Positions 1-64,000 are shown, numbered from the stretch's first letter. The stretch: 64,000 nucleotides of DNA from Antedon mediterranea (GCF_964355755.1 NC_092677.1:1386101-1450100); one strand, 5' to 3'. The notes: generated from the letters alone by a model not told the origin. Numbers and translations: made by a program.

Positions 1-1184
1 GCCACACTGTCAATAGGTTGGTTGAAAAATAAACTTTTTAACTGTTGATACAAACATATCATATTTTTGAATATTTTCTGTAAGGACCAAACTGCCTGTC
101 ATAATTAATTGGTTAATATTGCTATTATGTTATGTGGTAATAAAAATGAAGCACAGCTACACAACAAAAACTGCTTGAAGTTGGGGAAAATGTTTGGAAG
201 AAAGAAAGGGAAATGTTTTAATACTGAACTTTTGCAAACGATAAGGTTTCTTATTTAGTTTTTTTTTTTTAGTTATAGAAGGCTTTATGTGATATGACGT
301 GTTTTAATAATATTACAATATTTCTCTATTTCTTTAGCACTGACGACAACTTCTTTTATATCCAGTAAGTCAACTACATGAAGGTTCTGTTTGTTTGCAT
401 TGTATTTTAAATTTCCGGGATTTTGCATTTGCGAAAAGAAAAAAAAAAGATAAAAATGGAAAGGATATCCCCCGCTCCACCCCAGGATCTGTATGAGTGC
501 TTAAAAGGAAAATAAGTATGACCTTTGTATATTTGTCAACACTATATTATTGTAAAAAATTAAATTAAAACACATTGTAACACTATATCCTTCTGTATTA
601 TTTGTTCAGTTTTAAGTACAGAAGTTCCAAAGAAAGAGAATGATTGTAATTCAACTGGTCTTGTTGTTGGAATGGCGTTTGTTGGTGTGCTTATTGGATT
701 CATTATCTGTTTGCTTGTGGGTTTTATCATCAGCAAAATAAGGAAGTCACATGTACAGGTAAAGTATAATTCAGAAAGTAGAACCAGAAGCAAAAGTTTA
801 GACTTAAAAATAATGACCAAAGGTTTAATATACCGCATACTTAAGTAATGGAAACTATTTTAACATTAAATATGATATTTTATTTTAAAGGTACCTACAT
901 CGAAAAACACCAACCAATCAGGGGTAAGGATGTTACTTTAATTTAATTATTCAATTTCACTCGTCGTCCTCACTATTGTTACCAATATATCAATAAAGGT
1001 TTACACGATTTTCATTCTTCTTTTTGCATGCACTAAACTGTTGTATTTTGTTTAGCAGCAGGAGTATATGACTTATACTGGAGAGACAGATAAAGAAACC
1101 AACCACACATACCAAGATTTACAGAAGAAAGACGATAATCAAGCTGTATATGTAAATGTTAAAGCAAAAAAGGACAACAAATAA
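1..1184 (+). CDS. Ig receptor G1, 3' part only (end of C2 exon 1-16; stalk 338-364; TM 610-758; 891-923; tail 1056-1184)
   Basis: GT-AG exons splice in frame: ..ATLSI-ALTTTSFIS-ILSTEVPKKENDCNSTGLVVGMAFVGVLIGFIICLLVGFIISKIRKSHVQ-VPTSKNTNQSG-QQEYMTYTGETDKETNHTYQDLQKKDDNQAVYVNVKAKKDNK*. The 5' exons lie outside the window. Confidence 0.85.
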
Positions 1185-2202
1185 TATACATGTTTAAAAT
1201 AAAAATAAAATAAATATATTATTATAATTAATAGAATCATTGCAATGCTTTGAAACTACAATCACATACCTCTTGTTAATTTTATTATAGAAATAAAGAG
1301 AAATTAACTTTGAGAAAGTGTTTTCTCTATCTTAATTTAAAATTTAATAACAAAGAAATGTGAATGCTGCAATGTGTATCATCATTAACTAAACAAAGTG
1401 TACACAAGTACGTATAGTGACATCTACACCAATGGTATAATATAGCAAAATGTGAAGTAAATATCAAATTTGTAATGTAATGTAAAGATGAAAACCATAA
1501 ACATATAACTTGCAAAATATGAAAATAAGATATGTAACTAACAACGATACATTTATTAAAATTGAATTTCTTGTTTTTAGTTGTTGGAATTAAAACTTGC
1601 TTGTACTAGACCAACTTTGATGATCCGTTAATGTTTGAATGCATTAGTACATTGATATAGAAATGAAAATAAACTATACAATCAATGATTTTAACACCAA
1701 TACACGTAGCGTTATTTAAATTTAATTCACCTTCTAGATGTGTATTGGTTGAGTGCTACCATATATTTACAGAAAATTGAGTAATGTTCAAATTGATTTT
1801 GAAACGGAAAAATTAAACTCTATGGACAAATTGGACCGGGCCTTAAAGTTGGGTGCGATGCTGGTTCATTTCTGTTTTTAAAGAAAACATTTAAGAAATA
1901 CCACAGTTTGAGTTTGCGCGGTTGAACGCACTGTATAAATAAGGCCTAAAACCATGTGTTTAAATAATTGTTATTAATTAAAAAGATAAAGTACCATCTT
2001 GATTTGGAAGGAAATACAGTGCACTATTGTGAAGGAAGTAAAACTAATATATCACAAGTGTGAATGGCAATCTAGAATCATAACAATGACAGGAACAATC
2101 AATAATTCAGTATACAATACAGTAGAGTGTGGAAGAGTGCGAGACAATAAAAGTGAAATAGTCATCACCTAATAAAGCGGAAAAGATTACATATTCGATG
2201 CG

Positions 2203-4485
2203 ATGGAGGCAAGATGTACAAGTGCGATAGTCTTCTAATTGTTAAACTTTGTGGTTGTAAGTACAAATATTAAAAATATCTTCTTTTTTTTTCACAAAAT
2301 GACGCAATCGTAAATCGTTATTTGTTTAATTTAGTTTCAGATACAAGTGCACAAACACCAGTGCCAATGGATGCTGCTAAAGCCAAAGAGTTTGAAAATG
2401 TAACGATGGTGTGCACTTATACATTTCTGAAAGGAGATTCATTGTTGCAACTGGCTTGGTCAAAAACTGATGACAATGGTCAACAAAATAGGACCTGCTC
2501 TTGTGGTTTCTACAGGACTAACAACCAATGGTCGATACAGTTTGTCCAATAATAATCTTATAATAACTGATGTTGAACGAGGTGATACAGGCAACTATCG
2601 TTGTGCTTTTAGCACTAATCTTGGAAATTCTGGTGAAAACTTTGCAGCACTCACAGTCAATTGTGAGTATAATTATATACTGTGCAGAATTTGTATTTAA
2701 AACAATAAATCTCTTAATTAAAGTAATCTTTTAACCTAAAATGTTGATTTCCGACTTTTAAAGTTACTTTAGAATTTAGTTCAGTAATTAATTAGTAATA
2801 ATAATAATAACAGTACAGTAATTTTGAATTCAAATGAACATCAGCTAGTTTAAGCATATACAGGTCAAATAGCAATGTAAGTTAACAACAGTGAAAACTG
2901 ATGAGACAAATTTTCCTATGCATTAATGACGTCTTAGCCAATTTTAGACGACGGCTGTATATATGGTAAGCGCATATCGGAAGTATTATATCGCAATTGT
3001 CCTGATATCATATAGTATGTTCATCCCTAATACATTGTCAAACTATGGTTACCGGTAAATTCTTAATACGCAGATCTTGAAACACCCGTTGTGACTCCAA
3101 CCAAATTGTCTGCCAAGATGGATGATACAGCAGAGTTTTCTACTGAACCTGTTGGATTCCCAACACCGATTACCATCACATGGATCAAAGATGACGTCAC
3201 ACTTGATATTTCTGACATGCAAAAGTGTCCGCCTTCTGATGCAACATTGAAGATTAATAATGTAAATGAAACGGATGCAGGAGTGTATAAGTGTAGTGCA
3301 GAGAATGGTGCTTATAGTGGAGAAGAAGGAAAACTTAGTAATACTGCCACACTGTCGATAGGTTGGTTGGAAAATAAACATTTTAAATGTTGATACAAAA
3401 ATATTATATTTTATTGATATTTTCTGTAAGGACTAAATTGCCTGTCATAATTAATTGGTCCTATTATGCTATGTAGTAATGAATCTAAAGCACTGCAGCT
3501 ACACAACAAAAACTGGAAGTTGGGGGAAATGTTTGGGAAAAAGAAGGGAAATGTTTTAATACTGAACTTTTACATTGGTGCGATACGATAAGGTTTCTTA
3601 TTTTTTTTTTTTTTATTATAAAAGGCTTTTTGTGATATGACGTGTTTTACTAATATTGCTTGTTTCTCTATTCTTTTAGCATTAACGACAACATCTTTTA
3701 TATTCAGTAAGTCAACTACACGTAGGTTCTGTTTGTTTGCATTGTATTGTAAATTTCCAGGTTTTTGCTTTTGCGAAAAGAAAAAATGATAGAAATGGAA
3801 AGGGATATTTCCCTCCATCCCCATGATCTGTATCACTGCTTAAAAGGGACAATAATGATGTCCTTTGTATATTCAACATTACATTATTGTAAACATGTTT
3901 AAAACACATGGAAACACTAATCCTTCTGTTTTATTTGTTCAGTTTTAAGAAAAGAAGAAGTTCCAAAGAGAGAGAATGATTGTAATTCAACTGGTCTTGT
4001 TGTTGGAATGACGTTTGTTGGTGTGCTCATTGGATTCATTATATGTTTGATTGTGGTTTTTATCATCAGCAAAATAAGTAAGTCACATGCACAGGTAAAG
4101 TATAATTCAGACAGTAGAACCAAAATAAAAAGTGTAGCCTTAAAATGACAAATAGTTTAATGAAATACCGCAACTTAAGTAATGGAAACTATTTTAACAT
4201 TAAATATGATGTTTTATTTTGAAGGTACCTACATCGAAAAAAACCAACCAATCAGGAGTGAGGATGTTACATCAACATTCATCATTTATTATTATTACTA
4301 TTGTTACCAATATATCAATAAAGGTTTACACGATTTTCATTCTTCTTTATTTTTTTTTTAGCAGCAGGCGTATGTGACTTATACTGGTGAGACATATAAA
4401 GAAACAAACCACAGAAGATTTACAGAAGAAAGATGATAATCAAGCTGTGTATGTAAATGTTAAAGCTAAAAAGGACAACAAATAA
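2203..4485 (+). pseudogene. Ig receptor G2 pseudogene (leader ~2203-2254, V 2335-2662, C2 3074-3361, stalk 3680-3706, TM 3943-4094, 4225-4257, tail from 4362)
   Basis: Three lesions relative to paralogues: a 1-nt loss in the leader creating TAA; a frameshift in V (ORFs 2322-2552 and 2470-2700 are the two halves); a 5-nt deletion in the tail exon giving ..NHRRFTEER*. Confidence 0.85.
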
Positions 4486-5473
4486 AATATATGTTTAAAA
4501 TGAAAGTAAATAAATATATTATTATTATTAATATTAAAGGAATATCATTGGTTTTAAACTACAATTACATACCTCTTGTTGATTTTATTATAAAAATAAA
4601 GAGAAATCAAAACATTGAGAAAGTGTTTTCTTTCTCTTGATCTCTATAACGCGTACAAATTAGAAACAAAGAAATTTGAATGCTGTGATTTGTATCATCA
4701 TTAACTAAACAAAATATACACAAGTACTTATAGTGACATTGTATATGCCAATGTGATGTAACAACATTTGATGTAAAGATGAAAACCATAGACATACTTG
4801 AAAAATGTAAAAACAACGATAAATTTATTAGAATTGTATTTCTTGTTTTGATTTGTTGGAATTAAAACTTGCTTGTATTAGACCAACTTTGATTTGTTAC
4901 TTTAAATTCAATGTTTGAATGCATTACTAGTACATTGACATATAATTATTCCAGCATTGAAGGAAAATAAACTTGACAATCAATAATTTTAACACCAATT
5001 TTAATTTAATTTGCCTTCAAGATGTTGCTTGCTGCCATGGTTTTTCAAAGAGTTGAATAATGTTCAAATTGATCTTTAAACGGAAACAAATTAATTCTAG
5101 GGACAAATTGGACCGGGTTTGGGTGCAATTGAGGTTCATTTCTGTTTTTAAGGAAGACATTTTAGAAATACCAGTTTGAGTTTGAACTGTTTGAACGTAC
5201 TGTATAAATAAGGCCTAACACCATGTCTTTAAATAACGGTAACTAATTGAAAAGATTAATTTGATCATCTTGATTTGGACGCAAGTACATTACACTATAA
5301 TTATGAAGGAAGTAAAAATAATATAATACAACAATGAACGGCAATTCATCTCAATCATAACAACGACAGGAACAACAACAACAACAGTATACAATACCGT
5401 AGAGTGCGAGACAATAAAAGTGTAGTCACCACCTAATAAAGCGGAAAAGATTTCCATATTCTATAGAACTGCA

Positions 5474-7291
5474 ACGAAAGCAAAATGTACAAGTGCGATA
5501 GTGCTGTTGTTGTTGTAAGTACAAATATTTAAAAAAGATTCACAAAAGGACGCAATCGTAAATCCCTATTTTTTCGGATTTTTTATTTTAGTTGCAGATA
5601 GAAGTGGTCAAACACCAGTGACAGTGGATGCTGCAACAGCCAATGTAACAATGATGTATACTCCTACATTTCTGACAGGAGATTCATTGCTTACTGGCTT
5701 AGTCGACAGGTGATGATAGTGGTCAACAAGAATTAGGAAGTCCTCTTGTGATTTCTAAAACCAACCAATGGTCGATACAGCTTGTCCAATAATAGTCTGA
5801 TAATAATTAATGTTGAAAGAGATAATAATAACTATCGTTGCGCTGTTAATACTAATTTAGGAAATGATGGTGAAACCTTTGCAGCACTCACTGCCAATTG
5901 TGAGTAGTAGATGATGCATTTTATACAGAATTTACACTTATTGACTTTCAAAGTGAGATGATGCTTAAAAATATAAAATATAAAATCAAATGCCAATTAA
6001 TTATCTGGTTGGGGTGCACTGTGAGTAAAAAATACAAATTAAGTTCAGGACAAAGTACAAAAAGAGCGAATGTGGCTGTCATAAAATATCATAAAAATAC
6101 AGCTAGTTATGTGTCATACATTTACGGATATATATTACATTTAGGTCTAATATTTGAAAAATATTTTAAAATTGGTAAATGTAAACTTTCCATACACAGA
6201 TCTTGATGAACCAGTTTTTAACCTAATGTCTGTCAACGATGAAACCGCAACATTTAAATGTACTGAACCTGATGGATTGCCAACATCAATTACCACCACA
6301 TGGATCAAAGATGACGTCAGACTTGAGATACTGTCGGTCGTCGTATTCGAGCAAGGGTGCTTAACTAACGGCTTTGTTGACTGTGTATGATTTTACGCTT
6401 TAGATAGCGAAAATTTGATTATATTCGTCGTCTCCTAACCGTCGTGTTTCGTAAAGTCCAAATTAACAATTAATGACGTTGATGATGCAGATTAAGGAGT
6501 TTATCAGTGTAGAGCAGATAATGCTACTTACAGTGGAACAGATGTGAAACTTAATACTGCTACACTGTCAATAAGTTGGTAGGAAAATAAACTTTCTATA
6601 ACCAATTACCTGTCGTAATATGGTCCTTTATGGTTAATATTCCTATTATGCTATGTAGTAATGAATTTACACAACGAAAACAGGAAGTTGGGGAAAATGT
6701 TTGGGAAAAAGAAAGGGAAATGAATTCTAAACTTTTGCATTGGTGGGAAACGATAAGGTTTTTTATTTAGTTTATTTTAGTAATATAAATAGCTTTTGTA
6801 ATGAACGCATGACGTGTTTTACTAATATTGCTTGTTCTTTTCTATTTCTTTATCATTGACGACAACATCTTGTAAGCCCACATGATCTGCATGTGTGCTT
6901 AAAAAGTAAAATATGACCTTTGTATGTTTGTCAACATTATACATTATTGTAAAACACATGAAAACACTGATCCTTATCTATTAACGAGTGCGGGCGTATA
7001 TGCATTCAACTGGTCTTGTTGGAATGACGTTTGTTGGTGTGCTCATTGGATTCATTATTTGTTTCCTGTGGGTTTTATTATCAGCAAAAGTAACAATAAA
7101 TAAAAAACAAAGAAGTCAAAGGTAAAGTATATTCTGATTCATAAAGTAGAATTACAACAAAAAATAGTAAAATTCTCAAAGGTTACATGAACTACGGTAC
7201 ACTGCACAAGTAATGAAATGTATTTACATTAAGTTCTTGTTGATGTTTTATTTTAAAGGTATCTACATCAACAAACAGCAACAAATTAGGG
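5474..7291 (+). pseudogene. Ig receptor G3, heavily degraded pseudogene
   Basis: ATG>ACG and shortened leader. V remnant ~5592-5899 has deletions and Cys>Tyr. C2 remnant ~6200-6574 is interrupted by foreign DNA (~6329-6461) and has a TAA. TM remnant at ~7003-7120 and the 33-nt exon at 7259-7291. Tail exon missing. Confidence 0.8.
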
Positions 7292-8116
7292 GTAAGGATA
7301 CCATACAACTTTCAATACTAATTTTCACTCGTCATTATCTATATATAAATTATTTTATGTAAGGGAAAAATTCGGTAAATCCCCCGTACTTCTAGAATTT
7401 CTACTCGATGGTATATAAAGTTGGTTCGTACTTTCGGTACTGATTTTAGCCACCTGATTTAACCCTGCTTACAAATTAAATTGAGTTAGATAATTAGTTA
7501 TTGACAATTAAAAAGAATTTAGGTTCAACGATTTGCCCCAAATAGGGGTGTTTTCCGTGGTATACATTGTGTTATGGATGTCCATCTTGAAAAATACCCG
7601 CACACAATAATACTATCTCCTTCTACGATAATTGATCAGCTCGAGTACAGCATCATAATGTTGAAGAAAGGTCGACCTTTTTAAAAAAATACTATTTGGA
7701 TATATTTAATATAATTATACGTTTATACAAATGTATTGATTTGCGATGAATGGAACATTTCAATCTGTTTGAAGCTTCAAATTCCTCGGCAAATAGAGGG
7801 CGCATTATTTCGTAAGAAGACAGTACTTTACAAATATTGAAAATATGCTTGTTCACAAAAAGTCATCTAAACATTGGGCCTCCGTACAGCATCATGGAGG
7901 AAGTAAACACAAATGTAAATCAATTGGCATTCAGATCCATCAGTGTCCTGAGAGACAAGAGTGAAAGTATCATTTTGGATTTTCAGATTGTTAGGCGTGA
8001 CCAGCATGTACTTCTTAATAAATAATAATAATAAATAACATTTATAAAGCGCAAGAGACAAAGGTTTCAAAGCGCTGTGTTTTCCAAGATCAGTGCAAGC
8101 GTTCTTAACAGAAGTA

Positions 8117-8165
8117 ATGGTGATATGTGAATGTGCACTAATTTTTCTGATTTTCCAAAGCGACT
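8117..8165 (+). other. Orphan leader exon of the G5 type (MVICECALIFLIFQSD, phase-1 donor) with its upstream region
   Basis: ~7810-8258 is homologous to ~14170-14545 (G5 upstream region, leader and start of intron 1). Homology breaks at the RT fragment. Confidence 0.75.
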
Positions 8166-8257
8166 GTAAGTAGAAACTTAAATGTCATGCATGTTATTAG
8201 TATGGTCCTACTATTATTTTAACATAGACTATAAGACTGAAATGGCTATGGACGGTG

Positions 8258-8712
8258 ACTGAATCTATCCAGCCTAGCATGTGCCCGCACACTCCGAAAT
8301 CATGGAGTTTATGAAGAAGCTTAGAGTGGCTGACGCGATCAAACGCCTTTTCCCAGTCCAGAAAAATAGCATCAATAAGAGGATTGGCAATATCAAGGGT
8401 TTTAGCCCATTCATGGTATAAAGAAGTAGCTTGAGTAACACATGAGTGGCCTGGATAAAATCCATGTTGAACAGGGCTAATAAAACCATTACGCTGCAAG
8501 TGTTGGAGGAGATAATCTGCCACAAAGCGCTCAAGTACTTTACCCACGACTGAACAAAGTGAAATAGGTCTATAATTCGATATTTCGTTTCTGTTACCAG
8601 ATTTGAATATCGGAACGACATTGGCTAGCTTCCAATCCAAAGGAACTCTACCCTGATCAAGAGATAATTTAAAGATCCTACACAGGATAGGAGAAATGAT
8701 CGGGGCAGCCAA
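8258..8712 (-). mobile_element. Non-LTR retrotransposon (CR1/L2 group) reverse transcriptase fragment
   Basis: ORF 8197-8712 has P.DWKLANVVPIFKSG, NYRPISL, QHGF and AIFLDWEKAFDRVSH motifs; truncated at both ends. Confidence 0.9.
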
Positions 8713-8834
8713 GCTGATCCATTTGTTGTGATCGGTGAACGTGCAAAAAAATCATACCTTTTGTTGTTACACTATAACAGTATTATTATTATTAATATAA
8801 TTATATTAATTAATTTAAAATGTCATCGAAGCGT

Positions 8835-9300
8835 GCGCATTGGCGATAAAGTAAAATACCTTATTTCATTGTGGGGAAGCCCTGAGTTCAGAGATCGGTT
8901 GGAAGTGAAAAACTGGCGTAAAAGCACCGGCAACAAAATGTCTGTGTTCAACGAGATGGCGGACACGAGAAGATGGGCCATCCTCATAAAGAAGGATTTA
9001 ATATCCCAAACGAAATTGAAGGGGTCGTCGTATAAAGCGGCGAAAGACCGAGTAAATAAATCTGGAGCCGGTGCAAGTACGGGATTTGAACATTTTTCTG
9101 CCATATGATATTTTAGGTCATAGACCAAATATAAACCCAAACCCCAAAATGATCGGCTGGTTGGTATGCCCGACAACCAATCGATAATGCCGAGCACAAG
9201 TGTTCGGTCTAGGCCTGTAACTCCTAAACCAACCACTAATACTTTTAATAACAACGAAGGTAGGTCTATGCGTGCGTTAGAGTTTGGTCAATCGCCAGCG
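8835..9300 (+). mobile_element. Degenerate Myb/SANT-like (trihelix) ORF remnant, probably the PIF/Harbinger accessory protein
   Basis: KYLISLWG..RL..VFNEMA..YKAAKD..NKSGAG..FEHF resembles trihelix Myb/SANT domains of Harbinger elements; interrupted by a stop. Confidence 0.55.
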
Positions 9301-10562
9301 AGTGACATCATATCCGTTTGTAACGCAACTTCGTTGCAGTGAATCTGAACACTTTGCTCTTACGATGCTCATTAAAATATGACCGTGGCTGTGATACGAA
9401 AGCATAATTCCGTAGGTCTGAACATGAGTTTGGTTTAACACAAGTAGGTAAATTTGTGAGCCCTTGGTTTAACACATACGGTAGGTAAATATATGGGCCC
9501 TTTGAGAATAAACTTGCAATACTTTGACAATACTGTAAATACCTATTAACTAGTTTTGGTCCTCATTTGAATCGAACATTTCTTACTGTGAATGTTCGTA
9601 CTGTTAGATGTAATATAAAAATATATACAAATAAACTTTATTACTGAGATTGTGGTTATGCTCTACTTCTGTTAGATATATAAACACATTATTATATACA
9701 AATAAACTTTATACTGACAGTTCCTTCTCAACGTTTGTATTAATTAATAATTACCAATAATATAAACGTCGTAGTGGTGTATCGTGACATGTACTTTAAT
9801 ATTTCAATCGATTATGACAGTGACAGTTTTAACAAAGTATTAAATCGCAAATGTTTTACTGTATTTAGAGGTATATTATTTATAGGCCTATAAAACATGA
9901 ACAAAATATTTCGTTACTGGGTGGATAAAGAATATATTTAAAAATTGTTCCTCTTTGTACCTATCCGCTTTCCCGTCCCTCAACCCTAATGTTACATACA
10001 AAACACAAATTGGGTTTCTTTAAGTGAGTCCAAATTTGGACTCATTTTGTTTCTCCTTCGGAAGTAATTCCCAGGGTGCTAATTTTAGTTGACTACATAA
10101 ATCATCGTGTCTATTTATTCGTTTCTGTAAACGACAATGTATTGTAGTCCTGTGGTACGTACATTTGAAATCGCCAGTTTTGTTACGCTGAAATTACTGT
10201 GTATTCGAGAACCATCTAGTATACATAAGTAGGCCTACATTTCCGTCATTATTTGAAATACAAATAATACAATCATGCGTTTAATGTTATTTCCGTATTA
10301 TAGAGGTGGTTCAAACTTAAGTCGACAATTAAATAAAAAACTAATCATTTAAAATTAAATTCCCGTTGTCTGTGTTTGCGCGGGTGTGTCGATTTGTTAT
10401 CCTGCCGGACCACATAGTTTGGTTTGTGAAACCAGAACAGAAAACGATAATAGAGAGAATGCACATTCACTAGAATTTTATTTTGTTTTTTTCGTCTTTC
10501 TGATTTTAACACTTTGCAGCACAATGTTATATTTCAAAAGCAAGTAACGTAGCGTATTGTAG

Positions 10563-12982
10563 TTTCAGATACAAGTGCCCAAACACAAGTGTCAGTGGAT
10601 GCTGGTACAGCGAGAGAGTTTGACAATGTAACAATGGTGTGTACTCCATCATTTCTGTCAGGAGATTCATTGGTTCAACTGGCTTGGACAAAAGCTGATG
10701 AGAATGGTAAACAAGAAGGAAGTGCTCTTGTTATTTCTCCAGGATTAACATCCAATGGTCGTTACAGTTTGTCCAATAATAATCTTATAATAACTGATGT
10801 TGAACGAGGTGATGCAAGCAACTACCGTTGTGCTGTTAGCACCAATCTTGCAAATCCTGGTGAAAACTTTGCAGAACTCGCAGTCAATTGTGAGTACAGT
10901 ATAGTAGAATTTTATGAATATGCAATTATTTCTTCAAATACAATAAATAAGTGTGAGGATGATACTGTATTTTAGACATTATAATTTGTTTATGTTTAAT
11001 GTAAGAACATTTGGACATACAAGCTACAGTAATTGTTTTGTGTTAACTTATTTTAAACAAGTAGTGTATTTTGTTATTGATTTCATTTGTCAGTTAATTG
11101 TGAGTATAAAGTAAATTATGATGAATATTTGTAATTTGCACATTTCTTCAAATTATAATAAATTTTTGTCAGAATTTCAAAGCGAGATGATGATGCTTAG
11201 AAATATACTTATACAGTACTGTATTAAAAGCTTAGACTTATCAATGTTGTTGAAAAAAATAATTATTTGAAAATGTTTTGTCTTGAATGTTTAGACATAC
11301 AATATTGTACTTGTCGATAAATAGTATTGTGTAGCAATTGAAACAATTAATCACAAATTATTATCAAATTTATCATAAAAATAAAGTTGTGTTTGTGGTA
11401 ATACATGAGTATTTTAAAAATTGTTATGTAAGTTTTCCATGAACAGATATTGACAACCCAGGTTTGAAGCTAATGTCTAACGATGATGAAGCAGCAACAT
11501 TTGAATGTACTAAACCTGACGGATTCCCAACACCAATTAGCATCACATGGATCAAAGATGACGTCACACTTGATGTGTCTGATACACAAAAGTATCCGTC
11601 TTCTGATGCAACATTAACAATTAATGACGTTGATGAAACAGATGAGGGAGTTTATCAGTGTAGAGCAGAGAATGCTGCTTACAGTGGAACAGAAAGAAAA
11701 CTTAGTAACACTGTTACCCTCATCACATTAGGTTGGTACGATTGGAATCAAATAGTTTCATAACTGTTAATTGATACAATGAATACATACTATATATAAA
11801 CAGACATTTCATTCTTTTGGATCGTGTTTTCTCTACCACAAATAATTTTTCTTTTGTTTCTACACTGATATGGATAGCACTGGTGAGCTAACACAACAAA
11901 AATGTTGTTGTTGTTTCTTATTATTATGCAGGTGTTTTGATATGAACGCTTGATACGTTTCGATAATAATGCTTTTTTATTTATTTAGAATTTACGAGTA
12001 TTTCTATATCCAGTAAAGCCTGGTTTCCATAAAATCGCTACACCGTGTCGCCGACTGCTGTCGCCGACAGAGCGTAGCGATTCTATGGAAACGCTATAAT
12101 TTATCGGGGATCTAGTACGCGAGCGCTAAATATTCTTTGGTACACGCGTATACGACTCATCGCCGACAAAATCGGCAAAGTTGAACATGGTTGAACTTTG
12201 CCGATTTGTCAGCGATGAATTGGGGAGACCTCCCCGATGCGCGTCGGCGACATTTGCGCGTGTAGCGATTTCAATGGAAACGGTGTAGCGATTTTATGGA
12301 AACCAGGCTTTAGTCAACTATAAGTACGTTGATTTTTATTATAAAATTGTAAATTTCCGGGTTTCAACGAAAAGAATAAAAATAAATGAATGAAAATAAA
12401 TACAATCCGGGTTTGGTTCCAAAATAGACAAGCATGAAAATGGGACAAATCGATATGAGCATCGGTGTGTCTTAAAAGCAACAACGACAATTAGTATAAA
12501 TCAGAAAAAAAAAAGAAACTACGGTATATACAAAGGTTCCCTGGATCTGTACTGCTTACGCTCTGCATATGTATCACTTACACTTTAATATTATAAAAGG
12601 GTTAATTTCATACAATTATGAAAACACTGACACAGTACTGATAATTGTTCAGTTTTAAGTACAGAAGTTCCAAAGAGTGAGGGCGTGTGTAATTCAACTG
12701 ATTTTGTTGTTGGAATGACGTTTGTTGGTGTGCTCATTGGATTCATTCTCTGTTTGCTTGTGGGTTTTATCATCAGCAAAATAAGGAAGTCACATGAACA
12801 GGTAAAGTATAATTCTGAAAGCAAAAGTGTAGACTTAAATAGACCAAAGTGTGAATGAAATACCGCATACTTAAGTAATAGAAACTATTTTAACATTAAA
12901 TATGATGGTTTATTTTGAAGGTACCTACATCGAAAAACACCAACCAATCAGGGGTAAGGATGCTATACGTCACTTTCACTCG

Positions 12983-13019
<37 letters not shown>

Positions 13020-13173
13020 TTATTATTACTATTGTCACCAATATATCAATAAAGGTTTTACACGTTTTTCATTCTTTTTTATTTATTTTTAGCAGCAGGA
13101 GTATATGACTTATACTGGAGAGACAGAAAGAAACCAACCACACATACCAAGATTTACAGAAGAAAGACGATAA
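10563..13173 (+). CDS. Ig receptor G4 with frameshift-truncated tail and no own leader found (V 10563-10889, C2 11447-11731, stalk 11989-12012, TM 12653-12801, 12921-12953, tail 13093-13173)
   Basis: V, C2 and TM exons are open with canonical C/W/D.x.Y.C. A 2-nt deletion (GAGACAGAAAG vs GAGACAGATAAAG) gives QQEYMTYTGETERNQPHIPRFTEERR*. May be a pseudogene. Confidence 0.7.
12017..12309. mobile_element. MITE, Harbinger/Tourist-like, inserted in the stalk-exon splice donor of G4
   Basis: Perfect 30-bp TIR AGCCTGGTTTCCATAAAATCGCTACACCGT, flanked by TAA/TTA. The empty site GTAAGTCAACTATAAG is seen in G11 (41896). Internal palindrome at ~12158-12218. Confidence 0.9.
12984..13025 (+). repeat. (TCA)n microsatellite in the last intron; shorter versions in paralogues (~19485-19520, ~23448-23466)
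   Basis: Direct inspection. Confidence 0.9.
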
Positions 13174-14390
13174 TCAAGCTGTATATGTAAATGTTAAAGC
13201 AAAGAGGGACAACAAATAATGCATCTTTAATTGTTAATGAAATATCACAGTTTGTAAATTGTTGATTTTAATAATATAACTCAATCATTTATGGGTAAAA
13301 CTGATAAATTAATTAATTAATTTAAAATAACAAGAAAAAGTGTTAATTCTGCCATTAGTTATAAAAAACCATACACTTTACTTAGTGCCATTGCCTACCA
13401 ATGGTATATAGCAATGTGTGATGTAAAGATGAAAACCATAGTGTAAATAACAAGATACATTAATTATGCGAATCCTATGTCTTGGTCATTTTTTTCGTAC
13501 TGAAATTAAAATTTGCTTGTAGTTGAATCGTTGAATAGAAAAATAAGGATTTCATACACCAATATGCGTTTAAGTTCATATTATTAGAGGAGTGTTCTTT
13601 AATTTAATTTCTTGATTCGATTGCTTTGTTTGGTTGCTCGTTGCCATTTTTCATAACTGCATTCGTTCAAAATTATTTTGAAACGAATTTCATCGTCTTT
13701 CGTTCAAATGTAGCCTAATGACGCCTGACGCCCTCTACCTCACTCTATGTAGCTTTCATTTTCTTACAAAAGTGCTACACACTCTTTAGTCTTCACGCTC
13801 ATTAGACAATACAAGCAAGTATCGTTACAGGTTGGTTTATTTTTGTTAATATACTTAATACATAACTTGTCAAACTACTTTTTATTATTTAGCAAATTAA
13901 TTGTCACTAATAAAAACGGTAAGGTACTCAATCGATATTTGACATGGACGATACTGTATGGAGGAAGTAGACATAATATCAAAGTATGAATCCACACTCA
14001 TAACAATAACAGGAACAATCATTATTTCAATATACATTATATACAATAGTGGAATAGTTTTGCTGTATAGGCCAACTGCGTCGTATTTAAGATTCCTGCT
14101 TTAGATTTGTGGAGATGAAGACGGAAATGTAAACATGAAATGTGATTTTTTTTTCAACTTTGTGTTTGTAAAAAGACAGTTCTTTAGAAATATAGGAAAT
14201 ATTTTTATTCACAAAAAATTAATCTAAACATTGGGCCACCATACATTATGGAGGAAATAAACAAAAATTTAATTCAATTCGCATTCTGACAATACAAGCG
14301 ATCAGTGTCCTGTATAATATATACTGAGAGACAAGAGTGAATGTATCATTTTTGATTTTCAGATTGTTAGGCGTGACTTTAACAGAAGTA

Positions 14391-16355
14391 ATGGCGATAT
14401 GTGAGTGTGCACTCATTTTCCTGATTTTCCAAAGCGACTGTAAGTAGAAACTTTGAATATAATTGGTGTAATCAGTTGTATTGCATGTTTATTAGTAGGA
14501 CCCTACTATGGTTTCAAGACTGAAATGGCTATGGAGTTTGACGGCGTAGTAACCAATTTTTATTGTATTGTATTGTTTGTATTAATTGATTTGTTTTATA
14601 CAAATACATGAATACTCATTCATTTTGTGTATATAGTTATAAATGGTCAAACTCCTGTTGTCAATGTGCAAGATGCTACTGTTAAATTAGGTGAAGATGC
14701 TATTATCACCTGTGATTACACACTCACTGGTTCAAGAACCTTTCTTGGTGCTCAATGGTACAATAGCAATTCAGACGAAAACCTTCTTGTTAATACTGCA
14801 GTGTCACATTCTAATGGTAGATACACTGTTGATACCACACAAACTGGTGAAGCTACTCTCACCATTGCAACCTCAGTGTTGTCTGATGATGGATACTTTA
14901 GGTGTAGAATTGTTGATTCAATTACTGTTTCTGGTGAAAACAACGGAAATCTTACAGTTCAATGTAAGTAGGAATAAATGTACGAATGACATACTGTAGA
15001 TTTAAGTCATTCAAACAAATAAGCAATCATCATTTTAATATAAAGACAATTGATTTTGTCAATACAGATCTGGACACCCCCGTTTTGAAGTCGGACACAT
15101 TATCTGTCATGATAAATGACACCGCAACATTTACATGTACTCAACTTATCGGTGAACCAAAATCAATTACTGTCAGATGGACAAAAAATGATGCTACGCT
15201 AGACATTTCTGATATAGACAAATATCCGTCTTCTGATGCAACATTAATAATTAATCAAGTAGATGAAATGGACGACGGAAGTTATCGGTGTGTAGCAGAG
15301 AATGCTGCTTACAGTGGAGATGAAGGAAAACCGAGTAATCCTCTTATACTCTCAGTAGGTTGGTTGCAATAAAGTTGTTATAACTAATGTTACAATAATA
15401 TCATATTTTATTGAGATCATAGGTATAATAATTATAGTCTATCATAATTAGAGGGACTATTCCAACAATTATGTATTATGCGGTAATGAAAATAAAGCAC
15501 AGCTACACAATTTAGTTACAAAAGGCCTTTTTATAATATAGAACAAGACAATATATACAACCAATGCACTGACTATGTTTAAATAACATAATCATATGTA
15601 CTTTCTATTTCTTTAGCATTGACAACACCTTCTTCTACATCCAGTAGGTCAACTACACGTACGTTTTGTTTGTTTGCATTGCACTAATAGTTTCCTATGT
15701 TTAGGCCCTATAAGTTTGCGAATAAAAAATATGACTATTGTATATTTGTTATGTCACAATCACATGGTAACTCTGATCCTCTTGATTTGTACATCGTTTG
15801 TACACAGAAGTTCCAAATAGTGAGGATGTATGTACTTCAACTGGTCTTGTTGTTGGAATGACGTTTGTTGGTGTGCTCATTGGATTCATTCTCTGTTTGA
15901 TTGTGGTTTTTATCATCAGCAAAATAAGGAAGACAAAATCACAGGTAAAGTATAATTCAGAAGGTAGAAAAAAAAATAGTAAAATAGTCGAAAGTTAAGT
16001 GAAATACCGTCACACGTAATGGCAAACGTATTATCATTCAATTTACTTTTTGATGTTTTATTTCAAAGGCACCGACATCAATAAATGACAACCAATCAGG
16101 GGTAAGGATGCTATACTTCAACCTTAATTATTCGCTTTCACTTTGATCATTACCATCATTGTCACCAATACACAATAAAGGTTTGCATGATTGTAATTCA
16201 TCTTACTTTACTGTTGTATTTTTTAGCAGCAGGCGTATATGACTTATACTGGAGATACAGATAAAGAAACAAACAACACATACCAAGATTTACAGAAGAA
16301 AGACGATAATCAAGCTGTATATGTAAATGTTAAAGCAAAAAAGGACAACAAATAA
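14391..16355 (+). CDS. Intact V-C2-TM-Tyr-tail Ig receptor G5 (exons 14391-14439, 14637-14963, 15068-15358, 15617-15643, 15808-15944, 16069-16101, 16227-16355)
   Basis: All GT-AG, phases 1,1,1,1,0,0, no stops. Leader MAICECALIFLIFQSDFING; V: IITCDY..QWY..RYTV..ATLTI..DDGYFRC; tail AYMTY..TYQDL..VYVNV. Confidence 0.85.
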
Positions 16356-17407
16356 TATACATGTTTAAAATAAAAATGAAAGAAATACATTATTATTATT
16401 ATTCTTATTATTAATGAAATACCATTGGTTTAAAACTACAATGACATACCTCTTTTTTTATTATAGAAATAAAGAGAAATCATAATCTGTAGAAAGTGTT
16501 TTCTTTCTCTTGGTTTAACTCTTTAACGCGTACAAATTAATAACAAGGAAATGTAAATTCTGCAATTTGTATCATCATTACCAAAAACCTCTATGTACCT
16601 ATAGTGACATAATCTACCAGTGGTATATAGCAACATGTGAACCATAGACATAACCCTGTATGGATCGTATGGTACAACTTTTTTTTTCTATTCGTGGGCC
16701 TAGGCGAAGGTCTAAATCACTTGGATCTAACAATGGGTTCTGTAATAAAAAGTGTTATTTTGCTTTTATATGAGTTCCTTGTTTATCAGTATGAGTCCAA
16801 CTCCAAATAATTGTCCAAATATTGTCAAATAATAACAACAATTAAGAGATATGTTTCAACTACAATCTATAATCAAAGAGTAAATTCATTCGTTAAACAA
16901 CAAAATGCCGTGACATGAGATGCAAAAGAGAAATCAATTTTGAAATCAGTAGCCTATAATAACAGTTGACGGCCGTTTAATTAGTATATTAGTACCGTAG
17001 CCTATAGGCCACCAACAACGGCACCAAAATGCAATTTTCTTGTTCAAAGAATCTTACTTACTTTTGATGCAGGACACATCAAGTTTGTGCCGATTTCACA
17101 ATAGCAATTGTTTGAGAAATTAAAGTTTAGACCAAAGATGCTTTAGCATCATGAAGTGGCGCCACTCTACGTGGCGCGTTATACAATCTTTGGTTTTAGA
17201 CTGGGTGTGGCCAGGGATCGGGGGGCGGGGGGGGGGCTGACAGAGCGAGATAGCTTAGTGAACGATGAGGGCGTGTGTAATTAATTCAATCCAGAGCCAT
17301 CAGATTCAATAAACTCGTATTAGGTCTACTTTCAAAATCTCACAAAACAAGGAAGGACAATTCGATTTATATTCCGTATTCACTATACTAATAATTCTGT
17401 CTTTGTG

Positions 17408-19733
17408 ATGATGACTACTTGTTGTTTGCTACTACTTGTTCTTGTATTTGGTAAGTACCAAGCTTTAATGTTTTGTTGTCAAACTAAGAAAACATTTAAT
17501 TTTGTTTGTATTTAAATTACACATTTCCGTCATTTTTTGAAATAAAAATAGTTATACAGTTATGTTATTTCCGGATTATAGATGGTGGTTCAAATTTTCA
17601 ACAATCATAAAAATAAACTATCAAGTGAAAGTTATTCCGGTTGTCTGTGTTTCTATGAAAAAATGCATTTACTAGAATTTATTATTTTGTTATTATCATA
17701 ATTCTGATTTAAACACTTTTCAGTATAGGCCAAATATGTCATATTTCACAGAAAATCTTAGTTTCAGATGCAAGTGCCCAAACACTAGTGACAGTGAATG
17801 CTGGTACAGCAAAAGTTGATGAAGCTGCAACAATGATGTGTACTTATACACTTGTACCAAATGATTCTTTGCTTCAACTGGTTTGGACAAAAGCAGATGA
17901 CCATGGTCAAGCAGTAGGAATTGCTCTTGTGACTTCTACAGGAGAAACAAGCAATGATCGTTACAGTTTATCCAATAATAATCTTATAATAATTGATGTT
18001 GAACGAGAAGATGCAGACAACTATCGTTGTAGCGTTAGCACCAATGGTGGAAATACTGCTGACAACTTTGCTAATCTCACGGTCTATTGTGAGTATGTAG
18101 CTAATTATGAATGAGTGTTCAAAGTTTTTGAAATGAAAAATATTAAAACGTCAACCCACCAATAAAATAAGACGTTAATACACTTGCATTTAACTTACAT
18201 TTTACAATTGTTGTGGAAATGTTGCAATGCATACGCAAAATAGGCCTCCTGATTTGTTCGTTAATGAGTATTACTATTATTACTGTAGTCATGAATGAAC
18301 ATGTTTGCATTACAGATCTTGAAGAACCAGTTCTGAATCCAACAAAGTTGTCTGTCCACGCAACTGAAACTGTGACATTTACATGTTCTAACCTTATTGG
18401 TGTACCAACACAAATTACCGTCACGTGGATCAAAGATGACGTCACACTTGATGTGTCTGATACAATAAAGTATCCGTATTCTGATACAACATTGACGATT
18501 AATGACGTTGATGAATCAGACGAGGGCGTTTATCAGTGTAGAACAGAGAATGCTGCTTATAGTGGAACAGATGGAAAACTTAGTAATACTGCCACAATGT
18601 CAATAGGTTGGTGGAATAAACATTTTGATAAATAATATATTTTATTAGCATCATTGTATACGTATTTTCTGCATGTCCTAATTATAAATGGAATATTCAT
18701 ATTACAGTATATTATGTCATGCGGTAATAAAAAATAAAGCACAGATACACAGTGAAATCTGAACGTTTCAGATTTATTTAGTTATAAATTGCCTTTTGTA
18801 ATATGAACGCATGGCGTGTTTTAGGCTACTAAATATTGCTTGTTTTTTATTTCTTTAGCATTGACAACAACATCTTTTATATCCAGTAAGTCAACTACAC
18901 GTAGGTTCTGTTTGTTTGCATTGTATTGTAAATTCCCGGGTTTTTGCATTAGCGAAAAGAAAATAAGGATAGAAATGGAAAGGGATATCCCCGCTTCATT
19001 CCATGATCTGTATGAGTGCTTAAAAAGGAAAATAAGTATGACCTTTACATATTTGTCAACACTACATTATTGTAAACATGTTTAAAACACATGGTAACAC
19101 TAATCCTTCTGTATTATTTGTTCAGTTTTAAGTACAGAAGTTTCAAACAGAGAGAATGATTGTAATTCAACAGGTCTTGTTGTAGGAATGATGTTTGTTG
19201 GTGTGCTCATTGGATTCATTATATGTTTGCTTGTGGGTTTTATCATCAGCAAAATAAGGAAGTCACATGCACAGGTAAAGTATAATTCAGAAAGTAGAAC
19301 CAAAAGCAAAAGTGTATACTTAAAATGACCAAAGGTTTAATGAAATACCGCACACTTCAGTAATGGAAACTATTTTAACATTAAATATTATGTTTTATTT
19401 TGAAGGTACCGACATCGAAAAACACCAACCAATCAGGGGTAAAGATGCCATACTTCAACTTTAAGTATTCACTTTACTCATTATTATCATCATCATCATC
19501 ATCATCATCATTATTATTATTACTATTTCACCAATATATCAATACAGGTTTACACGATTTTCATTCTTCTTTTTCCATGCACTAAACTTCTTAATTTTTT
19601 GTAGCAGCAGGCGTATATGACTTATACTGGAGAGACAGATAAAGAAACAAACCACACATACCAAGATTTACAGAAGAAAGACGATAATCAAGCTGTATAT
19701 GTAAATGTTAAAGCAAAAAAGGACAAAAAATAA
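17408..19733 (+). CDS. Intact Ig receptor G6 (exons 17408-17450, 17762-18088, 18316-18606, 18859-18885, 19126-19274, 19406-19438, 19605-19733)
   Basis: Leader MMTTCCLLLLVLVFVSDASA; in-frame splicing of all 7 exons; canonical Ig Cys/Trp in both domains. Confidence 0.88.
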
Positions 19734-19850
19734 TATACATGTTTAGAATATAAAAATAAAAGAAATACATTATTATTATTCCTATTATTAATGGAATATC
19801 ATTGGTTTGAAACTACAATCACATACATCTTGTTGATTTTGTTATAGAAT

Positions 19851-20418
19851 ATATCCTAAATATTTATAATCTAAATAAACTTGTAACTAACACTTTTATG
19901 TTTCGTCTTACTAATAAAACATTACAACCTTATAGTTTGTTCTTTATTTACTAACGCATCCGAGATCCACTCATATAATACACGATTCTCCCAGACAAAT
20001 TTATTAAGCGATCTATCAAATTCTAAATTCAGACGCTCTTCAATTCTGTACAATGGCCCAAAATTATGGAAAAATATCCCCCCTTCTTTAAAAAATAAAC
20101 ATTCTCTTTCATCATTTAAATATCATTATAAAAACCTCTTGGTCTCAGTGTATGGTGAGTAGTCTCCTCTTTCCTTCTTTTTATATTTTTTTGTATTGGA
20201 TTTAAAGAGTTTTAAATGAATTGTAAATTATTTATATTTGGATTTACATAATATATTCTAAAATTTTTTACTATATTTCTTAATTTTATTTATTTATTTG
20301 GTTAACTTGGTGGTCGGTCTGTAATCTGATCGACTCCTGTTACAATTAATGGTTTCTAACTTGAACGCTTCATTTGTTTTATCATTTTCGTATATTTATC
20401 TGTAATTATTGTTTAAAA
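19851..20418 (+). mobile_element. 5'-truncated LINE 3' end (CR1/L2 group) in the G6 3' UTR
   Basis: Translates as ILNIYNLNKL..FMFRL..IHSYNTR..YNGPKLWKNIP..FKYHYKNLL, like the C-terminus of the LINE ORF2 at 25373-28378. Flanked by a ~120-bp host duplication. Confidence 0.75.
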
Positions 20419-21289
20419 TAATATACATGTTTAAAATATAAAAATAAAATAAATACATTATTATTATTATTCTTATTATTAATGGAATATCATTGGTTTG
20501 AAACTACAATCACATACATCTTGTTGATTTTATTATAGAAATAAAGAGAAATCATAACCTGTAGAAAGTGTTTTCTTTCTCTTGATTTAACTCTTTAACG
20601 CGTACAAATTTAACAACAAGGAAATGTGAATGCTGCAATTTGTAACATCATTAACAAAAAAAACCTCTATGTACCTATAGTGACATAATCTACCAGTGGT
20701 ATATAGAAACATTTGATGTAAAGATGAAAACCATAGACATACTTGAAAAATGTAAAAAAAGATAATTATGTAACTAACAACGATACATTTATTAAAAAAC
20801 TGTATTTCTTGTTTTGATTTGTTTTAATTAAACCTTGCTTGTACAAGACCAACTTTGATTTGTTACTGAATTTAAAGTTTGAATGCATTAGTACATTGAC
20901 ATATAATGACTATTCCAGCATAAGAAGGAAAATAAACTAGACAATCAATTCTTTTAACACGCGTGTAGTGTATTATTGTTATATAGCGTTCTTTAGTTTA
21001 GTTCGCCTCGAGATGTACGTTGTTTGCTTGCTGCCATATTTTATACAAAGAATTGAGTAAGTTCAAATTAATTTTTAAACTGAATTTTTAGATTCCTGGG
21101 AATTGGAACGGGGCTTTAAAGTATATGGGTGCGATTTTTATTTTGTTAATGATTTTTAAACAAATTTAAGAAATACCACAGTTTGAGTTTGCACTGTTTT
21201 GAACTACAAAACAATTTAATAATAATCACGTGTTTTATGATTTTATTTTAAATAATTGATACTATTAAAAAAGATTAATTGTATCATCT

Positions 21290-21500
21290 TGATTTGGACG
21301 CAAGTACAGTGCACTATAATTGTGAAGGAAATAAAACTAATATATCACAAGTATGAATAGCAATCCAGAATCACAACAACGACAGGAACAATCAATACTT
21401 CAGTATACAATACCGTAGGGTGTGGTAGAGTGCAAGACAATAAAAGTGAAATAGTCACCACCTAATAAAGCGGAAAAGATTTCCATATTCTATAGAACTG
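21290..21500 (+). promoter_or_regulatory. Conserved upstream block of the Ig receptor genes (one representative copy)
   Basis: A block with AGGAA(G/A)TAAA, AGGAACAATCAAT and GTGTGG(T/A)AGAGTGC recurs at ~2000-2200, 5270-5470, 13950-14030, 31300-31440 and 39680-39880, upstream of leader exons. Confidence 0.45.
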
Positions 21501-21502
21501 CG

Positions 21503-23685
21503 ATGGAGGCGAAATGTACAAGTGCGATGATTTTCCTGATTATTCAACTTTGTGTTTGTATGTACAAATATCAAAAAATATCTTTTTTTTCACAAAATGA
21601 CGCAATCATAAATCGTTATTTTTTTATTTTTTTTTTTAATTTAGTTTCAGATACAAGTGCACAAACACCAGTGACAGTGGATGCTGGTACAGTCAATGAG
21701 TTTGACAATGTAACAATGATGTGTACTCCGAACGTTTTTATAGGAGATTCGTTGAATCAACTGGTTTGGACAAAAGTTGATGACAATGGTGAACAACAAG
21801 GACCTGCTCTTGTGATTTCTACAGGACAAGCAACAAATGATCAATACAGTTTGTCCAATAATAATCTTATAATAACTGAGGTTGTAAGAGGTGATACAGG
21901 CAACTATAAATGTACTGTTAGCACCAATCTTGGAAATCCTGGTGAAGACTCTGCTGCACTTACAGTCAATTGTAAGTATTAGAATTTTATGAATATACAT
22001 TTCAGAGTGGGAGAAAGCTGCTTAGAAATTTACTCTATGTTAGACTATTGACTATCCCAAATGTTTATTTACATGTTTATAACATTGTAAAAACACACAC
22101 AAGGTACAATATTTAACAAGTAGAGTATTCTATTGTTCTTTATATTTAATTAAAATGTTTTTCTTGAATGTTTACACACATGCCTTGTTGATAAATAGTA
22201 TTTGTAGCACAAACAAATTATTATAAAAATGTATCATGAAAATAAGCTGTGTTTATGGTAATACATTTAATAGACAAAGACAAAGAGTATTTTAAAAATT
22301 GTTATGTAAATTTTTCATGAACAGATCTTGACAACCCAGGTTTGAAGCTAATGTCTAACGATCATGAAACAGCAATATTTGAATGTACTGAACCTGATGG
22401 ATTCCCAACACCAATTACCGTCGCATGGATCAAAGATGGCAATGAGCTTGGTGTTTCTGATACAGACAAGTATCCGTTTTCTGATACAACATTAACGATT
22501 AATGACGTCGATGGGGCAGATGAAGGAGTTTATCAGTGTAGATCTGAGAACGATGCTTATAGTGGAAATGAGGGAAAACTTAGCACTACTGCTACACTGT
22601 CAATAGGTTGGTTGGAATAAACATTTTGATAAATAATATATTTATTGGCATCATAGTATAGTATAAGTATTTTATGCATGTCATAATTATAACCGAAAAT
22701 AAAGCACAGCTTTAGCGAAATCTAAAAGTTTCAGTTTATTTTAGTTATTAAGGGTTATTTTTATAATATGAACGCATGGCGTGTTTTACTAAATATTGCT
22801 TGTTTGTTTTATATTTCTTTAGCATTGACAACAAATTCTTATATACCCGGTAAGTCAACTACACGTAGGTTTTGTTTGCTTGCATTTTTATTTATTGTAA
22901 ATTTCCGGGTTTTGTTTTGCATTGCCACAAGCAAATAAAAAAAGGATAGACATTGGAGGGGATATGCCACGCCTCATCCCTAGGATCTGCATGAATGCTT
23001 AAAGGGAAAATAATGATAACCTTTTTATAATATATTCGTCAACACTACATTATTGTAAACATGTCTAAAATGACATGGTAACACTGTACTAATTGTTTAG
23101 TTTTAAGTACAGAGTTTCCAAAGAGTGAGGGCGTTTGTAATTCAACAGGTCTTGTTGTTGGAATGACGTTTGTTGGTGTGCTCATTGGATTCATTCTCTG
23201 TTTGCTTGTGGGTTTTATTATCAGCAAAATAAAGAGATCAAATCCAAAGGTAAAGTATAATTTTGAAAGTAGCCCCAGCAAAAGAGATAGGCATAGAATG
23301 ACCAAGGGTTTAAAATACCGCACACTTGAGTAATGATTTTAACATTAAATATGTTTTATTTTAAAGGTACCTACATCAAAAAACACCAACCAATCAGGGG
23401 TAAGGATGCTATACTGTACTTCAACTTTAAGTATTCACTTTCTCTTGTCATCATCATCATCATCATTTATTATTACCATTGTCACCATCATATCAAAAGG
23501 TTTACACGATTTTCATTCTTCTTTTTCCATGCACTAAACTGTTGTATTATGTTTAGCAGCAGGCGTATATGACTTATACTGAAGAGACAGATAAAGAAAC
23601 AAACCACACATACCAAGATTTACAGAAGAAAGACGATAATCAAGCTGTATATGTAAATGTTAAAGCCAAGAAGGACAACAGATAA
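21503..23685 (+). CDS. Intact Ig receptor G7 (exons 21503-21557, 21645-21971, 22325-22606, 22823-22849, 23101-23249, 23367-23399, 23557-23685)
   Basis: Leader MEAKCTSAMIFLIIQLCVFSDTSA; all exons in frame; tail QQAYMTYTEETDKETNHTYQDLQKKDDNQAVYVNVKAKKDNR*. Confidence 0.88.
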
Positions 23686-24548
23686 TACATTATTCAAGAT
23701 AAATTAATACAATATTAATTATTGTTATTGGAATATCATACTTACAAGTTTTTACTTATAAGTGTTACCTATAGTGAAACTGACAGAACCACGGTATATC
23801 GCAACATGTGATATAACGAAGAAAACCATCACACATTGTTTTAAAAATGTAACAGTTTATTCAAATGAATAAGTTGTTCGTTATTTTGTAATTTTGTAAT
23901 TATATAATTAATTTGCTTTAGTATACCAACTTTGATTTGTTACTTTGAATGTAATGTTATAATGCATAAGTACAACACCAATACGCTTGTTCTTTTGTAT
24001 TATTATTATTATTATTAATTTTATTTCGCTTATGAGATGTGCATTGGTTGCTTGCAGGCGTATATGACTTATACTGAAGAGACAGATAAAGAAACAAACC
24101 ACACATACCAAGATTTACAGAAGAAAGACGATAATCAAGCTGTATATGTAAATGTTAAAGCCAAGAAGGACAACAGATAATACATTATTCAAGATAAATT
24201 AATACAATATTAATTATTGTTATTGGAATATCATACTTACAAGTTTTTACTTATAAGTGTTACCTATAGTGAAACTGACAGAACCACGGTATATCGCAAC
24301 ATGTGATATAACGAAGAAAACCATCACACATTGTTTTAAAAATGTAACAGTTTATTCAAATGAATAAGTTGTTCGTTATTTTGTAATTTTGTAATTATAT
24401 AATTAATTTGCTTTAGTATACCAACTTTGATTTGTTACTTTGAATGTAATGTTATAATGCATAAGTACAACACCAATACGCTTGTTCTTTTGTATTATTA
24501 TTATTATTATTAATTTTATTTCGCTTATGAGATGTGCATTGGTTGCTT
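23559..24548 (+). repeat. 495-bp tandem duplication of the G7 tail exon plus 3' UTR
   Basis: Stop codons end at 23685 and 24180; the two copies look identical by eye. Confidence 0.92.
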
Positions 24549-25069
24549 GCTGCCATTTTCCATCTGCGTAAGCAGTGGTGGCGCCAGCGGGGGAGGGGGG
24601 GGGACTACGGGGGCTGTATCTCCCTCGCCGGGGAGCCTATCCCCCACGTCGGGGAACGTGAGTACTTTTCGTCGGGGAATATAATATACAGTAAAAATCA
24701 TTCGCGTTCACTTCGTAGCTTCAGCGACTAGAAAACCGCGAAGTTCCATTTTTTTTAAGTACGTCGGAGATGGCTATTACACTTTATTATGCATGCATTA
24801 TTGCCAGCGATCTAATAAACAATAGGTATGCACTTGTCTGGCGGTGTCCCTTTGTACGAATCGTTTAACATTGGGCCCGGCCGCGAATTTTTTTTTCGTA
24901 CATAAAACGTCACAAAATAAACATGAATAATTCATCAGTTAAATTTGTTGTTCCGTGTGAACCCAAGCGTATAGCAACAAGAAATGATTTAATACACAAC
25001 TGCGATACGATTCTTTCTACAATAGGCCTAGGATTCTAGGTCAATTCACGTGATTGCCTTCGCGCACTC

Positions 25070-28000
25070 TTCTTCACACACACGTGTGAGGGTGCTATGC
25101 GGCGTGGGTAGACGTGTTTTTTTAGCGGCTCCGTGATTAACACGCGCTAGGCCCAAACAATCATGGTAACGAAGAAAGAACTAGAAGAGATCATTGAAAC
25201 TATTACACAAGTACCAAATATGTTAACCAAGAAAGAACTGGAAGAGAGCAAGCAGTCACTGGACCTCAGTTCTCAGTTGGAAGAACTCAAGGAAGATCAA
25301 AAGAAACAGAAGGAGATTAGTGAATCTTCTTTAATCATATTGCAATTAAGACAACCAATATAAACCTTACTTATGGAAGAATCTTTAATTGACCTTAATT
25401 TAGGCTCCCTTTCATCATCTGTGTTTAATCCTAGCAATCTTGACGGAGATAGAGATCCTGATAATAACATTCTAAATAATATGAATTGGGAGTGCAATTA
25501 CTACACAGATGAACAATTTAGTAGAGAATGTAATATTAAAAATAAGTTTACTATTATTCATTTTAATAGTCGTAGTATGGGTGCAAATTTTGACAAAATA
25601 AAAAATTATTTATCAGAGTTGGGAGCATCACCTGACGTAATTGCAATTACAGAAACGTGGATACGACCTGATAATCCGATTACTTTTCACATTAATGGCT
25701 ATGTATTTTATAGTATTTCAAGACAAGAAAAGTATGGAGGGGGTGTTGCTCTTTTTATAAGAGAAAGTCTTAAACATAATGTTGTTGATAATATGTCATC
25801 CGTGATACCCGACTGCTGTGAATATATTTCTGCTATTGTCTATATTAATAATTCTAATCCAATTTACATATCATGTATATATCGTGCACCTGGTACAGAT
25901 ATAAAAATATTTACCGACACATTTTCAGATTTGGTCAAGTCCATGAATGATAAGCGGTTATTTATATGTGGTGACTGGAATATAGATCTACTTAAACATG
26001 AGAGTAATTGGGACACTAAATGTTTTATTGATAATAGTTTTAGTTTAGGACTTTTTCCTCTAATTACCAAACCAACAAGAATAACAGAAACAACAGCAAC
26101 CTTAATAGATAATTGTTTCACTTCTGATGTTCATTCTGTTATAAAAAGTGGTATCTTGATTAACGATATCACAGATCATTTACCAATTTTTACAACAATT
26201 AATTATAATGTTACGCCAAGTATTGCACATGAATATATTACTAAAAGATATTTTACTGAGGTTAAAATGAATGCTTTAAAAAATGATTTGCGTTGCACTG
26301 ATTGGAACAGTGTATTTAATGAAGAAGATCCAAATAATGCTTACGATGTTTTTAATGGTAATTTTATATACCTATTCAATAAATATTTCCCTCCCCAAAA
26401 GATTAAATTGACACAAAAAAGTAATTCAAAACCCTGGCTCACACCTGGCCTAATTAATGCATGTAAAAAGAAGAATAATCTATATAAACATTTTTTAAAA
26501 GATCGAACACAACTGTCTTCAAAAAAGTATAAGCAATACAAAAATAAGCTAACAAATATTCTAAGAAATGCTGAGAAACAATATTATAATAACTTATTAT
26601 TATTAAAACAAAATGATATTAGGGGTACTTGGAGTATCATAAATGGTCTGATTAAAACAAGAAATTATGGAAATCTGCCAAAAGATTTTATCGATAATCC
26701 TGTTGATACTATAAATGGTTTCAATACTTTTTTTGCTACCGTAGGACCTAACCTAGCCAAAAAAATAACAAGTCAATTTCCAAGTCGTGATAGTCCCAAT
26801 GATTATATTAAAAAACGTATTCCAAATTCTATTTTTTTAGAGGCCACTTCCAAAGTAGAATTAATTACAGAAGTGAACTTATTTAAGTCTAAAAATTCCA
26901 GCGGACATGATGACGTACCTATGTCAATAGTTAAACACATTATATACGAAATCAGTGAGCCATTGACACATATTTTTAATCGTTCGCTTGAGACTGGTAT
27001 TTTCCCAGATACCCTTAAGATTGCAAAAATTGTTCCCATCTTCAAAGCTGGGGATAAAAGTAGTTTTTCAAATTATCGACCGATCTCCTTGCTGCCCCAA
27101 TTTTCTAAAATTTTTGAAAAATTATTTAACAACCGTCTGTTGAAATTTATTGACAAATTTAACATTCTATACTCAGGACAATTTGGTTTTAGGAAAAATA
27201 TGTCCACTAGCCATGCATTGCTTCACTTTTCCGAGTATATACTTAAAGAGATGGACAGGTCTAACTATACAATCGGAATTTTTATTGACTTAAAAAAGGC
27301 GTTTGATACCATCGACCACAATATCCTTATAAAAAAACTTGAAGCTTATGGTATTCGTGGAATTGCCAATAAATGGATCCAAAATTATCTTTCTAACAGA
27401 AAACAATTTGTGACAATACGTGGTGATACCACCTCAGAATTATCAGACATTTTATGTGGCATCCCACAGGGATCTATTTTGGGGCCCACTTTATTCCTTT
27501 TATATATTAATGACATTTGTAATGCTTCTTCCCTATTGAAATACACGCTTTATGCTGATGATACGAACATACTTTTTTCTGGTAAGAACCTGCAATGTAT
27601 CTGTAATATTATTAATGATGAGCTAAAAAAAATTGATACTTGGTTTAAGGTAAATAAATTGACGTTGAATCATAGTAAGACAAAGTATATTGTTTTTAGT
27701 CGCAAAAACAATTATGAACCAACCAATTTAGTTATTAGTGGTGTTGCAATTGAACGGGTAAATAAAATAAAGTTTTTAGGAGTTATTATTGATGGAAAAC
27801 TAAATTGGAAGTATCATATTGAATATATTCATTCCAAAATTTCTAAAAGTATTGGAATTATTTATAAAGTAAAACATTTACTAAATACATCAGCTTTATT
27901 TAAATTATATAATTCATTAGTTTTGCCATATTTTACATATTGTTGTGAAGTCTGGGGTAATACCTTTAAAACTAATTTAAATTGTTTATACATATTACAA

Positions 28001-28679
28001 AAAAAGGCACTCAGACTTGTTATGAAAGTCCCATACACCAGTCCAAGTAAACCAATTTTTAATTTTTTTAAAACTCTTGATCTTTATAATTTAATAAAAC
28101 TATATACCGTTTCTCTAATGCATAAAGCTTTTCATAACTTACTCCCAGTGATTGTTCAAAATAATTTCATTTTATGCTCAGCTGTCCACGATAAATACAC
28201 GCGACAAAAACACCATTTCTACCCACAATTTAAAAGAACCACTCAAAAATCATTAAGTTTAGTTAGTAAAGGGGTTGAACTTTGGCGTGATATACCTGAG
28301 ACTCTTAAGTTACTTAAGAATCCTATAACTTTTAAAATAAAATACAAAAATAAATTACTTTTGCAATACTCTGATTAGAACAGGTTTTTTTTTTTTATCT
28401 TTTTTCTTTTTACAATTACATCTTACTCTCTGAGAAATCTTTTTTGTTTTTTTAAGATAAAGAAAAAAAAAGAAACTTTCTTAAAAGTTACATTTTGTTT
28501 GCCTATGCCGTTGTGCCTTTGTTTCATATTACTATTTATAAACTGTTTTGTAACAGGGGGTTTCTACTTATAAGCTGTGCTTCAGAGATTCCCCCTTTCC
28601 ATTCTTTCATTTTTGTAATGAATATTTATGTATTGTTTTATTTTGTTGTGAATGGAAATAAAGAAACAAACAAACAAAC
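25070..28679 (+). mobile_element. LINE of the CR1/L2 group (Crack/Daphne-like), near full length; 5' boundary approximate
   Basis: Short GC-richer 5' UTR, a 66-aa coiled-coil-like ORF1 remnant (25163-25363), intact ORF2, and a 3' end with AATAAA followed by (AAAC)n. Confidence 0.85.
25373..28378 (+). CDS. LINE ORF2: APE endonuclease plus reverse transcriptase, 1001 aa
   Basis: EN motifs IIHFNSRS, IAITETW, GGGVALF, ICGDWNID, TLIDN and DITDHLPI; RT motifs NYRPISLL, QFGFR, IDLKKAFDT, GIPQGSILGP, YADD and KFLG. Confidence 0.97.
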   Translation: MEESLIDLNLGSLSSSVFNPSNLDGDRDPDNNILNNMNWECNYYTDEQFSRECNIKNKFTIIHFNSRSMGANFDKIKNYLSELGASPDVIAITETWIRPDNPITFHINGYVFYSISRQEKYGGGVALFIRESLKHNVVDNMSSVIPDCCEYISAIVYINNSNPIYISCIYRAPGTDIKIFTDTFSDLVKSMNDKRLFICGDWNIDLLKHESNWDTKCFIDNSFSLGLFPLITKPTRITETTATLIDNCFTSDVHSVIKSGILINDITDHLPIFTTINYNVTPSIAHEYITKRYFTEVKMNALKNDLRCTDWNSVFNEEDPNNAYDVFNGNFIYLFNKYFPPQKIKLTQKSNSKPWLTPGLINACKKKNNLYKHFLKDRTQLSSKKYKQYKNKLTNILRNAEKQYYNNLLLLKQNDIRGTWSIINGLIKTRNYGNLPKDFIDNPVDTINGFNTFFATVGPNLAKKITSQFPSRDSPNDYIKKRIPNSIFLEATSKVELITEVNLFKSKNSSGHDDVPMSIVKHIIYEISEPLTHIFNRSLETGIFPDTLKIAKIVPIFKAGDKSSFSNYRPISLLPQFSKIFEKLFNNRLLKFIDKFNILYSGQFGFRKNMSTSHALLHFSEYILKEMDRSNYTIGIFIDLKKAFDTIDHNILIKKLEAYGIRGIANKWIQNYLSNRKQFVTIRGDTTSELSDILCGIPQGSILGPTLFLLYINDICNASSLLKYTLYADDTNILFSGKNLQCICNIINDELKKIDTWFKVNKLTLNHSKTKYIVFSRKNNYEPTNLVISGVAIERVNKIKFLGVIIDGKLNWKYHIEYIHSKISKSIGIIYKVKHLLNTSALFKLYNSLVLPYFTYCCEVWGNTFKTNLNCLYILQKKALRLVMKVPYTSPSKPIFNFFKTLDLYNLIKLYTVSLMHKAFHNLLPVIVQNNFILCSAVHDKYTRQKHHFYPQFKRTTQKSLSLVSKGVELWRDIPETLKLLKNPITFKIKYKNKLLLQYSD

Positions 28680-31600
28680 GTTCACTATGCAAAATGTGTC
28701 GAGGCTAATCGACAGCTAGGCAAGACATTAAACTAAGTAGTAATTGGAAATAGCCCAAAGAAAGCTTAGACCCACAAGAATAAAGAATGTGTATAATTTG
28801 TGTACTGTATTTTTTTAATTCTGCTATTTTATTATCAAACAATATGCATGTACTCAAAGGAACTTTAAAAATGCGCGTATATGAACACATGAGATGGGAA
28901 GATTAGACCCACGAGAATAAAAAATGTATTTTTGTGTAATGTTTTATTGTTTAATTTTGCTGATTTATTACTCGGACTGTGTCATACCATGGAGTAAAGA
29001 TTTTACTCCATGGTCATACCTAACTAACACACACGTCACACACACCAACACAGTACTACTAGAATATACATGGGTTTAGAGACTAGTAATTAGGCCTAAT
29101 AGTATCAATAGAAACTATAATTTTAACACGTAATTCTTTAGTAATAAATTATATTAAAAACACCATAAACTAAAGGCTGATTATTTCGACAATCCACACA
29201 AAACGCCGCTATTCTATTATGAAATCGCACGCGGCAACAACAGCGGAGATAGGCCTAGAATCGTACCGCACTTGTGTAAACTGTAATCACTTCTTGTTGC
29301 TATACGCTTGGGTGCACACGGAACAAGAAAATTTAACTGATGAATTATTCATGTTTATTTTGTGACGTTTCATGAGGGGGTCCCCAACTTATGTACGAAA
29401 AAAAAAATCGCGGCCCGGCCCATCGCGGTTTACGCGTGATATCATGTTCCACCCAGGGACCAGAATGTGTACTGTGTAGTTAATTTCCAGGCGAAGTTTA
29501 CTGACGCGTTACGTCGTGTACTGTGTATCGACAGCAAAAGGGTACGAATTATCTTCGCGATCTATTTATTGTTCATATGTTCAATTTTTTAATTTACGAT
29601 TACCGTGGGGTACCTGAACCTGAAATAGACGTTTTTCACTGTAGGCTCGGCCTACATCACTAAACAAAAAACCATGCCATTTTCGTTTAGCCAACATCTT
29701 ATTATAGTTAAGTTATTACATTTCCAATGTCCTGTATGTCATGAACTGCCTGTACATCGAAATTCCAGATTCACATCTGGGAAATAAACTGATTTCCCCG
29801 ATGGAAAATGGTCTACGCTTGTAGACGCATTCCCCTCCAAATAAAATTTAAAAGGGTAACTTGTTTAGGCCTCTATGTCTGAAATTTTTTTAAGTATAGG
29901 TGTAATTTTTGAAGACCTGCATCTCTAGTTTTCAAAATTGTCTTAGCTCAACCGTCCTAAATTATAGAGCTGGTCATGTATACTCACCGTACATTTTGTT
30001 TCATATTTCGATGTACAATATACAGTCAGTGCATTGAACCTTGAGCTCTATTTTTTCATTTTTTTTTTATATCCATGGTAGGGCTGGAGACGTACCGGTA
30101 TATATCTTGTGTTATGCTTCGAAGTATAATAAGTTAAATTTCCAGGACCTAGCAACTCTATTTTTAGAATGTTCTTAGCTCCACCCCAACCATGGTGGGC
30201 TGGACCTATAATTTCGTTTCATATTCAATGTTTTGCAGGGACCTAGCAGCTCTATTTTTGACAATTTTCTTAGCTCTGGTTCTGTAGACTTATAATTTCG
30301 TTTCATTTATCAATATGGGCCTATATAAGTGCAATTTCCAGGTACCTAGCAGGTCTATTTTTCACAATTTTCTAAGCAGCTCAACCCTAATGTTTGGGCT
30401 GGTCCTGGAGCCTTATATATTTTGTTTCTTTTTTTCGAAATACTATAATCCAATATCCGGGGACCTAACAACTCTAGTTGTTTAAATGTCCTTAGCTCCA
30501 TTTCAACCTCGGTGGGCTTGTTGTCTGATAGACTTGTAATTTTGTTTTATATATCAATGTATAATTGCAATTTCTGGGGACCTAGCAGCTCTATTTTTCA
30601 AAATTGGCGGCCCCCTGGCCCCAAGCCAAGTGATGCTCGCTTCACTCGCATAGCCCCCCGACGGGGAATTTAGCCCCGGCGTCGGAAAGATCCTGGCGCC
30701 ACCCCTGTGCGTAAGTTAAAATTGATTTGACATTCTCGCGCTTTTATATTTCTGAGTTTGATTTGAGTTTCCACTGATTGACTCTTGAATATGTATATTA
30801 CGATTATTAATTTCACCATCACAGATCTAGTAAACGCAGTTCCAAATCAATTGTCTTGGTTTATTGATATTACATACGGTACTCTCATTACTCTTCACAG
30901 TCATTTTAATAAACATAAATCAATATGATATATTATGATTTAGATTTTGAAGGGATTTTGAATGAAATTCAATGTGAACGAATTTAGAATGTGACCGTTT
31001 TATAGAGCCTCTGAATTTTTGTATTTTGAATTTGTTTTTAAAACCAAGTACCGTAAGCTAATTTCCTCTTTATAAGAATGTAAACAAAATATGGTTTAGG
31101 GGTGTAGTGGTAATACCTTATTTTCCTTGAAGCATAACAATGAGTACGGTAAATCTAATCTGGTGACAGGGATAGCATTCAATTATACCCGTGCGCGAGT
31201 TTGGTTGCAATAATATTTCATTTCTGTTTTTAAATGTTAATGTTACGAGTATACTGTAATTTGATCATCTTAATGATTCAATAAATTTGACATGAACTGA
31301 AGTACAGTACACTATGAGGAAGTAAAAATAATATATCAAGAAGTAGCAAAATCAGTCCATACTCATATAACAGGAACAATCAATAAGTACGTATACAATA
31401 CGATAATTAGAGTGTGGTAGAGTGCGAGACAATAATAGCGAAACAGATCTGCACCTTATGCAGCGGAATTTAAACATTTCCTTTTCATACAAATTCGCAC
31501 CCATACATTTTTTTGCAGTAAAAAACAATCGCAGGTAGTTAATTTCTCTGGACATTCACCGGCAAAAAGTAAGTTGTTGCAAGATGTTTTATCAAATTAT

Positions 31601-32223
31601 TTTCAATTGTTTTACTGAATGTTTGGATAGTTTAGATAATTCGTGATAAACGAACAATAATCCTAGTACGTTATAGCATGATCTAGAGGAAGTAAACATT
31701 GTTATATCAAAGTGTACATGGCTTGACAATTCACATTTCTGACACTGTATAGGAAGAATGAATATTTTACGTGAGGTAATTTCCCGACTGTAAAATCAAC
31801 GATGAGTATGATGATCAACTTTCCTCATTCACATTCTTTTAGAAAGATATAACTGGTAAAGAAAGCCTGTCTAGTGTGGTAATGATAGAGGTCCGAACAT
31901 GAATAACTTCGGCTTTAGAAGTCACGATGCTTAATTGTTATGACCCTGTATAACCAAATTATGATGGGTTGAACAATTGTATTCTTATTGACATAAGAAA
32001 AACTATTATCTCTAAACAGCAACATGAATGAATTGCGGAGAGCAGAAACATGAACACTAGTTGATCATACCCAGTATCATGATGTTGCTGTTGTATGATA
32101 ATGAAAATAGATACATACCGAGAATCGGCTGACTTATCTCAGGAGTCGGAGTAGTCATGGTTTGTAATTTACAAGTCTGTAATCCTGCTGGCTCTGACGC
32201 GATTCATTTTCTTTACAGATTTA

Positions 32224-35147
32224 ATGGAGGGGATATATGGTGTAATAATAATTCTAATGTTTCAACTATGTTCTTGTAAGTAAGAAATTAGAAAACAAAT
32301 AAATAAATAATTAAAAAAAATAATTTAAAAATAATAATAATAAAAATACAAAACTTTCTCGAAACACATAAATAAGTAATTAAAACAAATAATGTTAAAA
32401 GTGTGATGTAGAATGTTAATTTTAGTTAAAATGCTCAGCAGATGTGTCTGTGATTGAATAGAAATGTTATACTTGAAATGTGAAAAAGAAGGTAGGTAAT
32501 CGAATTTCGCTGACGTTTTTAAACAAAAAATGTCAGCGAAATTCGATTACCTACCTATTGATTTTTTTCTATGTCAAAATATATAAATTCATATCATGTA
32601 TTCTATTTCAGTTTTAAATGGTCAAACTGAACCTATAGTCAATGTACAAAATGCTAACTTTAAAGTAGGTGAAAATGCTGTTATCATCTGTGATTACACA
32701 CTCGGTGGTGGTACAAAAACACTTCAGGCTGCTCAATGGTACAATAGCACATCAACAGGAGATAGGTTAAACCTTCTTGTTAATAGTGCTCTAACAAAGC
32801 CAAATGGTAGATATGCAGTTGATACCACACAAACTGGTGTGGTTACTCTCATTATTGCAAACACAGTATTGTCTGATGATGGATACTATCTATGTAGAAT
32901 TGTTGATTCACCTGCTGTTGAAACTGGTGAAAATGTTGGAAAGCTTACTGTTCAATGTAAGTATGAATGTTTACATCATTTAACAATGAATAAATATTTT
33001 ATATTAAAAATAAGTGTGATTGTGAACAGAATGGTGGTCTTTTAATGTTTACCAGTGGCTTACCAATAATCAATTAATATTTTATTTCTCAGAATAAATT
33101 GCACATCAAACTAACAACAAATATCTAAATATCTACCAAGAAAAAAATAATAATAGGAAGGGTAAGACTATCAAACAATATCGTTGGTCAAAGAGAGAAG
33201 CTATCTCTATTGAGAGTACATTATATTCAATTAATATACTAATTAAACTAGAGTATTGAACAATATACTTTGAGAAAGTATTCATAAAAAAAGATAAATA
33301 GGGAACGCCATATAAACAAACATCATGCCGGTACTACACTATCAAACAATATCGTTGGTCAAAGAGAGAAGCTATCGCTATTGAGAGTATATATACTAAT
33401 TAAACTAGAGTATTGAACAATTTGAGAAAGTATTCATAAAAAAAGATAAATAGGGAACGCCATATAAACAAACATCATGCCGGTACTACACTAATTGAGA
33501 TACAACAATAGTCTGATGCGTTTTGATAGTTGATTTCTGGAATATACAATGCATCTTTTTAGTTTATACACTTCGACATGGTGAATGTAAGACTGTTTAT
33601 TTTGCCTTTACAGATCTTGAAGAACCAGTTCTAAATCCAACAAACTTGTCTATCAACGAAATAGAAACTGTGACATTTACATGTTCTAACCTTATTGGTG
33701 TACCAACAATTACCGTCACATGGATCAAAGATGGCAATGAACTTGGTGTTTTTGATACAGACAAGTATCCGTCTTCTGATGCAACATTAACGATTAATGA
33801 CGTTGATGAAGAAGATGAAGGAGATTATCAGTGTAGAGCAGAGAATGCTGCTTATAGTGGAACAGATGGTAAACTTAGTAATACTGCCACACTGTCAATA
33901 GGTTGGTGGGAATAAACATTTTGATAAATAATATATTTTATTGGCATTATAGTATAAGTATGTTCTGCATGTCAAAATTATAAATGGAATATTCATATAT
34001 ATTATGTCATGCGGTAACAAAAATAAAGCACAGCTATACAGCGAAATCTGAAAGTTTCAGTTTATTAAAGCCATTTTTATAATATGAACGCATGACGTGT
34101 CTTACTATTGCTTGTTTGATTTATATTTCTTTAGCATTAACGACAACTTCTTCTATACCCAGTAAGTCAACTACACGTAGGTTCTGTTTGTTTGCATTGT
34201 ATTTATTGTAATTTCCGGGTTTTTCCATTTTCGTAAAGCAGGATAGGAATGGGAGGGGATATCCCCCGCCGAATTCCAATGATCTGCATGAGTGCTTAAA
34301 AGGGAAAATAGTGATGACTTTTGTATAACATTTGTCAACACTACATTATTGTAAACATGTTTAAAAGACATGGAAACACTGATCCCTTTGTAGGCCTATG
34401 TATGGTTTAGTTGCATTGCCTTCCGGAATTTTGCGAAAAGCAAATAAAGGATAAGAAATCTGGGAGAGGGTGCAGACAGGATCTGCATGAGTGCTTAAAA
34501 AGTAAAATATGACCTTTGTATAAACATGTTTGAAATAACATGGAAACACTTATCCTTCAGTATTAATTGTTCAGTTTTAAGTACAGAAGCTCCAAAGAGT
34601 GAAAATGATTGTAATTCAACTGGTCTTGTTGTTGGAATGACGTTTGTTGGTGTGCTCATTGGATTCATTATCTGTTTGCTTGTGGGTTTTATCATCAGCA
34701 AAATAAGGAAGTCACATGCACAAGTAAAGTATAATTCAGAAAGTAGAACCAAAAGCAAAAGTGTAGACTTGAAATGACCAAAGGTTTAATGAAATACCGC
34801 ATACTTAAGTAATGGAAACTATTTAAACATTAAATTTGATTTTAAAGGTACCTACATCGAAAAATACCAACCAATCAGGGGTAAGGATGTTACTTCAACT
34901 CTAATTATTCAATTTCCCTCATCATCATTATTATTATTTCTATTGTCACCAATATATCAATAAAGGTTTACACGATAATTCTTTTTTTGCATGCACTAAA
35001 CTGTTGTATTATTTTTAGCAGCAGGCGTATATGACTTATACTGGAGAGACAGATAAAGAAACAAACCACACATACCAAGATTTACAGAAGAAAGACGATA
35101 ATCAAGCTGTATATGTAAATGTTAAAGCAAAAAAAGACAAAAAATAA
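32224..35147 (+). CDS. Intact Ig receptor G8 (exons 32224-32275, 32612-32956, 33614-33901, 34135-34161, 34575-34723, 34848-34880, 35019-35147)
   Basis: Leader MEGIYGVIIILMFQLCSFLNG; G5-like V domain (VIICDY..QWY..DDGYYLC); all exons in frame. Confidence 0.88.
32490..32556. repeat. Near-perfect hairpin in G8 intron 1
   Basis: AGGTAGGTAATCGAATTTCGCTGAC..GTCAGCGAAATTCGATTACCTACCT. Confidence 0.9.
33167..33493 (+). repeat. ~160-170-bp tandem duplication in G8 intron 2
   Basis: ACTATCAAACAATATCGTTGGTC..CATGCCGGTACTAC occurs twice with small deletions. Confidence 0.85.
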
Positions 35148-35836
35148 TATACATGTTTAAAATAAAAATAAAATAAATATATTATAATTATTAATGGAAT
35201 ATCATTACTATGGTTTGAAACTACAATCACATACCTCTTGATGGTTATATTATAGAAATAAAGAGAAATCATAACCTTGAGAAAGTGTATTCTTTCTCTT
35301 GATTTAACTCTTAACGCGTACAAAAATAAAAAGGAAATGTGATGCTGCAATTTGTTTTGCATTAACTAAACAAAAAGTACCTAGCCCCAGAATTTATTAT
35401 ACGGTAAATAGGAATATTTGATGTAAAGATGAAAACCATACACATATACTTGAAACATGGAAAAAAAAGATAACTAACACGACTTTGTTGAAAATGTTAT
35501 TTCTTTTATGTTGGCAATAAAACGTGCTTGTATTAGACCAATTTATTCGTTACTTTGAATGTAATGTTTGACTGCATTATTGCATTGATAATGACCATAA
35601 TACCAGCATAAGAAAGAAAATAAACTAGACAATTATTCTTTATTAAGAATAAGTCTTTTTGAGGAGTAGTGATAACAAAAAAGTTTAGACGGGAGAGCTT
35701 AACAACAGTGAACGTTGAGGGTGTATGTAATTGAATCAACTCGTATTAGGCCTACTTTCATATAATGTCACAGAACAAGGAAGGACAATTTCGATTTATA
35801 TTCGATATTCGCTATACTAGTAATTCTGTCTTTGTG

Positions 35837-38816
35837 ATGATGACTTTTTGTTTGCTGCTATTTGTTCTTGTATTTGGTAAGTACCAGGCTTTAATGTTTT
35901 GTGGGTGCTACTATAAGTTAAGTCTTTGTCTATGTAGAGCATCTTGTGTATATGTTTGTATTATGTTCTAGTGCAGTATATGGAGAGCCATCTCGATAGT
36001 GCTTTGCACTCATGGCAATCCTCAGGGTGCTGCACCGCTGTGTTGTCATGTATTGTTGTGCCTGAAAATTGAATAAAATAAAAATAAAAAATAAAATTAA
36101 CATTTGATTTTCAATTTTTTTTATAAAACCATATACATGTAGGCCTATAGTACCTTTCCGTCATTGTTTGAGATACAAATAATCATCATGCATGTTATTT
36201 TCGAATTTATAGAGGTCGTTCTAACTTAGGTTAACAATTATAAAAGTAAACTATTAATTACAAAATTTTGAAATTTGCCGGACCACTGGTTTGGTTTGTG
36301 CGAGAGCCCAGAACGGAAAACACAATAGAAAGAATGCATTCACTAGAATGTTGATTGTTGTCGTATCTTTCTGATTTTAATACTTTGCAGCATAATGTTA
36401 TCAATTAATCAAATTTATTCACCTCCCTTAGGAGAAACATATAAAAACTCTACAGCAAAATAAAACACATTAAAATAAAGATTCACATGAATCAATAGAT
36501 TAAAATGGTTTTAACGAGTTAAATAAAGTGTCAAAACCATTGTGAAATAGGGCAGACTTGTTATATTTCAAAATCAAGTTAAGTAACTTATTTAGTTTCA
36601 GATGCAAGTGCACAAACACAAGTGACAGTGAATGCTGGTACAGCAAAAGTTGATGAAGCTGCAACAATGATGTGTACTTATACACTTGTACCAAATGATG
36701 CATTACTGCAACTGTCTTGGACAAAAGCTGATGAGAATGGTCAACCAGTAGGGAATGCTCTCGTCACTTCTACAGGTCAACCAAACAATGGTCGATACAG
36801 TTTTTCCAACGATAATCTTATAATAACTGATGTTGAAAGAGGTGATGCAGTCAACTATCGTTGTGCTGTTAGCACCGTTAATGGAAATCCTGGTGATGAC
36901 TTTGCTAATCTCACAGTCTATTGTGAGTATATGTTTTGGAGCAAAACATTTTTTTTTTTTTATTTATTTAAATATGTTTATTTCTGGTACTGTACAGTAC
37001 ATGTCAGTTAGTACAGTAATTTTAATTTCATCTTTGAATCAGAAGTTTCACAATCAGAAAAACAAATGAAACCAATAATTTGGATAAAAAGTAAAAGATA
37101 TATCATCATCTATTGTGATATTCAATTTATTTCGGTGGTATGATGGTAATTAACTTTCCAATTGATGTGTTTGCCTTTTAGAGTATAATGTAATCATAAT
37201 GGTATCATTTACAAATTTAATCTAAAAAATGTATATAATAATATGATATTAAAGTGAAAATTATAATGCAGGGATGTTATTTACATCAGAACCAAACGAA
37301 TATTCAATATCCTATGTATGTATTATATTGTCAAAGAAGAGTACTAAACATTAACAATTACTGTATTACAATTGGTAGGCATGTCAATTGTGTAATTTTA
37401 AACAAATGAGTATCTAAGAACTGTACAGTATAATTTTGCCATTTCAGATCTTGAAGTACCAGATTTGAAACCAGTAGAATTGCATGCCACATTAAATGAA
37501 ACAGCAACATTTATATGTTCTGAACTTGAAGGTTTACCAACACCAATTACCATCACATGGATCAAAGATGACAATCCACTTGGTGTTCCTAATACAGACA
37601 AGTATCCAACTTCTGATGCAACATTAACGATTAATGACGTTGATGAGAGAGATGAGGGAGCTTATCAGTGTAGAGCAGAGAATGCTGCTTACATTGGAGA
37701 GGAGGGAAAACTTAGTAATACTGCCACACTGTCAATAGGTTGGTGGGAATAAACATTTTAATAAATAATGTATTTTATTAGCATCATTGTATAAGTCATT
37801 TCTGCATGTCATAATTATAAATGGAATATTCATATTACAGTATATTATGTCATGTGGTAACAAAAATAAAGCACAGGTAAACAGCGAAAACTGAAAGTTT
37901 TAGTTTATTAGTCATTTTTATAAAATGAACGCATGACGTGTCAGAGTATTGCTTGTTTGCTTTCTATTTCTTTAGCATCGACGACAACTTCTTCTATACC
38001 CTGTAAGTCAACTACACGTAGGTTTTGTTTGTTTGCATTGCATTGTAAATTTCCGGGATTTTGCATTTGCGAAAAAAAAAGGATAGCAATTGAAAGGAAT
38101 ATCCCTGCCCCATCCCCATGATCTGTATCATGCCTTAAAAGGGAACATAATGTCAACACTACATTATTGTAAACATGTTTAAAACACGGCATGGTAACAC
38201 GATCCTTCTGTATTATTTGTTCAGTTTTAAGTACAGAAGTTCCAAAGAGAGAGAATGATTGTAATTCAACTGGTCTTGTTGGAATGACGTTTGTTGGTGT
38301 GCTCATTGGATTCATTATCTGTTTGCTTGTGGTTGTTATCATCAGCAAAATAAGGAAATCACAGGCACAGGTAAAGTATAATTCAGAACGTAGAACCAAA
38401 AGCAAAAGTGTAGACTTAAAATGACGAAAGGTTTAATGAAATACCGCACACTTAAGTAATATAAACTATTTTAACATTAAATATGATGTTTTATTTTGAA
38501 GGTACCTACATCGAAAAACGCCAACCAATCAGGGGTAAGGATGTTACTTCAACTTTAAGTATTCAATTTCACTCGTCGTCGTCATCACAATCATTATTAT
38601 TACTATTGCCACCAATATATCAATAAAGGTTTACACGATTTTCATTCTTTTTTTTGCATGCACTAAACTTTTTTATTTTTTTTTTAGCAGCAGGAGTATA
38701 TGACTTATACTGGAGAAACAGATAAAGATACAAATCACACATACCAAGATTTACAGAAGAAAGACGATAATCAAGCTGTATATGTAAATGTTAAAGCAAA
38801 GAGGGACAACAAATAA
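35837..38816 (+). CDS. Intact Ig receptor G9 (exons 35837-35876, 36596-36922, 37448-37738, 37976-38002, 38225-38370, 38502-38534, 38688-38816)
   Basis: Leader MMTFCLLLFVLVFVSDASA; G6-like V; TM exon one Val shorter; intact tail EYMTY..TYQDL..VYVNV. Confidence 0.88.
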
Positions 38817-39891
38817 TATACATGTTTAAATAAAAATAAAATGAATATATTTTTACTATTAATGGAATATCATTACTATGATTTGAAACTACATGAATCA
38901 CATACCTCTTGATGATTTTATTATAACAAATAAAGAGAAATCATAACCTGTAGAAAGTGTTTTCTTTCTCTTGATTTAACTCTTTAACGCGTACAAATTT
39001 AATAACAAGAAATGTGAATGCTGTAATTTGTATTATCATTAACTAAACAAAATATACACAAGTACCTATAGTGACATAAAATATACCAATATTATATAGA
39101 AACATGTGATATAAAGATGAAAACCACAGACATACTTGAAAAATGTAAAAAAAGATATGTAACTAACAACGATACATTTATTAAAATGTTATTTTCTATT
39201 TTTGATTTTTTTGAATTAAAACTTGCTTGTATTAGACCAACTTTGATTCGTTACTTTGATTTTAATGTTTGAATGCATTAGTACATTGACATAATGAATA
39301 TATACTAGAATAGACTAGACAATCAATTCTTTTAACACCCGTGTAATTGTATTATTGTTATATAGCATTCTTTAATTTAATTCGCCTCGAGATGTGCTTT
39401 GGTTGGTTGCTGCCATATTTTTTCAAAGAGTTTAGTAATGATCAAATTGATTTTTAAACGTACAAACTAAATTCTAGGGACAAATTGGACGGAGGTTTTA
39501 AAGTTATGTGCGATTCAGGTTCATTTGTTTTTTAGGGAAGACATTAAGAAATACCTATAAAAATAATAAATAGTAGTTTGAACTACTTACTGTATAAATA
39601 CAATTTTTAAAAGACTAGGTGTTTTATGATTTTATTTTAAATAATTGATACTATTAAAAAAGAATAATTGTATCATCTTTATTTGGACGGAAGTACAGTG
39701 CACTATAATTATGAAGGAAGTAAAACTAATATATCACAAGTATGAATGGCAATCCAGAATCATAACAACGACAGGAACAATCAATACTTCAGTATACAAT
39801 ACAGTACAGTGTGGTAGAGTGCAAGACAATAATAGTGAAATAGTCACCACCTAATGAAGCGGAAAAGATTTCCATATTTTACAGATTTGTA

Positions 39892-40120
39892 ATGGAGGCG
39901 AAAAGTAAAAATGCGATGATTGTAAGTACAAAAATATTTAAAATATTTTTTCACACAATGACGCAATCGTAAATCGTTAATAGCTATTTTGTTTAATTTA
40001 TTTTCAGATAAAAGTGGAAAGTTTGACAATGTAACAATGATGTGCACTCCTACATTTGTTACAGGAGATTCGTTGCTTCAACTGGTTTTGTCAAAAGTTA
40101 ATGTCAGTGGTCAACAAGAA
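39892..40120 (+). pseudogene. Ig receptor G10 remnant (leader lacking its hydrophobic core plus the 5' third of V)
   Basis: ATGGAGGCGAAAAGT..ATGATT|GTAAGT, then FDNVTMMCTPTFVTGDSLLQLV; homology then stops. Confidence 0.8.
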
Positions 40121-40475
40121 GCTAGCTAGCTAGGCCTTCTTGCAGTACAGAAGTACAGAGCAAAGATCGTTAAAAAAAGATGCCATGCCCTTTAAATCAT
40201 GCACAGAAGAGGGCGGTGTTTCGCCTTACTACAAATAATGTACTCGTAAAGTTGCATTTCCTTCTTGTAAATAGATTGCTGTGAAGAAACTTTGATGATT
40301 TGAACAGTTATTAACTAAATATATTTTGTTTGTAAAGTAAATATATCTCTGTTTAAGGTAGGTTTATGGCACGCCAGGATGGACATACATAGTTATGTCC
40401 GTCCTAGCATGTCATATAGGTTCAAACACTAGATATAGGTACGTTAGCTAAATACTGCATGAGGCCTGTAACATC

Positions 40476-41895
40476 ATGACATACTCATGTTGCTTTACTG
40501 TCGCTGTGCTACTAATTGTGCAAATAGTTATATATACATATATATATGTAAACATTTTCAGTATTTTTTGTTTGTATTGTTTGCATTTCCTATAATTTTG
40601 TTTCCAGAAATGACAAAAAAACCTTTCTTGACATCAACACAATGTTTAATAAATGGTAGTAGACATACAGCACATGTTTTTAGCAAGCTGTCTTTAAAAA
40701 TTAGTAACAGCTTTATTTTTTATAACACCAAATCAACGTAGCTACCCTAAACTCGAAAAACATGCAATAAAAGTGCACAATATGCAGTATTTATAATAAC
40801 TACTGTACAGTTATTTTTTAGTTTTAGGTACACATGCACAAACTACATCTGTGACAGTGACTAATGATACAATTAAAGTTGGTGAGATTACAACGATGAC
40901 GTGTAGTTATACAGTTTCAGATGCATTGGATCGACTTGTTTGGTTCAGAGCTGATGCTGATGGTACTGCATTATTAAGAAACCCTATCGTATCTAGTGAT
41001 ACAGGAGAAACAAGCAATGGTCGTTACAGCTTATCTAATGACAAGGATCTTATGATAAGTGCTGTTGAAGTAAATGATGCAGGAAATTATCTGTGTAGAA
41101 TCATCACACAAAATGGCCAAGTTGCTGACGACTATGATGAACTTATAGTTCAATGTGAGTTTGTCATTCCTTTGTTGTTTTTTTCTAGTAAAAGTTAAAG
41201 ACATAACTTCTGTTGGACAATCTTCAAATTACAATAAATAATTATAATTAAAAATTATCAAAATGTCATGAAAATAAAGCTGTGTTTATGGTATTACATT
41301 TAATAGTCAAATTGTCTTTACACTGCAGATCTTGACACACCAGTTGTGACTCCAGCCCAATTGTCTGTCAAGATGGATGATACAGCAACGTTCACAACTG
41401 AACCTGTTGGATTTCCAACACCAATTACCATCACATGGATCAAAGATGACGCCACACTTGATGTGTCTGATACAGAAAAGTATCCAAATTATGATGCAAC
41501 ATTAACCATTGATAATGTAAATGAGACGGACGAGGGAGATTATAAGTGTAGAGTAGAGAATGCTGCTTACATGGGAGAAGAAGGAAAACTTAGTAATACT
41601 GTTAAACTCATCACAGTAGCAGGTTGGTACGGTTGGAATTAAATAGTTTTAATTGATACAATGAATACATATAAAGACATTTTATTCTTCGGATCGTGTT
41701 TTCTCTACCACCAAAAATTGTTCTTTGTTTCTACACCGATATGGATAACAACGGTGAGCTAACACAACAAAACGGAACCCTTTAGTTGTTTGTTTTTGTT
41801 ATTATTATGCAGGTGTTTTATTATATTAACGCATGATAAGTTCCGATAATAATGCTTTTTTATTTATTTAGAATTTACGACTACCTCTATATCCA
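40476..41895 (+). pseudogene. Ig receptor G11, 3'-truncated (putative leader from 40476, V 40822-41154, C2 41329-41622, stalk 41872-41895; TM and tail absent)
   Basis: V and C2 exons are open. The leader-like MTYSCCFTVAVLLIVQI lacks a phase-1 GT donor. Array homology stops at ~41930 and resumes as 3' UTR at ~53740. Confidence 0.7.
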
Positions 41896-42113
41896 GTAAG
41901 TCAACTATAAGTACGTTGCATTGTATTATATTACACAAACCAGAAATGGTGTTGGTAGTCTATAAGTGCTGCTTACCTGGATAAACCCGACAATAGCCCT
42001 TTTCCACGAAGTGCGAAACAATTACGAAAAGAAGAATTCTACCCGAATTCACCTCATTAAGAATGGTACAGTCCGCTCTAGCGCCCTCTCGTGGGACCAC
42101 TCCCACGTGTTAC

Positions 42114-43673
42114 CATAGTTGCCATTTCTGGCATTATTATGCTTTTTGGCATTATTTGGAGGCCCACGGCATCTGGCATAATGCCGCAGCATTATTTAGC
42201 CGTTTTTAGCATAATCTGGCATAATTTTGTGTTTTTTGAACAACCAAAAAAATAATATAACACAGAACAAAAATAAAATATTTTGTTTATAAATCTTGCA
42301 ATTTAATACATGTTATCACCTTATACAATATCATATCGTACACAAAACAGATCTGTTCGGGTTTTCCGTACAATAGTCTTTCCATCCTTTCGTTTCGGAC
42401 TTAATCGACTCTTCGGATAGGAGGCTGCTCGAAAACTACCGTGTGTGCGGCGATATAGGCAGTACAAAAAATCCGAAGAGGCTAGCTATTGGCCAATTAT
42501 TGCTCTATTTTAGAGTTCATGCAGGTTATTGGATCCCCATGGGTGTAGAGACAATTGAACGAAAACATTATGAAAGGGGTTTTGTTTTTTCAGTTCATAA
42601 TTATAAGCGGCCGCATCCCTACCCCAACCCTTAAAATGGCAATTTCCGGTAACTTAGAAGCTCTAATTTTAAAACGAATTTCTTCTAGAGAATTTGTTTT
42701 CCATATTTCAAATTATATTCCATCGTCATTATATGCCATTACCGCCAGTTGAGCAGCTCTATTTTTCCAAATTATCTTACTTCAGCACCAGCCATGGTGG
42801 AGCTGAGGTCCTGGAGACACTTATACATTTTTATTTCCTATTTTAAATCATAATTACCATTTTCGAACTATGTGGTGGGCTAAGATCCTGGGGTACTAAT
42901 AAATATATTTTTATTTCATATTTGAAATTAAGTGCCATTTCCGGCCATCGAGCAGCTCTATGTTCCAAATTTTCGTACCTCAGCAGCCCCAACCATGGTC
43001 GGGCTGAGGTCCTGTAGACACTTAATATATATTTTGATTTCCTATTTTCAATTATAATTGCCATTTTCGAACTATGGTGGGCTAAGATCCTGGAGACACT
43101 AATAAATATATTTTTATTTCATATTTTAAATTTAGTGGCATTTCCGGCCATCAGCATTTTTCAAAATTTTCTTATATAAACCATGGTGGGGCTGAGGTCC
43201 TGGAGACACTTAATATATATATTTATTTCCTATTTTAAATTATAATTGCCATTTTATAATTATGGTGGGCTAAGATCCTTTCATATTTGAAATTAAGTGC
43301 AAAGATCGAGCAGCTCTCATATTTCAACTCAAAAATTCTAAATTTCCATGGCTGTAACAGGTTTTTTTTGGGGGAGGTGGGGGGCGTGGATTGGTGTTGG
43401 TGTCATTTGCAATTACCATTTTCGCACCCCAGATATTTTTAGAATTATTAGTTATTACTCACAAAACTAAAAATATAAATTTTTGAACGACATAGGGATA
43501 CAATTTTAGGCCCTATTTTGTGTCAGTTGGGGTTCTTCAAACGTTTATTAGACATACAACCGTTGGTGGCGCTGTTTAGGGCCACATTTTGGGGATCTGG
43601 CATTATTTTTCCAAATCTGGCATTTTTTTAGACAGGATACGGCATAATTTAAATTTTATCGCTGGCAACGCTG
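42114..43673. mobile_element. Non-autonomous hAT-like element
   Basis: Ends CATAGTTGCCA / TGGCAACGCTG with 8-bp TSD CGTGTTAC. Internal tandem repeats at ~42630-43320 resemble those at 29870-30610. Confidence 0.8.
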
Positions 43674-44868
43674 CGTGTTACCGTCATCATTTCTTTTCGT
43701 ACTGTCACGAAGACACGTCACGAAGTTTGAGAGCGTTGCAATACGTCACAAACGAGGGAGAAATGCCAACCTTATCTAACCTTGAGAAGCTAGCCGAGGC
43801 TAAGTTGATCTATTGATTTACTATTTATATCTATTATACATTGTATTATTGGTACGTTGGAAACCGTTGCCCTGTTTTGTTAATCTAACAGGGCAAAAAT
43901 ACCGTTAGACAAGAAGACTAGTTGTTGTTGATACGTTGCAAATCGTTGAAATTTTTCACATACCGGGACTGTTCACCGGCATAGTGTAGGCGATTCACAG
44001 TCGGGCAGCAAAGTGGTTGACCTCGCGAATTATTACCAAATCAAAATTTGAATTGCCGCCATCTTGGAATCGCGATAAAGCAAGTAGTGCGGAATTACAA
44101 AAAGCAGCAAAAAAAAATGTCAATAACATTTAAATAGCATATTCATGCAATTAAATTTATATTAATAAAATTCAACTAAGGATTTTACGAAAGATAGGCT
44201 ACTTAAGAAATACTGCCGAGATCGGTTCCCCCACACGGCGTAGGGTACCGCAGTGCTAAGGGGCCTAGGTAGGAAAAAATCTGATTTTACCTGTTAAACA
44301 TGCTTGAACCAAGGCCATTTTAATATATATTATCCAGATTATATATCAAAACAAACTGATAAAAGGATTTGTTGATTTGCTTCTGATGAGAAAAGTGCCG
44401 GATTCATTTCGCTGACGGCGAATGAATACACGAATTTTCGCCATTTTCTAGCACTAGCCTTGGGTACCCAGACAGCGATTTTTTTTTCCGTACGAGAGTT
44501 CCTCCATCGGTTCGTTTCGGACTCAATCGACTCTTCGGTAAGCCACCGATGCTCACTGATGCGTGACAGCAACCACAAGACAAAACGTGAGCAGCTTTTT
44601 TTTTCACGAGTGACAGATTTATACTGTACATACTACTAGAGGCTAATACTATACTCACTGTAAATATAATAATAAATATTAATAGTAGTACTGAACGTCA
44701 TTGTAATAATAATAATAGGCCTAGAATTTTAATAATATAATACTGTATAGGCAGCCACAAACCAATGTATGTACCATCAGATTCACAAACAGTAACACAC
44801 ATACAGCAGCAGCACTTTGTTGGTCGTCACAAGCAAGGCCTAGCTAGCCTAGCACTACGCTACGTGTG

Positions 44869-47010
44869 GGGTAGTAACAAAGTGCGAGGCAGCGAGGCAC
44901 GCGAGGCAGGGAAGGCATGCGAGGCAAGTCAGAAATTTATGCGAGGCATCGTTTTACCATCATCAAAAAATGCGAGGCATCATTTTATCATTTCTCAAAA
45001 TTGCAAGGGGTAGTAACAAAGTGCGAGGCAGCGAGGCACGCGAGGCAGGGAAGGCATGCGAGGCAGGGAAGGCATGCGAGGCAAGTCAGAAATTTATGCG
45101 AGGCATCGTTTTACCATCATCAAAAAATGCGAGGCATCATTTTATCATTTCTCAAAATTGCAAGGCAGGAAATCACCGAAATTGAAGTAGCCTAGGCCTA
45201 GGCCCGCTAGGCTAGTTTCCTTTTGCACCTGCCTTGTATTTTAACCAACTTTATCCTGAATACCACAGCTTAGAATTAGTAGGCCTACTTTAATGAAGAA
45301 AAATCACATAAAAGTAACAATAAATCCATTAAATTGGTGATTTTACAGACGTTGTTTTTCTCGAATTTCGCACACTAAATGTTCAATATTTTGGTTTCTA
45401 TGGAACGCCAAAAGAGCAAAATTAATTAGAGGGCTAAAAACTCTGTGGAATCCATTTGTATTTAACGCATTATTTGGTGAAAATCAAGTACAATTTCAAT
45501 AGATTTTGTCACTGTCAGTAAGGAAAAATGTTACTGTTGATAATGTACACGGTTTCGTTAACCTTTTAAAGAATAAAATAGAAAAATTCATCATAATATC
45601 CTTAGTAGGATGTCCTAGGTCTAGACTAGGTAGTGATGTTGATTTAGGATCGATTATTATTTTTTGAAAACAGAACAGTATCAGCAGTAACATATTACAG
45701 CATTTTTATTGACAAATTAACAAATATATTGAAATAAAACGTGTTTTTCACCAATAAATGTATGAGCAATTGACGCATTCCACTGAGTTTTAGTCCTCTA
45801 TTATCGTTGCTCTTTTGGCGCTCCATAGAAACAAAAATATTGAACATTGAATAAGTGAAATTCGCGAACAGTGTGCGAGAAACACGCCTGTAAAATCATT
45901 AATTTAAGGATTTATTTGTTACCTTTTATGTGATTCTTTCATTAAAGTACTCATGAGGTTAGTAAAGTTAGTTATCAAATTTGGAGTAAAAATACAAGCG
46001 AAGGAAACTAGCGCCAGGTTTATTAGTACGTACATGGACAACAATAAATAAAAATCGTTCGTAATATAGGCCTACCTAGCTTACTAAAACAGGAATAGTG
46101 TATCATTATTAAATATTACACCAATTATTATTATATCAAAATTGATTAAATTATTTTCTACATAGGCCTCTTATCTAGGTTAGGGCTAAGCATATTAGCT
46201 AAAGTTTAATTTTAGGCCTAGTATTACAATTGTCGGACGTAAGTCTTTTTTCACACGCGCTCCAGAATTCTGTCGCAATTTTTTTCTTTGCGGCATGTTA
46301 TTGGATCGCCATATCAGTTACCTTTTATTCACCGCCAGTTATTGAACTTGTCCTGGCAATCGCTGTTCACCTTATTTGCAAGAGAGGTACACGTGTTGTT
46401 CCTAGAGAATGGAATGTCAAAAATGTCTTTGGCACGCCGCTCAGAGAGAAGTCTGTGCGTTGCTGCTGAAACCACGTGCTATAGGAGGGGAATGCACCAC
46501 AATCCTCTGAGCTAGCTGAGGGCTGAATCATTCCGCTACCTGCTAACTAGGCGCAGGGGTGTGACAAAATATTATTTTCACTCTGCTATGTTCGAGAGAC
46601 ATGTGAGTGAACACGCTCGAAATGCCAACAAACATTGCAGTCATTTGATGAGTGTGTCGCTATAACAATTATTGTTTATCGAAAGTTGAAGACTGTCGTT
46701 CAGATTTTTGAACCGTAGTTTGGGCACTTTTGTAAAAGTAAAATTTGACACGATATGACTTGAATGAAAAAACAATCGTTACATAAAAATAAACAACATG
46801 ATGAGTGTATACACGAATCTATTTAGATACGCTTGTATCGATTGATTATTAGGCCTATAATATAGCATAATAGCACGTTAAGATATGCCTCGCACCTTTT
46901 TGAAATTGTAAACTATATGCCTCGCATGCCTCGCACTTTTGGAAATGATAAAATGATGCCTCGCACAAATATTTGGCATGCCTCGCTTGCCTCGCACTTT
47001 GTCAACACTC
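44869..47010. mobile_element. MULE/foldback-like non-autonomous element
   Basis: TIRs rich in TGCGAGGCA repeats and 9-bp TSD CTACGTGTG. The left end is tandemly duplicated. Internal ~200-bp inverted repeats at 45247-45455 and 45780-46010. Confidence 0.8.
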
Positions 47011-47434
47011 CTACGTGTGCTTCAAATTCAATGTAGTACATTTCCATCTACAGTACTATTTTTTATTTTAATAAAATGAAGTACAGTAGTAGGTTAGAAA
47101 TTATATTTACAGAAGTAACACTAACAGATGTTTTTATCAAGAAAATTACAATTTTCTTCAGGTTTTTAAGTGTAACATTTGAAAAATTGTATACATTATA
47201 GGCCAGTATTAGTAACATGTATTCTTGTAAGTTGTAATGTATAGAAACACATGCTTGCTTATTAAGCGTTTAATATTGTGTTAATTTAATAATTATTGAT
47301 ATCTTGGCCGGTGGAAATTTCGAATTAAAATGAACAATTTAAAAAAAAAAAATTTATTTCAGAAACCATAATAAAAAAAATAAAATCAAGAATATGGAAT
47401 ACAGAAAACCGATCTTCATGACAAGATGATAGTA

Positions 47435-48910
47435 GGGTGTCACGAAAGCTAAGACCCCCTAAGACCTAAGATCACGAAAGCTAAGACCCAAGACCTAAGA
47501 TTACAAATATTTATATGTATTTATATAATTATAAGCTGAACGGAAAATGTGTTTTATTAAATGTATTTGTACTATTGCAGTCGTGTCAGTACCGTAATTG
47601 AATATTTTTTACTTTGCATGTATTTTTTATGATTTTCCAAATTACATATACACATAATAAACAATAATATTAGTTGTAGGCCTATAACTTAATTAAAACT
47701 CCAAAATTGCCTATATTAAAAGTCTGAAATCTTTATTTTTCAAGATTGGGGATAATTAATACGTACACCTTTAACGTAAAATTTCCATTACCTTACAATA
47801 TAAATATTAATTTAATAATGTTATTTTAAAAGGTATAAAAAAACATACACTGTGCATAGGAATTCCTAATTCAGACCCCCTAAGACCTAAGATCACGAAA
47901 GCTAAGACCCAACACCTAAGATTACAAATACTAAGATATACTACAGCTTAAAAACAATACTTGTTTATCCATACATAATTTTAAACACAGTAGGTTTCAT
48001 TTATTACCATAAATATAATTTAATACTACCGCAAAACATAGATAAACTCACATTATTTTCGCCCGTTGAGTAAATGTATATTTTTTTCTTTACAACAAAC
48101 AAACTTGACGGGTTGTTTGTTGGTATATATTTACTCCATTGTGTTGCTTCAGAGGATGTTTTTCTTACGCACCTGCCTTTCTTGTATTTTGACTCCAAAT
48201 TTGTTGACTAACTTTATCCTGAACACCACACTTTAAAATTAGGACTTATAAGTACTTTCAGAAGGAGAAACACATAACAAATAAATAAATCCTTTAAATT
48301 GATGATTTTACAGGCGTGTTTCTTTGTATACTGTAATGTAACTCCTCGAGCTCCCCGCTCAATGTTTTTGTTTCTATGGAGCGCCAAAAGAGCAACAATA
48401 ATAGTACAAGTATAAAAACAGAAAGAAAACGAAACAAAAAAACTTTTAAGTTAAAATTTATTTGCCAGTATTTATTTCTTCGTACTTGCATGATTATACT
48501 ATTATCATTACAATTTTAATTTTACATTGTTCCATCCACACTGTAGATGGACTCCACAGAGTTTTCAGCCCTCTATATAATTTTTGCTCTTTTGACGTTC
48601 CATAGAAACAAAAACATTGAACATGGCCCATGGGGTAGGCCTACTGTACTGTGTGTAGGCTAGTCATTTTGTGTGCGAGAAAAACGTCTGTAAAATCATC
48701 AATTTAAAAATGTATTTGTTACTTTTTATGTGATTCTTTTTCATGAAAGTGCCAATTCTAAGGTGTGGTATTCAGAATAAATGTTGGGAGTTAAAATACA
48801 AGGCAGGTGCGAAAGATAAATATTTGTAATCTTAGGTGTTGGGTCTTAGCTTTCGTGATCTTAGGTCTTAGGGGGTCTGAGCTTTCGTGGTCTGAGCTTT
48901 CGTGACACCC
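47435..48910. mobile_element. MULE/foldback-like element(s) with GGGTGTCACGAAAGCTAAGACC termini
   Basis: Left ends at 47435 and ~47869, right end at 48910. The 9-bp GAATTCCTA flanks 47869-48910. Shares its internal inverted block with 44869-47010. Confidence 0.7.
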
Positions 48911-49574
48911 GAATTCCTACTGTACATAATCATTTTAAATTTAAAAGTAATACCTTGCATAGGCTTACACAAGCTTGGCTAGGCTAGCCATGGGCTAGCT
49001 ACAATACCATAAACGATAAGAAAAGAGCCTCTCGTTCGTGACAAAAGGTCGTTCAACCATGGAGGTATTTTATACCTCCATGGTTCAACTTCAAAAAATA
49101 ATATCTGATACGACCTCTACTATGGGTGTGTAGAAAGCGACGACCTCGAATTGGACGACCCCAACGACCCGGGCGACCTCGAATTGAACGACCTCGAATT
49201 GAACGACCCATAACACGAAACCGACGACCCCTATAGCCTAGCCTAGCCTAGGCCTAAGTGTGGTATAACATCCCAAAGCCGAACATAGCCAAAGATCTTT
49301 AAACTATACCTTATTTTATAATACTCGCAAGCAAGCAATTGATTGAAAAAATACAGAAATATCGCCATTTGATACTGATTGTGTCGACACGAACAAACGA
49401 AAAGATATGGAACGCCAAGAGTGCATCATTAAAACTGCATTCGACATATTAAAAATAAATTAAAAAGAAATAAATATTATACAATACATGGTTAAACCAT
49501 GGACGTATAATTACATCTCGTCTTCTTATAACGAACACTATAGGCCTACCAAGCAGAGTAACATGTGCATGGGG

Positions 49575-50368
49575 GGATATGACCGGTTGGGCCGCCGACA
49601 AGTTGAGCCGCCGGTATTTCTATGTAACGGCCAGTGCGTCTTTTACGACATTTCGCGTAGTGATAGAGTGGTGTCCTAGTAGGCCCTACATAAGTTCATG
49701 GTCTTTAGATTTATTGTGTCATGAAAATAAATAATAATTACATACTACAATTTTGTTGGTTTGAAACAGCAAAGGAAAGTAGTCATATTTAATAATTTAA
49801 TTGTTTTTAATCTTTCAAGGTAAAAATGCAGTGCACTCCATAATATTTTTCTCGCGTGTATGCCTACCACGTAAAATCACGTTGTCTCTCAGGACTAATA
49901 GAGTATTGATATTCTTCGAATGAGGTTAAATAATTATTATTTTTTATTTACTATCTTTTAATATCATATTTTATTGAATTTTACAATGTTAATACACAAA
50001 ATATTTTACTAAAAAACGGTGATTTTATGCAATTATTTTACTTCAACTGCCGCCTGAGGGGGCAACATGTTTACGTCATTTTTGGCTAAAAACGATCATT
50101 TTCGGTCATGTTTTAGGCCTTATATTTTGGAATCTACAAGTCAGATATTCATAATTGTTTCTTTTTAATTATAATATTTAATAATATATACTAAAAACCG
50201 TGATATATAAACTTTGGAATATACATCGTTATATCTAATAATTAATATAAATAGAACTTCTATTAAATAGAAACGAGCACCGGCGAAAGTAAGCATTTGG
50301 CGTTTCATAGAAAATAACGTTTTTCTGGCGGCGCCTCAACTTGTCGGCGGCTCAACTTGGCCTAATCC
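49575..50368. mobile_element. MITE with 9-bp TSD (MULE-like)
   Basis: TIR core GTTGGGCCGCCGACAAGTTGAG / CTCAACTTGTCGGCGGCTCAAC; TSD TGCATGGGG. Confidence 0.75.
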
Positions 50369-52603
50369 TGCATGGGGAGGGCCATAAGAAAGCTTTACAT
50401 TTCACACATGCACAGTATACGGTCAAACCATGGAGGTATAACAATATTTTTATACCTCCATGGTCAAACCATGGAGCTGGTAAAACCATGGAGTACCTCC
50501 ATGGTCAAACCTTACCTGCCGCTGAAAAGGGGCCTGGTTTGACCTAAATATCTTCAATATGCTATTGGGTTCTTAATGTAATTACTAAGTAGGCCTAGTA
50601 TTTATTAATTAATGTCATCAAAACTCGTATTAGTGTAGATTCATTTTACTATTATGAGAGCCTGTGTGAAAGTATTAGCAAAGAATTCTTTGGTATTAGC
50701 TCGCGGTTTGTAAATGTTGTATTATGTTGTCACGCATCAGTGAGCTGACTTTACCGAATACCGAAGAGAGTCGATTGAGTCCGAAACGAACCGATGGAGG
50801 AACTCTCGTACGGAAAAAAAAATCGCACCCAGACAGCTGATAACGATTATATTCGATTGTCCAGACGTCTCTGCTACTGGTGCTCAATACTACAGTATGT
50901 ATTACTATGGACCTATAGGTCCATGGTATTACTGTACATATAGTACTTTGTTTAGTTTTTGCTTTCTTTATGGCAAAATAAATATTTAATTTTTATTATT
51001 GCTTATTTTGCTTTAACTTTATCCAAGAAGAAGTAAATATTATTGTATATATGCATATTACAGTCAAGTTGCAACTGCCACGAATCCACTCCATTTCTCC
51101 ATTAAATAATTTTATTTACAAAAAAGTATTTTACATACAGTATAACATGTAATATCTTATTTACATCGAAGTAAAATATGCCTATCAAACTATCTTGCTC
51201 AGGCTAAAATATCAAGTTATATATGTCAATATTTGAGTTAAATCATCGCGATAATAACAATTTTTATTTTTTTTTTTATTTTTAAAGACATCTGTTACAT
51301 ACATCAATTTACAAATATCAAAATAGGATTGTTTTTGCAGCACAAGATGAATCACAAGTCGGATAGTTTATTCTTAGAAACCTGAAAGAAAAAAAAAAAC
51401 ACCAATAATGAGCTATTCATAGTTAAATAATTTTAATGTCAACTTTAGTCATCCTAAATTTTGTCGCCATGATCACTACTATACACAATACTGTATATAA
51501 AATATCATATGTACGACCATCCAAATTACCTCATCCTACCTACAGTCCTTCCTAGCCTAGGCTACATTATTGTCATATATTTACAAACCTCCAACAGCCA
51601 CAACGTATTTTCTTTTCTTTGGCAAAGAATTTCCCGTAATATAGTCCTAAATTAATTAAATAAAAAGGTCTAGGCCTAGGCCTTTCTTTAAATATCCGAC
51701 GATATATATTATATCCATAATCCAGTGGATATAGATTCAACATTTTAAACATAATAATAATATGGCTTCACATTGATTATAAGTCGGCGATATGCCACTA
51801 AAAACTAGCCTGCGGCCCTCTCTATCCGCCTACAAATAGCACTGGGTTTCCGTCAAATGGGCTAGGCCTAGCCTAGGCCTAGATAATACTACAAGTTGGG
51901 TACATTTTTTTACAACCAAATAATCTACAATTATATTGCAATATTTACCAAACTAGCACCAAATCCAAAATAAAAAAGCTACTAATAACATATTTTGGTA
52001 TATTAACTGGTTTAAAAACGGATTGCACATAGTGATTTTGAAGGATTGAAATTACTCAACCACACGGCCTGTACTAAACATACGAATCCAAGATGGAGTC
52101 TGCTTAGAATATATCCCCAGCTTTGAACGGATATTGAATCCGTCCCACAAGCTGAACCAAGCTTAAACTTTCAGAAAAGATAGATTAATAACCTAATAAC
52201 CAACCACTAAGTTTTTATAAAGGTTCCGTGCTGATGAGAAAAGTGCCGGATTCCCTACGAAACCAAACAAATAAATCATGTAGCCTACCTCAACGAACAC
52301 CTCCATCTGCACTTTTTTCTTCAATAAGCTCTGTCGTTCTTTCCTGGGCTATTTATACCAAAATTTTGTGGCGGGAATAATCTTCCATATTAGGAGTAAC
52401 AATTTCCAAATATAGAAAGATATAATTTAACCCGGATGGTGGAAATTGCAGCAGATTTGTAAGGGTATTCCCATGCAAAATGCTTGCCGCGAAGTGAAAA
52501 GCGAACCGGAAGTCACTATAACTTGGCGATGCTCAGTGACCTGCGCAGTTAAAAAACAGCGTTTTAACGGTTAAATGAGCACTTTGCTGCTCGACTGTTC
52601 ATA

Positions 52604-53358
52604 GGTCGTGTTTATACAACACCCTAAATTTGAACACGGCTTTAATTTTTAGCGTGTTGTTCGGACCGAGGTCAACCCTCCTTAACGTTTGCTGTTATAC
52701 TAGAAATCACGATACCGTGTTATACCGGAAGTTTCATCAACACGCAGTGCATGCTAGGATAAAAGGTCAAATCGTTGATCGCGCTTGAATTGGCTGAGTT
52801 GTCAACAATCATCGTCGCCTCCTCGCTGTCCGATGTATTCGCGCGGTTTTTACCATTTTCATTATATTGTATTCGTTCACGTTTGCATTGTTGTTTATTT
52901 TGTTCTCGGTTCATTTAAATTAATAAAAGTTATTTTAAGGGTTTCATTGTTTCATCTATACACTATGGAAGAAGATGCCATTTTTGCGATGTTATTTTTT
53001 TTATTCTGTTTGGAGTGGGAAACGATAGAGGCCTACTACCACTACGAGTTGGCCCCACTAGGCTAGGCGTAAAGACGTGGTAGGAGGATGATTGCTGGCA
53101 GCGAAGCAGCAATAAATGGGCCCAATCTTGTTAGCAATGATTGATATTACGACCTGTTTTAACGAGAGGTCAAAATATACCCTGAGGACACTTCCAACAC
53201 GGTAACGGCGACCGGGAATCCACCAAATTTTAGGATTCAGCCAAGTAGCCTTTTTTGCAATTAAAATCTCATTACACGGAATCTCTTTGTTGTTATACAA
53301 CACACTTTTCGTAGGCGTGTAGAATATGCGTGTAATAGCGTGTTGTATAAACGCGCCC
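52604..53358. mobile_element. MITE with 3-bp TSD (Harbinger-like)
   Basis: TIR GGTCGTGTTTATACAACAC / GTGTTGTATAAACGCGCCC, flanked by ATA. Confidence 0.6.
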
Positions 53359-53739
53359 ATAGAATCAGTCAGACGTAACCACTGTAACATAGTACGTTAG
53401 GAACGAGATACTATGTTAATAGGTGTGTGTTTGTGTGCTTTGTTTAGGCGTTCTTTGTCATCATGCCAAAACAAGAATGCATCCAGTGCAGGGGCCCACG
53501 ATCAACAGTTAAGTGGGACCGCTACATGCGGTGCGTTAGCTGCCGTACGTGCAGCCAGTCAGATCCGTGAGACGTTTGCGTACGCTGGACGCCTGCTAAG
53601 TTTGCATCACTTCCACGTCCCGCGGGACGTGCTATTGAGAAAGCAGTTGATATCGCACTCAGGAGGAAGGCGCAACTGCAATGGACGTTCCGGCTGAGAA
53701 CGTACCACGCGATGAGGTGCCTGTGTACTCGCAACTCCA

Positions 53740-53995
53740 AAATGTGAATGCTGCAATTTGTTTTGCATTAACAAAACAAAATATACACAAGTACCTAGCT
53801 CCATAATTTATCATACGGTATATAGGAAAATGTGATGCAAAGATGAAAACCTTACACATATACTTGAAACACGAAAAAAAAAAGATAATCTCTTAACACT
53901 ATTTTATTCAAAATGTTATTTTTGTTTGTTGGCAATAAAACGTGCTTGTATTAGACCAACGTTAGTTACTTTGAATTTAATGCTTGAATGCATTA
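53740..53995 (+). repeat. Isolated fragment of the Ig-receptor 3' UTR/downstream repeat unit
   Basis: AAATGTGAATGCTGCAATTTG..AAAGATGAAAACC..TTAGACCAAC..GAATGCATTA matches ~35335-35580. Confidence 0.8.
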
Positions 53996-54537
53996 AACAC
54001 GATTTTGTGCCATAACGGATTTCTACAATCCGCATTATTTATAGAATTTTCCTAAAAAAAAGCTATCATTAGAATTAAAAATATTATTTGAAAAAACAGA
54101 TGTGGTTGTAAGATTTGTTTAATTATTGAGAAAGCATAGAGTTTGATAATGTCAGCCATAATGTACATTATGGTAAATATTTTAGAGATAGAAAAAGATC
54201 AATAAAATAGATCGACAATATGCAAATCCTTGTTTATTCTATAAATTTATAATTTTATATAGTATAAATAAATATACTGTCCGTTTTCCAAAACAACAAT
54301 AGACATTACACAATGAGTTTTGTTCGGATTATGAGCTTCTTATTTAAACTAGGTTTAATGTGCAGAAACTGCTTTATTTAATAAAAAAAATAAATGGTAT
54401 GGGCCAAAAAAATCTTTATAATGTCCATTTTTTTCGCGAAGTACACACAAAGCAAAGAAAACAAATTTTAATAACTGCAGAATATTTTTAATTTTTAATC
54501 ATTCATTTCTTTAATACAACTTTACTATAAAGTTCAT

Positions 54538-55088
54538 CTACATGGTCATACACATTATGACTACAGTATATGGTTGAGCTATTGTTATAAAAACTACATG
54601 GTCATAAACTTGACTACAGTATATGGTTGAGCTACTGTTATAAAAACTACACGGTCATAAACATTATGACTACAGTATATGGTTGAGCTATTGTTATATA
54701 AACTACATGGTCATAAACTTTATGACTACAGTATATGGTTGAGCTATTGTTATATAAACTACATGGTCATAAACTTTATGACTACAGTATATGGTTGAGC
54801 TATTGTTATACAAACTACATGGTCATAAACTTTATGACTACAGTATATGGTTGAGCTATTGTTATATAAACTACATGGTCATAAACTTTATGACTACAGT
54901 ATATGGTTGAGCTATTGTTATATAAACTACATGGTCATAAACTTTATGACTACAGTATATTGTTGAGCTACTGTTATACAAACTAGATGGTCATAAACTT
55001 TATGACTACAGTATATGGTTGAGCTATTGTTATATAAACTACATGGTCATAAACTTGACTACAGTATATGGTTGAGCTACTGTTATAT
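54538..55088 (+). repeat. 56-bp minisatellite, about 10 copies
   Basis: Unit ACTACATGGTCATAAACTTTATGACTACAGTATATGGTTGAGCTATTGTTATATAA (e.g. starting 54702 and 54758); no unique spacers. Confidence 0.95.
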
Positions 55089-55202
55089 ACAATTATGAAA
55101 TTGGTTGAAAATTAAATAATTTTTTTTAGATTCATTATACATGTAAAATTCCATTAATGTGCACCCTATTGTGACAACCAGTGAGTTGTAAAACTCCCTG
55201 CA

Positions 55203-58200
55203 TTAACTTTCATTTAAAAAGTCATCTCTTAATTCTTTTAATTTAACAATAACATTGGTAGGCAATCTACTAGTTGGTGTTAAATTAAATATACTTATCA
55301 CCTCCTCCTTCGATATTATTTCTCGCCATTCTTGTCCATCTTTTTCACACAGAACAAACCGGGAAGTATACGTTCCAGTGTACCACACTACTTCTACCTC
55401 ATTGTTATTTATGCTGAATATTTTGCCTATCTGAGGCCATTCTGTGGGATATCTCCTTAAAGCTGTTGCTACCATAGCACCAACATCGAGTTGCTGTGGT
55501 GGCTTACGCTTCGAAAATTTACCAATGTGTACCTAGTAGTGTGGGAGAAAGCATAGAAAAGTCATAATCATTTTTCTTACAACCCTAAAAATATAGAATT
55601 TTCGTTGATGCATTTGCTTGATGCGATTATGAGATCATATCCCAAATATAAGCACTGCTTTAAACTATGTTGCATTACATGTTTCAAAGATGTAATTTTG
55701 AAAATCTATAATATCTATCATACCGGTCTTATTTCATTTTCATTATCCGAGTCACTAATGTCTGTCTCGTTTCCATCAGATTCCTCCCTCATAGGGCTTG
55801 CATTGTTGTCATTAAAAATGATGTCATGGAGCAAAAATCGCTGTTCATTTCCTAAAAAAAAAGAGTACGTATTAGTTTTAAAAAGTAAATAATATACATT
55901 CATACAAAATATCAAGATATATTTATGCTGAGGTGTTTGTTGCATAAAAGCTGGGCCAATACATTGCGCACCATGCTAATCAGATGCTGATTGATTGATT
56001 TTATCTAATGAATTAATCAGGAGGCATGTTTCTCCAGTGTACTCCACTAGATATCGTTCATGTTATTTGATAATTTTAGGTTCTCACATAAAATGATCAG
56101 TGGAAGCATGCATTGGTGAATGTGACCCAACATGGTTGTGTGGAGTAAATAGTTGAATTTTGTTATAGCTGCTGAATCTATACTAAAATCAAAATTCTCT
56201 TGTTAAAATGGTGAAACATCACACATGCAATGTAGTACAGTACATACCTTCTGTGATCTCTTCTATATTATTTAAAAATTCCTCCCACCAGTCACGTTCT
56301 TCTATTCGCAAAAAATTTGCAACAGACGCCAGACTTTTTTTTAACTTTGGTATATCTGCATTACTAAAGTCAGGAGTACACAACACTGGTATATCAGCAG
56401 GGCTTTCCTTGAGCAAATATGGAAGTGTGTCCATTTCTCTTGCACATTCACACCAAGTACAATCCGTTGACCAGTTCTTATAGGACATGATGCATTTTCC
56501 GGTTTGAGCCAAAACAAACTTAAACTGGTGTGGTTTGCTGTGGTAACGTATGTCTTGCATGTATGGTACTAACCAGTTCTTAATGTCATGCAGATAGGAA
56601 ATGATACTTGATGTAATCGGCAACTTTTTGTACGAGTTTTCAACAGCACTTCGACGATGATCAAGTGTAGATGCTCTATATTTGTTCAGGTATTTGGCCA
56701 CACATGAAAATAATTGGTCAATATCCTCGTGAGTGTGACCCACCATTAAAAACCCAATCTTTATCTGAAAGAGTAAAAGAAGTAATGATTTAAAATTAAA
56801 ACTTTTCAAAGCAAAATAAAAAAAATACATTTTTAGTATATTTCCATTTTTTCCTCATCTAGTTAGACTAGAATGTTATTGAATATTTTATGTCTTAATA
56901 GATAATTACCAATAGTAAATTAATTACTGTCCTATTAGGCTGGTGGAAATCACCCAACACAGGGGATATTTTGTGGTGAACGAGAACAGGGTAAATGAAT
57001 GATGAACTGGGTTCTTTAAAGTGCACTGTGTATACTGTTTTATTATTTATATATCATTTATAAATGTATAGTCATTTACCTTTCGAAAAATCTTTAACTC
57101 TACAAGAAGAGCACATAGGGCAAAAACAAATCTGTTTTTATTATCCTTTCCGCTATTGTCCAACTGCAGATATAAGACTGGTGGTAGAGGTTGTATCTCT
57201 GACAGCACCGTCAGTATAATGTTGCAGGTTAGGTTTGAGTCATGTGGAAACTGCTTTAGGTCAATGAAGCAGTGCCCATGTCGCCCATGTACCAGAACAC
57301 CAGTTACATGTGTGGCTAGTTTCCACATCTTCGACGTTTCTTTTGATTCGCAAGCAAAAGATGGTAAATCAGTCTTGCTTTGGTCCATTCCATCGATAAT
57401 TATTGACAAATACTTGTTGGGATTCTGTCTTGCTTTCTGCATATGTTTATAGTACTTTCGACGTTCAATACTGAAAAATTAAAATCATATGTTTATAGTT
57501 TTATTTTGCATTTAATAATAAATTTTTGTTTTGTTTAGTTATATGTTATCTATTAGCCGATGACAAGATGAGACAATGCATTACTTCTAATCTATTAAAA
57601 TTATTGATTAAATGTAGAGGTTTTTTGTATAATAATGATTTTGTTTATCTTTTCTCTTTTTTTGTTTACAACCACTTTTATTCATTCATTGTTCATACAC
57701 AATAATTATTTTCATTTTCTACCATTTTTCCCCGTTATTTTCTGTTTTATTTCAATCACTCTTAATTTTATTAAGTTAGAATTATTTTTAAAAACACTAA
57801 TAATACTATAGAGGAGGTATACAGTGGAAGCAATAATTATTTTTCCTATCTATGGTAATACCGGGTATACAAGTTGAACAGAATTTCTTGTTGAAAGGTT
57901 TAAACTACTGGTTTTGTACACAAAATAGGTAGGCATACTTACTTTTGTTTTCGTAAATGCTTCTCTCTCTTCATCATTAGTATTTGCCGTTTTTGCTTTT
58001 GATTTGTCTTGTGCAGCTCAAATTTAATTCTGGTGCATTTGCTGCATTTTGCAAAACGATTTTCCTATTAAAAAAAATTGAAAAAATACAGCACGTAAAA
58101 ATATAAAATTAAACAAAATTTGCATTCAATATAGTGAATGTAGAGAAGGAGTTGTGAGGCCCATCATACATGCATCTGGATTGTACGGTATGTTTTTCCA

Positions 58201-61200
58201 GTATTTTATTATGAATGAAAATTGAACCTACAGGACTTTCTGCATAACATTGAAGTGAATTTATAAAAATACGTTAACAAATACTTCAGTCAATGAAGAT
58301 GACATGGATTTTGTCCATTGGTACAAACCATAATAAGTGTAAACACGTAAACATACCTCAGGTATTACAATATGCTTGAATTCAACACACCAAAACTTGT
58401 AGAATGTCGCTAATGCACACACATCTTCATTTCTTAGCTCAAATTCATCTTTCATATGCATGTACACATCATGTTTGGTAAGCGTTGATGGTAGATGGAT
58501 TTGTCCATTAGTTGGCATTTGATCACCGTATTCATTACAAAATTTAATAAACCAAGCCCGACACTGTTGAGTTGAATTGCTATATACCATCTTTCTGGTG
58601 AAGTTGGGTGGTAAAAGATAACACCATCCTTCTGAAAAGAAATAAAATGTAAATTTCAAATATTAGGAATTTCAAATACTGTACTATTTTATTATTGTTT
58701 GGTTTAATCCATTGATTAATGACTTATGATCATTTTGCATTATCTTTCTAACATAGTGTTAAGCATATTAATTTTATTGTGTAAAAATAATTAAACAATA
58801 ATCAAATGCATTCTATTCATTTAAAAAAAAGTTATTCTCCACTCCTCGTCAGATCCTGCCTATGTCCCTGTATAATACGACTATAAGTATAATGGAAAGT
58901 AATCTTCACACAGTCACAGTAATCTTTCCGTTTCAGCAACATTAAAACACATACATTAAAAGTAATATTAACAGCATGTAAAATTAAATAATGTAAAATG
59001 TACTGTAAAACTAAACAATTAATTACCAATAGCTTGCTTCCTTATTTTGTAAAAAGTTGACCGGCCAATACCATTTACTAACATCCATGCTTTTGCACAA
59101 ACTTTGTTAGCACCAACTAGTAGACAGATTTTGGTGGCACCTCCGGATGTGCTGAGATGTTCATTGAAATATTTAAGGATCCAACAGCGTTGTTCATATT
59201 CGGTCATTGCTTGAAATGCTTCCCTTGTCTGTTTTATTTCTCTAAAATTTAGCATACCAATGCACATTAATGCACAACAGCAGGTCAAATACAAGTTGTG
59301 TATTGGCTGTAGGTGATTCCTTTTCCTTTTTTCTACAGAAAGAATAAACTTACATTATCCATTGGCAAAAAAAACAAACAAACAAAATAACAATTATATG
59401 GTACCAATTGCGGAAAATGTGATCAGTCAATACGGTTTCAGAAGTTTTGGAGGTTACGTAAAACTAGGTGACTAATTCGCATTAATATATAGATACTTTT
59501 AATTCTTTGACAAACAATTTTTTTTTCGGTTCAGATAATTCAATTTCAATTTCCGAGTGTTCAATTACAGGTTGTGCAGGTGCCTTGTTCATTGGACAGT
59601 CCTACCTATTTGAGTCAAAATATGCTAAGGTGTTACATAAAATGCCATTTTAATTTGTATTTATAAAAAATATTATATACTATACACTAATATGTGTAGG
59701 GAATTAATAGATAGTTTAACATGCAACGGTATAACTTACACAGTTTCATTTCACTTCACCCACTATTTTTTTTTTAAATTTCAAATTTGTTGTGATAATG
59801 GCCTATTCTCACACCATGAATTTGTAACATTTTGAGTGTCACTTCATAATCCAATTTATATTTGATAATTGTGAAGTATAATAAAAAATATTGATTGGGA
59901 TATTGGAAGTACATGTATAAACAATAAATAAAATCAATATATTGACACCACAATATTTTATTTTTGTATAATAAATTAATATCTTTGCTTGTGCTGACGT
60001 GCGTTACTGTGTCCGTCAACAATCAAGTTTGACTAGGCCTAGGCTGGGTTAGGCCTAGAACAACGGCAATACGAAAACCAAAATGTTAAACAATTCAAGG
60101 ATATGTTTACTCTATATAATGCATCAGATTTTAAATGTTATGTAATTTAATTGTATATAAATCCCGATTTAAAAAAAATGTCACCATTGTCTGTCAAAAA
60201 CTAACGCACGCAATGTTTTCCTGTCATTACCGCCGAGAATGAGCAAACAGACGATACTACATGGCAGCCTACAAATACAGCTCCCGCGATGGCTTCCCGC
60301 TGCAAAAATTCTTCACAGAATGTAAACTTGCGTCGCTAAACAACGAAAACTAGTATCTGTCAAAAATATAACGCACGCAAGATATAACGCACGTAAGTAC
60401 TTAACATTATTAGAAATCATAAATAAATACATTTAGAACATAAATACATAGTTTAGGCTTTATATATTTAATTCTAATGGTATTTTAGGCCTAATAATTA
60501 CCTCGGTACGGCTATTAGGGCGAACTGTCTCAAGCGACAGCGATAGGCACACGCCTAGGCTAATTTGCTCAGTGTTTTGACTGACCTTTCTAAATCGTGC
60601 GTTATATTTGACAGATATTTCAATCGCTGGTATTCCGTCTCCGGAGGAGCGCTGGCGAACACGTGCGTTATATTTGACGGACGGCGGCCGTGTATATAAG
60701 GATTTGGCAGATCGTGTATTTCATTTCAATTACAAATAGCGTATTTTAATAGCTTTTATACTTCATAAAAAAAAATATTTAATGGAATTAAACAATTTAG
60801 TTTCATTTTGTGTGTTGATGATTAGCATGGTAAAATAATTTTGAAGTATAACATTTATTCCAATATAATTATAAATAAATAGATACTATAAATATTAATA
60901 CCTATAATAAAAATATAGTTAAGTAACTAACAGGCTATTTAATTAGTATTAACTCAATAATAATTAAGTATACTAAATTAAAACAAATAGAAATAAAACA
61001 AATTAAAATATAAAAGAATAAATCAAATGTAGGCCTACTAACATAAATAAAAATATTTAAAGAAATATTAAATAAATAAAACATATAGATTTACTAATAT
61101 AATAAATAAAAATATTAATAAAATAAATACAAAATTAATATTTTTTTCTGTACTTGCTGTATTTTCAGAATGGTTTTAAAAATAAAAGTAAAAATGGAAG

Positions 61201-63891
61201 AGATAAATAAGGGCTCACCAACCCCGAAAACTAATTCAAGAGGTGCCGTCCATTCAAAATTGTATAGAGAAAGATGTTCTATTTATGCATCATGCACGTT
61301 TTCATGTTGACTGTATAATAATTAGGCAATTAAGATAATTGTTTCAGATTAATTTTCAATTTAAATATTTCAAACCATTTTGATGACATGTTTAGTTGTG
61401 TTTTTATACATGCAAGTATTGTATACCGGTAGTTGAATTTGCCAAGTGAAAATTACTGTATGTCGGAGATTACATAACGGTATTTGGATTTTATTAAAAT
61501 ATTGGTAATTTTTAATAAATAGCCAACCTTCACACCTAAAGTGTACTCTTATCATTTTTTTTCTCAAACTACATGCCCAATAGTGTTTTCCAGACAACAC
61601 ACACACCCACACCCACAGCTTCGTCTGTCAAACTAACACACGCAAGCGTAGTGTCTGTCAAACTAACACACGCAAGTACACCTCAAATAATGTCATTATT
61701 TTCAAAGATATGCCATTTGATATTATTTTTCCTCATAAAACATTTTGCCATTATGACTTTCTGCCATTCTATCAAGAATAGTTAATAACCAAAGGATTTA
61801 CAGTGATTAAAGTACAATTAAAACGGCGTAATAAATTTTCACCAATTGCATGCTAATTTTTTAAAGACAAAAACACTTTTATGTGATTATTGAGAAATTT
61901 TTTTCCGCATTTATACTTTGAAATGTAGTATATTAAACATAATTAAATAAATTATAAGACATAGTTATGATAATTTTATTATTTGTTCAAGAAAAACAAC
62001 AAAATTTTGTCCGTCAAAACTAACACACGCAATTGCTACACCAATTAAATTAAAATACATTTTTTGAAGTTCATGTTCAGTGACTTATCTTTTTTTTAGT
62101 ATTGCCTGAAAGATATGTTTTTACTCAACAATTTCAGGTTATAAAAAAAAAAAAAGGTTAAAGATGAAAAATTGACCTCTGTGTTACAGTTTTATAACAC
62201 TTTAGCATATTTTGAGTCATTTACATACCATACAGACATAACATTAGAACCTGACCATAGAATCAGACACAAATGGAAACAACCAGCAATTTCCATATCT
62301 TTTAGGTACAGCACAACCATCAACATCAAGCACTATTTAATAAAAGTAGTTTTAAAAATTAATGACATATCAAACTTACCACTACGCTTACTTGTGTGAT
62401 TAGAGATTTTAATCTCATCATCACTTGATCCAGATGAATTAAGGTAATTAGTTTCTACAGTCTCTAGGCCTCCTGTATTTCTCTTGCAGGCTAAATAAAA
62501 ATATAGTAGTTTAATATTTATAGCAGCCTATGCAACATACATGTACAGTAATTCTTCATTTGGGGTAAATGGTGATTGATAGCAGACATTTTCAAATTTT
62601 GGATAGTGGAAGATAATATTTTGATCCAGGAGCTATAGGCTTTATGGGAGGTTATTACCATTTATCCTTTTTTTTTCACCATTATTCTCATCGTTATTAA
62701 TAATGAGGTTTTTGTTGTATTTTGTTATTTCTGAAGAATGCACCTTTGTAATTATTAAGTATGCTAATGATTTAAAGGTGTAGTAGGGAAGTAAATCTAA
62801 ATAAATAAACTAGCCTCTATAGAGGATACTAATATCTACTGGCTAGTAGTAGTAGTAGTAGTAGTAGTAGTATTATTAGGCTGGCTGCTTAAAAGGTAAT
62901 TCCCTACCCAAGCCTAGATGAAGTTTTGTATAAAGTTGGTAGGAGCCCTACTAAGAAAGGTTAGCAAAAGCTCATGGTTAATGTTATTGCTACTGACCTG
63001 CTGATATGTCATCATCGGAAGTATCGACATCGGAAGTATCGACATCTGTTGTAGAAACCTCCCATGCTTTTCTCTCTGCTGCTGGAGGAACTTTGGTAGT
63101 TGTTACTAGACAAACAGAGTCTATGTTGTAATCAGAAAATGTGCAATTTAAACTATTATCATAGAAATAATTAGATACATTTATTGTTTAAAAGGGACTG
63201 CTAATTTCAATTTTTTATTTTATGATTCCAGATCAATTATTTATTTTACATATCAAAATAATTTCTTTTTTTTCCAGTAAAAAACCCTTGCCAAGGGGAC
63301 ATTATTTTGTTCCTGAAGCCTTAATAGGGGTTATACTGAACGTAACTAGAGGTGGTCCAGTGAAATAGAAAACGTTAACAATGCAAACTTCTTTGTTAAG
63401 AACAATCTCAACGCACACAATTGTGTTATAAGTACGGAAAGGTAAATCAACAAAAAAAAAACTATACTCAACGATAAATGTCCCAATCGAATACGACATT
63501 GCTACCTCCCAGATCGGGCCCATAAAAACATAGGGATAGGCCTAGAGGCGGCCTCTACTCTAACCTAGTAAATAACTACATAACATGTCATTGTATTGTT
63601 AAAGTTACTGACCTGCTGACTCTGTCGGTATGTCATCATCAGAAGTATCGACATCTGTTGTAGAAACCTCCCATGCTTTTCTCTTTGCTGCTGGAGGAAC
63701 TTCGGTAGTCGAAATCCCAGTAGGTGACCCTTCTGTATCATCAACAGCAGAACATCCATTATTGATTGATTGAATTGAACCGTTCCCACGTACAATTAGG
63801 CCTACTTCATCATCTTCACTTGAAGAATAGTAAAGCATACGCTCAGTTGGATAAGCAGTGCTGTGTGTTGTTGTTACTTGACAAACAGATT
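55203..63891 (-). CDS. Multi-exon Sola-like DDD/E transposase (or domesticated derivative), 5' end outside the window. Exons 63891-63613, 63120-62998, 62490-62380, 59332-59027, 58631-58357, 58064-57943, 57470-57080, 56764-56248, [one uncertain], ~55851-55725, 55532-55203
   Basis: Phase-compatible GT-AG splicing gives an acidic N-terminus, CCC..C, CSKC..H, and catalytic-like IIDGMDQ, LQLDNSGKDNKN and FLMVGHTHEDIDQLFS. Linking the three most 5' exons is inferred from phase only. Confidence 0.75.
59999..62032. repeat. Dispersed ~22-bp motif (T/C)GTCAAAACTAAC(G/A)CACGCAA in both orientations
   Basis: Forward at ~60191, 60357, 61625, 61655 and 62011; reverse (GTGCGTTATATTTGAC) at ~60597 and 60663. 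Confidence 0.7.
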
Positions 63892-64000
63892 CTGTATCGT
63901 AATCAGAAAATTTGCAATTTGATTAAATTATTATCATACATAATTAATTAGATATTAAATCAAGAATGATTCCACCGAAATTTTGAGTTAAAATAACGAT

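Follow-up and report, generated by a model that had tools for sequence, protein, structure and literature searches.

We propose that the analysed stretch of Antedon mediterranea DNA, hereafter the window (64,000 nucleotides, GCF_964355755.1 NC_092677.1:1386101-1450100, positions counted from its first letter), holds part of a crinoid-specific cluster of V-I-TM genes that combine diverse V domains with a common tyrosine tail. The reading we favour, at a probability of roughly 55%, is a crinoid-specific paired activating/inhibitory recognition receptor family, in which the window receptors would be the likely activating arm and a predicted ITIM-bearing paralogue the likely inhibitory arm. This is a real and apparently undescribed crinoid family of a known receptor kind; the literature searched (titles and the starts of abstracts) does not describe it, although listing in the tables of a genome paper is possible.

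When the window is compared with itself, a unit of 2-4 kb is seen to recur along the + strand between position 1 and about 41.9 kb. Exon anchors resolve the repeat into 11 head-to-tail copies on that strand (G1 to G11, 1-41895), in agreement with the initial annotation, which had counted at least 11 paralogues and had taken five of them to be intact. Five of the six copies modelled in full (G4-G9) are indeed open seven-exon frames of 329-339 aa (G5-G9), with GT-AG at all six introns in each and intron phases of 1,1,1,1,0,0. Their exons encode, in order, the signal, a V-type Ig domain, an I-set Ig domain, a linker, the transmembrane segment (TM) and, in two exons, the tail. Three exons per gene are tiny (27-55 nt), where four had been claimed. 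G5 (14391..16355; 329 aa; V subfamily B) comprises exons 14391-14439, 14637-14963, 15068-15358, 15617-15643, 15808-15944, 16069-16101 and 16230-16355, and G6 (17408..19733; 331 aa; V subfamily A) comprises 17408-17450, 17762-18088, 18316-18606, 18859-18885, 19126-19274, 19406-19438 and 19608-19733. G7 (21503..23685; 332 aa) is built from 21503-21557, 21645-21971, 22325-22606, 22823-22849, 23101-23249, 23367-23399 and 23560-23685. G8 (32224..35147; 339 aa), a mosaic discussed below, has exons 32224-32275, 32612-32956, 33614-33901, 34135-34161, 34575-34723, 34848-34880 and 35022-35147; those of G9 (35837..38816; 329 aa) lie at 35837-35876, 36596-36922, 37448-37738, 37976-38002, 38225-38370, 38502-38534 and 38691-38816.

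The other copies had all been set down as truncated or pseudogenised. G2 (2203..4485) is a pseudogene with frameshifts in V (2335-2662) and in the last exon; its I exon (3074-3361) is open and lacks the B-strand Cys. G3 (5592..7291) is a pseudogene with stops in V and I, a degenerate TM and no last exon. G4 (10563..13219; V 10563-10889, I 11447-11731, linker 11989-12012, TM 12653-12801, tail 12921-12953 and 13096-13219) has lost 2 nt in its last exon, and the resulting frameshift removes the two distal tyrosine motifs. A signal-peptide-like exon of the G5 type lies at 8117..8165; an RT fragment stands between this exon and G4, and its membership of G4 is uncertain. G10 (39829..40120) is a remnant consisting of the upstream region and a broken 5' piece of the V exon. 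G11 (40822..41895) has V (40822-41154), I (41329-41622, again without the B-strand Cys) and linker (41872-41895) exons, and its signal, TM and tail exons were not found in the window. G1 (1..1184) is only clipped by the window edge: its 3' half (the end of the I exon; linker 338-364; TM 610-758; tail exons 891-923 and 1059-1184) is open throughout the visible exons. All these features are on the + strand. LINE, MITE and other insertions break up the array, and the ORFs identified between and beside the copies are of transposon type only.

The copies are not assembly duplicates, since the intact ones are mutually 72-86% identical in aligned DNA and contigs from DNA runs correspond to single copies, with zero differences across 323-469 nt. 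An assembly artefact, a concern raised at the outset, is therefore rejected. Between 56 and 60% of sampled window words are present in DNA runs X1-X4 (one sample, with no control locus).

The first domain is of V type, as had been claimed. Pfam V-set scores above cut-off in three of the seven first domains, below it in two and is absent from two. The model of G6 domain 1 (pLDDT 93) has C and C' strands and no clear C'' strand, and its top fold matches are V domains (nectin-2, CD155, CRIg, TIGIT) at about 13-21% identity; counting NCAM and RIG-5 along with these, the best matches lie at 15-24%. Such matches fix the fold class of the domain, not its function. On Pfam, the G6 model and the top folds together, domain 1 is the V-type Ig domain of a V-I-TM receptor, and its cysteines C26 and C89 are invariant. 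The second domain had been labelled C2, a label we reject: I-set passes the cut-off in all seven second domains tested, and C2-set_2 appears in two of the seven, below cut-off. Beyond the I domain the extracellular part consists only of the 27-nt linker exon and a short stalk, with no Fn3-like domain. None of the five intact genes has a charged TM residue. The tail of the intact genes is about 60 residues long and has four tyrosines, all in the last exon.

Every intact gene (5/5) ends in YQDL-x9-YVNV, so the tyrosine-signalling tail of the initial annotation stands, signalling being predicted from the motif. All five thereby carry the ITAM-like motif Yxx[L/I]-x8-9-YxxV, which arises in 535 of 200000 shuffles of the G6 tail. 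The strict ITAM consensus Yxx[I/L]x6-9Yxx[L/I], as used for Alr (10.1101/2022.03.04.482883), is failed by all five window tails, in which the last position is V, not L/I; one Anneissia model has the strict ITAM. YVNV is also a YxN, Grb2-type site. A scan of gene models for Yxx[L/I]-x8-9-YxxV found it in 5 of 20 from Antedon and in 5 of 17 from Anneissia; much of the remainder has no TM or no tail. The tail of G6 is identical to that of the Anneissia model P0066 at 31 of 46 aligned residues. Judged from sequence, the tail motif is kept in both genera. Of the five Anneissia tails of ITAM-like type, four have a final tyrosine that matches an ITIM as well; whether signalling is positive or negative is thus not settled, and we infer, rather than observe, that the window receptors activate.

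The candidate inhibitory arm is P0051 (XP_071958242.1), a RefSeq prediction outside the window, on a contig of 28,587,047 bases. Compared with P0046, a model with the window-type tail, P0051 is identical at 104 of 107 V residues and 77 of 96 I residues, and there is no significant local match past the I domain; its V agrees with that of G6 at 87 of 107 residues. The TM of P0051 is unrelated, and its tail contains two ITIMs and one ITSM (three of four tyrosines), a number of ITIM/ITSM-fitting tyrosines that was reached in 27 of 200000 shuffles of this tail. P0052 has this second type of TM too, behind a subfamily-B V, and no tail. The P0051-type TM and tail are absent from the window, and a search with them returned two Antedon clusters only (P0051 and P0052) and none in Anneissia among 65 candidates. 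The ITIM-bearing member is one of the 20 Antedon models scanned. Two features of paired receptors are present at the level of prediction: a near-identical ligand-binding-type domain on unrelated tails (P0046 and P0051, both predicted) and an inhibitory-type member with ITIM/ITSM (P0051). This paralogue goes beyond the earlier reading and would constitute a paired-receptor signature. The pairing stays a prediction because P0046 and P0051 are gene models and at least one RefSeq model of the family, P0003, is a chimera in which G8 and G9 exons are joined. Prediction of a P0046 ectodomain homodimer gave an uninformative score of 0.01.

Searches turned up close relatives in no genus but Antedon and Anneissia, and the two have largely expanded separately. 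When 7989 candidates were scored with an I-domain profile, 45 proteins were returned; the top 26 include 24 from Antedon mediterranea or Anneissia japonica (43-84% identity), and the remaining matches are large multi-Ig proteins. XP_071959103.1 contains the first four exons of G8 exactly, and V, I and TM of G9 recur without change within XP_071958726.1. Some 17 additional Antedon models, counted after isoforms were merged by eye, are placed on a contig of that same length, 28,587,047 bases. No exact copy of any window V or I exon occurs in them; some match window copies at 91-95% identity and could represent a block duplication or a haplotype left uncollapsed. In Anneissia, six models share a single scaffold of 273,287 bases. 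Among 213 fetched proteins, those not named crinoid reached at most 40 bits in their best single domain, against up to 168 for family members, and no one-to-one orthologue across phyla (JAM/CTX, nectin, NCAM, Robo, Dscam) was present among the matches; the conserved adhesion or neural orthologue that had been considered at the outset was accordingly not found there. Public annotation scatters the family under a dozen unrelated names, such as sax-3-like, NCAM-like, peroxidasin-like and JAM-like, which hide it, and orthology to these RefSeq name donors is, for the proteins fetched, rejected. The named close relatives include no sea urchin protein, the 45 named I-profile matches no Alr protein, and the named matches no NITR, CD300, TREM, SIRP or CHIR protein that would point to sequence orthology. 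In the profile search of all libraries the best 150 of 2975 matches are dominated by giant multi-Ig proteins, behind which short distant echinoderm relatives may be hidden, and word-seeded protein searches have limited reach for short, remote homologues. Lineage specificity and birth-and-death evolution, both anticipated in the initial annotation, are borne out by this distribution and by the mixture of intact and broken copies; its overall interpretation as a recognition family keeps its lineage specificity, turnover and tyrosine tail and loses its C2 label.

The intact window copies are most divergent in V. Among G5-G9, mean amino acid identity climbs from 43% in V (23-80) through 64% in I and 79% in the TM exon to 86% in the first tail exon and 92% in the second, while synonymous difference, 0.46 in V, is down to 0.087 by the last exon. 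This gradient points to old ectodomains joined to a 3' cassette that was homogenised recently. In the same genes, introns 5-6 share 78-95% identity. In the I tree 21 of 23 Antedon domains fall in one clade (100/100) without Anneissia entries, and the V tree splits by genus (support 88/81). G8 is a mosaic, its V grouping with G5 and its I with G6. In tests for which the groups were named after the trees had been seen and P0011 and the Anneissia entries were left out, forcing G6, G8 and P0006 together in the V tree was rejected (p-AU 7e-64), and forcing the V-subfamily-B genes together in the I tree met a borderline rejection (p-AU 0.046). V and I exons have, on this phylogenetic evidence, been shuffled among copies. 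The TM-tail cassette of the window also stands behind different ectodomains, in P0066, P0114 and P0011.

Selection on the ectodomain was estimated in G4, G6, G7 and G9, where dN/dS is 1.16 in V, not significantly above 1 (bootstrap 0.245), and 0.64 in I. Pooled CDR-like loops give 1.63, which is likewise not significant (bootstrap 0.113); of six subsets tried only the 6-codon FG loop stood out, and dS there is 0. A V ratio near 1 beside 0.64 for I speaks against a code for cell recognition or adhesion outside immunity, serving nerve wiring, regeneration or cell sorting, which would operate in the manner of nectin/JAM/Dpr-DIP and use the tyrosines for trafficking or growth signalling. We regard such a code as unlikely. 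It would account for the non-canonical ITAM and for the presence of nectin-2, CD155, NCAM and RIG-5 among the domain-1 folds, where they occur beside TIGIT and CRIg. It could also claim the sequence matches among solved structures (titin, Dscam, Robo, contactin and JAM), but these are generic Ig similarity. The rapid birth and death of genes, the largely separate expansions in two genera and the predicted ITIM/ITSM sister receptor further oppose it; these traits, and the V ratio with them, are more usual among host-defence receptors.

Vertebrates, Botryllus and Hydractinia have clusters of Ig receptors whose tyrosine motifs oppose one another, and in the literature searched we found none described for echinoderms. 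NITR, CD300/TREM, SIRP and CHIR are gene clusters for V or V-I receptors that comprise activating as well as inhibitory members and evolve by birth and death, a pattern that the crinoid genes would share. Activation in those families relies for the most part on an adaptor and a charged TM residue, which the intact window genes do not have. CEACAM N-terminal V domains lack the disulfide cysteines, whereas the crinoid V keeps both, and there is no detectable orthology between the two. The likeness to CEACAM1/CEACAM3-type pairs lies in clustered genes, a V that is near-identical between ITIM/ITSM and ITAM-like members, a putative activating motif in the receptor's own tail with YxN beside it, and species-specific expansion. 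The Ceacam source calls Xenopus Ceacam pairs with 80-93% IgV identity paired receptors and notes YxN motifs in most ITAM-like members (PMC5112662). It also describes Ceacam YxxL motifs as split by phase-0 introns (PMC5112662), in contrast to the crinoid tail with its tyrosines in a single exon.

The Botryllus fester coreceptors FcoR are clustered IgSF receptors of an invertebrate deuterostome with ITIM and other tyrosine motifs (PMC12582321). The window AVYVNV fits their core-2 pattern [A/D]VYxxV, and YQDL fits core-1; core-2 is paired in FcoR, 29-33 residues apart, and single in the window tails, and FcoR are reported to be without YxN-type ITT motifs (PMC12582321). A partner gene of fester type was not seen in the window. 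In sea urchins, gene models of V-C1 transmembrane proteins are presented as putative echinoderm receptors (PMC3308324); they share the V-type Ig domain and differ in the second domain, C1 there and I-set in the crinoid family. The comparison literature also included PMC11999971. By analogy, the family would work like CEACAM1/3-type pairs, Alr and FcoR and yet belong to none of them.

An allorecognition complex like Hydractinia Alr, in which a polymorphic V would bind matching self alleles and activating or inhibitory tails would set fusion or rejection, is improbable. Adult feather stars live singly and form no fused colonies. The resemblance to Alr is nevertheless broad: that family is reported to be an invertebrate cluster of single-pass receptors with a V and I-set ectodomain, each domain encoded by its own exon, and to include pseudogenes, shuffled exons, tails of both ITAM and ITIM type and possible secreted forms (10.1101/2022.03.04.482883), and echinoderms are stated to reject allografts (PMC11359984). 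In the same Alr text, however, tails diverge more than ectodomains and most members carry an Fn3-like fold, whereas the crinoid genes have homogenised tails as their most conserved part, no Fn3-like spacer, and canonical Ig cysteines and tryptophan. The present results give no support to allorecognition specifically. Least probable of all is a largely neutral, decaying duplication, with one or two functional genes and drifting copies in a transposon-rich region: at least three of the 11 copies are clearly broken and two more incomplete or frameshifted, LINE, MITE and other insertions lie within the array and a V dN/dS near 1 fits relaxation, but five copies keep open frames and all splice sites though V differs by up to 77%, tail exons have a pN/pS of 0.33-0.40, and the tail motif is retained in Anneissia (G6 and P0066).

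For the paired receptor family that we prefer, we infer an immune role. On the strength of motifs and vertebrate precedent, the V domain would bind a variable surface ligand on microbes or on foreign or damaged cells, and receptor clustering would allow a Src-type kinase to phosphorylate the tail. YQDL-x9-YVNV could then recruit a Syk/Shark-type tandem-SH2 kinase, together with Grb2 via YxN, leading to uptake or killing by coelomocytes. The ITIM/ITSM paralogue, with its near-identical V, would engage SHP-type phosphatases and thereby determine the threshold. New V domains would arise by unequal crossover and conversion while one signalling cassette is retained. A bolder extension, which we put forward tentatively and would hesitate to back at even odds, is an independent crinoid analogue of the leukocyte receptor complex on a chromosome scale, with dozens of shuffled V-type receptors and one ligand-binding domain wired to either an ITAM-like/Grb2 or an ITIM/ITSM tail. 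Such a complex, if real, would be without a described precedent among echinoderms as a paired-receptor system, the immune expansions reported there being of other receptor classes, and it could underlie missing-self or allograft recognition in the phylum. A matched activating/inhibitory pair in a crinoid family would in itself be a fourth independent origin of paired Ig-receptor logic, and one that lies in the chordates' sister group; named, testable candidates for echinoderm self/non-self discrimination would come with it.

The family is transcribed. Run X5, from a different sample with the same species label, was taken to be RNA by guess, and its RNA nature is supported by exon-exon joints; the spliced transcripts that the initial annotation had looked for thus exist. 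One X5 contig joins V to I at the G7 boundaries 21971/22325, and others carry TM-to-tail 1 and tail 1-to-tail 2 joints, where DNA runs X1 and X2 have zero depth. A second contig placement includes I-to-TM, with the 27-letter linker between, and the joints TM-tail 1 and tail 1-tail 2. No joint between signal exon and V is among the matches listed. Between record 23 of X5 and G7 there are 34 differences in about 322 bases of V, and none of the listed spliced contigs is assignable to one window copy. Since the long contigs differ from the window copies, they establish transcription of the family and pin no single window copy as the source.

Spliced variants include one in which tail 1 is skipped and one with a later linker donor and a later TM acceptor, and a V-to-linker joint at 32910-34135, by contig placement, may reflect skipping of the I exon. 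In-frame stops occur within 4-10 codons past the I exon in all eight copies checked, and the RefSeq models P0007 and P0047 end after the I exon or after the linker, a pattern that makes secreted forms possible.

The adhesion GPCR G6-like protein model P0025, from the crinoid Anneissia, has at its N-terminal start the V-I module of the receptor family (a V-type followed by an I-set Ig domain), a joining that represents either a real fusion or an annotation chimera. In four further database models (P0067, P0072, P0142 and P0185) family V domains are joined to EGF-like and other modules and carry other tails. Since the V domains recur in these combinations, they point to a wider modular Ig complex in crinoids. 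The B-strand cysteine is missing from the I domains of two tandem copies, the pseudogene G2 (3074-3361) and G11 (41329-41622); the I domains of the relatives P0007 and P0049 likewise lack this residue.

Retroelement sequence is present within the receptor array. The interval between the intact copies G7 and G8 holds an open LINE ORF2 of 1004 codons (25364-28378, plus strand) with endonuclease and RT domains. An RT fragment on the minus strand (8200-8751) separates a signal-like exon at 8117 from the V exon of G4, a copy frameshifted in its last exon. Directly 3' of the G4 linker donor is an element of ~300 bp (12014-12312) with matching terminal inverted repeats, a probable MITE. The last exon of G7 is included in an exact 495-bp tandem duplication (23559-24550), over which read depth is low; this is either a very recent duplication or a local assembly error.

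Some 12 kb past G11 is an orphan copy of the family 3' flank (53740-53995), near which no coding exon was found in the window. A tandem repeat comprising ten copies of a 56-bp unit occupies 54538-55089. Two minus-strand ORFs (56222-57478) match consecutive halves of DUF7869 and, together with more minus-strand ORFs that reach 59.4 kb, are probably a spliced DNA-transposon gene.
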